A stretch of 64,000 bases of DNA from Tubiluchus corallicola (lineage: Eukaryota > Animalia > Priapulida), in NCBI GenBank assembly GCA_030141605.1, contig JAQGDQ010000426.1, positions 135,798 to 199,797 of the forward strand. Direction: 5' to 3'. A program made the translations under genes and the position numbers. This document shows positions 1 to 64,000 of the stretch, one piece after another (the stretch's first letter is position 1; the number at the start of each line of letters is the position of its first letter). The notes beneath the pieces were generated by a model. It saw nothing but the letters and a program-made list of their open reading frames with translations. It was not told where the DNA came from and searched no databases.

Positions 1-14
1 TTCAGAATTTGCAT

Positions 15-717
15 CAGGGATGTTACCGAAATTAAATTTTCTGTTCAATTTGCCGATAATTGCACTTTTGGTTAAGTTTCGGTTTCGGTGATATTTATTA
101 AGTTTTGTAGCTGAAATTTCTGATAATTTTCTTAAGCATTTTTTAGAAGTTTCATTAGTATTTATCCAATTTACCTTTTCCTTTTTCATGGATGTCAAAA
201 AATGCTGAATAATCTTGGCTAAAATAGTTCAAATTTTCATTTACATAACAGTTTGTGACGTGCTTTTCTTAACAATGCGGTATATCTTCAGTAATGACCT
301 CTGTGAAGTTTTAGGGTCTCCAGGCCCAAACAACCAAAATAAGTTATGAAAGACAGGCAACAAGATATCTACGAAATGAAATATCTTTATTTTAATGAAG
401 CATTATGATCTTTAAACGTTAATCATTATGGATACTTGAATCCAAAAACATTGTAACACATTAATTTTTCTAATGTGAGCCACTCCATCAAACTCGAGGT
501 TCTATACTATAAAACATTTTTGTTTTTATCAATAATTTTGAATCACAGCAAATAAAAGCAGACAAACAAAAAACAAAATATTTTACTTATTTTAGATTTT
601 TTTCAGTTTTAATACTAGTTGGTTTTGCAAAAACGTTTCTGTTTGGTTTCGTTTCGGTGTCCGTTTCTTATGTTTGATAAATTTCAGTTTGTAAATTCAG
701 TTTCGGTAACATCCCTG
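15..717. mobile_element. Non-autonomous hAT-type MITE (probably within an intron of the kinase gene)
   Basis: Terminal inverted repeats CAGGGATGTTACCGAAA / TTTCGGTAACATCCCTG flanked by a perfect 8-bp direct repeat ATTTGCAT (7-14, 718-725); 8-bp TSD and CAGGG termini are typical of hAT. Confidence 0.85.
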
Positions 718-1461
718 ATTTGCATACAAATGTTGAACTGCTAACTGTATTGTCAGTTTCAAATGTTAGAACCACTATTTTGCAATTGTTTCGGTCTCTT
801 GTGGCTACGCTACACGTAAGATTTTCTTTTATTTCGATTGCATTTGGGCGAATGTAGTCAGAGGTGTATCAGTGCCCTTATTTTAACCTTTTTTTATCAT
901 TTAAACATTTGTGTTTTAAAATGTACAATGTACAATGTTCATAGACCATACAGGCTGATATTAAATTATTATTATTATGCCATATCAGTCAAATTGCATA
1001 GATAGTGAATTGCTTATTGTTGCCAGAATCCATTTTAAGCACATTTGTATTTGCTTTAAAAATTAAAATAGAGCATTGCACTCTTTCTGCATATGAACAA
1101 CTTACAACTTTGGCCTAGTAAAGGTCTTAGAATGATTTATTCATCACACAGACTGCATTGCATTTTTATACAATTTCAAAAAAGTTGAAATGAAATTAGC
1201 AAAAAATTCCACAATAACAAAAAAAGGGATTTTTCAATCTGTCACAGTGGATCTGTAATCTATTCCAGAAAAATTGCATTGCTTTTGTGACTGTTTTTCT
1301 TTTTTCCTTCTTACCCGAAGATTGTCCACGGTGCGGATGTAAGTGTCATGTGTTCTTTGTCTTTGTTGTGAAGGATAGTTTGTTAATTGCATAGTATCTA
1401 TTGTTGTCACTGAAAATCATTTCTGCATTATTAACAGATAAAGTCAGTTTAATACTATAAT

Positions 1462-1891
1462 CTTCTTCTTCTTCCCAGCTTTTCCCTGTTCGGGGTCACC
1501 GTTGTGAATGAGTCTTCTCCACGCATTCCTGTTGTTGACCATCTCTTCATTTATGTTCTTCTCTCTAAGGTCTCCATTAATACATTCAATGCATCTCCGC
1601 TTGGGTCGTCCTCTTCTTCTATTTCCATCCATCTCAACATCCTCATCTCCACCACATCCATTTTCTTCTCTTCAGTCTTCTTTAGAGAAGCTGCTTCCAG
1701 CCCATAGATTAGAGCGGGTCTGACCACTGCTTTGTGGACTTTACTTTTAAGTCTCACCGACTCATTCATAAAAGATTTTGGCACAGTTTTTACAGGCGGA
1801 TGCCCTTCCTGACCCTAACACTCCCTATTTATCCGGGCTTGGGACCGGCACTGAGTTGGGTTGGCTTGCCCCCCTCCCCAGTGGCTAGGTT
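1462..1891 (-). mobile_element. RTE-derived non-autonomous retroelement (twister-like head + RT C-terminal fragment + (GAA)n tail)
   Basis: 16-bp TSD AGTTTAATACTATAAT (1446-1461, 1892-1907); translated fragments KVHKAVVRPALIYGLE...EMRMLRW and RRRGRPKRR..NRNAWRRLI match RTE-clade ORF C-termini; GAA tail. Confidence 0.9.
1813..1891 (-). ncRNA. Twister-ribozyme-like 5' head (post-cleavage form; GAGGG mutated to GAGTG)
   Basis: AA-CCTA-GC-CACTG..CAGTG-CCGG-TCCC-AA-GC-CCGG-ATAAA-TAGG-GAGTG: P2, P3 and P4 stems and pseudoknot segments of the P1-type twister core. Confidence 0.7.
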
Positions 1892-2425
1892 AGTTTAATA
1901 CTATAATATTATAATAAATATATATTAAAAGATAAAATCAGTTTTATACTATAATATTATAGTATATATATATATATAGGGGTGTAAGCTCCCAGCTAGG
2001 TCCACCCGGACAACAATACATTTTGCTGCATTTTAAACCACTTTTCTCCCTTCTAGAAGCCATTTCCTCAAGAAAACTGACCAGTTTAGTACAGGTGTCA
2101 TCTCACCTTTGACTCAAAATTACGTATGAATCATTCATATACACTATACATGTATATGATTTACATAACTTTCATCTGTTTTCTTGTGATATATTATTTT
2201 TACAGATATAAGGCACCTTTAGGGTCTAACAAATCGTTCTAATGCTTGTAATTCAGAGAAAATATTAATTTGGTGTGTTGTAGCTGCTGCTGTGAAATGG
2301 AGGGCCCAGGCCCTTTGGGCCCACACCCTAAATCCACCAATGATATTATACATACTGTATATATACTATATAGTTATACAAGGTATCGTTCACAATAATT
2401 ATAATATTTTCCTTGGTTATAACAG

Positions 2426-2612
2426 GGTGTTAGCCACCTCGAGAAACATCCTCAGATCAAGTTCACGAAATCCGACCGTCTTGGATACTTGACCTTCTGC
2501 CCAACCAATTTGGGCACCACCCTTCGTGCCTCTGTGCATATCAAGCTACCAAAGACCTTGGACACGCCGGAAATGAAAGCTATTGTGGAAAAGCACGACC
2601 TCCAAGTCAGAG
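2426..2612 (+). CDS. Argk: Arginine kinase (ATP:guanido phosphotransferase), penultimate coding exon
   Basis: AG|..|GT bounded exon translating [62 protein letters not shown](G); contains the phosphagen kinase active-site signature CPTNLGT; phase-1 end matches the next exon. Confidence 0.95.
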
Positions 2613-2720
2613 GTACATTGATGTTTCGCTACTGTTATTTAGCGAATTATTTGTGTAATTTTTAGTGCAATAATTGACATACACAGTAACATAATTAGGT
2701 AATGAAAGATGAAAGGAACG

Positions 2721-2981
2721 AAGGTTTACAATTCCCCACGCAATTTAAATTAACCTAACTCTAACCCTAACCCCATTCCTCATCCTAACCCCAACCCTAA
2801 CCCCATTCCTCATCCTAGCCCTAACCCTAACCCCATTCCTCATCCTAACCCCAACCCTAACCCCATTTCTCATCCTAACCCTAACCCTAACCCCATCCTA
2901 ACCCCAACCCTAACCCCATTCCTCATCCTCACCCTAATCTCCCTCACCAGCTAATTTCTTGTGTGTGGGAATTGTAAACTT
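2721..2981. repeat. Telomere-like (CCCTAA/CCCCAT, ~30-bp unit) array bracketed by ~21-bp imperfect inverted repeats
   Basis: AAGGTTTACAATTCCCCACGCA ... TGTGTGGGAATTGTAAACTTT enclose about 6 units of ccctaaccccattcctcatcctaaccccaa. Confidence 0.7.
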
Positions 2982-3358
2982 TGGCCAACAAAAGATTGTT
3001 TTTTTTTAATTTAAACCATGTTTTTTTTCCATTAATTAGTTGTTTTTTTTTGCTTTGTGAATTTATAGTTAAACATGTCTGTGAAGTATGAAGTTTGTGG
3101 ACACAGCTTTGTTTTGCCTTATTTGATCTGCGTAGTTGGTTCTATTAGACTCGCCTATCAGCCAAAACTCATTCAGGCTCATTTTGTTTCTTGTAGACTA
3201 GAGGATTTCTGATTTCAAATTGTCCACGTGTGAATAGAAATCAGTTTATGCATTCACTGTGTGAAGCTGGCTTTAGCTGGTTAGACACCACCACAGATTT
3301 CACCAACTGCTGATTTCAGTTTTGGCAAACATGTCTATTCATCGTCTTTCGTTTTCAG

Positions 3359-3501
3359 GCACCATGGGCGAACACACCGAGACAAAGGGAGGTCTGGTAG
3401 ACGTGTCAAACAAGCGTCGTCTTGGTCTGACAGAGTACGATGCAGTCAAGGCTATGTATGACGGCATCAAAGCCCTGATCGCACTCGAAGAGAAGAAGTA
3501 A
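3359..3501 (+). CDS. Argk: Arginine kinase, last coding exon
   Basis: ttttcag acceptor; translates (G)[46 protein letters not shown]; GEH and [11 protein letters not shown] motifs of arginine kinases; AATAAA at 3907-3912. Confidence 0.95.
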
Positions 3502-6500
3502 ACGAACCCCGTGTTCAACGAACGTTTTTTGTTGCTTTTTACTCCCCGTACAATAATGGCGTCCAGAAATAATTGGCAAAAAACTAATTGCGTTGATAAT
3601 TTTCTGTGAGCAAACCATACATAGTTTCAGACTCTAGTACTGACGTTTCTTAATGGTTTTAGTGCAATAATTTATTGTTTTTCTCTTTTATTCTCTGCAT
3701 TATTGTGGAAATTCGAAAACGCACAATTTCGAGCAGCAAATTAAATTTTAGCAAGAACATTCATTTTATACTATGCAATTATGGTTAAGATTCTCAGTTG
3801 TATTGTGATTATTAGGAGGGAAATCATCTGTATTCTATTGTTACTCTTTTACCAATATAAGTTATCATTAATCCGTACTCCGGATGTGTTAGTGTGTATA
3901 TAAGTCAATAAAATACATGACAGAGTGGAAGATACTTGTTTTCAGTGTTTCCACTGAAACCTACATAATTGTATTAAAATCCTCATACTGGACAATTAAT
4001 GCTAAGGTAAAGAATCTATTAGACAATATGCCTACATGTATTTCCCTAATTTGACAGTATTGTTCTAACATTACATGTATTACAGGTGTAACACCTTGAC
4101 ACAGCTGCTAAAATGATTGACAATTGCAGTACAACATATTAAACACTAGCAACTGAGTTTTTTCTACATTTGTAAATTGCTACTTGTCGCATGCCAAAAC
4201 AAATTAGTAAATTTCAATTTTGAATTTCTTTGAGTTCTGAAGCGATGTAAAGCATTGGTTTCAAAAAGCATTGCTACAAGTGAACTTCTGTTAAAATAAT
4301 TTGGTGCTTTTTGAATGCAATGTTTTTCGCTGATAATTAAACTAGAATTACAAAATATGTAATTCTGATCCGTGTGATTCTGACCGTGAAAACGTGCTAT
4401 TTAAGAAAAATAAATTGGAAACAGAAAACAGAACAGAGACCCCAAACGACAATTTTCGCACTTTCTGCTTTTCCCATAATTACCAAGGTGGAGACTAATT
4501 AGCATAATGTTCGTTTTAAACATGCATATCAGAGATTGATACTTTTTACAAGCAAATAATTAGTTACTTTCTAAGCTGACACTCAGCACTACACGACAGT
4601 GCCTGCTCAATGTGCAATCTTTGTGGTAAGACGGCAATTTAGATTTAGCACATTCCGTTATCACTCGTCTATACAGTAGTCAGTCTTAGCCCAAAATACT
4701 GCTGGTAGTGCGCTAACATCAATGCTTTTATGATAAAGCATGCTAATAAATTTGCATTAAGGAACTAAAACTGCATGCCCACTTGAATAACTGTAATTTG
4801 GCAATATAATGTGCGCAGAAGAGTGAGGTATTCCGCTAACACAGAAATAGAAAACCTGCAGCACATGTTTATCGGTGCATAACACCGTGCTGCCATCTGG
4901 AGAACGATTTATAGAACAAAGAGCAAAAATACGTTTTCACGAACAGACAAACTTCATCTGATTATAATCAGTTACTCATTTAAAAAAATAAATTGGGGGA
5001 ATGTGTCCTCATTTAGACCCAACGTTCAAGCGTTTTACAAACTGACAAAAGTTTGACGACAGACGAGTTGAAGGAAATGTTTTATTTTCCCAACACAGAT
5101 GGTGTACCCCCCACCCCCCAGAAAAAAATTCATCCCAAAACTGTAAAAATATGGAAATTAACAGGTGACAAGAGCCAAGAAAAGAAAAAAAAAATTGATG
5201 GAGTTGCAAATCGTCTCTTCTGTTTTACCACTTAAAGGCGGTCTACTTAGGCCTGCGTACATGTTAACGTCAGCTGTAACGGAACGTTATTGACGCTATA
5301 TTAACGTAATGTAATGTTATGATTTCTTGTAACCAGAAACTGAGTTTCGGGAAATTCTAATTAGCAATATAGTCCGAAAATTAAACGAGTTTGATGTGAA
5401 TAATTATGTATTCTTTCTCGGTCTGTCTGTGGTACTAACGGTATGAAGTTTAATTCACAGACCTATGGAACATTTGAAGAGCAAAATATGGTGCAGGTTA
5501 CTGTATTTAGGGTTTTTTTTCATTACGACCGCCACTTTGATAATTTTCAAAATGTCGGAAAACAACATTACATTGCTCCAACATAAAGCGATACTAGACA
5601 ACCATGGATGCGATTTATTTCATTTTACGGCAGCAAAGGGTTTTCAGACACCAATATCCAACTTTTTTTACAAACAATATCAAGACTTAGTCTCTATTGA
5701 TATTTTGACAACTGAGATAAATTTTAAAAAAGGAATTTAAAACATATGCCACTCCAACTAATTAGAGACGGATATTGAAACGCCTTCTCACAGTAAGACT
5801 CAAAACAAACACTAAAGTAGACGAGTTCAAAAGACTTTAGGGCTAATCCTGTTAAAAGGAATTGCAAATCCCCGTTGGCTAAGATCGCCAGGTAGACACA
5901 CAATCCATTAACGTCACTTTATGCTGTTGACAGGGACTAAAAAAAATTATTTCGACAAAAAGCTAAACTCGTGTTAGAAAAGATGTGGAAAGTCCAGTTA
6001 CGTAGAACTTAAATATGATTTTGTTGGGAAAAACTGATTTGGGAACGCTTTTAAATATTAAAAGGGGAGTACAGCAAATTTTAATACCTTTCATCACTTT
6101 TCATACGTTTCAACTCACTGCAAGCAAAGAGAAACGGTTGACTATTATAGTGAATGAGTATGCGATCACATTATAACTTGCAAATTTTAATTCGTCTGTA
6201 ATCTAATCTGTAATCTTTGCACGTGCATTAGCCAAGTATCCAACAAATAAACTATACCACATAATTATAACTGTAACTAATATAATAATGGCTGAGGAAA
6301 GATAAGCATTTTATAAATTAGCGGTTATTGTACACTATGACACGCCTGCAAACAACACCGATCAACAAGGCCTGCTTATAAAAATTATCTTAGTTTTGAC
6401 TTTATTAAAAATTGTCTTCTCAAACGAGACATGGCAGTGGCGTCTGGCTAAAAATTATGAAGTATTGTCTTCTCAAACGAGGCATGGTAGTGGTGTCTGG

Positions 6501-7625
6501 CTAAAAATTATGAAGTCCCATCTTCTAAATAAAGCCGCAGAGGCTGGTGCAATGTACATCCTCGCATCTTCCGCTGCCCAACTCAGCAGAAGACAACCTA
6601 ACAAATGCTTGTATCAGTTGTACGTTTGTTAGCGGCTCTCTTACTAGGTCAGAAACGCCTATAGAAGAAAATAGAATTCTTATACAGTTGAAAAGTTGAA
6701 GCAACTGTTGCAGTCGCAGCTTACAATGATATTAGAGACAAAAGATGCGATCATACATCAAGTAGTAAGTGAGAAATTTGATCGCTTATAAATAATATAA
6801 ATAAACTTGTGTTTTGCACACTATCAGTTTTTCTTTCATCATAACTATACAGTTTGGGTTTTATAGAGGGCTAACCGAAGCGTTCACGCTACGGCGTGAA
6901 ACACTGTAAATTATGCGATTGATATTCAATGCAAGATTTCAAAGTATCGTTTTCTAATTGTATGCCATCTTGTCATTTAAAATTTAGTTCTTACAGGTCA
7001 GAGTTTTATTTTTGCGACGGCCACTTTGACAGTTTATAAAATAGACAAACTTGGACAGGACTTATTTCATTTTAGAACTACGTACGTTTTGCAGCAAATG
7101 GTTTTCAGACACTAATATCCAGATTTTTTAACAACAACATTTAGTTTTTATTGATATTTCGACAAACGACTTAAACTTTAAAAGAGGAATTAAAACATAT
7201 GCCACTCCAACTAATTGCACCCTTTGCAAAATGTTGTGTCACCGTCAACGCCATACGTGAATCAAAGAGGACATATGCCCTCTCAAACAAGTTGCAGTCA
7301 CCATTTTGCTACGAAGACAAGTCTGGCGTTTTACTTTGGAATCTCTTTGTAAAGAAATCTTGGTTTTCAGTACACTTAAGATAAAACTTAACGAAAAGTG
7401 AAACCTAAATGGAGTACACAAAAATTCTGCAAACAATGATCAGACAGAGAGGCTCGTACTTTTAAATTTTTTTGTATGAAGTTGTTCTCAATTAAGGCAC
7501 TTAATTCAGAGTGTGATGTAAAAAACATCTTAGCATCTTGCCCATGTGAATTTAAAGAAAAGATATACAACAACGCAACTAATGCTTACAATTGTTAATG
7601 TTTTAACACCTTCATTTTATCTATT

Positions 7626-10600
7626 TCACTTCGTTAAGCTGTCTTTTAATTTTGACAAAGTTTTTTGAATGTGGTCAAGTACGCCATCGCCATCGGCGTC
7701 TAAGTCATATCTGTCCGGTATACCATCTCCATCTTTATCCTGTTTGTGATCAGGTACACCGTCACCATCATGGTCATCATCTAAATGGTCCGGAATGCCA
7801 TCCTTGTCCAAATCTTCATGCACATCTAAAATGCCATCATTGTCGTCATCATGATCATGAATATCTAGGATGCCATCACCATCTGTATCGCGATGAGCAT
7901 CGGTTTTGCCATCACCATCTGCGTCCAAATCCCACCTATCTGGAATGCCATCTTTGTCTTTATCTTGTAAATGATCTAGTATGCCATCACCATCATGGTC
8001 TTTGTCAAGACTATCAGGTATTCCATCCTTGTCAGTGTCCTGGTGAACATCGAGAATACCGTCACCATCAGCATCTGCATCCCATCTATCTGGTATCCCA
8101 TCTTTATCGGCATCTTGATGCATGTCCAAAATGCCGTCACCATCATAGTCACTGTCCAAATGATCTGGTATACCGTCGCCGTCAGTATCTTCTGCCTTAT
8201 CTGGCTGGCCATCTCCATCATGGTCAAAATCATCATGTGTATCAATTATTCCATCTCCATCATGATCATGGTCCCATCGATCAGGAATGTTATCTCCATC
8301 AGCGTCTTTCAGAAAGTCTAGAATTCCATCACCATCATGATCAGCATCCAATGAGTCTGGAATACCATCAGAATCTTTATCTTGCAGTCTATCCAGTATT
8401 CCATCTCCATCAGCATCTATATCCCAGCGGTCTGGGATTCCATCACGATCACTGTCCTTTAATCTGTCGGGTATGCCGTCACCATCATAATCTTCATCAA
8501 CATTGTCTGGTATTCCATCACTGTCATGATCTTCCAAATGATCAGGTATGCCATCGTTATCATCATCAGTATCTACACAATCCGGAATTCCGTCTTGATC
8601 AAAATCTAATTTGTGATCATCACAGTATTTATCTCCATCACTATCATGGTCCCACCTATCTGGAATGCCATCATTGTCACGATCCTCATCTTTGTCTAAT
8701 ATGCCATTTCCATCTGCATCTGCATCTAAACTACTGATGATTCCATCATTATCGCGGTCTTGTATAGAATCAAGTATATAATCCCCATCTTTGTCAATAT
8801 CCCACCTGTCTGGAATGTTATCTCCATCTAAATCTTCTAACTTGTCTAAAATTCCATCACCATCATAATCAGGATCCATATAGTCTGGAATTTTGTCGCC
8901 ATCTCTATCTGTTAATCTGTCCTGTTTTCCATCTTGGTTTGCATCATTGTCCCATCTATCAGGTATACCATCATTATCACCATCCTCATTATTGTCGGGA
9001 ATGCCATCATTGTCAAAATCTGAATCTTTGTAATCAGGAATGGAATCATCATCTGTGTCCCAATCTTTGTCAGGTATACCATCACCATCTGCATCTCTAT
9101 CCCATCGATCAGGAATGTCATCTCCATCCATGTCCTCATCTTTATCTGGAATACCATTTCCATTAGCATCTTGATCTATACTATTAGGAATGCCATCCTG
9201 ATCATCATCTTGAAGGTAATCAGGAATTCCATCATTATCAGCATCTATATCCCATCGATCAGGAATACCATCTTTATCTAAGTCTTCAAGTAAATCTAAA
9301 ATTCCGTTTCCATCCATATCTGGGTCATATTTATCTGGTATGCCATCTCTATCTGCATCTTCTGTATTATCAAGTTTGTTATCTCCATCATAATCACGGT
9401 CACGTTTATCAGGAACACCATCATTGTCCATGTCATATTCATTATCAGGAACTCCATCGCCATTAACATCAATGTCCCATCGATCGGGAATTCCATCTTT
9501 ATCTTTGTCTTCAAGTTTGTCAAGGATACCATTTCCATCAAAGTCGGCATCAAGCTTATCTGGAATACCATCCTTATCTAAATCCTGCAGATAATCTGGG
9601 ATGCCATCCCCATCAGCATCTCTATCATATCTGTCAGGAATTCCGTCCCCATCACTATCTTCATTGAAGTCAATGATACCATCACCATCTGAATCGGAAT
9701 CTTTGTAATCAGGTATACCATCTCGATCTCTGTCATGAAGTAAATCTTTCTTTCCATCACCATCTGCATCAGAATCCCATCTGTCTGGTATACCATCATT
9801 GTCTTTATCTTCTTGCCAATCAATAATTTTGTTGCCATCGTAGTCACTGTCCCACAAGTCTGGAATGCCATCATGGTCTGTATCTTCTATTAGATCAATA
9901 ACACCATCTCCATCAGCATCAGCATCGAGGCTATCAGGAATCCCATCACTATCCATGTCCTTGATTGTATCAGGAATTCCCTTTCCTGATGGGTCTACGT
10001 CCCAACGATCTGGTATGTTATCTTTGTCAGCATCCTCGTATTTGTCTATTTTTCCATTATTATCATAGTTAGCATCCATCCAGTCAGGTACACCATCTTC
10101 GTCAAAGTCCTGAAATTTGTCGAGAATATTGTCGTTATTTGCATCAATATCCCATCTATCAGGAATTTTGTCGTCATCAAAATCTAGTTGGCTATCAATA
10201 ATTCCATCACCATCATAATCTGGATCAAGGTAGTCAGGAATACCATCTTTATCGAGGTCTTCAGCAGTATCTGGAATACCATCATTGTCATCATCAGGAT
10301 CTTTACAGTCTGGTATACCATCTTTATCTGTATCTACATGACTGCAGTCATTAGTATCATGGTCCCAGCGATCTGGGATTCCATCTTTGTCGGAATCTTC
10401 TAAATAATCTAGTATACCATTACCATCATAGTCAGGATCTAAGCTATCTGGTATGCCATCATTGTCTTTATCTTGTTTTCTGTCCATAATGCCATCACCG
10501 TCTGCATCCATGTCCCAACGATCAGGTGTTCCATCACCATCAGAATCTTTGTGTATATCTAATATACCATCTCCATCAAAGTCAGCATCTAAATGATCTG

Positions 10601-11212
10601 GAATTGAGTCTTTATCTAGATCTTCTTTTCTGTCTGGTATTCCGTCACCATCTGAGTCATGATTTTCAGGCAAATCCCATATGCCATCTGCATTGTAGTC
10701 GTGATCCCATCTGTCTGGAATTCCATCTTTGTCTTGATCTTCTAGATGATCAGCAATACCATCCCCATCAAAATCTGGATCAATTCTATCCGGAATTCCA
10801 TCTTTATCATAATCTTGTTTCCAGTCATCAATGCCATCACCATCTGCATCATGGTCCCACCTGTCTGGAATTCCATCTCCGTCTGCATCTTCTAAATGAT
10901 CAGGAATACCATTGCCATCATAGTCTGAATCAAGATGATCTGGAATACCGTCATTATCAGTGTCTTCTAGTCTATCAGGTATGCCATCACCATCAAGGTC
11001 GGAATCGTGGTGTAAATCAAGTACTCCATCACCATCATGATCTAAATCCCATCGGTCAGGAATGCCATCATTGTCAGCATCCTCCTTATAATCGGGAATA
11101 CCATCACCATCGATATCATGATCGTGGATATCTAAAATACCATCTTTGTCTATATCATGATGCTTTTTATCTTCTACGTCATTGTAAGAGTATTGTGATG
11201 CATCATTCAGTT
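7626..11212 (-). CDS. Secreted/luminal Asp-rich TSP type-3-like (DxDxDG) repeat protein, exon 2 (3587 nt)
   Basis: Uninterrupted ORF of ~1195 codons made of D-x-D-x-D-G-[IV]-[PL]-D units; tatttcag acceptor at 11213 in phase 1 (G+AA = Glu, ELNDASQYSY...); ends IQKTLSKLKDSLTK*. Confidence 0.93.
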
Positions 11213-12270
11213 CTGAAATAATAGAACAAAAAACAATCATTAGATGCAACATTAGAGGCTAGCCAAGACCCGGCAAAAGATTTTACTCATAAACGCCAAT
11301 AATGCGCAAGCATGCTACATAGTGTTCGTTTATTATCTACGCACTTAAAAATAATCTGTTAGATATTACCATTAACGCAAACCCAGCAGAATGGAATGAC
11401 GTCAGAGCAATGCAAGCGTCAACGAGAATCGCCCGAAATGGAGCTTCCGAAAAACTCCTCTTGGCGAATGTTTCCCCAAAAGCGACTCACATAAACGTGT
11501 AGCCCTATCCCCCTCTTTCCAAATAGCTGCAGATCTTCCTCCCAGACCCCAATCAGGTGCCGCTGGGACGTTTTTTCTACAGTGTGTTCTTCTAAAAGTT
11601 CCAAAAAATCGGATAGATGTGTCGGGAAAAACGAGCGTTGAGAAAAGTCGTGGGTTTGAACTTGCCATCAAACTATTATGAGCACTATTATACCGCGTGA
11701 GAAACAAGAGGTATAAATTTTCGCCCCTCCGTTCCTCCCGGTGTCCCGGATTCGAAAAATGAACCATCAACGAGGCGACATTTGATCGAGAATTTTCGTT
11801 TGTAATATAGAACACCGCAAATGATGCAATCATTAAAACTGTAGCCTCAAGTCTTGTATATAAAAAACGTGCCATACCACAGATATTAATATTATAGAAG
11901 ATTTAGATGTAAAACCCAATTTTTTGTTTCGTTTTTTTTGGTGAAATGAAACACCCTTATTTTGGTAGAAAAAGAACTGTTGCTCAATGAACCTTAACAG
12001 CCTAATTTAAACGCTACAAGAACGTTTAGGAAAGACTAGTTGCAAGAAATCTTCGTTGTATAAATTCACGTAACTCAATCACACTTTTGACAATAATACC
12101 CGTTTATATTATTTATTTTTATTGTGTTTAATGCTTCACAAATTGACTAATGACTGGCAAAAAGATGTGATTAAAAGTTCATCTCAACCTGGAATCGACC
12201 ACGCTCTGTTTGCAAGTCAAATCCTCTTTCTAATAACAATCAATTCGTTCAACGCTTTCAGCCACTGTAG

Positions 12271-12318
12271 CACAGTTTAAACAATAGTCTAACATGTAAT
12301 ACTATTGTTTAAACTGTG
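12271..12318. mobile_element. 48-bp mini-MITE / hairpin insertion
   Basis: Perfect 18-bp inverted repeat CACAGTTTAAACAATAGT / ACTATTGTTTAAACTGTG flanked by 7-bp direct repeat ACTGTAG (12264-12270, 12319-12325). Confidence 0.65.
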
Positions 12319-12858
12319 ACTGTAGTGTATAAGATAGCTTTATTTGTTAACAAACTGGACGCAAACGTCATCGGTTAATCGCTTAAATGAAAAAGACTGA
12401 CTATCACAGCGTGACATAATCAATGTGAAAAAAACGGAAGCGGAAATAATCCCTGTGTCGAATTAAGAAACCAGAAACCAAGATTTTAGTTTCGTGAAAA
12501 GAACGGTTTTTACCAAGGCTGTTTTTACCGCGAAAGATCTTGAAGACTGCAGTAGCATGCATGGCAGACTATATTTATTTGTTATTTGTTTTATTCACTC
12601 TCCTCATATACACAAATTACAAAAAATACATATTTAATATAGAAATTTGGCATAAAGACTACACATTACTCAAAATAAATATCTAAATAGCATTTCAAAA
12701 ATTTTGTGCATGACTAGAGAAAGGGAATGGTCTGCACAACGTAGGCCTACATAAACCTGTATAAACGTTGATCAGCAAATTCTAAAATGCATTCACACCT
12801 TTATAGGTTAGTAAAATGAGTACCTCTCACTGATCTGTAAAATGAATATCATACTCAC

Positions 12859-12928
12859 CTTGAGCAAATGTCAGATGAGCTGCATTCCAAAGAGCGGAAA
12901 TGCATAAAAAACAAAGCATTAACTTCAT
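12859..12928 (-). CDS. Secreted DxDxDG-repeat protein, exon 1 (signal peptide)
   Basis: MKLMLCFLCISALWNAAHLTFAQ + G|GTGAGT canonical donor; 70 nt, phase 1, matching the acceptor at 11212; basic N-region, hydrophobic core and T-F-A small-residue cleavage pattern. Confidence 0.85.
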
Positions 12929-13654
12929 TATATCACCAAAAACAACCGACTAGACGCGATACGTGGAAACGACAAAATGTGCAGAACACAAAATTCGCTT
13001 TCCAGTGCGTTTTTGGCGACAAAATGGATCCAGTATTTATCAGGTGTTTAAAACAGCAAAACACGCCTCTGGTCAAGCGGGGCCAGTCATTAGGAAAGTG
13101 TCGTCTTTAGCGTGTTGCCTAGGAAGGGAAGCATTATAAATTACCACCTCGAGCAATATCAAACTTGTTTCAGGCAGTCAGGCAGTTTTTGTCGAATGTT
13201 GAAAAAGTTTACTTCAAACATGCATTTCTTTACTTACCAATGTCATTGTCAGGGACATTTTCATGTTGCTTCTTAATTAATATAAGTCTGCGTGGAAATG
13301 TTTATTTAATTGAGGTTATTAATTATAAATGTGACGCAGTTGGCAAATTTATAAGAGAATTCTGTCTTGAGATTTGTTGAGTAGAATAGGATTGTGGATG
13401 CGCCCATTCCAGGCAAAGAAACGGCAAAAATCAGTATGGAACTGTGCGATAGACCTGCAATTTATTAAAATAACAGATCACAAAAAGTGCTTAAGAATGT
13501 GTTAAAGATTGGTCAAGATTTCGGACTGCAACCACGCAGTCCAGTGTTTAAGAATAGCGGGTGCCAGGGCCAAGGCAAATAGCCTACATTCGTTATTTGG
13601 GTGTTGCCTCCTTGCCTGTACTGTTGTCTGTACAAGACGCTAATCAGCCATTGT

Positions 13655-14038
13655 AAAGCAAAGTAAAGTAAAGTAAAGTAAAGTAGAAGTAGAAGTAGAA
13701 GTAGAAGTAGAAGTAGAAGTAGAAGTAGAAGTAGAAGCAGAAGTAGAAGTAGAAGTAGAAGTAGAAGTAGAAGTAGAAGTAGAAGTAGAAGTAGAAGTAG
13801 AAGTAGAAGTAGAAGTAGAAGTAGAAGTAAAGTAAAGTAAAGTAAAGTAAAGTAAAGTAAAGTAAAGTAAAGTAAAGTAAAGTAAAGTAAAGTAAAGTAA
13901 AGTAGAAGTAGAAGTAGAAGTAGAAGTAGAAGTAGAAGTAGAAGTAGAAGTAGAAGTAGAAGTAGAAGTAGAAGTAAAGTAAAGTAAAGTAAAGTAAAGT
14001 AAAGCAAACCAAAGTATAGAAAAGTAAAGTAAAGTAAA
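13655..14038. repeat. Compound microsatellite (AAGTA)n/(AAGTAG)n
   Basis: Directly visible alternating penta- and hexanucleotide blocks; explains the low-complexity ORFs here. Confidence 0.97.
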
Positions 14039-15500
14039 CATTGGTGCCAATGTTGTCTGTTAAATGAACGACGGTAAAAAAATGTTGGCTTTGTCTTTGT
14101 CTTTTCGTTTGTTTTTATCGATAACTTTTTTATTTTTGATAACGCCCACTAGGTGACCTGGCATATTCGTCACGTGACTGGAAACATCCGGGCCAGTGGC
14201 AGAGGGCCAACGCTGCTTGTTTTTCGTGCGCCACCACGGAAGTGAATTTGGTGTCATATAATTCTTCAACCGGTTAAGACAATCTTTTTATTCTGATACA
14301 GCAAGCATCAATAGCAACTTCATTAACTTGAACGATAATGAAAAGTTAAAATTCGCAATGCGTGTGTGTGTGTGGGGGGGGGGGGGGGGATAGCGACTGC
14401 GTTATAACCAAATTAGTCGCCCGTGACATTTTTAAGTGTTTTAAAAAAGGAGTTAAATAGTACTAGCATGGTAAACATTGATAACATTATTTATTATTTT
14501 TTCATGATATGCTAACTGTATCTATATTAAAGTTACATAAATTTCTTGTTTGTTATGGGTATTTTTTTGGTTCTGTAGCTATAATGTAATAGCTCTGTTT
14601 CATACTTTTGTATTTTGTTGTTGTTTTGTTGTATGTATGTCATTGTAATGTAATATATGCCAATAATAAATTGTATAATTGTTGTAAGTGAACAGTAAGC
14701 AACAATTACAATGCAAAAACTGGGAAGTGTTTTGTAAAGATTTTATTTGTTTTTGTAAAACAAATCAAATGTTTCCTAGTGTTGAAAGAGCGCACACGAG
14801 TTACTTTTCATTTACAAAGCTTTTATTTACAGAAGCACAGCACCCTAAAATAGGTTTAAACGTTCGAAAAACTTAATGAGGTATTTACAGTTACTTCGTT
14901 AGATTTTTCAATAATTCTCTATATAATTTTCTACAATTTCGTTAGTGCATGCCGCAGGTGGGCCAAGATGCTCTCGATCAAAAGCTTCTTATTAGATCAC
15001 TCTAGCTGACAAAATTAGACCGATTAAATCTAATTTAAATCAGATTTTACAATGAACGGGTTTTTAATTATGGGCTTTCCTATATTAGATTTTAATCAAT
15101 GTTACTATAATCTGAAATCCATTCCATTTCTCAACATTTTGTGATTCTAAGTAAATGATATCAACGTACGTATAAGTAATTAAGCACAGAGGGTCAATAT
15201 GACATGGTTAAGCTGTGAAAAACTTAGAAGCTCTACGTTTCTAGTTACATCTATAAAACAACAACAAACAATAACAAAAAGGCCTATTCATTTTCCTTTG
15301 TATCACAGCATCCGTAAACGTGTGAAATACTATGTGTTTATTTAGCAACGTTACTAAGAATTAAAGTCAAAAATATTTATTTACAAAACATTCTTGATGG
15401 CTTAGATTAACAGCAAACAGTCTGTTTGCGACACCATATGTCCGCGACGAATGCAAGTAGAGTACCAATTTTCATGAATTTTTTTGGGGAAAAATGCATG

Positions 15501-15607
15501 GCCCAGTTTTACAAAACCGTTACCAACTTAAATATGTCGTTATTAATAGTTAAGCTAACGTAACAGAGACGACGTAAACTCAGTGACGACTTTGTGAAAC
15601 TAGCCCC
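15501..15607. mobile_element. Small MITE-like element with imperfect TIRs
   Basis: GGCCCAGTTTTACAAAACCGTTAC ... GTGACGACTTTGTGAAACTAGCC imperfect inverted termini; no clear TSD. Confidence 0.45.
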
Positions 15608-16714
15608 AGGTCTCAAATCTAAGACGTTTTAAAAATAATAACCTTGCTATCGATCTGAATGCATTGCAAAAAGGAGTTTTTATTCCCTGGTGCTGTACGT
15701 ACTTTTGCTGTTACTAGGACACGTCGGATAAGACGAGCTAATGTCGTACACAGGCTAATATCGGACAATGAACTTCACGTTGTTAATAAAAACAAAGAAA
15801 CATTGACACCCCTTTTCCCCTTCTTTATTAATAAAGGAAAGGAAAAAGCGGTTCATTGTACTTTGTTATTTTTATTAAATCCTGAAGCTCATTGACCGAC
15901 ATTAGTCATTTCTGCCATGTACGTAATTATTATATTTCACGATTTCTTTGTATATAAACAAATTTTGCAATAACTGCGCTGCCACTTTAACATCAAATAG
16001 CATTCATATCAAATATTAATATTTCTCAACGTTGTGTTATTGTTTTTTTTCGCAATTATGAGACAAATAAAGATGAACTTACTTTATTAGACCTAGGTGT
16101 TATGTAAAAATAATTTCTTTACTAGAATACTAAAATAAGGCATCAGTATAGATCATCGAAACAATATGTGTTAAATGCGAAATGTATCAGTTTCTGCTTT
16201 TCGTTACGAGGCAAAAATTAAAATTTTTGTATAGCTTGATCAATCTTTAGAAACTTGTTAAAAGCCGTGTCATCAAACGCAGATAAAGCTGGACAATAAA
16301 TTCTTCAGCCCAAAATCTTTTTCAAAAAAATGAAGGATTAAATTACTGTTTGAAGGAAAATTCCCTCTGTGACATGATTTATCTATAAATTATAATCGAA
16401 AACGCTGACTGGCTGACCAGGCATATGTATCTGTCACGTGACTGTCACGAATACATCCGGGCTTATGTCACTGACAGACGGCTGATGCAACCTGCGCAGG
16501 AAATTTTATGCGCCACCACCTCAAAGTTAATTTCGTGGCGCATCTTGTATTCTGTGGTCGGTTTTGTGGAATTTTTATTTTTAAAACTTTCAGAATCAAA
16601 TTTATATATGGCTGACGTTGAAAATTTCAACACGTAACTTTTGGTATCTCCCTGATTTTAGTTGTACACAGCAGAGTGGAGGGACGAATAAATTGAGCAT
16701 TGGTGATTTGCCTA

Positions 16715-16865
16715 TTATAGAGGTGACAGGGCTTCGATTTGGGCTTCCGTTAGATCCGGATGCCAGAAATCTACTAACAAAACTAGCCGATAGGCGTCGC
16801 CATCGTTCCACACTTCGTGATCGAATGAGTCGTCGAAGATTATCACTTTGCCCTCTTTCCATGCT
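16715..16865 (-). CDS. ASPH: ASPH coding exon 10 (C-terminal oxygenase domain)
   Basis: (R)AWKEGKVIIFDDSFDHEVWNDGDAYRLVLLVDFWHPDLTEAQIEALSPL*; matches the ASPH C-terminus W.EGKV.IFDDSF.HEVW...R..I.D.WHP (second Fe-ligand His and 2OG-binding Arg); phase-2 acceptor consistent. Confidence 0.97.
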
Positions 16866-17292
16866 CTAGAAATGAAAAAAGTGTGATACTATCTAGGATT
16901 ACTTATATTTTTTATACAAAGACATTCAAGGCAGATCTTTCTTCGTAATTGTTGTCTTGCAAATGCTTTAAGTAATGCTTACAAATGCTTTAAGTAATGC
17001 TAATCAAAAAATTTTATAATTTGAATCTGCAACACTCAACAAAATCTGCCAGTAGTAACAACAATCAACAATTTTTGTAACTGCATATTTTATTTGTGTA
17101 ATTTAGCATCACTATGCCAAATGTTTTTTTCCATTTATATTCACTTACCAGACATTGTGTTTATGTAATCATACCAGCGTTCTTTAATTTTACATTTGCA
17201 GTTACATAGTTACAAGTATAGTTACAGTTGTTCTAATTTCACTATAGAACGCATTTCTAATTTACTTTTTTACCTCATAAACTTAATATTTA

Positions 17293-17415
17293 CAGTCATT
17301 TGCAAAAGTATCAGACCACCTCCAGAAATCCACCCCCGCATCACTTGTAGCTAATATGCCTCGCCGACTGCAAGCAGCCATTGATGCTCGTGGGGGGGGG
17401 ACACAACATACTGTA
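17293..17415 (+). mobile_element. Tc1-like transposon remnant
   Basis: TA|CAGTCATTTGCAAAAGT terminus followed by ATGCCTCGCCGACTGCAAGCAGCCATTGATGCTCGTGGGGG = MPRRLQAAIDARGG, the typical Tc1 transposase C-terminus; right TIR not seen. Confidence 0.6.
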
Positions 17416-17552
17416 ATATCTTCAACAGGACTCTTAAATACAGTAAGAATACGAATCTGAACATGTTGTGTTAATTTTTCTAAGATTAGACAACAATAAT
17501 GTTTGTCTTATCAGTATATTGAGAATTATATTATTTACTATTATTGTCCAAG

Positions 17553-18041
17553 ACAGTGAGACTTAAAGGTAAAGTTCACAAAGCAGTGGTCAGACCCGCC
17601 CTAATCTATGGGCTGGAAGCTGCACCTCTAAAGAAGGCAGAAGAGAAGAAAATGGATGTGGCGGAGATGAGGATGTTGAGATGGATTGTGGGAGTAACAA
17701 GAAGGGATAAAATCAGGAATAGTAATATTAGAGGAACAGTGAAAGTAGTGGAAGCCTCGAAAAGTATACAAGAGGCAAGATTGCGATGGTATGGGCACCT
17801 GAAAAGAAGAGTTGGGGAGGATCACGTGGGAAGGGAGGTCATGGAAATGGAAGTGCTGGGAAATAGAAGAAGAGGACGACCCAAGCTGAGATGGTATGAA
17901 TGTATTAACGGAGACCTTAGAGAGAAGAACATAAATGAAAAGATGGTCAACAACAGGAATGCATGGAGAAGACTTATTCACAACGGCGACCCCGCATAGG
18001 GAAAAGCTGGAAAGAAGAAGAAGAAGAAGAAGAAGAAGAAG
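17553..18041 (+). mobile_element. 5'-truncated copy of the RTE-derived element, antisense in the last ASPH intron
   Basis: ORF 17544-17999 (KVHKAVVRPALIYGLE...RLRWYGHL.RR...RGRPKLRW) is an RTE RT C-terminus; (GAA)n tail; 16-bp TSD ACT[A/G]TTATTGTCCAAG (17537-17552, 18042-18057). Confidence 0.92.
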
Positions 18042-18414
18042 ACTGTTATTGTCCAAGCCAGTAGATTTGTTCTTACTAGAAATAATGAAGTTGAACTCAA
18101 ATGAAAATGTATTTAACTCCTGTTGTTGATTAATTGCATTATTAACCCAAAGTGTTTTTATCGTTTCATAACAATTTTGACCTGTATTTCACATAAAATC
18201 TAAATGCTATTTTAGTTTAATCAAGATTGACCATATTTTGTTGCCCGCTAATTCAAGTACATGTATTTTCTTTACTCTGGATTATATAGCAAATGCCATA
18301 ATTTTAAAATCATTAATGTTTCCTAAATTAAACTGATAACATTAATGCCCACCAGTGTCTAAAATCATTTCATCTATATTCGGTATAGGATAGCAGACTA
18401 AATGACTTTATAGT

Positions 18415-18550
18415 CTTTTCGCTATCCTTTCTCTAGTTCTAGATCTATCTATTCATTTTAACCATTCTTCAAAACTTATTAGCAATTCTTTTATTAATCA
18501 TGTTTTACCGTAGTGTTATAAAGACATAAATAAATTAAAATTGAATTGAA
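18415..18550 (+). mobile_element. LINE/SINE 3' end with AATAAA and (TTGAA)n tail
   Basis: A closely similar inverted copy lies at ~49245-49390; ends aataaattaaaattgaattgaa. Confidence 0.6.
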
Positions 18551-18705
18551 AAAATAAAGAATTTTATGTTTCCATAAAGTCACGTTTTCCTAATAAATGC
18601 CTTTTTCTCAGGGGTGGTGCGATACTTCTGCAAATGGCTTTATCAAATAAACAAGAAAATCACGTGACATTTAACATTTATACTGTTTCAGTTATACTTT
18701 CTCAC

Positions 18706-18836
18706 CTTGTTTCCTCTCCTACCCTCATTCTAGCTCCTCTAGGAACTTTTAGCCCCAAGTGTGCACGTATCCTAGTGTTTGTGGGACCCGTATGCGGCCA
18801 AACGTGGGTGCCAGGTTGCATCAGTGAAAACGTGAC
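18706..18836 (-). CDS. ASPH: ASPH coding exon 9 (Fe-binding HTGPT motif)
   Basis: VTFSLMQPGTHVWPHTGPTNTRIRAHLGLKVPRGARMRVGEET(R); near-identical to the ASPH motif PGTHVWPHTGPTN.R.R.HLGL; AG/GT ends, phase 0 to 2. Confidence 0.98.
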
Positions 18837-19007
18837 CTATAAAATTATAATATAGTTATGAAATGACCTTGAAAAAATAATAATCGGCTGCCCATTTAAC
18901 CTCACATTAAAAATTGTTCATAACAGCGCCATTGCATGTACAATTTTGCATAATAAAAAATCGATTAAAATAAACACGAAAATAAAATAGTGTGACCTTG
19001 ACCTTAC

Positions 19008-19099
19008 CTGACCTCTCTTACAGTTCGCTGCTGCTTCAATCTCGTCGATTATTGCACACGTTTTGGATGCTCGTCTGCAGTTTTTATAAATTTTTTGGC
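19008..19099 (-). CDS. ASPH: ASPH coding exon 8
   Basis: (G)QKIYKNCRRASKTCAIIDEIEAAANCKRGQ; conserved C..A.KTC and C.RGQ; phase 1 to 0. Confidence 0.95.
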
Positions 19100-19177
19100 C
19101 TGCAAAAACGTTCAAATACTAAAGGATCACGTTATAGTTATAATACTCCTAGTTCAAAAGCATATTATCGTTGTAAA

Positions 19178-19935
19178 TAGGGCCGGATTATGACTTTTGA
19201 AACCCCTAGGCTAATGAAATTGTAAGGGGCCCCTATGATGGAGCCACCCTCTAAGTTGCTCGCGCTCGACTCGAGTATTTTTTGCTTGTGATATATTTCA
19301 GCTAAATTTCCCATATTTCAAATAAAGGGCTTTAAAGAAGGGCCCTTATCTCAAATAGAGGGCCTCGAACAACCGCACTTCGTCTCAAATAAAAGACCTT
19401 AAAAGAGATCCTTTATCTCATATGAGAAGCCACTTTAAAATTGGATTTTCAGATTTCCTGGCATCCTTTTCTGAAATTGAAATTTTATTTTAAGTTATAT
19501 GTTGTTGGCATCCTTCTGTCTCGGAAGACAATGGAGTGTGCGCCAAGAGAGTCAGTTATTGATCACATTGATGGAGCTGCAGCGTCGACGGAAGACAATG
19601 GAGTGTGCGCCCAGAGAGTCAGTTATTGATCACAGTGATGGAGCTACAGCGTCGACTGTGGCTGAGCAATGCGAATGTCTCCAGGGCGCACGCCTGGGCA
19701 AGGTGTATGGAGATCCTGAGTTGCCCAGACAACAGGAAGCCCTCTCTTCCTCCCTGGTGTAGTCCAAAGGAAAGCGGAGCGATACGTTTGGCACCAGGTT
19801 GGTTGCAGGAGCTGCCGGAGTCAGTGAGCGAAGGCATAAGTTATATAAATTATTCAATAATGCAAGGCATTGGCCTGCAAGCTTGAGGGGTCCTGGGCTG
19901 CAGCGTATAATAGCCTACAGAGTAATCCAGCCCTG
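19178..19935. mobile_element. Diverged hAT-type MITE in an ASPH intron
   Basis: Termini TAGGGCCGGATTA / TAATCCAGCCCTG; candidate TSD matches only 5/8; internal ~68-bp tandem duplication and GC-richer interior. Confidence 0.55.
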
Positions 19936-20026
19936 ATTCTAAGATTAATTAGTATTAATAGGCAACACTATTAATTTCCATGAATTAATTAAACTCTATG
20001 AATTTGTTGCAAAACATTTATATTAC

Positions 20027-20159
20027 CTTGTTTGAATAAATGAAACCTTTTCCAGTCGCCGTCGGTGTAACTAAGGCCCTCGTCTTTGTACATACCGCTG
20101 GAGGAGTCCATGTATTTTATTGCTTCGTCTCGTATAGTCTCCCAGTTGTTTTCTAGAAG
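20027..20159 (-). CDS. ASPH: ASPH coding exon 7
   Basis: LLENNWETIRDEAIKYMDSSSGMYKDEGLSYTDGDWKRFHLFKQ(G); matches LE.NW..IRDE and GDW..F.L..QG; phase 0 to 1. Confidence 0.96.
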
Positions 20160-20464
20160 CTAAAATGCACAAAAGATTGTCGGAAGAGCAAAACCCGATA
20201 ACTGATCTAATAGTAAGTTTATTAATCCAATTAAAATGTGATTAATCGTGCGCGTGTCATCCTATCAACACAGCCTGTAAGTTAATGCAAAAATGAGCCA
20301 ATCTGCTCAAGTGAAGAAGTCAATTGGTGCCTTGGTGGGTCATTTGGCTAGTCAGTCGGTCAGTCAGTTAGTCGGTGCGTTTAGCACATTAATTAAAGAG
20401 GTGCATTTCTGTTGACTGGTTGGTTTGAGTTTAAGGTTTTTTTACAATGCACATGTGTGAGTAT

Positions 20465-20712
20465 AATATACACGTTATAATGAACACGTACAGTCATCTG
20501 ATTGGTCAATGGACAATTGTACACGTACAGTCATCTGATTGGTCAATGGACAATTGTACACGTGTACAGTCATCTGATTGGTCAATGGACAATTGTACAC
20601 GTGTACAGTCATCTGATTGGTCAATGGACAATTGTACACGTGTACAGTCATCTGATTTGTCAATGGACAATTGTACACGTGTACAGTCATCTGATTGCTC
20701 AATGGACAATTG
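20465..20712. repeat. 39-bp minisatellite, ~6 copies
   Basis: Unit ACAGTCATCTGATTGGTCAATGGACAATTGTACACGTGT. Confidence 0.95.
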
Positions 20713-20886
20713 AATTCGTCAGTCAATTATTTTGTTGTATTTTAAAACCACAACGTTTGGCTATTAAAAAATACAGTAAAAACACACAGGTAACTAAGAG
20801 AAAACGAGAATTATACTATCTTAATCACAAATTGCAGATGTGCAAATTTTATGCCAAAAATGTTGGTCAGATACAACATAACTAAC

Positions 20887-21030
20887 CTCAATGGCTTTTA
20901 CTTGTTTAAGTTCTTCTGGCGTCCACCAGGGTTTTGCGGTGAGACCTTCCACGTTGTAGATATTTGGGGATCTCTGCCACATAGATGGATACAAACCTTT
21001 TCTAGCTCCAGCCTTGTAAACTCGGTACGC
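20887..21030 (-). CDS. ASPH: ASPH coding exon 6 (TPR-oxygenase hinge)
   Basis: AYRVYKAGARKGLYPSMWQRSPNIYNVEGLTAKPWWTPEELKQVKAIE; matches G...S.WQRS..YNV.GL.A.PWWTP.E; phase 0 to 0. Confidence 0.97.
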
Positions 21031-21060
21031 CTGAAACAAACAAACATCATCATTTCAGTA

Positions 21061-21680
21061 TATATTACATAGTTACATAGCACTTAAACCCTTCCATATA
21101 TTACATAGTTAGCACTTCAGCCCTTCCATATATTACATAGTTAGCACTTAAACCCTTCCATATATTACATAGTTAGCACTTAAACTGTTCCATATATTAC
21201 ATAGTTAGCACTTAAACCCTTCCATATACTACATAGTTAGCACTTAAACCCTTCCATGTATTACATAGTTAGCACTTAAACCCTTCCATATATTACATAG
21301 TTAGCACTTAAACTCTTCCATATATTACATAGTTAGCACTTAAACCCTTCCATATATTACATAGTTAGCACTTAAACCCTTCCATATATTACATAGTTAG
21401 CACTTAAACTCTTCCATATATTACATAGTTAGCACTTAAACCCTTCCATATATTACATAGTTAGCACTTAAACCCTTCCATATATTACATAGATAGCACT
21501 TAAACCCTTCCAAATATTGCATAGTTAGCACTTAAACCCTTCCATATATTACATAGTTAGCACTTAAACTCTTCCATATATTACATAGTTAGCACTTAAA
21601 CCCTTCCATATATTACATAGTTAGCACTTAAACCTTTCCATATATTACATAGTTAGCACTTAAACTCTTCCATATATTAT
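21061..21680. repeat. 32-bp minisatellite, ~19 copies
   Basis: Unit CATATATTACATAGTTAGCACTTAAACCCTTC, near-perfect tandem array. Confidence 0.97.
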
Positions 21681-21738
21681 ATTGTTATGTAGTCAGACAT
21701 TACACAACACTTGAGTTAAAAAAGACAGCAGGTTGTTA

Positions 21739-21987
21739 TAGGATTTACATGTCAAATGTAGACCTACGTTAAGTCAAATGTAGATTTAGGTAATTCAAAT
21801 GTGTCTTGGTAGCTCAAATATAGTCTTAGGCAGTTCAAATGTGTTAACAATGGTTTTCAACAAATCTTAAGCGTTTTTTGGTAAGTCAAATGTAGACACA
21901 TGTCAAGTCAAATGTCCTATGTCTACATTTGACTTACCTAAGTCACATTTGAACTTTCCTATGTCCACATTTGACGTGTAAAACCTA
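21739..21987. mobile_element. MITE with ~25-bp TIRs and TA flanks
   Basis: TA|TAGGATTTACATGTCAAATGTAGAC ... GTCCACATTTGACGTGTAAAACCTA|TA with internal GTCAAATGT subrepeats. Confidence 0.7.
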
Positions 21988-22653
21988 TAGTGCCGTAAAA
22001 AATAATAGTACAAAATTATTACCTTTAATAGACAACGTAATTACCTGCTTGGAATCACAACTGAACTATTACCACATCTATTCTCAATGCTTAGCTTTTG
22101 GTCACTTCCCCCTAAACTCTCATTAGCGTTTCTGTTCTGGTATTTGACCCTACCTAATCAGTCTATAATGTGGCAATCTATTACAGCCCATAATAGTTTC
22201 TATCCATCAGTTATAAATGTGACCCGTTGTTCTTGCCGTATTTTTGACAGCAAGCAACACCTGAATAAATGTCTTATTTAATATTGTTTTCACGTTTAAT
22301 GTGGACCAATTCTTTAATTAACTAATGTGGATTTATTTAACGTTATTATTTTTGTTTTCAGTTCTTTTTGGATAATTTGTATCATTTATACTGTTTTTAT
22401 TACTATTTTTTCTTATTTGTTTTTGTTTTTGTTATCAGCGGCATCACCGTTAATTTTTTATTTACTAATCTATTTATAACAAAGGACAGGAGACTAGATG
22501 ACCCTATGGTCCTTCCCTGCTCTGCTCCATGATTATAATTACTTATTATTTAAAAAACTTTTGATGTTAAACTAATTGGAGAAAATAAATGTTCTATGTC
22601 TATATGTCTATGTCTATGTCTGTTTCGAATGCAGGCAAGGATGCCTTTCTTAC

Positions 22654-22848
22654 CTCATGTTTTTTACCATCTCTGTAATAAATGTCCGCTAGGTGGTAGA
22701 AGAATTTTGCGTCTGATGCACCGACTTCTTCACACTTTATGCCTTGCTCTAGGTGTGGTACAGACTCTTGTGCCTTGTTGTACGTAGTTTTCAAAATGAA
22801 ACCCATGTACGCATGCGCAAGACAATTTTCCGGATCTTTCTGAAGAAC
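22654..22848 (-). CDS. ASPH: ASPH coding exon 5 (TPR)
   Basis: VLQKDPENCLAHAYMGFILKTTYNKAQESVPHLEQGIKCEEVGASDAKFFYHLADIYYRDGKKHE; GFILK and D..FF.HL motifs; 195 nt, phase 0 to 0. Confidence 0.95.
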
Positions 22849-24536
22849 CTGGTTTAAAGACAGTTAAAAGAAGGCGGTCATTGTTTGGATTACACACTTT
22901 GGCAAATACATACACTAAGTGATGTTCATTAATCTTTTTGACATTTTGCATTTTATATTAATTATTTTTAACATTAATTCTTATCTGAGTATCGCCCTAT
23001 TCTAAACTGTCAAAATGCATAAAACAAAACGTCGTAAAACCAAAAATAAGTTTCCCACAGGATAAAATTAAACAAATAAATAAGTAATTATTAACTAATA
23101 ATAAGTAAATAAACAAAAATGCAAATATATGAAAAATATGAGCAACGCAGAACTTTAAACAATGTAGTACTGTACACTACATATGTGTTGGGCTATTACT
23201 AAACTTTAACTAGAAATTCTATAAAAAAAAATCCCTCTGGGTTGAAAAACGCACAGTTAAGGTAGTCTCCTGATTCTAAAAACCATAACACTAAAAAGCA
23301 GCGTCATTTTGTAATTCAAATTTACCAAGCATTTTTGCTGCTGAAATGAAATCAATACTGTCTTTCTTCGTTGTTTTACAGTTCACAAAAATCTCAGTTT
23401 TTAACACTTTGATTACCAAGTCAGAACGTTCAGATACAGTCAGCATGAAAAAGAGGGACTCCACAGACTCTGTGATACGGGAAAGGAAGCAAACAAAAGC
23501 AAGTTTACGTACGAATGAAATTACAGGGTTGTTTGATCTACAACAAATCGTTGAACATCAAATGGCAACAACAACTACTGTTCAAAATAAGATAGAACTG
23601 TTCCGAGACTGTCATAATCAGTAAGAGAGGTCAAAATGCCCCTGGGTCTCATTTTTTGTTTTCCATTCAGAAGCGCTGGTTCCTCGCGGACTTCATCAGA
23701 TGAAATCAATTTAAAAGACGATTTACGTTATACAAGTTCAGCTGATAAACTTCCCGAGGCACGAAAGCTTATGAGGGAAAAATAAAGCATTTTTGAGACT
23801 CTGTTTTAGATATAAGCACGTGGTGCCTCCTTGTGTTTGTTTTTTTTTGCAAAATGAGGCTGTTGATCGACAGGTGAGCTAGGACTTGAATTAGGCCATT
23901 GGCCTCATTTTGGAGACAGGATAGGAAAGAAGTCATTTTTGTTCAGTATGTAGTATCGCTTCATGATAAAATTTATCAGTCGAGTTCTGTTTAGCAAGTT
24001 AGTAAGATGCGGCAAAGATGTAAGTTTGATTTCCTCATATTTCGTCATGTCATATTATTATTAATTATCGTTATACCAGTTACTTAATTTTGGATTAGCA
24101 GAAAGAATTTTTATTTGCTTCAGATAAAACGAAGTCGAGTCGCACATATTATGTTAGTCAGTCAGTCAGTCAGTCAGTCAGTCAAGTCTGTCATGATGTG
24201 ATAGTGATTTCGGAATATGACGATAATTGGCCATTTTCCATTGTCATGATGACAATAAAAATCATGAATTACATCTAAAAGACTCGTATTTAGCGCATGT
24301 CGGGCACAGACCCTAAGGGCATTTTGATTCCTTTTGACATCTACCATTCGATATTCATATCGGCTATCTGTCGGCTGAATCTTTCATCCTTCGCATAGCC
24401 AAAGAATAAAAATCTTGTAGCAGTTCTAATTTTGCCATAAAACGTTCGACATTATAAACAATTTTCGTCGCTACTTGATTGGTTCACTTTTCCAAAATGA
24501 AAACCCAGCACCAGTTTTTTTTGGTGCCTTTGCTAC

Positions 24537-24673
24537 CTTCTCAAATATCTTTTCAGCTTCCATTGGCTTTCCGAAGTCGAGCAATCCTATCCCCTGCTCA
24601 TTTCTCAGCTCCATGCTATTCGGATACCTTTCTACCAGGTCGTCCAAAACTCGCTTGGCTTTCTTTTGGAACC
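24537..24673 (-). CDS. ASPH: ASPH coding exon 4 (TPR)
   Basis: (G)FQKKAKRVLDDLVERYPNSMELRNEQGIGLLDFGKPMEAEKIFEK; TPR pattern; phase 1 to 0. Confidence 0.93.
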
Positions 24674-25469
24674 CTGACAACAGAAGAAATAAGCAAACCT
24701 AATTACAAGATTCAATCAATGGTAAAACGCAAATTACTGTCAAGGATTTTAGATTATTTTATTACTTTAGTGTTTGTTAGTGTCTCTGAGAGGCATTTAT
24801 GACAACTTCAAAAGTCTCAGCTGAATTTTCATGAAACCACTGATCTTTATTTCTGCAATATTTAAAAATTAAAACAGAAAGGCAAAAGTGACTGACATTG
24901 GCTAATTTTATGAAAAGTTACATAGTTTAGTTAGATTGACAGTTATTTAGTCCATTCATAAATATCAGTGAATAAATCTAAATAAAAATTAATAGAAGTA
25001 AACTTACATCGTTGCGGCATATATCTAATGAAATGTTTCGCTAGCTTGTACAAGACACATGTTCACTCATACTACATAACAGCATAATGAAAACATAACT
25101 AGGTCAATGCCCACACTTTAAACTTTCTAGCTAGATGGAGCCACCTTGGCTACAAAATTAAAATTTATTAAGTCAGGTTCACACTGGCCTTAATAGTGTT
25201 CACTCATTCTTAACCCCCCCCATACTGTTTCTCTTTTCATTCATGTATGTATGTCTTGGCCTGGCTTCTTTTTGTCTGCTGACAGATCAAGTTACTTGGT
25301 CTGTTGGCAGTCTGTTCCTGTGTTGTTGCTTGTCTCAGTTAAACCATTTATTTGTCAAGAGTAGCAGAGTCATTATGTAAGTACATTTCTTGTTTCTCAC
25401 TGTTATTTTATTATTAATTGCTTTGCTTCTTTTTTTAAGCTCAAATTAGTTTCTTATATTTTGTTGTGA

Positions 25470-26326
25470 TTATTCTTACTTACGCAATAAAGCTACTCAA
25501 ACATGAATTCTTATTACGTATTGAGTAACATGACTCTTATTCTTACTTAAAAAAGCTACTCAAACACGAATTCTTATTACGTATTAAGTAACATGACTCT
25601 TATTCTTACTTAAAAAAGCTACTCAAACACGAATTCTTATTACGTATTAAGTAACATGAAACTTATTCTTACTTAAAAAAGCTACTCAAACATGAATTCT
25701 TATTACGTATTAAGTAACATGAAACTTATTCTTACTTAAAAAAGCTACTCAAACATGAATTCTTATTACGTATTAAGTAACATGAAACTTATTCTTACTT
25801 ACGCAATAAAGCTACTCAAACATGAATTCTTATTACGTATTAAGTAACATGAAACTTATTCTTACTTAAAAAACTACTCAAACAGGAATTCTTATTACGT
25901 ATTAAGTAACATGGAACTTATTTTTACTTAAAAAAGCTACTCAAACACGAATTCTTATTACGTATTAAGTAACATGAAACTTATTCTTACTTAAAAAAGC
26001 TACTCAAACATGAATTCTTATTACGTATTAAGTAACATGAAACTTATACTTACTTACGCAATAAAGCTACTCAAACATGAATTCTTATTACGTATTAAGT
26101 AACATGAAACTTATTCTTACTTAAAAAAGCTACTCAAACACGAATTCTTTTTACGTATTGAGTAACATGAAACTTATTCTTATTAAAAAAGCTACTCAAA
26201 CACGAATTCTTGTTACGTATTGAGTAACATGAAACTTATTCTTACTCAAAAAAGCTACTCAAACATGAATTCTTATTACGTATTGAGTAACAGGAAACTT
26301 ATTCTTACTTAAAAAAGCTACTCAAT
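25470..26326. repeat. ~63-bp minisatellite, ~13 copies
   Basis: Unit AAAGCTACTCAAACATGAATTCTTATTACGTATTAAGTAACATGAAACTTATTCTTACTTAAA. Confidence 0.95.
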
Positions 26327-26663
26327 GAATATTTTGACTCTGGGCATCATGAAAGTAGTAATCTCCCCCAATTACGATGTTTGTAAACAACTGTAATGCT
26401 TAGAGATTATTGTTTGTCACTAGTTTTTCCAAATTCTACAATGAAATAAATAAACAAACTGGGAATTCGAACGAAATGGAAAAGCCTCAAGGGTTTTTGA
26501 ATGTAGGACAACGTATATTTATTTCGGATGTTAGAGAGAAGTTTCCACTTACACTTATGTAAATACGGATCTGTTAGAAAACACACACGGAAATTACGAA
26601 AACATTCTTACCTTACTGTTGTCGTCTCAGTATCACTGGAAGAAAAATAAAATAATCGGTTAC

Positions 26664-26901
26664 CTCTAAATCGGAGTGCCTCCACTTCCTTTATGCCTGC
26701 ATAAATCACAAGAACCAGTGGGGCGTCAGGTATTTCTACAACGTGGCCAAACTCTGCTACAGCATCTTCCAATAATTTGTTGCTCTTTTTGAAATCTGCT
26801 AGTTCGTGAAGAACCAATCCTTTGCCGAAATGCGCTCTCGGACTCTTAGGATGCGATCGAAGAATCTCGTCATATTTGTCTTTGGCGGCGTGGTACATGC
26901 C
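26664..26901 (-). CDS. ASPH: ASPH coding exon 3 (TPR)
   Basis: GMYHAAKDKYDEILRSHPKSPRAHFGKGLVLHELADFKKSNKLLEDAV...LRFR(G); matches ASPH P.SPRA.[YF]GK......LA....SN..L; phase 0 to 1. Confidence 0.95.
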
Positions 26902-27697
26902 CTGCGTTCATTAATTTACATTGTCACTCTTAAACAAGCAAATGTCCAGAGCACGCATTCGTAAATTTATCATATATGGTTATCATATACGGTTATTTTA
27001 CATACGTAGAAGGGGACTTTAGGAAATGATTGCACTTCCAACTTCCTGTGTACTGAAGAAACCGAAAAGAATAGATAAAAATCTATTGCACTGTGAAAAA
27101 GAGTATTTAGTTTTACATAAAGGAGATTTATCATACCTAATGCCTGATAATACGCAGCACTGACCATGAATGGCCATGAATGTCCACGCGTTCATAATGG
27201 TTTCTCATCGAAAATGCCGCCATTTCTTCAACAAATTAACTGATTTTTTTTATTTTTAGCACTAAAATGTCGAAAGGATTTAAAAAACACGTTAAATAAA
27301 AATCATTATAATGATTAGAATATTTTAAAAAATACATTAATATTTTAAGTATAGCTATCATTTCCTGATACCCCGTGTAATTTCTATTCCAACATTAGTG
27401 ATTAAATGGTGTCAAACATATAAAATGCCTAAGTTGCCAAAATATGTGTTAACTCACAGTGTGAACAAAACCAGAACGCCATTAATTATGATCTCCGATT
27501 CCAAAATGCAGGTCCCAGATCTACAATCTCAGGACACCAAAAGACTTTATCTTAAACCTTGATATTGAATAGGTAATGCTGTAGGCAACTGGTGATTATG
27601 AATGGCATTACAAAAGAAAAAATTGTTGGAAAACTGTGCGAGAAATGCTTGTCAAAGCTTTTTGATTACTGTGCCAGAAAGGCAAAGTTTGTTTTAC

Positions 27698-30510
27698 CTT
27701 GTGCAATAAGTCATCTGCCATGTCAAGGTCTTTACGAATCTTGCTGTCATATTCATTTGTGATGTCTTTATTTCTGTACTTCAGCCGCTTGCCAACTCCC
27801 AAATCTTGTTCCCTTTCAGCTGCTTCTCGTGCACTTACTAAGTTCAGGGCATCAAAATCTTCAGCTACTGTTGCATCACTGACAAAGCTATCAGATTCGT
27901 CTACGTCGCTTTGACCACCTTTACGAGCGTAGCCATGAGGTTGTGCTTTTTGGAGTGAATCTAGTATGCCATCGCCGTCAGCATCATCATCCAGGTAATC
28001 AGGAATTCCATCACCATCTGTGTCAATCTGCTTCCAGTCTGGAATTCCATCGCCATCCTTGTCTTGCAGCTTATCTGGAATGCCGTCACCATTTGCATCA
28101 TCGTCTAGATAATCTGGAATTCCATCGCGATCCGTATCAATTTGTTTCCAGTCTGGAATTCCGTCACCATCTTTGTCTTGTAGATGATCAGGTATGCCAT
28201 CGTTATTGTCATCGTCATCAAGATAATCCGGAATTCCATCACCGTCGGTATCAATTTGTTTCCAGTCTGGAATTCCATCACCATCTTTGTCTTGCAGGTG
28301 ATCAGGTATGCCATCATTGTTATCATCGTCATCCAAATAATCTGGAATTCCATCACCATCTGTATCTATCTGTTTCCAGTCTGGAATTCCATCACCATCT
28401 TTGTCTTGTAGGTGATCAGGTATGCCATCATTATTGTCGTCATCATCAAGATAATCTGGAATTCCATCACCATCTGTGTCGAGGTCTTTGTCTTCCTCAA
28501 TACTTGCAAGTTTTCTTTTTTTGAAACCACTTCCTTGTTTACTGTCTGGAATACCATCACCATCTGCATCATCATCCAAATAATCTGGAATTCCGTCCCC
28601 ATCTGTATCGACTTGCTTCCAATCTGGAATTCCATCACCATCTTTGTCCTGTAAGTGATCTGGTATTCCATCATTATTATCATCATCATCTAAATAATCT
28701 GGAATTCCATCACCATCTGTATCAATCTGTTTCCAGTCTGGAATTCCATCTCCATCTTTGTCCTGTAAATGATCTGGGATGCCATCATTGTTATCATCAT
28801 CATCTAGGTAATCTGGAATTCCATCTCCGTCAGTATCGATTTGTTTCCAGTCTGGAATTCCATCTCCATCTTTGTCCTGTAAATGATCTGGGATGCCATC
28901 ATTGTTATCATCATCATCTAGGTAATCTGGAATTCCGTCTCCATCAGTATCAATCTGCTTCCAGTCTGGAATTCCATCTCCATCTTTGTCTTGTAAATGA
29001 TCTGGGATGCCATCATTGTTATCATCATCATCTAGGTAATCTGGAATTCCGTCTCCATCAGTATCAATCTGCTTCCAGTCTGGAATTCCATCTCCATCTT
29101 TGTCTTGCAAGTGATCAGGTATGCCATCATTATTGTCATCATCATCTAGGTAATCAGGAATTCCATCACCATCTGTGTCAATCTGCTTCCAGTCTGGAAT
29201 TCCATCACCATCCTTGTCCTGCAACTTGTCTGGAATACCGTCACCATTTGCATCATCATCTAGGTAATCTGGGATTCCATCACCATCAGTGTCTATTTCT
29301 TGCCAGTCTGGAATTCCATCTCCATCTTTATCACCTTGTAGTCTATCTGGTATACCGTCGCCATCTGCATCATCATCAAGGTAGTCAGGAATACCATCAC
29401 CATCTGTATCAACCTGTTTCCAGTCTGGAATTCCATCACCATCTTTGTCTTGAAGATGATCAGGTATGCCATCATTGTTGTCGTCATCATCTAGATAATC
29501 TGGAATTCCATCACCGTCTGTATCAACTTGTTTCCAATCAGGAATTCCATCACCATCCTTATCCTGTAACTTGTCTGGAATACCATCTCCATTTGCATCA
29601 TCATCTAGGTAATCTGGGATCCCATCACCATCAGTGTCAATCTCCTGCCAGTCGGGAATTCCATCTCCATCTTTATCACCTTGTAGTCTATCTGGAATGC
29701 CATCGCCATCTGCATCATCATCAAGATAATCAGGAATGCCATCCCCATCAGTATCAATCTGTTTCCAGTCTGGAATTCCATCACCATCTTTATCTTGTAA
29801 ATGATCTGGGATACCATCATTGTTGTCGTCGTCATCTAGGTAGTCCGGAATTCCGTCACCATCAGTATCGATTTGTTTCCAATCTGGAATTCCATCTCCA
29901 TCTTTGTCCTGTAAATGATCTGGGATGCCATCATTGTTGTCGTCATCATCTAGGTAATCTGGAATTCCATCGCCATCAGTATCAATCTGTTTCCAGTCTG
30001 GAATTCCATCTCCATCTTTGTCCTGCAGATGATCAGGTATGCCATCATTATTGTCATCGTCATCTAGGTAATCTGGTATTCCGTCCCCATCAGTATCGAT
30101 TTGTTTCCAGTCTGGAATTCCATCTCCATCTTTGTCCTGTAAATGATCTGGGATGCCATCATTGTTATCATCATCATCAAGGTAATCAGGAATGCCATCA
30201 CCATCAGTATCGATTTGTTTCCAGTCTGGAATTCCATCTCCATCTTTGTCTTGCAAGTGATCAGGTATGCCGTCATTATTGTCATCATCGTCTAAGTAAT
30301 CTGGAATTCCATCACCGTCTGTGTCAATCTGCTTCCAGTCTGGAATTCCGTCACCATCTTTGTCCTGCAACTTGTCTGGAATGCCATCACCATTTGCGTC
30401 ATCATCTAAGTAATCTGGTATACCATCTCCATCGGTGTCGATATCATGTAATGCTTCCTTGTCTAGTAATGTTTGGCCACCTTTTTCAACTTTTTGTTTT
30501 GACGAATGTT
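27698..30510 (-). CDS. ASPH: ASPH coding exon 2: giant luminal exon with 22 x ~38-aa DxDxDG repeats plus start of the TPR region
   Basis: ttttag acceptor in phase 1 (EHSSKQK...); 2813 nt; ends ITNEYDSKIRKDLDMADDLLHK|gtaaaa, homologous to the N..D..I...LD.A..L.K.G segment that precedes the ASPH TPRs; in frame with exon 3. Confidence 0.92.
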
Positions 30511-30718
30511 CTAAAATAAAATGAGCACAATCAGTGCAAGAGGATATGCGCCCACATAATCCAATATAAGAACAAATGTAAAAAACTGTATCTCTATTTT
30601 TTTCAATTTCAATTACAACTTGAAAGACTTTATTAGATTGTGTTTGTAAGTGCTGCAGTGATTTTCTACAGGAAAAATATGGCATTAATCAGCAAAGGAA
30701 AACCTGTTCATTTCTCAC

Positions 30719-30827
30719 CTTGAACTGTTGCGTCTGTGTCTAAAACAAAGAAAAACACTCCACCGACCAGCAGTAGAAAGACAAAAAGTACACAAAATGT
30801 GAGTTTATTGGATCCTTTCCCTTCCAT
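30719..30827 (-). CDS. ASPH: ASPH coding exon 1 (type II membrane anchor)
   Basis: MEGKGSNKLTFCVLFVFLLLVGGVFFFVLDTDATVQ + G|GTGAGA; in-frame TGA 7 codons upstream of the ATG; an acceptor at 30860 implies an upstream 5'UTR exon. Confidence 0.88.
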
Positions 30828-30998
30828 TGTTAGCTGTGTTGAACCTCAGAAAAAACATTCTGCAATTAAAAAGTAGTACATCAGAACAGACCTTTGTAAG
30901 CATGATTCTTGTACACGATTTTTTTTACAAAATAATGCATACAAGAGAAACATAGTAAAGAAAGTAACGACGCATAATCGTATGGAAATTCACAATTT

Positions 30999-31290
<292 letters not shown>

Positions 31291-32879
31291 CTAATGTTTC
31301 AATTGCAACTCGCTAATGGTAGCTATATGTTTAGAAGGCTTAGAATCAATGATCTGCATTTATGATTTCATTCTGGCTTTTTAATCTGTATATCTGTATA
31401 CTATATACCTATTATATAGAAATACGGTAATGCAATTACATTGTAGATTCAGCTTTTGGTTCATAACCACAGTGAACAGAAGGAATGACAATGTAAAACC
31501 TCAAACAACACATCTTTTTGGTATGTTGTGGCTAACAGGTTGACCTTTCATCCTCACTAACTTTGGGGCCAAGGATTTTTTATCCAGGAGTCAAGGTAAA
31601 GGTCAAAAAATTGGGTCATCAACTGAAAATCATCAGACAGAGTGAATTTGAGCCTGAATTTGGGTTCTAGGCATTTTTTCTGATTAAAAATGCCTCTCCC
31701 ATGAATTTTCGTCCAGTAGGTATCGAGTTATGAATTTTTGAAAATTTCAGGCAAACGCGAAAGAGCGTGAAAAGTTTAAATTTAAAATTGTCATAACTTT
31801 TGAACTGGCGGTCCGATTGACCTGAAATTTTGAACATAAATTATTCTCATAGGACCCAATGACCCAGCGAAGTTTCATTAAAATCCGAGATGGTCGAGTG
31901 TAGATGATCAAAAATTTGATGGAATTGATATGGAGTGACCCAACCACCAACCACGTCAGTTATTTCAAGCCAATGGCAGTAGTGCGTTTAGCAGCAAACT
32001 TTCTAGTTAGGCAGGCGAACAGACAGTCTTGTCATTATATTACTGGCCAAAATGGTCACGCTAAAGCACGCCAGCAAGAGACTAGACATTTTATTTTTAC
32101 CTGGCAAAGTTAAAGCTATATTATTCATTGTTAGATTCATCAACATTTTGCCAATAAAATACATCTAAACTTGAACAATTTATGACAAAGTTTATAATGG
32201 ACTTGCACTGATGAGACAAAGACGTTATCAAGGATAGTTGATTACTACCATTACCTTGTCTGACAATTCTTTGTGTGCTATTGCCACCCTGTATTAGTTT
32301 TAAGAAAATAGTTGCTTTTGCCACATTACTGCATAACTTAAAAGTTCCTATAGGGATTCCAAATATTTGTACTGAGCAAGGAACAAGTCAGGTTTCCATT
32401 TTCTAAACAGTGAAACAAATCACTTGATAGCTTGAGGCTCGAACGAATTTACATATTTACTGTAATTTGAGGAGAGTTCCTGGAAATACTTCTGAGGCAA
32501 ATACTTCTGCAACTCATCTTTGCAAGCCATGTAAATCATAATCAAATTCACATACTATTGATGTAAATATTTTAAAAAAATGTACGCCTCTTGTGCAAGT
32601 GATTAAAAATAAATAAACTAAATCTTTACACTTTGCGGTGTGGTAGCAGCGCAACTATTACGACACGTGTGTATAGGAAACAAGGTTACCTACAGAGGGC
32701 AAAAGATATAACTTCATTTACATACAATTGCTGTTGCCTTTGGGTTTTGCGGTTGTTAACTAACGCTTAGACATTGTATTACAGTAACAACGCTGCATAC
32801 AGATCTTGTATTATCAGTAACAACGTATAAAATTTGTAAATAATTATTTAAACTTCCGCGCCGACAGTTAGGTGCAGCC

Positions 32880-33310
32880 ATTTTGAGGGTTAATCGATGA
32901 GTAACAAATTTAGTTAAATTCAGATTGCATAAAGTCCAAAAAAAGCAGAGTGTTCGTAGCGCACACGTCACTAACTAAGCAAACGAATAAGTTACTTTAT
33001 ATTGTCAATAAGGAATATAGCATGCTTTCTGGTCAGCCAGTGACGTTTTTTGGTGCACACAGGGATGGCGAGAGAGTAACGTTTTGCCAACAGGTTACCA
33101 AATCATTAACAAATTTAAGTGAATTCAGATTGGATAATGTCGAAAAAACAATCAGAGCGTTCGTATCGCACACGTCACAAACTAAGCAAATGAATAAGTT
33201 ACTTTATATTGTCAATATGAAAAATAACATGCTTTCTCGTGAGCCAGTGACGTTTCTGGTGTACACGGAAATGGCGAGAGAGTAACGTTTTGCCAACTGG
33301 TGCGACATCT
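32880..33310. repeat. ~215-bp degenerate tandem duplication (third diverged copy at ~34170-34400)
   Basis: Repeated ttcagattg..agagtgttcgtagcgcacacgtca..actaagcaaa..gccagtgacgttt..gagagtaacgttttgccaa blocks. Confidence 0.75.
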
Positions 33311-33380
33311 TAAATTAATAAGAATTTTCTTTATCACTTACATAGTTTTTTCTAACTGTGCGTGGAAAGTACTATAGGGC

Positions 33381-33720
33381 TATACTTTAAAATTCTGTTT
33401 TCTTCTCCTTTAATCTTTATGTTGCAAATTATAGCCGACTGCTGTTTTTAGGACATACTTTAAAATTCTGTTTGCTTCTCCTTTAATTTTTATGCTGCAA
33501 ATTATAGCCGACTGCTGTTTTTAGGACATACTTTAAAATTCTGTTTTCTTCTCCTTTAATTTTTATGCTGCAAATTATAGCCAACTGTTGTTTTTAAGGC
33601 ATACTTTAAAATTCTGTTTTCTTCTCCTTTAATTTTTATGCTGCAAATTATAGCCAACTGCTGTTTTTAGGGCATACTTTAAAATTCTGTTTTCTTCTCC
33701 TTTAATCTTTATGTTGCAAA
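33381..33720. repeat. 73-bp minisatellite, ~4.5 copies
   Basis: Unit atactttaaaattctgttttcttctcctttaatttttatgctgcaaattatagccaactgctgtttttagggc. Confidence 0.93.
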
Positions 33721-34661
33721 GTATTTATGAATCAGAGCACAGCAAAACAATTGTTGAATGGAAAAAGACTAAAAAAATTAACCATTCACAGCGTGAACTT
33801 AGATGAAAAGAAGAGTTAATCTACAATTCACACTAGAAGTTATTCATTCTACATAACAAAGTACTGCCGAACTTTTCTATGCACATCTCCTGAACATCTC
33901 CTTGAAAGAAAAGTGAAGTATTTCGTAAGAAATGTTGCGAAAATAAGCAGACAATTCCGAGCTTTTGCTACTTATGGCAGGGTTACAATAACCTGCTTAG
34001 CTATCAGTTCTTAAAGCACAAGAAAACCCCCCACTTACATAAAGCTTAAAAAATCCGTCTTGAAATTTTATACCACTAACATACTGCCTTTTTGCATATT
34101 AGGCTTTGCGTCGGCAATAACGCAGGATAAAACATGTAAATCTAAACTCCAGCGATGACCGTTAGACCAGCCATTTTGACGATATGTCATTTGAAACAAG
34201 TTAAAATCACATTGTGTGAAGTTTGAGAAAATAACCAGCGCATTTGTAGCGCACACGTCATTAAATAAATAAAATTTAAAATTACTGTATCTTGTCAATA
34301 AGAGTAAAAATACGTTTTTGGTTTGTGAGTGGTGCACCCTGGAGGGTGAGTCAGCGACATTTTACCAATTGGTGAAAACATTTTAGATAATTAATAATTT
34401 TTTCTAGTTACGTAAGTCTTTCAAGCAGGTAAGCGAAATACTAAGTTTGCATAGAAGGTTTTTTAAATGATAGTTTAACATTTACTTTTCTTCTTCTGAT
34501 TTACATTGGCATAGGTGACGTAATGGCGCGGTCGGAACAGTATTGCGGGAGATTTAAAATGAAAACAAATAAAAAATCCCTTTAACGCGAGTACCATATA
34601 CGCAAAAATTGCTATAAAGTAATATAATTTTTATCGCGGTTTTTCTGAAGCCTACTAGGTA

Positions 34662-35632
34662 CCGTAAAACGGGGTGAGTTCGCCACCCGAGGGTGAGTTC
34701 GCCACCCCTTACGTAAGGGCCATTGTAGGTTTGCTGTAACTATTGTTCAGTGTTTAATGAACAGATATCATGATCACCGTCATTATAAACAGTTTGCGAC
34801 AGTTATCTTTTTTCAATTCGCTCTAGAAGTACTCCATTCTGCGCTACATATTATTTGTCTACTATTTCTTGCTACTTAACATGCCACGCACCTACACCCC
34901 TGTACCGGGTCATAGATAACAATATTATACCCCAGAAGCTCTGGAAGCTGCCCTACATGCCGTCAAGAATACCAACAGGACAATCAGCGCAGCGGCGAGG
35001 CAATTCGGAGTTCCAAGAAAGACCCTTTCTGACAAACTCTCAGGTAGTCATCCGCTGAAGACCGGAGGTCAGCCAGTGTTCTCCGCCGCCGAGGAGCACG
35101 AAATCGCCAACACTCCAAGTGGCCGCTGAATGGGAGTTCCCAATGACTGCCATCGATCTCCGACTACTGATTAAGAGTGTTCTTGACGCGAAGGGAATCC
35201 GGGAACGACGATTCAAGGCAAACACCCCTGGAATAGACTTTGTCAAATCATTCGCCCGAAGGAACAATCTGGTTTTCAGAGCGGCTGGCAACATCAAGGG
35301 CGCCCGCGAAAAGATCAGTGCACAAGACGTTCAAGCCTTCCTTGCCAACGTAGAAGTTTCTATTTGAAAACTAAAACTAGACATTTTTCATAATTTTTTC
35401 ATAGGGTGGCGAACTCACCCCCAACCAGCCAATCACAACCAGTTAACTTCAGCTGCCTAGAATGGCATTAAAGAGTGTAAAATCGTTAATGGCGAATTCA
35501 CCCCACGATAGTGTTTCATTCGAAAGGCAATATAAAGCTTGAACTAAGAAAATTGGTTTGGTAATTCTCTTGCTATGGCAGGAAACGTAAAAAAATACCC
35601 CTAAAAAGTGGCGAACTCACCCCGTTTTACGG
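34662..35632 (+). mobile_element. Internally deleted pogo-like (Tc1/mariner superfamily) DNA transposon
   Basis: Perfect 25-bp TIR CCGTAAAACGGGGTGAGTTCGCCAC with TA TSD; a broken ORF from 34881 encodes HTH-psq (ALEAALHAVK..TISAAARQFGVPRKTLSD) plus CENP-B-type HTH (EEHEIA..FPMT..DLR..PGIDFVKSF); one stop, one frameshift, no DDE domain. Confidence 0.9.
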
Positions 35633-36070
35633 TACCTCTTTTCGTGTCCTTTAAGTTAGTCTGCAAATTCTTGTTCATCGAAAGTCTGTTGTTACGTATT
35701 ATTTACACTATTTATTCAGCCAGATAACAGGTTCAAGCATATCGTACATAAAATAAACACAAATTGTCCAGATGCCCAGTTAATAAAAAACAAACAGAAG
35801 TTCATGATTATACATAATTAGAGCTGTTTATCATTACATATACTTTTATGGAAGAATGATTTTCTCAGGGCATCGTCACTCTCATTCCTATAGATGCCAA
35901 CAGGTGGCTTAGAGTACTCCGTTTGCTACTCCAAATAAATCAAAATCGTAAATAATTACTGCTTCTCGTATTTACCCGGTGCAGAAGAGCCACTGGTCCC
36001 AGTTTTAGAACCGTAAAAACTGTTTCCCTAGTAACTACAGCAAAACCTGCATCAAAAAGAAACCTTTTAA

Positions 36071-36495
36071 CAGGGGCGTATTAACCAATAACCTGACTAG
36101 GCTATAGCCTAGGGCGCCAAAGTTTGAGGAGCGTCACATTTTAGAAAAAAATCCTGTTCTCTTCGGAAAATGTGTATACTTTCATATTCATGTAAAGGGC
36201 GTACTTTAGAATACACCACAGGCAATTACTGAGCGCAGCTTTATATGAGTGCCACATAACGAACAGGTGCAAGGTATTACACAACAAGCAGTTGCGCAGC
36301 ATACTTGAATATAAGTGTTACGCAAATACACGTAATTAATAATGATCTTGTAAAAATTAGCTTAATAGTGTTTCTAACACACCACAAGTAATTGTTTCAC
36401 ACGTTTATTACGTAAATAACCATAAATTCACAATAGAGATGAGCGGGACAGTACTACAGCAGCCTAGGGCGTCGTAAAGTTTTGATACGCCCCTG
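36071..36495. mobile_element. hAT-like MITE; its 5' part plus flank is locally duplicated at ~37046-37349
   Basis: Termini CAGGGGCGTAT / ATACGCCCCTG; imperfect flanking repeat CCT.TAA; second partial copy 1 kb downstream includes the upstream flank. Confidence 0.7.
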
Positions 36496-39084
36496 CCTGT
36501 AATCAGATTTCTCTCATCTCTAACAAAAATCAAATTGTTGTAAAGATTCTATCTGTCAGGATTGTATTCGCGTTCCTCCTTTCTAATTAGTTCAGACCCT
36601 TCTGTATTCCAGCTCATTTGTTGTGCCAATATTCATTGTTTGCTTCTTAGCTTAAGTGGTCCTCGTTGAGGAGCAAATTGAAAAGTAACTCTCATAATCA
36701 TACAAAGGTGGCTTTCTGTCTTTGTGTGCAAGTGTAATAACTACTGCACAACTGCTTTTTATGCTTCTGATGTGTAACTTAAGAACCTACATTTACACTA
36801 CTGCACGTTACTGCACATGTAACATTATAGAGAAAAAATAAAAGCTCTCGAGAGAAATTCAGAAAATAATTATATACTGGAGTTTGTGTATCATGAAAAC
36901 CATGCACTGAATCTTTTCATTATGAATATATATGTGTTTTTTGCAGATGAATGAATGAAGTAGCACCAGAAACTCACAAGGGAGATTTTGTTGTTAAAAT
37001 GTCAACTTGTGTACGGCAGGTAAAAATGCTGTTAGAAAGCTTGCAAAACTGTTTCCTTAGTAACTACAGCAAAACCTGCACCAAAAAGAAACCTCTAACA
37101 GGGGCGTATTAACCAATAGGAAAACTAGGTTATAGCCTAGGGCGCCAAAGTCTGAGAAGCGTCACATTTTAGAAAAAATCTTATTCTCTTTTGAAAATGT
37201 GTATTCTTTTATATTCTTGTAAGGGACGCATTTTATAGCACACCACAGGCAGTTATTGAGCGCAGTTTTATATAAGTGCCACATAACGAACAGGCGTAAG
37301 GTATTAAACAACAAGCAGTTGCGCATCATACTTGAATATAAGTGTTATGCAAGATTGCAATGCAAAATCATGCTACTTCCATATAAGAAATTAATAATCA
37401 TTCTTTTTCTAAATGTTTTCATTTGTAAAAAAGTCTGTAATTGACATCCATTTTTCCCAAATTCTTGTCACTTATAATCAACAAGATTTTTATGCGATAT
37501 TAAAAATTAGCAATAAATGCTGATTAAATGTTATGCTGTTTTTAACGAGAAATCCACCAACATCCTAACTGTTCTCACGAGAAAAATTGCAATTTATTAT
37601 TATTATTATTATTAAAAACACATATAAAGATTTAAATACTTGCTGTCTAGCGGGTCTACTAAATGATTGTACTTTCTACAAGTTCGATACTTTACCATAT
37701 GTTCCGTGGTTGCAAGAATTCGTTGCTACAAGTTGTAAAGTTCTTAACGTGCCACTTTGAAGTTTGAAACATATTCCCAATATTGAATGATTTTAAAAGC
37801 ATACACATTTCTGACAATGTATTGGTTTCTCATCTCGAGAAGCTTATGTCTGTAGTAAAGATTGTGCACTTGACGTGGCAAATTTTGCGACGTCACTTTG
37901 CAAACACTAGTTACGTAATAAATTTCGATCAGTGCACATCGCTGATTTTATTTCACTTACCTGGTTTAACTAGCGTTGCAACTGTTTCAAATGTATGACT
38001 AGATATCTAAGTATTTAAAATTTAATACTTGACAGTCGAGTGTCACAGTTCACAGTCCATTGCCTTCTATTGTGTAACGTGTGACATTGAGGAATGGATC
38101 ACGTGTAACGCAATGTGATATCCATCACTAATTAAAGGGCGAGACAGGTCATTTTAAAGAATGTCACAAAACAAATTCCACACAAAATTGCATAACTTTG
38201 CACTACGCTTAACTGTTTCAAAAACTTATGTAACTAGAAAATAGAATGTTTGTAATTTAAAGTGATCGCGCTGGGTGATGTCAATGACTCACCTTCCCAG
38301 TGTGCACCGTTGGGACACCAAAAAACATATCATAGATTTTATTGACAAGATACAGTTAAGATACAGACAAGACACAGCCAAAAATTCAGAAAAGCGAAAT
38401 TTTTATCTCTAGGTAAGTAAAGTGTTTTCTTTTACTTTAATTGTGTTTGGTAGCTTTCTCTCTGAAAAGACTTAATAGTTTCGACTTTAGGCCTCTGAGG
38501 AAGAGAAAATTCTCGTTTATAAAGTACAATTATGCAACACTCCGACCGACATTCTTATGGATGGCAGACCATGGAAGAATCCCAAGGAGCCCTTGGGTAG
38601 AGTCGAGGCACTTTACTTGTTTAATTCTTACTATCAAAATCTCTTAAACTACATCGTAATTTTACTTGCAAGCCTGCCAATTGTTTACCCTGGGATAATA
38701 AAACCGCAAAGCTTTGTGGCCTCGTTTTAAAATTCTCAAATTTCCGCGATCCTGTCAAAATAAGTAGATTTTTCTGTTCGTCTCAAACATCCCGTTGGTC
38801 TAGGCGCTAATGCCTGTCAGCTCAAGTGTGCAATCATTTAGATTCGATGTTTGTGCAATTTTAGAAACACAGCCCGTTGAAATTAACAAGCGATCAACTT
38901 CGCGGGGAAATATTTTCGTTAAACAGCTTTTGAAATCGCCAAAAAAGTGATAAGTTAATAAAAGATTATCAAACATCGTGGATATTTACCTCAATGGGAA
39001 ATTTTGTCGTATTATATGTCAGATGTTCCAGGTACCTCAATCGGAATAATAAAACTAAATAAAAAACAAATAAATTATGAAGAA

Positions 39085-39615
39085 ACCAAACGAAATGAAA
39101 CGAAACGAAACGAGTCGAATTGAATCGAATCGAATCGAAACGAAACGACACGAAATGATAAGAGTCGAATTGAAACGAAACAAAACAAAACGAAACGAGT
39201 CGAATTGAATAGAAACGAAACGAAACGAAACGAAACGAAATGAAACGAAACGAAACGATTCGAACTAAATCAAAACAAAACGAAACGAAACGAAACGAAA
39301 CGAAACGAAACGAAACGAAACGAAACGAAACGAAACGAAACGAAACGAAACGAAACGAAACGAAACGAAACGAAACGAAACGAAACAAAACAAAACAAAA
39401 CAAAACAAAAACAAAACAAAACAAAACAAAACAAAACAAAACAAATAAAACAAAACAAAATAAAACTATTGGACCTATTGTGTTCTCAAACTATGCTGTG
39501 TTCTCAAACTATTGGAGCTATTGTGTTCTCAAACTATGCTGTGTTCTCAAACTATTGGACCTATTGGGTTCTCAAACTATTGGAGCTATTGTGTTCTCAA
39601 ACTATGCTGTGTTCA
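39085..39615. repeat. (GAAAC)n/(CAAAA)n pentanucleotide microsatellite followed by TGTTCTCAAACTAT minisatellite
   Basis: Directly visible. Confidence 0.95.
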
Positions 39616-41283
39616 TCAAACGAATGTATATCGCCTCATGTTTTCAAACTGATATAAATTTAAGAATGAACCTCTCAGTCGTGCTAGTTTTACCTTGTAG
39701 AGAAGTTTTTGTAGTTTATTTTTAAGCAACCTATTGTTCTTACATAATCTGTTCGACCAACATAATATTTTTGTCAATAGAATGCCGTTATATTTGTCTG
39801 CAGAAATAAGTAATGTTCTTTTGACAATGGTAATTGCATCTTATTCAGTTGTTTTTATAGTGGGTTCGAGTGGGTGTTAATTTTAATACAGAAAAATCTC
39901 GAGTTCGTGGCTTACTGTTTTATTGACAATTCTGTATCCTAAAACAATTACGTTTATATAAAAAAATTGTAGAGAAAGTAAATATCAATTATATCACATT
40001 TTATGCGCAGTATTCAGCCAATTCTATTACACTGTTTTTAATGTTTTAGGTTATTTCTACAGGCTCTAAGGCAGAATTCTAAATTTCATTTGGCAGACTG
40101 AAGGTTAAATTTAGATTAACGTAATTTAGACAAATTTTAGTGAGCAGTAATGGCAAACCGCTTCGGTGTGAACAGTATTCAGCCAATTCTGTTACATCTT
40201 TTTAATGTTTTAGGTTATTTCTACAGGCTCTCTAACGCAGCATTCTAAATTTCATTTGGTGGATTGAAGGTTAAATTTAGATTATAATCAAAATAAATAT
40301 GTCCGCCTGTATGAGACCAAGCAATGCTGTTATTGAAACTGGATCGGCAAATCAATTAGCGACATCAGTATTGACAAGAAATCCTATCACCCTCACACAG
40401 GGCCTGACGTCTTTCTTATTAACAAATCACCAAGTAAAGAAACGAATTGTCTAATATCTCCGGTTTTTTTGTAACTTGTAACTTTTTGTAATTTGCAATT
40501 TCGTTAAAAACAGTCGATTTTCACAGAAGTAAATTACAATGGGAAACACGAGAAAAATACCGTCTTTATTCTCAGATATCTGTATTTAACCACCTATTCA
40601 ACTATGAAGAGTTGGAGAGTTCCATACATAAGCAGCCCTGGGAGAGATAGAAAATTACAAAACAGACTTGTGCTTGATAACCCTAATGTGATAAGAGTGG
40701 GAAATACAAAAAAGCAAGAAAACTCAAAAAATTGTCCAGGAGTTCATTTTTAAGCCAAAAATCGTATTTATGTGCCTACATTCACATGTTGCTGTGTATT
40801 TTTCTCCTGGATTAAATAGCCTTTGGTGTGATGACGTCACTACGCGATGTTTACGAATCTATGTAATTAGCGGTAGTTATTAACAAACTTTTTTGCGTGT
40901 CGCACATGTTAGATGTCTTCATATTTTGACGTAAATTCTGCTCAGCATCTCACACGTCTTACCAACAGCAGGCTATCAGCATTCCTTCTACTGAGGAAGC
41001 CATGCTCTGTACAGCAGCAACTCTTGGGATTCCCGAGTATATAAGCCCTGGTGAACGATATATGGGCTATTATTTATACACACATGCTGACTGAAATAGA
41101 GGTGTTGGTGCTACGACATTTACTGTTTAAACAGTTTCGTAACTCTAGTTTAAAATATTGACCAGGCACTGGCTCTGAAACTCCTCAGCACATTTTATTC
41201 AGATGCAATAAAGTAGATAATACAAAATGAATGCGTTTCATAGAAATAGCTGATGCTAATTATGCACGTAATATTATGATTCA

Positions 41284-41792
<509 letters not shown>

Positions 41793-42179
41793 CACTCAGT
41801 AAAGTAGATAATACAAAAAGAATGCGTTTCATAGAAATAGCTGATGCCAATTATGCAAGTAATGTTATGCTTCAATCTGATAAATGGCTTTTACTAGCCT
41901 GATCAGAGATAGTTTTATACTAAATAATTGTTAATCTAGACCCGCTCAAGTATACAAAAATAAATTATGCATGTGTATAAAGTTAATTCATGTGTATATA
42001 ATACTTGTGAAACATTTGAAATTAAATGCAATTTAAGTATAATATGTTATTCGTGGTATATAATGTGAAACTGGAAATATTTAAAAGATTTGTCATATGA
42101 AAATGTAAATTGCTGATCTGAGCCTGCAAAAAGAGGCACCTTTTTGTATATACGTTCATTACTTGAATAAAGATTTACA

Positions 42180-42180
42180 C

Positions 42181-42235
<55 letters not shown>

Positions 42236-42236
42236 T

Positions 42237-42268
<32 letters not shown>
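42180..42268. repeat. (ATT)n microsatellite
   Basis: Directly visible. Confidence 0.95.
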
Positions 42269-43609
42269 AGCTCTGAAGCAATATACTTGCTTTCTTTTTA
42301 AGTTGTTTAAGCCTGGTTAATTGGGACTAATTTCGTTAAATCCCCAGGCTAATAATGTTGTAGTATTTATATGCCTCCTTACAATACTCAAATACTCCTT
42401 AATTGGAATATTTTTCCAATCAAAAGCGCTAAATATGCTTTTTATCTGACACGATACATTTTGATTTTTATGGTTTGACGATTCCCCTTGAGGTCACACG
42501 AAGTTTACCATGTTTAAGTAACTTTTAGATTTAATGTTTCAGCTGTTTCAAATGTGATAAACTCGTCTTTATAAATAAATGGAGAATGATCGTGGAAACA
42601 GTCAACTTGCATTTTTAGAAAAATGTTAAAAAGTCGATGATCTTGAAATTAAAATGGTTTTACAGCTAGAAGTGGCTAAAATTTACATTTGATTGGATCG
42701 ATATTTCAAAAGCTCGACCTGTAAAAACTTCAAATATATGACATCAAATTACTAATTACAAAATTAATGTTTCCTTTGATTCAAAGTCATCTTTTACGAC
42801 AGGCTTACGTGTACAACGTCCAAGGTAATGATAAAGTCAACCATCGCCAACACCATCATCTGAAAACTAAAATAAAGGAAGTTCCGTACCATGTAAGTAA
42901 GTGAGTATCTTTATTTATCACCTTTTTACAAGAAAAACACAGAGCATGAAACGATAGCATGATACAAAGTGACAAGATTGTCAAGTGAATTATTTATCTG
43001 AGTTAATGATATTCAAGTGATTGGTGAAAGGGTGGCGAAAAACTAAAAGTTACCAAAGTCAACCACCCTGGCTTTGTGATGACAAGCTCAGCTATATGGA
43101 GCACAGGATATTAACGAATGCAGACTGGAAGACATTTTTACTTCACTGCTGTATTCAAATCAGCATAGAAACTTACAGAAACAGCTGTCAAAAGTAACGA
43201 ATTGTTGAGTATTGCAACGTTCTTAACCTTCAATACTTATGGTTTCACGTTATGTAATAACCAATTCAATAATTTCTCTGGATTTAATGCGGCGTCATTC
43301 TACAGCTGCAGTCGACATGCACTCATTCCCTGTGACTCTATGGTACAGTTCTAAAAGGATACATTCCTGACTCAAGTTACCCAAAAAGCATTTTTTCAAG
43401 TCCCAATTTATCCAGATTAACTCGACGAAAACTTAAAGCAGAATTCAGTTTAAACGAGAACAATTTAACACAATTTTCTCCAGGTCTGGAGCGTTTTTGT
43501 GAACAGTTGTAAATGTTAACTATGTAGTAATTGAGTAAATGCGTTAGTAGCAATAGCAAATGCCACAGTTCGATCTGCAAAAGCGTAGCGGCAACAGAGA
43601 AAGTGCTTA

Positions 43610-44065
43610 GCAGCAGCAGTAGTAGTAGTAGTAGTAGAAGAACTAGTAGTATAGTAGTAGTAGTAGCAGTAGTAGTAGTATAGTAGTAGTAGTAGCAGTA
43701 GTAGCTGCAGCACCAGTAATGTAGTTAGTAATAAAAATGTTAAAACCAGCCTAAAATATCATATTTATTCTAAAATTTTCAAGAGTTTCCGAGAAACATT
43801 TCGGGTATTCATATATCCACCATCAGTCAACAAAGACGAAAACAGAAACAAATAGAGTCAAAAATACACAGAAACAGCCAAAAATCAAACCTTAACTTTT
43901 GACAACGTTTAACTGATTCTGTGTATTTTGGCTGATAGTTAGGTACGTGTGCACTCGAAACGAATCTCGGAAACACTTTGAAAGTTTTTAGATTAAATAT
44001 GATGGCTAGAAACAGTGGTAGTGGTAGTGGTAGTGGTAGTGGTAGTGGTAGTGGTAGTGGTAGTG

Positions 44066-44162
<97 letters not shown>

Positions 44163-44163
44163 C

Positions 44164-44218
<55 letters not shown>

Positions 44219-44222
44219 ATAG
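43610..44222. repeat. Two (AGT)n / (GGTAGT)n microsatellites (43610-43710 and 44013-44222)
   Basis: Directly visible. Confidence 0.93.
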
Positions 44223-44944
44223 CTGCAGAAACATCGTAGCTAAATTTATTTGTATGTTATATGCTCACACTACACCACATTGCGATGATATCGTATACAT
44301 ATTTATAAAAAAGATATAAAAGTTTTGCATAGCAAGGACTCGGAGATAGGTGCGTTTAAACAGCGTCAAAAATTGTTTACGAAATACGAATGTATCACGG
44401 CGAACACTCTTCAACTTTATGATTAACTATAGAAAATGTGCAAAATTGGTTACCAAACTTTTGCATGAATTTTTTGCGGTATAAAACCAATGTTTGCATC
44501 AAACTCCGCTCTATTAAAATGCAAAAAATTTCTTTAATATTACATTATAAATATTACCGAAATTTTATCATCTAACTGTAACGTTATTATTATTATAATT
44601 CTATTATTATAAGTAAAATTAACATTGACCATCAAGCTTTATACGTGAACGTGATACTCAAAAGCATTTCTTCTGTGAAGCCTTACGAAAGATGAATCAT
44701 TGAAATCTTGAAGACGGTTGCAACCTCGTCAATATATCTGTTACCTAAAGTTGGTAAATCCGTTTCCTCTGTAAGCTTCCTCCCTCTCTTCACTGGGACC
44801 GAAAACAAATATTATTTCTGGCAAGTTTCGGTAATGAACTGATTCAACAGGCGTCAATCAAGCCTATCCTTCAGTAAATCACCCAGAATCACAAGCTTTA
44901 ATTAGAGAGGTCTTATTAAACCTTGCAATTTGTCCAGTTGTACC

Positions 44945-45191
44945 CAGGGCCTATTTCAGCCTAGGCGAGGCCCGGGGAAGTGGGGCGTGTGAGGCCCCAT
45001 CGGGGGGGGGGGGCGCTACCATGGTTGGCGCCCAGAAAATTTTTGAACTGCTAGAACGCCGGAGAAGCATTTTCGAAGAGAAAATATGGAGTTATACAGT
45101 TGTTAAAGGAAAGAACAATTGAAAGAAAAACTGCTTTATTCTCAAGACCAGTCCTTAATACTTGTCAATACTGGCAAACGGCATGCGTGCG

Positions 45192-45271
<80 letters not shown>

Positions 45272-45378
45272 GCAGTATGTTCGCATAAAGCAAAAAAATG
45301 TTACCTTGGCGCGAGGCCCCCCTGGAGGGTGAGGCCCCGGGGAAGTATCCCACTCCCCCCCCCTTGAAATAGGCCCTG
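44945..45378 (+). mobile_element. hAT-type MITE, copy A (with expanded internal (GA)n)
   Basis: TIR CAGGGCCTATTTCA / TGAAATAGGCCCTG, perfect 8-bp TSD GTTGTACC. Confidence 0.92.
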
Positions 45379-46129
45379 GTTGTACCATGAAAAACCTGCG
45401 TCAGATCACCATAAATAATATGGCGTTGCAAGGTTATGTACGATTCAAAAAGGGAAATGCTGCTATTAAAAAGTTATTACATTAAATTCCTAGCTATGCT
45501 ACTACTACCCGGACCACCCTCAGCATACCAAGTACCACCACCCCCACTACGTTCCCCGTTCTCCAGAAATAAGGAATATAAGTTTTGCAAAAAAAAAAAC
45601 ACTCAGCAAGGCTGTTTTTGGAGGTTTTTCGACCTTGTTTCTCTCGGTGAGCCCGAGAAATAAACCATCAACTGGACGACACCAGATGGAGATCTCCATT
45701 TGCTGTACGGATTGCCAAAAAGGGTGATGTGATTGGATCTATAGCCCGGAATTTTATAAACCCTTATTCGCTGAAATTAAAATATCAGATTATGCTGTAT
45801 AATTAGATAAATTTTGTTGTACGACAACTAAGTTGAGCTGCAGCATCCATTTGGGGCTTTTTAGTTTTAATTATTGTCATAAAGATGAAAGTGTAAAATA
45901 ACCTGGAGAAAATACTTCACTGACGTATGCTGCTAAGTTACCAAATGGAAAATTTTGTAGTTATCTTTTCATCGAGTTAATTTTGTTCTGCTGCATTGTT
46001 AATTGTTGTTTTTGTTGTTTTTTTGTCACTTGTCAATTGTACTACAATTGTCAACTTGCTGAGCAAATTTTCAGGGCATTATAATCGCAAAACGAACAAT
46101 AAAAGGTATGTGATTATCTACATACATGT

Positions 46130-46209
46130 AACCTAGCCACTGGGGGGGGGGGGCAAGCCAGCCCAACTCAGTGCCGGTCCCAAGCCCGGATAAATAGGGA
46201 GGGTTAGGG
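46130..46209 (+). ncRNA. Twister-ribozyme-like core (best-preserved copy, lacks the 5' strand of P1)
   Basis: AA CCTA GC CACTG..CAGTG CCGG TCCC AA GC CCGG ATAAA TAGG GAGGG: P2 CCTA/TAGG, P3 CACTG/CAGTG, P4 CCGG/CCGG, pseudoknots CCC/GGG and GC/GC; GCCGGTCCCAAGCCCGGATAAA is the core I recall for the rice twister ribozyme. Confidence 0.8.
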
Positions 46210-46290
46210 TCAGGAAGGGCATCCGCCTGTAAAAACTGCGCCAAAACCTTCTATAAATGAGTCGGTGAAGCTGGGAAGAAGAAGAAGAAG
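46130..46290 (+). mobile_element. 161-bp minimal twister-headed retroelement (head fused directly to the RTE 3' tail)
   Basis: Perfect 17-bp TSD ATTATCTACATACATGT (46113-46129, 46291-46307); same head as the 1462-1891 and 56344-56845 copies; tail AAGCTGG(GAA)n; no RT sequence. Confidence 0.92.
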
Positions 46291-46514
46291 ATTATCTACA
46301 TACATGTATAACTTAAAGAATTTCATTAATTGTAGGTCGTTTTCGTTTAAACATCTTTTATATCCGTGCAGCACATGTTTGTAATCTACTCTATCGTATA
46401 AAAACGTCAGTTGCGATCTTCGACCTTTTAGAGCAGCAATAAAAATCTTTATCTGTTTCACGCTAGGATTAACACATCTGATTCTGCAAGCAGCTAATAA
46501 TGTGGTTGTAGGTA

Positions 46515-47019
46515 GAATTAGAATTAGAATTAGTTTATTCTCCGTAATGATTTTACATAACATAAGTAGGCAACGATAATTATATAATTAACGAAATTAA
46601 AATTTAACTACAAATAAAAAAATCATATACAGGGGGCAAATTTCTTTACCGAATCAACAAAAATATCGCGTTTTAATGTAGGGGCACACTAGTTCTTCAC
46701 TCATACGTCTTAACACATCTCCAACAATATTTCATTAATGACGTTAAATTTGGAGAGTGCATAAGGTTACAAATGCTAGAAAAGTTCAACTCAGAATGTT
46801 CAGTTCGTAAATCTTCTGTCACCGGACATCTCAATAAGACGTGGGCTTCTGTTTGAACTTCTTCCCCACAAGTACATAATCTGTCTTCTCTCGGTATTCT
46901 GGACCAACGTCCGGTTTCTACCATGAGATTATGCGATGACGTCCTAAGTCTGGTAAATTCAATTCTTTGGTAGTCCGGGATTTCAGATTCAATATCATTA
47001 TAGACTTTATGAGTAACAT
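46515..47019 (-). mobile_element. 5'-truncated LINE 3' end (RTEX/L2-like) with C-terminal zinc-finger motif
   Basis: TRLRTSSHNLMVETGRW....REDRLCTC...QTEAHVLLRCP; AATAAA followed by (CTAATT)n tail; 6-bp direct repeat TAGGTA at 46509-46514 and 47020-47025. Confidence 0.85.
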
Positions 47020-47599
47020 TAGGTACATTCTCCCTAATCAAGCCAAAACCGGGATAAACATAGCCACTTTTTCCAAAATGCAAGTCTTCTTTGTGAATTT
47101 TTTATCCGACCTTCATTAAGTCATTTGATGTGAATCACAGATTACATGTAGAAACAGAATTTCAAATCAACGCTCGAGAACAGCGTAACAAAGTTTCGCC
47201 GTATCTACACCATAGCTGCAGAACTTGCTGGTTTCCCCCCACCTTCCCGAGGTACAGTAGTTCGTACAAGTTCCAAAAATAGTTGACATTTTCTTTGCTT
47301 TTCCTTTCGACTACAACTTGAGCCATTTCGTTATATTTCCACTAATTCTTTTTCTGAATAGTGATGACTGTACGAAATGCGTTTACTAACTTACTCAATT
47401 ACGTCATTGAAGATCAAAAGGTAATCAAGTTGTTATTATTCGGAGAAGATGAATTTAACTACGTTGCTAACTGTAAAATATTTCAATGCATACATGACTT
47501 TACATTACGTACTAAACGCTTCTAGTAGTTTCTATCTGATATGAAATGCATCAGTCTTAAATAATCGTACATTAATATTTTCTAACTGTCATTTTCTGC

Positions 47600-47818
47600 T
47601 AATGTCTAATGTAATCTTGTAGTAATACTTGTCAGCTTGTGTAGTTATAGTCAATTCTTACTGTAAATGTTACTAATGTCTAATGTAATCTTGTAGTAAA
47701 ACTTGTCAGCTTGTGTAGCTATAGTCTATTCTTACTGTAAATGTTACTAATGTCTAATGTAATCTTGTAGTAAAACTTGTCAGCTTGTGTAGCTATAGTC
47801 TATTCTTACTGTAAATGC
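47600..47818. repeat. ~75-bp tandem repeat, ~3 copies
   Basis: ctaatgtctaatgtaatcttgtagtaa.acttgtcagcttgtgtag.tatagtc.attcttactgtaaatg repeated. Confidence 0.9.
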
Positions 47819-48788
47819 TCTTGTAAATAGTGTATAAAGTCTGTTGTGGTGAGGATCCTAAATCATGTTGTTCAAACTGTCTGATCTAATCCTGTAATAA
47901 ATCATGTTTAAACTAAGGTGTTCAAGTGGAATTCTCGATTTAATGATAAAACATGGCGGCACATCGGTCGACCTCTTGGAAAGCAAAGGAATTGCAGTAA
48001 AATTTTCAGTACTTTAATTAATCAAGGACGAATTCGCGAATATAAAACAACACAAAGAACTAAACGTGTTACAGTTTTAACCTAGAAATATAAAATCGCA
48101 ATAAACACTCAAACAATCCAAGTACAATAAGTGAAATATTTCTGTAATATTTTTGCTGTTAGCAGAAGTTAAATATTCATCTTAAATGCCTGGAAGAAAT
48201 ATCTCCATGACCTTGCTCACTGCAAAATATCACACTCCCAACCACCATTGCAAGTCTATTCCAGCTACCGACTAGCCTTATTGCTTTAAGGCATCTGTCA
48301 GGCTTAAAGTCACCAAAGTTGGTATCATCACTCTTTGTAGATTTGCGTCATTCAAATAGCCTAGTCTGACTTATTGAAATGAGAAAGTTGGCGAATGAAA
48401 ATCAATTTTAGTTTTAGAGTGAAAGACTAACAAATTTGCTAACAGTTCGTTTTACTTTCGACTTGTTCTAATTGGGAAAGGTAGTAAATTTAACTATTCT
48501 ATTCTGCACTGTTATTAGTGACTGAAGTACATTATAATGCTTGGTTAACTACCATGATAGCATACAATAAGCTAAGACATAGTAGATCATTTTCAAAATC
48601 GTTGTGCATATATGATTTAAGTTTGCTTTTATCGTTTTTATCGTTATATCTGTATGCATTTTATGAAGTAATGGAAAATTATTTAAAAAAAATCGCAATT
48701 TACTTTGTTTCCTATTTCTTTTAAATCTAGTTAGTGGACCAACTTTAATTATGTAATGTATTAGCGAAAAATCAACTATTTTTAATAG

Positions 48789-48928
48789 GTCGGTGCTTCG
48801 TTATTTGCTAGCAATGTAAGCAGTGGTCATTTCGTTGGTCAAGCTGAATCTGGTGCAGCTGGAGGCATTGGTGTGGCTGCTTTACTTAAACCTGATGATA
48901 AAGATGGACAAGTGCAAACAAAATTCAG
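48789..48928 (+). pseudogene. Orphan exon resembling an SLC5A (Na+/glucose or myo-inositol cotransporter) N-terminal transmembrane region
   Basis: taatag acceptor then [31 protein letters not shown], versus the SLC5A family motif [23 protein letters not shown].G; similarity stops before the expected FEWN; no neighbouring SLC5A exons seen. Confidence 0.75.
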
Positions 48929-49244
48929 GTGTGATCTAAGTTGATATTTTTTGAAATGCTGTAGTTGTTATAATTAAGTATAAGTATTGGGTGTCCAATT
49001 CGACAGTGGATATAATAAAGAAGGCAATTAGAAAGGGGTATTCGTTAATTGGTGTTTAATTATGAGCTCTTAATATACATGCTAACAGTCTTTCGTGATC
49101 GCTATACGTCTTCATAAGTTAATAAAGAATATATGTTATGTCTTGACCCAGTACTTGCAAATGTACTTGCAATTTTCAATTCAATTCAATTCAATTTTAA
49201 TTTGCCTGTTTACACGTTTTGTTTGTGTACAATTCGTTGCAATT

Positions 49245-49390
49245 TTCAATTCAATTCAATTCAATTTTAATTTATTTATCTCTCTATAATGCTACAATAA
49301 AACATGATTAATAAAAGAATCGCTAATAAGTTTTGAAAAATGGTTAAAATGTATAGATAGATCTAGAACTAGAGAAAGGATAGCGAAAAG
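49245..49390 (-). mobile_element. LINE/SINE 3' end with (TTGAA)n tail
   Basis: Inverted paralogue of 18415-18550. Confidence 0.6.
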
Positions 49391-51445
49391 CAACTCCTCC
49401 TTACATTACATGAATTGAAATGCATGTACGTATTTCCTTTAATTGCAGCAAATAAAATTTTTTAGTACTTTAGTACTTGCAAAACCACTTCTTCCTTTAA
49501 TGCATGAGCTGATATCTAGTTGAATCCTCTTTAACCGTTGACTTTATGAAGAACTTCTGAAGGTAAATTGCTAAGACATCACCATAGGTAGAACACAGGT
49601 GAGTTTATTTATACAAATCAGTAACAACACATGCTTATTCAATGATCTCTGACAGCCAACTGACCAGGTAAGTTTTCTATGAAGCAAGGAAGCCAGCAAT
49701 TCAATGAAAGGTAAATGTTATGCATACTCTATAGTTCAAGGATGAAAGTTTAGACTGTATATAAAGAAATAGACCTATTTTACAGCTGAAATTTCTTGTG
49801 TGGGATTTTTAATGTTTTAACCAGAGAATGTAATAATATGACATAAAAAATAAAAAATAATGACATATGACATAATAAATAAAAAATAATAACATATGAC
49901 ATAATAAATAAAAATTAATGTCAAGAAATCGTGAGCGTCACGACAGACTTGAGTAATGGAAATTTGCTTTCGAGCTTCGCAATTAACTACACAGACGGTA
50001 TGTGTGTGTTTGCTAGGATTATAACCGAGGCATGCACGAACCAGAATAGCACTGTAAATACGATCACGTGACCTGCAAGTCGGTATCTAATTACAAGAAG
50101 CCATTAAGTCACGGCGTGCAGTGTCAGTGAAAAAAAGTCGAATTAATTTACTGAATTAAGTAAGCACTTACCACATAGCAGATAAGTTAAAACGGAAGAG
50201 CATAATAGTTATCCTAATTCTAGTTGCGTAATGATGGACCGGCGACCGCACGATTTCCGGGCACCAAACACTCGACTGTTTCGGATTTCGACGGTAAATA
50301 GAGGCGCTGTAGGCTTCTGGAACTGCGCAGTACCAGCGCCTCTAAAACTAGAAGAGGTGGTCTCCTTTTCATGCAGCATTTCTGGGTTGCTAGCTTTGCT
50401 GTAGGATGTTAATTATGGAACAGTTGTCGAGCAAACATCTTATCATCTGACACAATGATGCTAGAGCCCAATAGTAGGGATGGGTATTTAGTGGGAGTAT
50501 TTTTCTCTGGTTTTGCTAGTGAAACCCTGTGAATGCGTCCATCACTGATCTTGTGTTGATCGCATATCCAAGCATCGGCACCTTGGCTGTGCTCTGGCCA
50601 TAACTAATCAACTGGGCTGAATGAAGCCAGATGTGGTCGTCAATACTACAAGAGATCAGTAAAATCACTTACTAGTACGAAGCCATTGCTTTTAGCACGC
50701 AATAAATCTTTGTGAAATTTATGATGACAGAAAAATCGTCAGCAATTACTTTACCTATGCTACTCCACCTGATTTTAATTGATTATATAGTAGTAGTAGT
50801 AGTAGTATAGTTTATCGAATTTCAAATGCATAGTTGTTCTCCATAATATTAGACTGTGCAGAAACTGCTGTGTTAGTTTCTGACGTCATATGACGTAAAG
50901 CCCATTTTCGTGACGTCATGCGTTTAAGCAGTAACACTTATGCAAACGTGCTTGACGTGCAAGGGAAGACGCCTGTTATTGCACAAACTGTGGTTAGTTT
51001 CTGACGTAAGCAATAGCTGTGTTCGGTTGCCCTTGGTTAACTTTCTAAGCTAATTATTCAAATGTAAGAAACAATTACCAACTTTTATAGGCAAGAAAAC
51101 GTACATTTTGGACAGTAAATTAAAATGAGATTGAGTCTAAACAATCATTCGATTTTCCTTTAAGTGACGCGCTTGTAGTCGAGTGAAAGCTATGCTGTAT
51201 TTTTCTATAATATTCTCTGGTAAGTTTGGGGTTTTCAAGTCCGAGTTGAATTCCTTGTAAACAATACGTTTGGTAGAATTAGTGTTCAAAACTCTTTCCC
51301 TTGGTAAGTTGCGTTGCTGTGCACAGTATACTTTCTCATTGACCGCTGATAAGTTTCTCAAGCATTTTGCTAAGTCACTATTACACTGACTCGCTAAAGA
51401 TATAGGTGCTAGCTTTTAGATACTAAAAGCCGACTGACATATTGG

Positions 51446-51816
51446 CAGGGCCTATTTCAAGGGGGGGAAGTGGGGATACTTCCCCGGGGCCTCACCCTCC
51501 AGGGGGTCCTCGCGCCAAGGTAACATTTTTTTTACTTTATGCGAACATACTGCCGCCTCTCTCCCTCTCTCTTGCCGCACGCGCGCCGTTTGCCAGTATT
51601 GACAAGTATTAAGGACTGGTCTTGCGAATAAAGCAGTTTTTCTTTCAATTGTTCTTTCCTTTAACAACAGTAACTCCATATTTTCTCTTCAAAAATGCTT
51701 CTCCGACGTTCTAGCAGTTCAAAAATTTTCTGGGCGCCAACCACGGTAGCGCCCGCCCCCGGCGCTTCCACTCCCCCCCCCATGATGGGGCCTCGCCTAG
51801 GCTGAAATAGGCGCTG
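51446..51816 (-). mobile_element. hAT-type MITE, copy B (inverted relative to copy A)
   Basis: TIR CAGGGCCTATTTCA / TGAAATAGGCGCTG, perfect 8-bp TSD CATATTGG; colinear with the reverse complement of 44945-45378. Confidence 0.92.
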
Positions 51817-52299
51817 CATATTGGTGGCTAGAACAGTTAGGTAGTATATATGCAGAGTAAGAAACACTCTGGGTACTACATTGCAAAATATATGAAGACC
51901 TATTAAAGGTCCATAAATGAAATGTCAACGGATAGAAAATAGGTCACGAAGTATAATGTTAGTTGCAGGGAAAGTAGAAACCTGATTAGAGACTGGGGCA
52001 TTCCCTTTATCCAAATTTGGAGAGTGCCGCATTATCCGCAATACAATGCCAGAGTCTGTACCACGACCAGGGGGTGATGTTCTAACAGTTCAACGCCTGT
52101 ACTTTGATACCTGTAGATTCGCCACCACTAGCAGTGCCATTCACTAGGTGCAGATGGCTTCGTGTTCTTGCTGTGAACGTTTTTATTTGCCAGACTTTCT
52201 GCTGCTACGGTATGCCGGTAGTGACATCTATGGCCAGGGAACTGACCAAATTTGACGATGTAGCTACTCTAGGTAGGAATAGCGAGTTTGATAAGATAG

Positions 52300-53310
52300 T
52301 GTAAAGCGAAGCGAAGCAAAGTATAGTGAAGTAAAGTTAAGTTAAATAAAGTAAAATAGAGTAGAGTAGAGTAGAGAGGAGTGGAGTGGAGTGGAGTGGA
52401 GTGGAGTGGAGTGGAGCGGAGGAGAGGAGAGGAGAGGACAGGAGAGGAGGGCAGATTAGAGTAGAGTAGAGCAGAGTAGAGTAGAGTGGAGTGGAGTGGA
52501 GTGGAGTGGAGTGGAGTGGAGTGGAGTGGAGTGGAGTGGAGTGGAGCGGAGCGGAGCAGAGGAGAGGAGAGGAGAGGAGAGGAGAGGATTGGATAGGATA
52601 GGATAGGATAGGATAGGATAGGAGAGGAGAGGAGAGGAGAGGAGAGGAGAGGAGAGTAGAGTAGAGTAGAGTAGAGTAGAGTAGAGTAGAGTAGAGTAGA
52701 GTAGAGTAGAGCAGAGCAGAGCAGAGCAGAGCAGAGCAGAGCAGAGCAGAGCAGAGCAGAGCAGAGTAGAGCAGAGCAGAGCAGAGCAGAGCAGAGCAGA
52801 AATGTTCTGTAAACAAAGTAAAGCAACGTAAAACAAAGCAAAGTTATGTAATGTCAAGTCAAGTCAAGTCAAGTCAAGTCAAGTCAAGTCAAGTCAAGTC
52901 AAGTCAAGTCAAGTCAAGTCAAGTCAAGTCAGGTCAGGTCAGGTCAGGTCAGGTCAGGTCAGGTCAGGTCAGGTCAGGTCAGGTCAGGTCAGGTCAGGTC
53001 AGGTCAGGTCAGGTAAGGTAAGGTAAGGTAAGGTAAGGTAAGGTAAGGTAAGGTAAGGTAAGGTAAGGTAAGGTAAGGTAAGGTAAGGTAAGGTAAGGTA
53101 AGGTAAGGTAAGGTAAGGTAAGGTAAGGTAAGGTAAGGTAAGGTAAGGTAAGGTAAGGTAAGGTAAGGTAAGGTAAGGTAAGGTAAGGTAAGGTAAGGTA
53201 AGGTAAGGTAAGGTAAGGTAAGGTAAAGTAAAGTAAAGTAAAGTAAAGTAAAGTAAAGTAAAAGTAGAGTAAAGCAATGTAAAACAAAGCAAAGTAAAGC
53301 AAAATAAAGC
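52300..53310. repeat. 1-kb compound pentanucleotide microsatellite
   Basis: Blocks of GAGTA, GAGTG, GAGAG, GATAG, GAGCA, AAGTC, AGGTC, AGGTA and AAGTA. Confidence 0.97.
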
Positions 53311-53734
53311 ACAGTAAATAATTTGTTCTTACTCAACTGATATGAAAGGGTCAACTAATTCATCGCATTCATTATCTGATTTCATTTAAATACATATTCA
53401 GCATCCATTATACGGGAGCCCTCATCGGTGCAAACTATAATTTACTTTTGCACATAAAATACGTAAAACTGTGACATAATTGACTAAAATAAATTACATA
53501 AATTTAATAAGCCTGTGCAATATTTCACCATATGTAAAATGTAGACAGGATGAACTGTAAAGCGCCCTTCCACTCGCAGATTAGTTGAAATAGCATGATT
53601 ATTATAGATTGTTTATTATAAAATACTTCATTAAATCAAAGTATTTAACAGTCTGCCCATAAAGATGGTTTCACTTCACGGTGTATGGCTTAAGGACAAT
53701 CAACGAACTGCTATTATTGTCATCGTTTAAAGAA

Positions 53735-54335
53735 AAACTGGATCCAATCCTAAACTGTAGGTCTAAGCAATATGCTCTTTAAAATATTGATAGGGATATT
53801 ATTTTTTTAAAAATGACTTGCGTGAAAAAATTATCACCTCCGAATTGGAATTTCGTGTTCCCTGTTCTTCATTGTTACGCGCATTTCGCTATTCGTTAGT
53901 TAGATGGGCACTAGCGCCTGCATTTCGGAAAAGCGTTGCATTAAAACCAGGTGCTGTGCCACTTAGTTCAGAGCTGTTCGTTTGTGACGTAATGTACACG
54001 TTCGAGAGCTCATGCACGAGCACAGCGGTAAATTTCAATTTCAATTTTGATCTTAAAATTTGCCTAGTTTTAGTACAACACACTGAATACCTTACAGTAG
54101 TGCTGTATTTCGATTTTCGCTTTCACAAACACGTGCAACACGCTCATGGAACGTTTGTGCAGTTGAAAATTATGTTCAGTTGTGATGTCTTCAATAGCTG
54201 GGCTAGCCCGCCGCAAAATTATCAGATAATTCAATTATCAGAAACGATTTTGCATTATTATATGTGTTAAACTGTAAACATTTTACCCTGCTTCAAAATG
54301 GGGTAGAATATGAAAAATCGACCCGTTTTGCTTTA
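53735..54335. repeat. ~600-bp dispersed repeat, copy 1 (copy 2 at ~59040-59663)
   Basis: Colinear diverged match, e.g. cactagc.cctgcatttcggaaa.gc.ttgca and tgcctagttt.agtacaacacactgaata.cttacagtag, in both places. Confidence 0.8.
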
Positions 54336-56343
54336 AAACACCGTCAGAACAATGACTGGCAGCTAATTAGGCGAAAAGTATGTATGTTAAACGGCCGAAA
54401 TTAAACAACACTGGACCTTCTTAGTAAATAAACTGCCAAATCTATTATTTAGCATAGATTACCAATTGCTCGATGCAGACTGCTATCACGCACTCTGTCA
54501 CTTGACTTCCGTGTTTTTATTAATTCATCATTAATATGTTAGTCGAAACTATTTCATTATAATTAAGCATAATGATGATGTCTTGCCTATTTTTTGTACC
54601 ACATTTCACTTTAAAATGGAATATGATGACATCTTGCCTATTTCTTGTATCAGATTTCACATTAAAATGAAATACGCTGCAAATATTTGTATCATTAAAT
54701 TAAATTTTAAATTTCACTTACCAGCTTGTTAAACGACGCCCTAAAATTAGAATTAAACCTGTCCACCTTTCTGCAAAATAAAATACCGTGAATCGAATAG
54801 CCCAAATTAATGCTGACTGGCAGAATACTGTATGTTTAATTTTTCTTTTAATAGATGGCGATACCATGCGATTAGGAATCAGAACCATCACTGCGCTCTC
54901 AAACTGTGCAAAATTACGGAGAAACTGCGGGTAAAAATAAACGAAAGACAATAAAAGGATGGGCGTGGAAATACTGACCGTTAAAGTGAACAGAAGAAAA
55001 AAGGAGGAGAGAAAAGAGCAATAACTAAAAGCAAACAAGGCTCTAGAACATTAAGACTTATTTGAGCAACAACAGCTGTTCCATCCAGCATCTTACCCAT
55101 TAAATGATCTACTGCTACCACTTTGAAATATCGCCAGCATTGCCACTTCGGAATGCACTTTTCCCCGCCAGATGTCAGCAGTAAATCAAGCAACCACCAG
55201 CAGCTGATGGCATCTTCCGAGGAGGAATGGGAAAGGGCGAAGAAGGCAGCTGCAGAAGTCTTGCACCTTGCACCTGCTGGTTCTGTTCGCAGCAACAATT
55301 GAGGCACCACAAGTAAGTGTGCTTTCACCGTTTCTATATATGTTTTTCATCGAAAATTCAGCGCACAATCGCAAAGAAACTTGAATTATTCGGCGCACAG
55401 TTTGAGCTAATAATCTCGAGTGAGGATGAGCAAAACAAAGTTGCTGACAGTGTTTATTTTCGTCTAAGCTGCACATTCCTTTAGCAGCTGAAACCATTGA
55501 AAAAAACCGATTAGGAGGCTGATGTCTGAAACCGAAACTTTTAACAAAGAAACGTTTCGGAATTTTTAAAAGGTAAAAATTTCAAAATTTTTCATAAATC
55601 GTTTAATTTTGCTTGCCAGCTTTGTTAGCACAAGTAATAATATCAGAGAAGCGGTAATTTTTATATTTAGTGTTTCTTTGTGATCTGCAAACTAAATTAT
55701 TATTTTTGTTTTTATTGGTTTAGTGGAGTTCCATGAGCTTAAGTTTTAGTTATCCATCTACAACTGACTGTTTCTATTGTCATTTTGTACCATGACTGTA
55801 TTACAAAGATTTCCACTAATAATTGAAGCCGCCGGTGAATGAAATAATTATGACTTAGTATTATAGTATTGTACTATAGCATAATATTACATAGTGTAGT
55901 ATTACAGTATATTATTATGTTGTATTATATTATAGAATTACAGTATAAACTTGCTGTATTATCAATATAAGTAATTAAGAAAATGTTCTATGCAAAGAGG
56001 CGCTATCTAATGATTAAACTTGCAAAACCAATAATGTCATTAATTTTACATACAGAAGTACTACGGTGTAGATAGCAATAGTTATTCATTCTAGCAAAAA
56101 ACATTAATTAATTAATATCTATTTATTAAGTAAAAGACACGTTTATTCATTCTAACTTTTATGTAAGTACAGATAAAAGCTAGAAAGAATAATTATATCG
56201 AAAACAAGAGATCGAGTTTAAATTGAAATTGGCCTATGATTCTAAGTCTTACGGCTACAGAACCAAACAAACTGTCTGTATATTGCCTCCAATATTACAT
56301 ATCTATTTAGCATATATATATATATACTAAATAGATATGTAAT

Positions 56344-56845
56344 CTTCTTCTTCTTCTTCTTGCCAGCTTTTCCCTATTCGGGGTCGCCGTTGTGAATGAG
56401 TCTTCTCCACGCATGCCTGTTGTTGACCATCTCTTCATTTATGTCTTCCCTTCCCACATCATCTTCACCGACTCTTCTTTTCAGGTGTCCATACCATCGC
56501 AATCTTGCCAGGCTTCCACTACTTTTACTGTTCCTCTGATATTATTATTTCTAATTTTATCTCTTCTTGTTATTCCCACCATCCATCTCAACATCCTCAT
56601 CTCCACCACACCCATTTTCTTCTCTTCGGTCTTCTTTAGAGAAGCTGCTTCCGGCCCATAGATTAGAGCGGGTCTGACCACTTCTTTGTGGACTTTACCT
56701 TTAAGGTCTCACCGACTCATTCATAGAAGGTTTTGGCGCAGTTTTTACAGGCGGATGCCCTTCCTGACCCTAACCCTCCCTATTTATCCGGGCTTGGGAC
56801 CGACACTGAGTTGGACCGGCTTGCCTCCCCCCCAGTGGCTGGGTT
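56344..56845 (-). mobile_element. RTE-derived twister-headed retroelement copy with internal deletions
   Basis: 18-bp TSD ACTAAATAGATATGTAAT; RT fragment VVRPALIYG.EAA...EMRMLRWMVGITRRDKIRN; (GAA)n tail; same 5' head. Confidence 0.9.
56768..56845 (-). ncRNA. Twister-ribozyme-like 5' head (one P2 mismatch)
   Basis: AA CCCA GC CACTG..CAGTG TCGG TCCC AA GC CCGG ATAAA TAGG GAGGG. Confidence 0.7.
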
Positions 56846-59666
56846 ACTAAATAGATATGTAATATTAATACTAAATAATATGTAATAATATATATATATA
56901 TATATTATATATATATATATAGTATAGTATTGTATATATAGTATATGTATGTAATGTACAAGAGCTGCTGTTGCTTTATTATGAAAGCTGCAACTAAGTT
57001 TCCTCACTTTTCGGGCAATCTTAGAGCTGCAGCCATTGTTCAATAATAAATCACAAATTTATTCATGCTGTTACGTATCAGTCTAATGAAAATGCAATCA
57101 ATTAAGAGAAATGAATAACAGTAATAAACCGCGGAATTATCAGAAGCAATTTATCATTAATCAGCATAAGATATTCAAGCAATTGTTTTGATTATTGCTT
57201 TTTCTTCCTTCGTTATATTGGCTCTAATCAAACATGTCAGTTTCCGCTCGTGAATCTTCGCTAATTTTGCGCTTAAACAAAGGCAAGTCTTGAGAATACC
57301 GACAAACAAGTTTTAGTTGCAATTAGGCAGGAAATTCAGCAATGCAGCATTTTTACAAAACGCTGTAGAAAAGAATGAAATGATTGGCATCTTAAAACAC
57401 TTTAAGATAATCTAGAAAGCATTTCAATTTATTACACTCTGTCTATAACCTTATAGCTTTGATTCAGTAAAAGCTGCTGGCTTTGAGTTAGATAAACAGA
57501 CAAACACTAGGTAGAATGTTCACGCATTTTAATTTAATTATAAGTGTATTTATACGCAAAATTTGCTATAGTATATATATAGCCTTTGCTAGTCTATATA
57601 TTAATTCTACTGTTATGTTATATATATAAGATTCGAGGTTACAGCTCGGACGACGGCACCATTTGCGGCGATCTAACTGGGCATTTCTTACAAAAGCATA
57701 ACCTTATTTAATACACAATTATTGACTTAGTAGAAACGACTTCCCGCATATTTGTAATCAAGGAATATCAAGACTTTTTTATTTTTATTTATGGTAGAAT
57801 TGCCTACGTTTTTCAACAAGTTTACAGCACTTCTGCACGACCAGCAAGAAGCACGTGCGTGATAATGAAGCTCTGTGCACTAATATGGCTCATCAAACAG
57901 AATATATGATGATAATATAAACCACAAATAATTCTATGCTCTAATTTAATTACAGTAATTAGTTTGCAATCATACCCTACTGCTTGAGTAAACAAAAACT
58001 GATGAGCTATGCCATATTGAATTTAAGATCTTGCTCACAAGGGCCTGTTTGGTATGCAGGTCAAACGTTCAAAGCCATTGGTTCAAACCCAGTTTCACGT
58101 CTGTTTTTTTCACGTGTTTTCTCTGTCAGATTTGCATTTAAATGTAAACTCATCATGTGTTAATTCATTAATAATTGCTGGACAGTTGAAATAACATTAC
58201 ATAGATTCGTAATTACGTAATTTCAAAATTATATAATTACACAGTTTAAATATGTAACAGTGTATATTGCCACTTGAACTTAAATTGTGTGTGTACGTGT
58301 TGTTAACACTATGTACAATTATCATATGACACATACGATATAAATGCATTACAAAAATCCATTAAAAAGCACGCATATGTGAAAAACACAAATAAGAAAA
58401 ACACAAAAGTAGAATACAAATAAGATAAACAACAATGGCTGAATGCAGTAGCAATAATTTATCAACATAAGAAAAATTTATATCGATCATTTCTTAGTAA
58501 AACCATTTTCGGTTTTTACTGCTTCAGTTCAATTTTGCTCTGCTATATTGAGCAATAACTATATTATTGTCGTAATGCAGTTAGCAACATATTGCGTGAC
58601 CCCATCTTGCTCAGGCCAAAAGACGCTTAACAAAGATAGTTAATTCATGTTATAAAAGCGCCACAATGTACTTTATTCGAGCTCTGGAATTTAGCGCAGT
58701 GACGTCTTATAGAAATTGTTCACAGATTCTCCAGCCCACAGAATTTGCTGTCAAGATGCACAAGTGACGCTGAAATGATTATTATATAAGCAACACCCAC
58801 TCTGTTAAATTGTTGGACATTTTAACTGATCTTAAGACAAAACCAGACCTAATCCTAAAGTGTAGGTCAAAATAATCTGCTCTTTAAAATATTGAAAAAA
58901 AACATAATATTTTTTTAATATTTTTTCTTTGTAGAGTTTTGATATTGTTTTTAAGTTTGATATTGGTTTGTGATAAAAGAAGATTTCATTTACGTAAACG
59001 CTTAACGCTTGAACATAGGAAGCTCTGCTCAGCTTAAAGCAAAGCCGGACCCAATCTTAAACTGCAGGTCAAAACAATCTACTCTTTAAAATATTGAAAA
59101 CAAACATAATATTCTTTCAAAAATGACTTACGTGAAAGAATTATTACTACACAAACAGACTTTCACGTCTCCGCCACTAGTTCTTCACTGTTACATGCGT
59201 TTCACCATTTGCTAGTTAGAAGGACACTAGCTCCTGCATTTCGGAAACGCATTGCACAAAAACAGGTGCTGTACCTCTCAGTTCAGATGCGTTAGTTTCT
59301 GTTGGAACCACATACGTTCGACAGCTCATGTGTGACCACAGCGGCAAATTTGAAATTTGAATATTTATCTTTAAACTTGCCTAGTTTCAGTACAACACAC
59401 TGAATATCTTACAGTAGCACTGTACTTCAATGTTCTCCTTCACAAACACAAACTCTTCCGCAACACGCTCACGGAATATTTTTGCTGTTGATAATTATGT
59501 TGGTTTGTGATGTCATCAATTGTTGTGTTCGCCTGCCGTTAATTAAGTTTTTAATCTATTATCTAATTATCAGAAATGCTTTTGCAGTATTAATTGTGTT
59601 AAAATGTATACTTTTTATCGGACTTGAATAACTATATGAAAAATCATCCCGTCTTCCTTTAAATTA

Positions 59667-60147
59667 TGGAGATGCGAATCCACAGGCGAATTTGAAAAGA
59701 AAGGACAATGCCCTAACAGTCAACTCATTAGGGAGAAGCATAGGATTTAAACTCGACTCAGTTCAGTTAAACCATGGAACAATCTAATTGTGCACTGCCA
59801 TACAAAACACAAAATTTTAAAAGCCACTCTCCATCAAGTTAGCAGAGTAATATGGTGCTCGTAAAATAATCATTTCAGTAAAAAACTCCAAAAACACCTT
59901 TGTCCATAACAGGTAATATGCTCTACAAAAGGAACTAGCTACCTACTACCTAACCCAAATGACAAAGATTTACTACCTTGACGGACATTGGCCTTTAAAC
60001 TTTGTTTTGTATGGCAGTGCACAATTAGATTGTTCCATGGTTTAACTGATCTGAGTCGGGTTCAAATCCTGCGGTTCCTTCTCCACTAAGTTGACTGTTA
60101 GCGCATTGTTTTGTCTTTTCAAATTCGCCTGTGGATTCGGATCCCCA
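59667..60147. mobile_element. Foldback-type MITE with ~160-bp imperfect TIRs and TA flanks
   Basis: 59667-59825 is the reverse complement of ~59990-60147 (e.g. cagttaaaccatggaacaatctaattgtgcactgccatacaaaaca / tgttttgtatggcagtgcacaattagattgttccatggtttaactg). Confidence 0.85.
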
Positions 60148-60909
60148 TAATTTATCTCTGAAGCTTAGAACCTCTAGTTTTTACAAGCCCTCCAAACAGA
60201 TGATGAAGACAAGCAGCTCAGCTGCAGAGCATTTGTGTACCAAGCCCAAGCATTTAATCCTGATTTGTTACCAAACATCCATCAGCATCTTCCTTAACAA
60301 AGTCTGCCCTCAAATTAATTGCAAATTCTTAAGCAAGTCGGCAGATTTGACAGATGTCAGTAAATTTGGTAGACTTACTGCTTAGCAACTAGAAAATGGT
60401 CCAGACATTGTCGATTTTTAATTAAAGAAACTCTTAAGGCGTGATTACCAGCATGTTTTAGTCACGTGACTGGTAAATGTCAGTTAAGGTAGTGCAAGAT
60501 GAGATGCTGTCGTCTACTGGGTTGGCATTGAGGCTCTTACTTCAGGTGCGGTCAAGCCAGACAATGTGATTTTTGCAGGCACAGAGTCTGGAGACATAGA
60601 AGAAATGTTTCATGTATCTCAGATGCACTTTAAAGGGCTGTTTGTGCCTTCTATGAAAAAGTGTGGCACGTACGTGTGATATGTGGAAGATTTCATAAAT
60701 CCTCTATACTGTAGTTTTGTGCTTACGGTGTCCTACACAGCAATTGTACGAGAAATAGCAGCGCGTCCCTGCAAATGTGAAACAAAAATGCCCAAACTTC
60801 GCAAGCAGGACGGGGTAGTAGATCCAAGTGTTAGTACGTAGCGTAAACTAAAAGCTTCAACTCGTGTTTTATTACAATGCAAAAGCAGCAGGCACATATA
60901 TTAGGTTAA

Positions 60910-61084
60910 GTAAGTGAGTGAGTGAGTGAGTGAGTGAGTGAGTGAGTGAGTGAGTGAGTGAGTGAGTGAGTGAGTGAGTGAGTGAGTGAGTAAGTGAGTA
61001 AGTGAGTAAGTGAGTAAGTGAGTAAGTGAGTAAGTGAGTAAGTGAGTAAGTGAGTAAGTGAGTAAGTGAGTAAGTGAGTAAGTG

Positions 61085-61137
<53 letters not shown>
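60910..61137. repeat. Compound tetranucleotide microsatellite (GAGT)n-(GAGTAAGT)n-(AAGT)n
   Basis: Directly visible. Confidence 0.97.
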
Positions 61138-62250
61138 TTTATTGACCAAGAACTATGATTGCACTATGATCAGGGTAGATGCACGGAAAATAACACAGTA
61201 AGTTGGCCCAAAATTTTCTCCAAAACACTGATACATTGACGAACGTAAAAATGTTAAAATGGCATTAAGCAGAGTGTAGAAATATAATTAACATAATTAT
61301 TTTTCATTATATTATCAGTCCAACAAGAAACAGAGATTATTGAGCAAAACATTTAAGGCACGAATGAATATAGTCCACAACAATTTGGTTACTATTATGC
61401 CTGAATATAGAGCTGATGGATGCCACATCAATATTAGAAAACCGAGGTACAGTTTGATAGTCAATATTAATAGTTTGATAGTCAATATTAATTAATTAAT
61501 CCCATGATCTTCTATGCGCTCGCCAAATTGTCACATATTTGCTCTACGTGCTCACTGTTCGTCAGTTGAGAACAGACATTTACTTTCACTTGCAGAATCC
61601 TATTGACATAAACACTGAAGCTTATAACTGTCACAAACGTGCCGTAATTCAGGATGAACACTCTGCATCCTGTAAAAATCCAGGATTTTTAGCTTCTTTT
61701 TATGATAGGTTAAGCGAGCTGTATTCGAGTTGTTTACACCAGTGGCACGCGTTTATCTCTTCGTACAACTATATCGTGTTTTTGTACGTTATAGCTGAAT
61801 ATGAACAAATCGTACGTGTGTCATACTTTAAAGGAACGACTTTTCTAACTTTTACCAAATTTTCTAATATTTTTATTCCATTATTTATTCCACGAGAATT
61901 TTATTCCAATAAAACTTTTTTCGATCAATTTTTCGATCATTTACCTACAACAACTAACCAGTAGCCTTAAACTACATTCGCAATGGAATGAAAAAAAACG
62001 AGACAAAAGTTGAACACGTGCCGGCACTCATACACAAATAATTTCATGCTTTAGATTTTTGCCTACACTTAACTTTCATTATGCAGCGTGGTCATTGTTT
62101 GACACACAGCCGTTTGCTTGTGAAACGAACACATATCAAAACTCTTGAGAATAAAAACAGCCAAAAGAGTCAAAAGGAATGAAACTGAATGTTTCCCATA
62201 CGGTTTTCCCATAAGGCATTCCTGAATTCAGTTCATTTTCAAACCAGATA

Positions 62251-63956
62251 ATTAATCTCACATCACTAACTAATGCAGTAGTTAAGCAGTAGGCTTCTGT
62301 CACAATCAAGTTCCTAATTCACTTCCTCACTTTTTACATTAATCTCACATCACTAACTAATGCAGTAGTTAAGCAGTTGGCTTCTGTCACAATCAAGTTC
62401 CTAATTCACTTCCTCACTTTTTACATTAATCTCACATTACCAACTAATGCAGTAGTTAAGCAGTTGGCTTCTGTCACAATCAAGTTCCTAATTCACTTCC
62501 TCACTTTTTACATTAATCTCACGTTACTAACTAATGCAGTAGTTAGGCAGTATGCTTCTGTCACAGTCAAGTTCCTAATTCGCTTCCTCACTTTTTACAT
62601 TAATCTCACATTACTAACTAATGCAGTAGTTAAGCAGTAGGCTTCTCTCACAATCAAGTTCCTAATTCACTTCCTCACTTTTTACATTAATCTCACATTA
62701 CTAACTAATGCAGTAGTTAAGCAGTATGCTTCTGTCACAATCAAGTTCCTAATTCACTTCCTCACTTTTTGCATTAATCTCACATCACTAACTAATGCAG
62801 TAGTTAAGCAGTAGGCTTCTGTCACAATCAAGTTCATAATTCGCTTATTCACTTTTTGCATTAATCTCACATCACTAACTAATGCAGTAGTTAAGCAGTA
62901 GGCTTCTGTCACAATCAAGTTCATAATTCGCTTATTCACTTTTTACATTAATCTCACATTACTAACTAATGCAGTAGTTAAGCAGTAGGCTTCTGTCAGA
63001 ATCAAGTTCCTAATTCGCTTCCTCACTTTTTACATTAATCTCACATTATTAACTAATGCAGTAGTTAAGCAGTAGGCTTCTGTCACAATCAAGTTCCTAA
63101 TTCACTTCCTCACGTTTTACATTAATCTCACATTACTAACTAATGCAGTAGTTAAGCAGTAGGCTTCTCTCACAATCAAGTTCCTAATTCACTTCCTCAC
63201 TTTTTACATTAATCTCACATTCCTAACTAATGCAGTAGTTAAGCAGTAGGCTTCTCTCATAATCAAGTTCCTAATTCGCTTCCTCACTTTTTACATTAAT
63301 CTCACATCACTAACTAATGCAGTAGTTAAGCAGTATGCTTCTGTCACAATCAAGTTCCTAATTCGCTTCCTCACTTTTTACATTAATCTCACACTACTAA
63401 CTAATGCAGTAGTTAAGCAGTAGGCTTCTCTCACAATCAAGTTCCTAATTCACTTCCTCACTTTTTACATTAATCTCACATCACTAACTAATGCAGTAGT
63501 TAAGCAGTATGCTTCTGTCACAATCAAGTTCCTAATTCGCTTCCTCACTTTTTACATTAATCTCACATCACTAACTAATGCAGTAGTTAAGCAGTATGCT
63601 TCTGTCACAATCAAGTTCCTAATTCACTTCCTCACTTTTTACATTAATCTCACATTACTAACTAATGCAGTAGTTAAGCAGTAGGCTTCTGTCACAATCA
63701 AGTTCATAATTCGCTTATTCACTTTTTACATTAATCTCACATTACTAACTAATGCAGTAGTTAAGCAGTAGGCTTCTCTCACAATCAAGTTCCTAATTCA
63801 CTTCCTCACTTTTTACATTAATCTCACATCACTAACTAATGCAGTAGTTAAGCAGTAGGCTTCTGTCACAATCAAGTTCCTAATTCGCTTCCTCACTTTT
63901 TACATTAATCTCACATTACCAACTAATGCAGTAGTTAGTGATGTGAGATTAATGTA
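62251..63956. repeat. 87-bp satellite array, ~19 copies, ending in an inverted partial unit
   Basis: Unit ATTAATCTCACATCACTAACTAATGCAGTAGTTAAGCAGTAGGCTTCTGTCACAATCAAGTTCCTAATTCACTTCCTCACTTTTTAC. Confidence 0.97.
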
Positions 63957-64000
63957 GCAAATACGTAACTGAACGAAGTGTTAGTTACGTATTGCTAGGG

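What the first reader, a model, noticed from the sequence alone, without database searches (positions are those of the whole stretch)
1446..56863. Four-copy bipartite retroelement family whose 5' ends coincide with a twister ribozyme cleavage site
Seen: three TSD-flanked copies (1462-1891 -, 46130-46290 +, 56344-56845 -) all begin at AACC[T/C]AGC and continue with stems P2 (CCTA/TAGG), P3 (CACTG/CAGTG), P4 (CCGG/CCGG), loop TCCC-AA-GC and ATAAA...GAG[G/T]G. The ~140-nt head is joined to the 3' end of an RTE ORF and a (GAA)n tail. A fourth copy (17553-18041) is 5'-truncated. Established: P1-type twister ribozymes have this core and cleave at U|AA just 5' of P2, and self-cleaving ribozymes are known to define the 5' ends of some non-LTR elements, including RTEs. 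Inference: the source RNA was released by twister self-cleavage, so each full-length insertion starts at the first A of the product and lacks the 5' strand of P1. This would be a ribozyme-processed SINE-like family with no visible Pol III promoter.
Basis: partly seen in the sequence, partly recalled or inferred. Interest (0 to 1): 0.82.

Follow-up and report, generated by a model that had tools for sequence, protein, structure and literature searches.

The report
Twister-headed shortened RTE retrotransposon family
These are copies of an abundant jumping element made of the two ends of a 3-kb RTE retrotransposon, and they begin exactly where a twister-type RNA is predicted to cut itself free; that set-up is already published for a blood-fluke element, so this is a further example, apart from a small conserved hairpin on the ribozyme whose role is untested.

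Summary
Three TSD-flanked copies (A, B, C) start at the AA of a type-P1 twister. Rfam twister-P1 scores are 54.9-58.1 bits (E about 1e-9), under the 67.2 cut-off; P2 covaries among relatives. In public assemblies holding this family, 57 of 131 (X2) and 20 of 54 (X3) partly laid contigs begin within two bases of that AA, with unrelated flanks. So no master with a conserved upstream P1 strand was seen, and published assays show P1 is dispensable. The head is not a SINE head. It is the parent LINE's 5' UTR plus its first ORF bases, fused at a 3-base microhomology to the last 146 codons (about 2.5 kb lost): a bipartite non-autonomous LINE. Copy D carries minority, parent-like alleles and is probably a truncated LINE, not a fourth family member. 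Both halves are published: twister-defined 5' ends in Schistosoma Perere-3, and bipartite RTEs and R2 SIDEs. This scan noted the same kind in seven earlier findings on other DNA. One detail was not found described: a covarying hairpin with an AAGCCA-type hexaloop at the tip of P3 in 6 of 7 distinct related heads. Cleavage is untested.

The parts
46130..46290 (+). Copy B: 139-nt head joined directly to the last 23 nt (end of 3' UTR and (GAA)n tail); best-preserved ribozyme core
46130..46207 (+). Type-P1 twister core of B: AA 46130-31 (predicted 5' end after cleavage), P2 46132-35/46195-98, GC pseudoknot 46136-37/46184-85, P3, P4, CCC/GGG pseudoknot 46179-81/46201-03, GAGGG 46199-46203, 3' strand of P1 46204-07
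   Evidence: Rfam RF03160 58.1 bits, E 1.8e-10; pair counts
46150..46164 (+). Hairpin at the tip of P3 with the AAGCCA hexaloop (46155-46160), conserved in related RTE heads on a covarying stem
46208..46263 (+). Rest of the parent LINE's 5' UTR, and the first bases of its ORF (ATG at 46257-46259)
   Evidence: same UTR motif ahead of APE-RT ORFs in L001-L003 and L005-L007; parent continuation in run X3; N-termini of relatives
46112..46129 (+). 5' TSD of B (3' copy 46291-46308; one more base at either end is shared with the element)
1462..1891 (-). Copy A: head, junction, ORF 3' part with a 172-nt deletion relative to D, (GAA)n tail; G>T in GAGGG breaks one pseudoknot pair
1892..1907 (-). 5' TSD of A, 16 bp (3' copy 1446-1461)
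56344..56845 (-). Copy C: head, junction (+1 base), ORF 3' part with 16- and 90-nt deletions relative to D, tail; the flank happens to give a fully paired 4-bp P1; P2 has one mismatch
56846..56863 (-). 5' TSD of C (3' copy 56326-56343)
17553..18041 (+). Copy D: 5'-truncated RTE 3' end with an open frame of 148 codons, 82% identical to residues 841-986 of the 987-aa APE-RT protein P0001; probably from the parent-like lineage
17537..17557 (+). 5' TSD of D, 21 bp with 2 mismatches to 18042-18062; its last four bases also match the LINE ORF (microhomology at the truncation)

Best explanation
This is an internally deleted, non-autonomous RTE-type LINE whose 5' end is likely made by self-cleavage of the twister ribozyme that it inherited from its parent's 5' UTR. 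Steps: (1) Shown from sequence: a deletion of about 2.5 kb at a 3-base microhomology joined the parent's 5' UTR and first ORF bases to its last 146 codons, 3' UTR and (GAA)n tail, and the joined form then spread as a unit. (2) Inferred: a copy is transcribed by read-through from host DNA, and the twister cuts just before the AA, releasing an RNA that starts 5'-HO-AAC. (3) Inferred: the intact LINE's APE-RT protein binds the retained 3' end in trans and inserts it by target-primed reverse transcription, leaving 16-21-bp TSDs. (4) Shown: new copies start at the AA with unrelated upstream DNA. Inferred from published assays: the new flank becomes the 5' strand of P1, which is dispensable, so copies with an intact core, such as B, could cleave again without any special master.
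For: Twister-P1 hits at 3 of 3 heads and nowhere else in 64 kb. P2, which my search pattern did not constrain, has changes on both sides at 4 of 4 pairs across 8 aligned heads; whole structure 93.7% paired versus 20-50% when slid. 5' loose ends at 46128-46130: X1 38 of 74, X2 57 of 131, X3 20 of 54, X4 5 of 27 partly laid contigs; next largest 5' site shown is 7, inside the G run. The same head sits in front of APE-RT ORF starts in L001, L002, L003, L005, L006, L007; L002 starts at the same AAC directly after a RTE tail and a 20-nt spacer. Parent continuation after 46263 in X3 (2 contigs, agreement 1.0) reads in the frame of the ATG at 46257 as a peptide resembling the N-termini of P0151/P0001 (translated by hand). 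Parent ORF upstream of the junction in X4 (4 contigs, agreement 0.96) reads as the residues just before 841 of P0001 (by hand). The head-to-ORF junction is the best-supported 3' loose end in 4 of 4 runs (9, 23, 5, 8 contigs). Precedent: PMC8501958, PMC5786205, PMC3414825.
Against: No cleavage assay and no RNA data (no RNA holder listed). All hits are below Rfam's gathering score. ViennaRNA's free fold of B is a different structure, 2.9 kcal/mol below the nested twister fold (pseudoknots are not modelled). A and C carry flaws in the core. The read evidence is from assembled contigs, only 24 of 133 loose-end rows were shown, and X1/X2/X4 are one sample that may be the window's own source. No full-length parent from this genome was obtained. 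RTE placement rests on architecture, not on a tree.
Confidence: 0.85

Rival explanations
1. The twister is a passenger inherited from the parent; the short element's RNA starts at the AA because an internal Pol II promoter in the 5' UTR initiates there, or because reverse transcription stops there.
For: LINE 5' ends often hold promoters (PMC5786205 passage). Two of three window heads have core flaws. The conserved UTR motifs and L3 loop could be promoter elements.
Against: The start coincides to the base with the cleavage position of the Rfam model and piles there in two samples. P2 covaries across families. Laid contigs show no common variant (3% or more) anywhere in the head (table 3).
Confidence: 0.08
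2. It is a Pol III SINE with a ribozyme-like head and an RTE tail.
For: Short, high-copy, RTE tail. A one-mismatch A-box-like string lies at head position 5 in A and B (box consensus recalled).
Against: No tRNA and no other Rfam family. No head has both an A and a B box. The head is continuous with the parent ORF start.
Confidence: 0.03
3. A, B and C are not a mobile family but full-length LINE copies that each lost their middle after insertion.
For: Each has private deletions, and many single-contig internal joints exist in the runs (13 joints listed).
Against: A and C share the same head-ORF junction at different loci with their own TSDs. That junction dominates in 4 of 4 runs.
Confidence: 0.02

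Closest known systems
T-variant twister ribozymes at the 5' end of Perere-3 (RTE clade), Schistosoma mansoni (Liu et al. 2021, PMC8501958; abstract, sections 17, 18 part 1 of 2, 19, 21, 22, passages, and supplement search passages read)
   Same: Type-P1 twister heading an RTE-type element; TSD directly beside the AA; the TSD supplies the 5' strand of P1; nearly the same L4/P4/L1 sequence (their Table 1); ORF start about 110-150 nt downstream (here 126-128).
   Different: Perere-3 is autonomous and its ribozymes were assayed. Here the abundant form is internally deleted and untested. Perere-3 L3 loops are UCCG/UUCUA-type, without the AAGCCA hairpin. The tail is GTAA there and GAA here.
Bipartite non-autonomous RTE LINEs (RTESINE1/2, MAR4_MD, WALLSI3, Bov-A; Kojima 2018 PMC5786205 and 2020 PMC7245038, passages read)
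   Same: 5' end and 3' end of an RTE joined by internal deletion, thought to be Pol II transcribed and mobilised in trans. Kojima notes that they usually keep the parent's 5' end and links this to 5' ribozymes.
   Different: The passages read cite HDV-like ribozymes (Ruminski 2011), not twister. This family keeps about 146 codons of ORF rather than UTRs only.
R2 SIDEs and R2/R1 SIDEs of Drosophila; TbRIME (Eickbush and Eickbush 2012, PMC3414825; abstract and Discussion read)
   Same: Non-autonomous element made of a 5' self-cleaving ribozyme and a LINE 3' end; relies on co-transcription with host sequence.
   Different: HDV-like ribozyme, site-specific in 28S rDNA, and rare. Here it is a twister, dispersed and abundant.
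Twister ribozyme type P1, Rfam RF03160 (survey of natural twisters: PMC11662667, passages read)
   Same: P2, P4, both pseudoknots, L1 and L4 conserved bases; auxiliary P3.
   Different: Scores 9-12 bits under the gathering cut-off; P1 is supplied by flanking DNA; P3 is longer and ends in a conserved hexaloop, whereas that survey could derive no consensus for auxiliary stem-loops.

Membership tests
Twister ribozyme type P1 (RF03160) | Score at or above Rfam gathering threshold (67.2 bits) | tested here: not met
   58.1, 55.7, 54.9 bits; E 1.8e-10 to 1.5e-9
Twister ribozyme type P1 (RF03160) | P2, P4, two pseudoknots, conserved L1 (AA / GAGGG) and L4 | tested here: met
   Complete in B; one pseudoknot pair broken in A; one P2 mismatch in C. 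The 3' core was part of my search pattern for relatives, so its invariance there is by construction.
Twister ribozyme type P1 (RF03160) | Covariation in stems | tested here: met
   P2: 4 of 4 pairs change on both sides in 8 heads; 6 cells, 0 of 500 shuffles as high. A, B, C are close kin; L001, L004 and L008 were left out of the alignment.
Twister ribozyme type P1 (RF03160) | Paired P1 stem | tested here: inconclusive
   Four pairs from the flank in C, poor in A and B; published as dispensable
Twister ribozyme type P1 (RF03160) | Site-specific self-cleavage giving a 5'-HO-AA end | not testable with these tools
   Needs an in vitro assay; 5' ends of copies fit the site
RTE-clade LINE (parent) | Single ORF of about 1000 aa with APE and RT, no other Pfam domain | tested here: met
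   P0001, 987 aa, 82% identical to D's peptide; PF03372/PF14529 + PF00078 only. This is a relative, not the parent from this genome.
RTE-clade LINE (parent) | Placement in the RTE clade on an RT tree | not tested
   No reference RTE proteins were at hand. Indirect: Penaeus members of a related cluster are named craniofacial development protein 2-like, a label of RTE-derived APE domains (recalled).
RTE-clade LINE (parent) | Short tandem-repeat 3' tail and variable TSDs | tested here: met
   (GAA)n in 4 of 4 copies; TSDs 16-21 bp, all different
Bipartite non-autonomous LINE / SIDE | 5' part derives from the parent LINE's 5' end | tested here: met
   Same head before APE-RT ORF starts in 6 of 8 related loci; parent continuation in X3, 2 contigs
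Bipartite non-autonomous LINE / SIDE | 3' part derives from the parent's 3' end, and the joined form is amplified as a unit | tested here: met
   tblastn to residues 841-987 of P0001; shared junction in A, C and 4 of 4 runs
Bipartite non-autonomous LINE / SIDE | Intact autonomous partner in the same genome | tested here: inconclusive
   No genome held; only short loose ends on both sides of the deletion, from different runs
SINE (Pol III) | Head from tRNA, 5S or 7SL RNA with A and B boxes | tested here: not met
   0 tRNA genes; no such Rfam hit; no A+B pair in 3 of 3 heads
Retrozyme | Hammerhead ribozymes in LTRs or tandem repeats (definition from search listings) | tested here: not met
   Only twister-P1 hits, single dispersed copies with TSDs

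The most novel reading that the evidence does not exclude
One lineage of RTE twisters carries an undescribed functional module: a hairpin at the tip of P3 with a near-invariant AAGCCA hexaloop on a strongly covarying stem. It would act as a cis signal, read by the element's protein or docking on the invariant GGGUU after cleavage, that helps complete the 5' end. That could explain why head-bearing deletion derivatives, rather than 5'-truncated ones, came to dominate this family.
Probability: 0.25. Interest if true: 0.55.

Novelty: new member of a known kind. Interest (0 to 1): 0.3.

Why it matters
It extends the twister-at-the-5'-end model from one flatworm LINE to a distant RTE lineage and its miniature parasite, and gives a twister counterpart of the HDV-ribozyme SIDEs. 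Because each insertion rebuilds P1 from random flank, a full genome would give a large natural series for testing which flanks keep copies active. The principle itself is published. The conserved L3 hexaloop is the one lead that could teach something new about how RTE RNA 5' ends are recognised.

Tried and rejected
Whole-genome census: no genome is held for this window. RNA evidence: no RNA holder listed; this says nothing about expression. Idea that the endonuclease's nick preference restores the U before AA (T stands there in 3 of 3 window heads, chance 0.03): among the loose-end rows shown, T is at -1 in 16 of 38, 24 of 57 and 9 of 20 contigs against a 0.32 background, p 0.07-0.15. That is weak, so it was dropped; any base is tolerated in Perere-3. 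Conserved upstream P1 strand: not seen, flank agreement 0.44-0.60. Folding z-scores were uninformative. The search for related loci with P0001 found nothing in viral contigs (3 candidates, 0 confirmed) or genome contigs (17 candidates, 0 confirmed); the head pattern found 0 in viral contigs. Pfam gave only a sub-threshold, irrelevant hit for D's peptide. Literature searches for a twister-headed non-autonomous RTE and for the L3 loop found no paper describing either; the library lacks most subscription papers and Repbase. The supplement of PMC11662667 could not be read; it lists thousands of twisters with their L3 and may bear on how widespread the hexaloop is. Look-ups of earlier scan findings by sequence and in this genome gave nothing.
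Full report
Observation. A (1462-1891, minus), B (46130-46290) and C (56344-56845, minus) begin at AACC[T/C]AGC, end in (GAA)n and are flanked by TSDs of 16, 18-19 and 18-19 bp. D (17553-18041) has a 21-bp TSD with two mismatches. The heads are about 94% identical. B has lost almost all of the ORF part; relative to D, A lacks 172 nt and C lacks 16 and 90 nt.

The ribozyme. Rfam gives nothing at gathering threshold. In E-value mode the whole window yields 3 hits at E<=0.01, all twister-P1, on the three heads: 58.1, 55.7 and 54.9 bits against a cut-off of 67.2. The element's first two bases align to the AA of the model's UAA, i.e. the 5' end left by cleavage (PMC8501958). B has every core pair. 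A breaks one pair of the CCC/GGG pseudoknot, an element in which many mismatches are poorly tolerated (PMC11662667). C has a P2 mismatch. A pattern scan found related heads in 4 metagenome and 4 genome-collection contigs, all hitting twister-P1. In an alignment of A, B, C and five of these eight (L001, L004 and L008 left out), P2, which the pattern did not constrain, changes on both sides at 4 of 4 pairs. The structure is 93.7% paired against 20-50% when slid. Free-energy folding gives no support (7 of 7 z-scores near 0; the free fold of B is 2.9 kcal/mol below the nested twister fold), though it does not model the two pseudoknots.

5' ends beyond the window. No genome is held, so I laid assembled contigs of four public runs (two samples; X1, X2 and X4 are one sample and may be the window's source) on copies C and B. 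Summed depth over the head is thousands of times that of B's private joint (X2: 7-9 x 10^5 versus 197). The tool states that this is no copy number; I take it only as 'very abundant'. On B's head, contigs that leave the element at its 5' side do so at 46128-46130: 38 of 74 partly laid contigs in X1, 57 of 131 in X2, 20 of 54 in X3, 5 of 27 in X4. Those totals include contigs leaving at the 3' side. The next largest 5' site shown has 7 contigs, inside the variable G run; 109 of 133 rows were not shown. The upstream letters are unrelated between contigs (agreement 0.44-0.60), so there is no shared upstream P1 strand. The T before AA in all three window copies is only weakly enriched in the runs (42-45% against 32%, p 0.07-0.15).

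What the head is. D's open frame is 82% identical to residues 841-986 of a 987-aa single-ORF APE-RT protein, P0001. The nearest named relatives are from decapods: Penaeus indicus at 76%, and Scylla paramamosain in P0001's cluster. In 6 of 8 related loci the same head lies just ahead of the start of such an ORF. In L002 it begins at the same AAC, 20 nt after an RTE tail. Two loose ends define the deletion. In X3, two contigs continue after 46263 with sequence that, read by hand in the frame of the ATG at 46257, resembles the N-termini of P0151 and P0001. In X4, four contigs continue upstream of the ORF fragment with sequence that reads as the residues just before 841. Both parent sides carry TCA at the breakpoint, and two X4 contigs show the junction with that TCA intact, where A, B and C have TCG. 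So about 2.5 kb was deleted at a 3-base microhomology. The junction is the best-supported 3' loose end in all four runs (9, 23, 5 and 8 contigs), so the joined form spread as a unit. There is no tRNA gene and no A+B box pair. The element is a bipartite non-autonomous LINE, not a SINE.

Copy D. At five sites in the ORF block D has the allele seen at 2-8% of depth; C has the majority allele at all five, and A at the four it retains. The D alleles include the parent-like Pro and Ala residues of P0001. Its truncation falls on a 4-base match between target and ORF. It is probably a 5'-truncated copy of the parent-like lineage. That it ends at the family's junction is unexplained, and an older bipartite origin is not excluded.

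Mechanism. Shown: anatomy, TSDs, junction, 5' pile-up. Inferred from established non-LTR biology and the papers below: read-through transcription, twister cleavage before the AA, trans-mobilisation by the parent's APE-RT through the retained 3' end, and re-formation of P1 from the new flank (four pairs by chance in C). Confidence 0.85. The main rival is a promoter or RT stop at the same base (0.08).

Comparison with what is known. Liu et al. 2021 (PMC8501958) showed this arrangement for Perere-3, an RTE of S. mansoni. They found TSDs beside the AA, cleavage in vitro and in reporters, any base tolerated before AA, and P1 supplied by the TSD. Kojima (PMC5786205, PMC7245038; passages) describes bipartite non-autonomous RTEs as common. 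Eickbush and Eickbush (PMC3414825) describe ribozyme-headed SIDEs. A review (PMC6765202; passages) added nothing specific. My searches found no paper on the combination twister plus internally deleted RTE, but it follows directly from these. The scan's own notes list seven findings of this kind on other DNA; they are unchecked AI notes and I did not test them.

One added detail. The tip of P3 is a hairpin whose loop is AAGCCA in A, B, L001, L002, L003, L006 and L007, AAACCA in L005/L008 and AAGCCG in C; L004 has a short P3 without it. That is 6 of 7 distinct related heads, from families only about 40-56% identical to P0001 in protein. The stem covaries: 10 cells change on both sides, score 0.71 against 0.19 in shuffles (0 of 500) and at most 0.36 when slid; the structure was proposed from these same sequences. 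The loop was not in my search pattern. A catfish twister in Liu's supplement has the same loop, the S. mansoni ones do not, and a survey of natural twisters found no consensus for auxiliary stem-loops (its supplement was unreadable). A search for the motif in print found nothing relevant by title or abstract. Its function is unknown; protein recognition or pairing with the GGGUU that follows, whose UU is invariant in all heads listed, are guesses.

Verdict. Real feature, largely correct first reading, known mechanism: new member of a known kind, interest 0.30.

Noticed in passing
window 7626-11258 (-) and 27608-30688 (-): Two long open frames (1210 and 1026 codons, stop to stop) of Asp-rich DxDxDGIPD repeats, matching Pfam TSP_3 above its cut-off (57.7 and 61.7 bits). 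Probably large exons of calcium-binding proteins; D lies between them.
   Followed up: partly
window 1761-1769 (-), copy A; same site in C: A second ATG four bases upstream of the parent's start codon is in frame with the retained C-terminal ORF part after the junction (73 codons open in A), while the native start hits a stop after three codons. An undeleted copy could encode a peptide of about 150 aa; not tested for selection.
   Followed up: no
L004 850-1241: In another organism a twister head with a short P3 is followed directly by ORF residues 750-889, suggesting an independent internal deletion.
   Followed up: no
runs laid on window 46085-46276: Loose ends at 46203-46205 and 46198 show the same twister core with other downstream or upstream sequence, i.e. 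further twister-headed repeat families in these samples.
   Followed up: no
runs laid on window 56300-56900: Run X3 has head depth only about 5% of 3'-end depth, whereas X1/X2/X4 have roughly 30-60%; library bias or a different mix of copies. Thirteen low-depth joints, most from single contigs, and private deletions in A, B and C suggest frequent further deletion.
   Followed up: no
3' junctions of A, B, C, D: All four TSDs begin with ATTA, GATTA or ACT[A/G] right after the (GAA)n tail, hinting at a target preference or tail-target microhomology; n = 4.
   Followed up: no
L005, L006, L007, L008: Animal RTE fragments with twister heads sit in contigs filed under bacterial genomes, probably contamination; this could inflate counts of 'bacterial' twisters.
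   Followed up: no
window 46697-47101 (-): A 134-codon frame resembling the C-terminal end of another LINE ORF (by eye); no Pfam hit.
   Followed up: partly
window 62251-63937, 25470-26325, 21060-21687, 33382-33724: Minisatellite arrays with periods of about 87, 63-67, 64 and 73 bp seen in the self-comparison.
   Followed up: no
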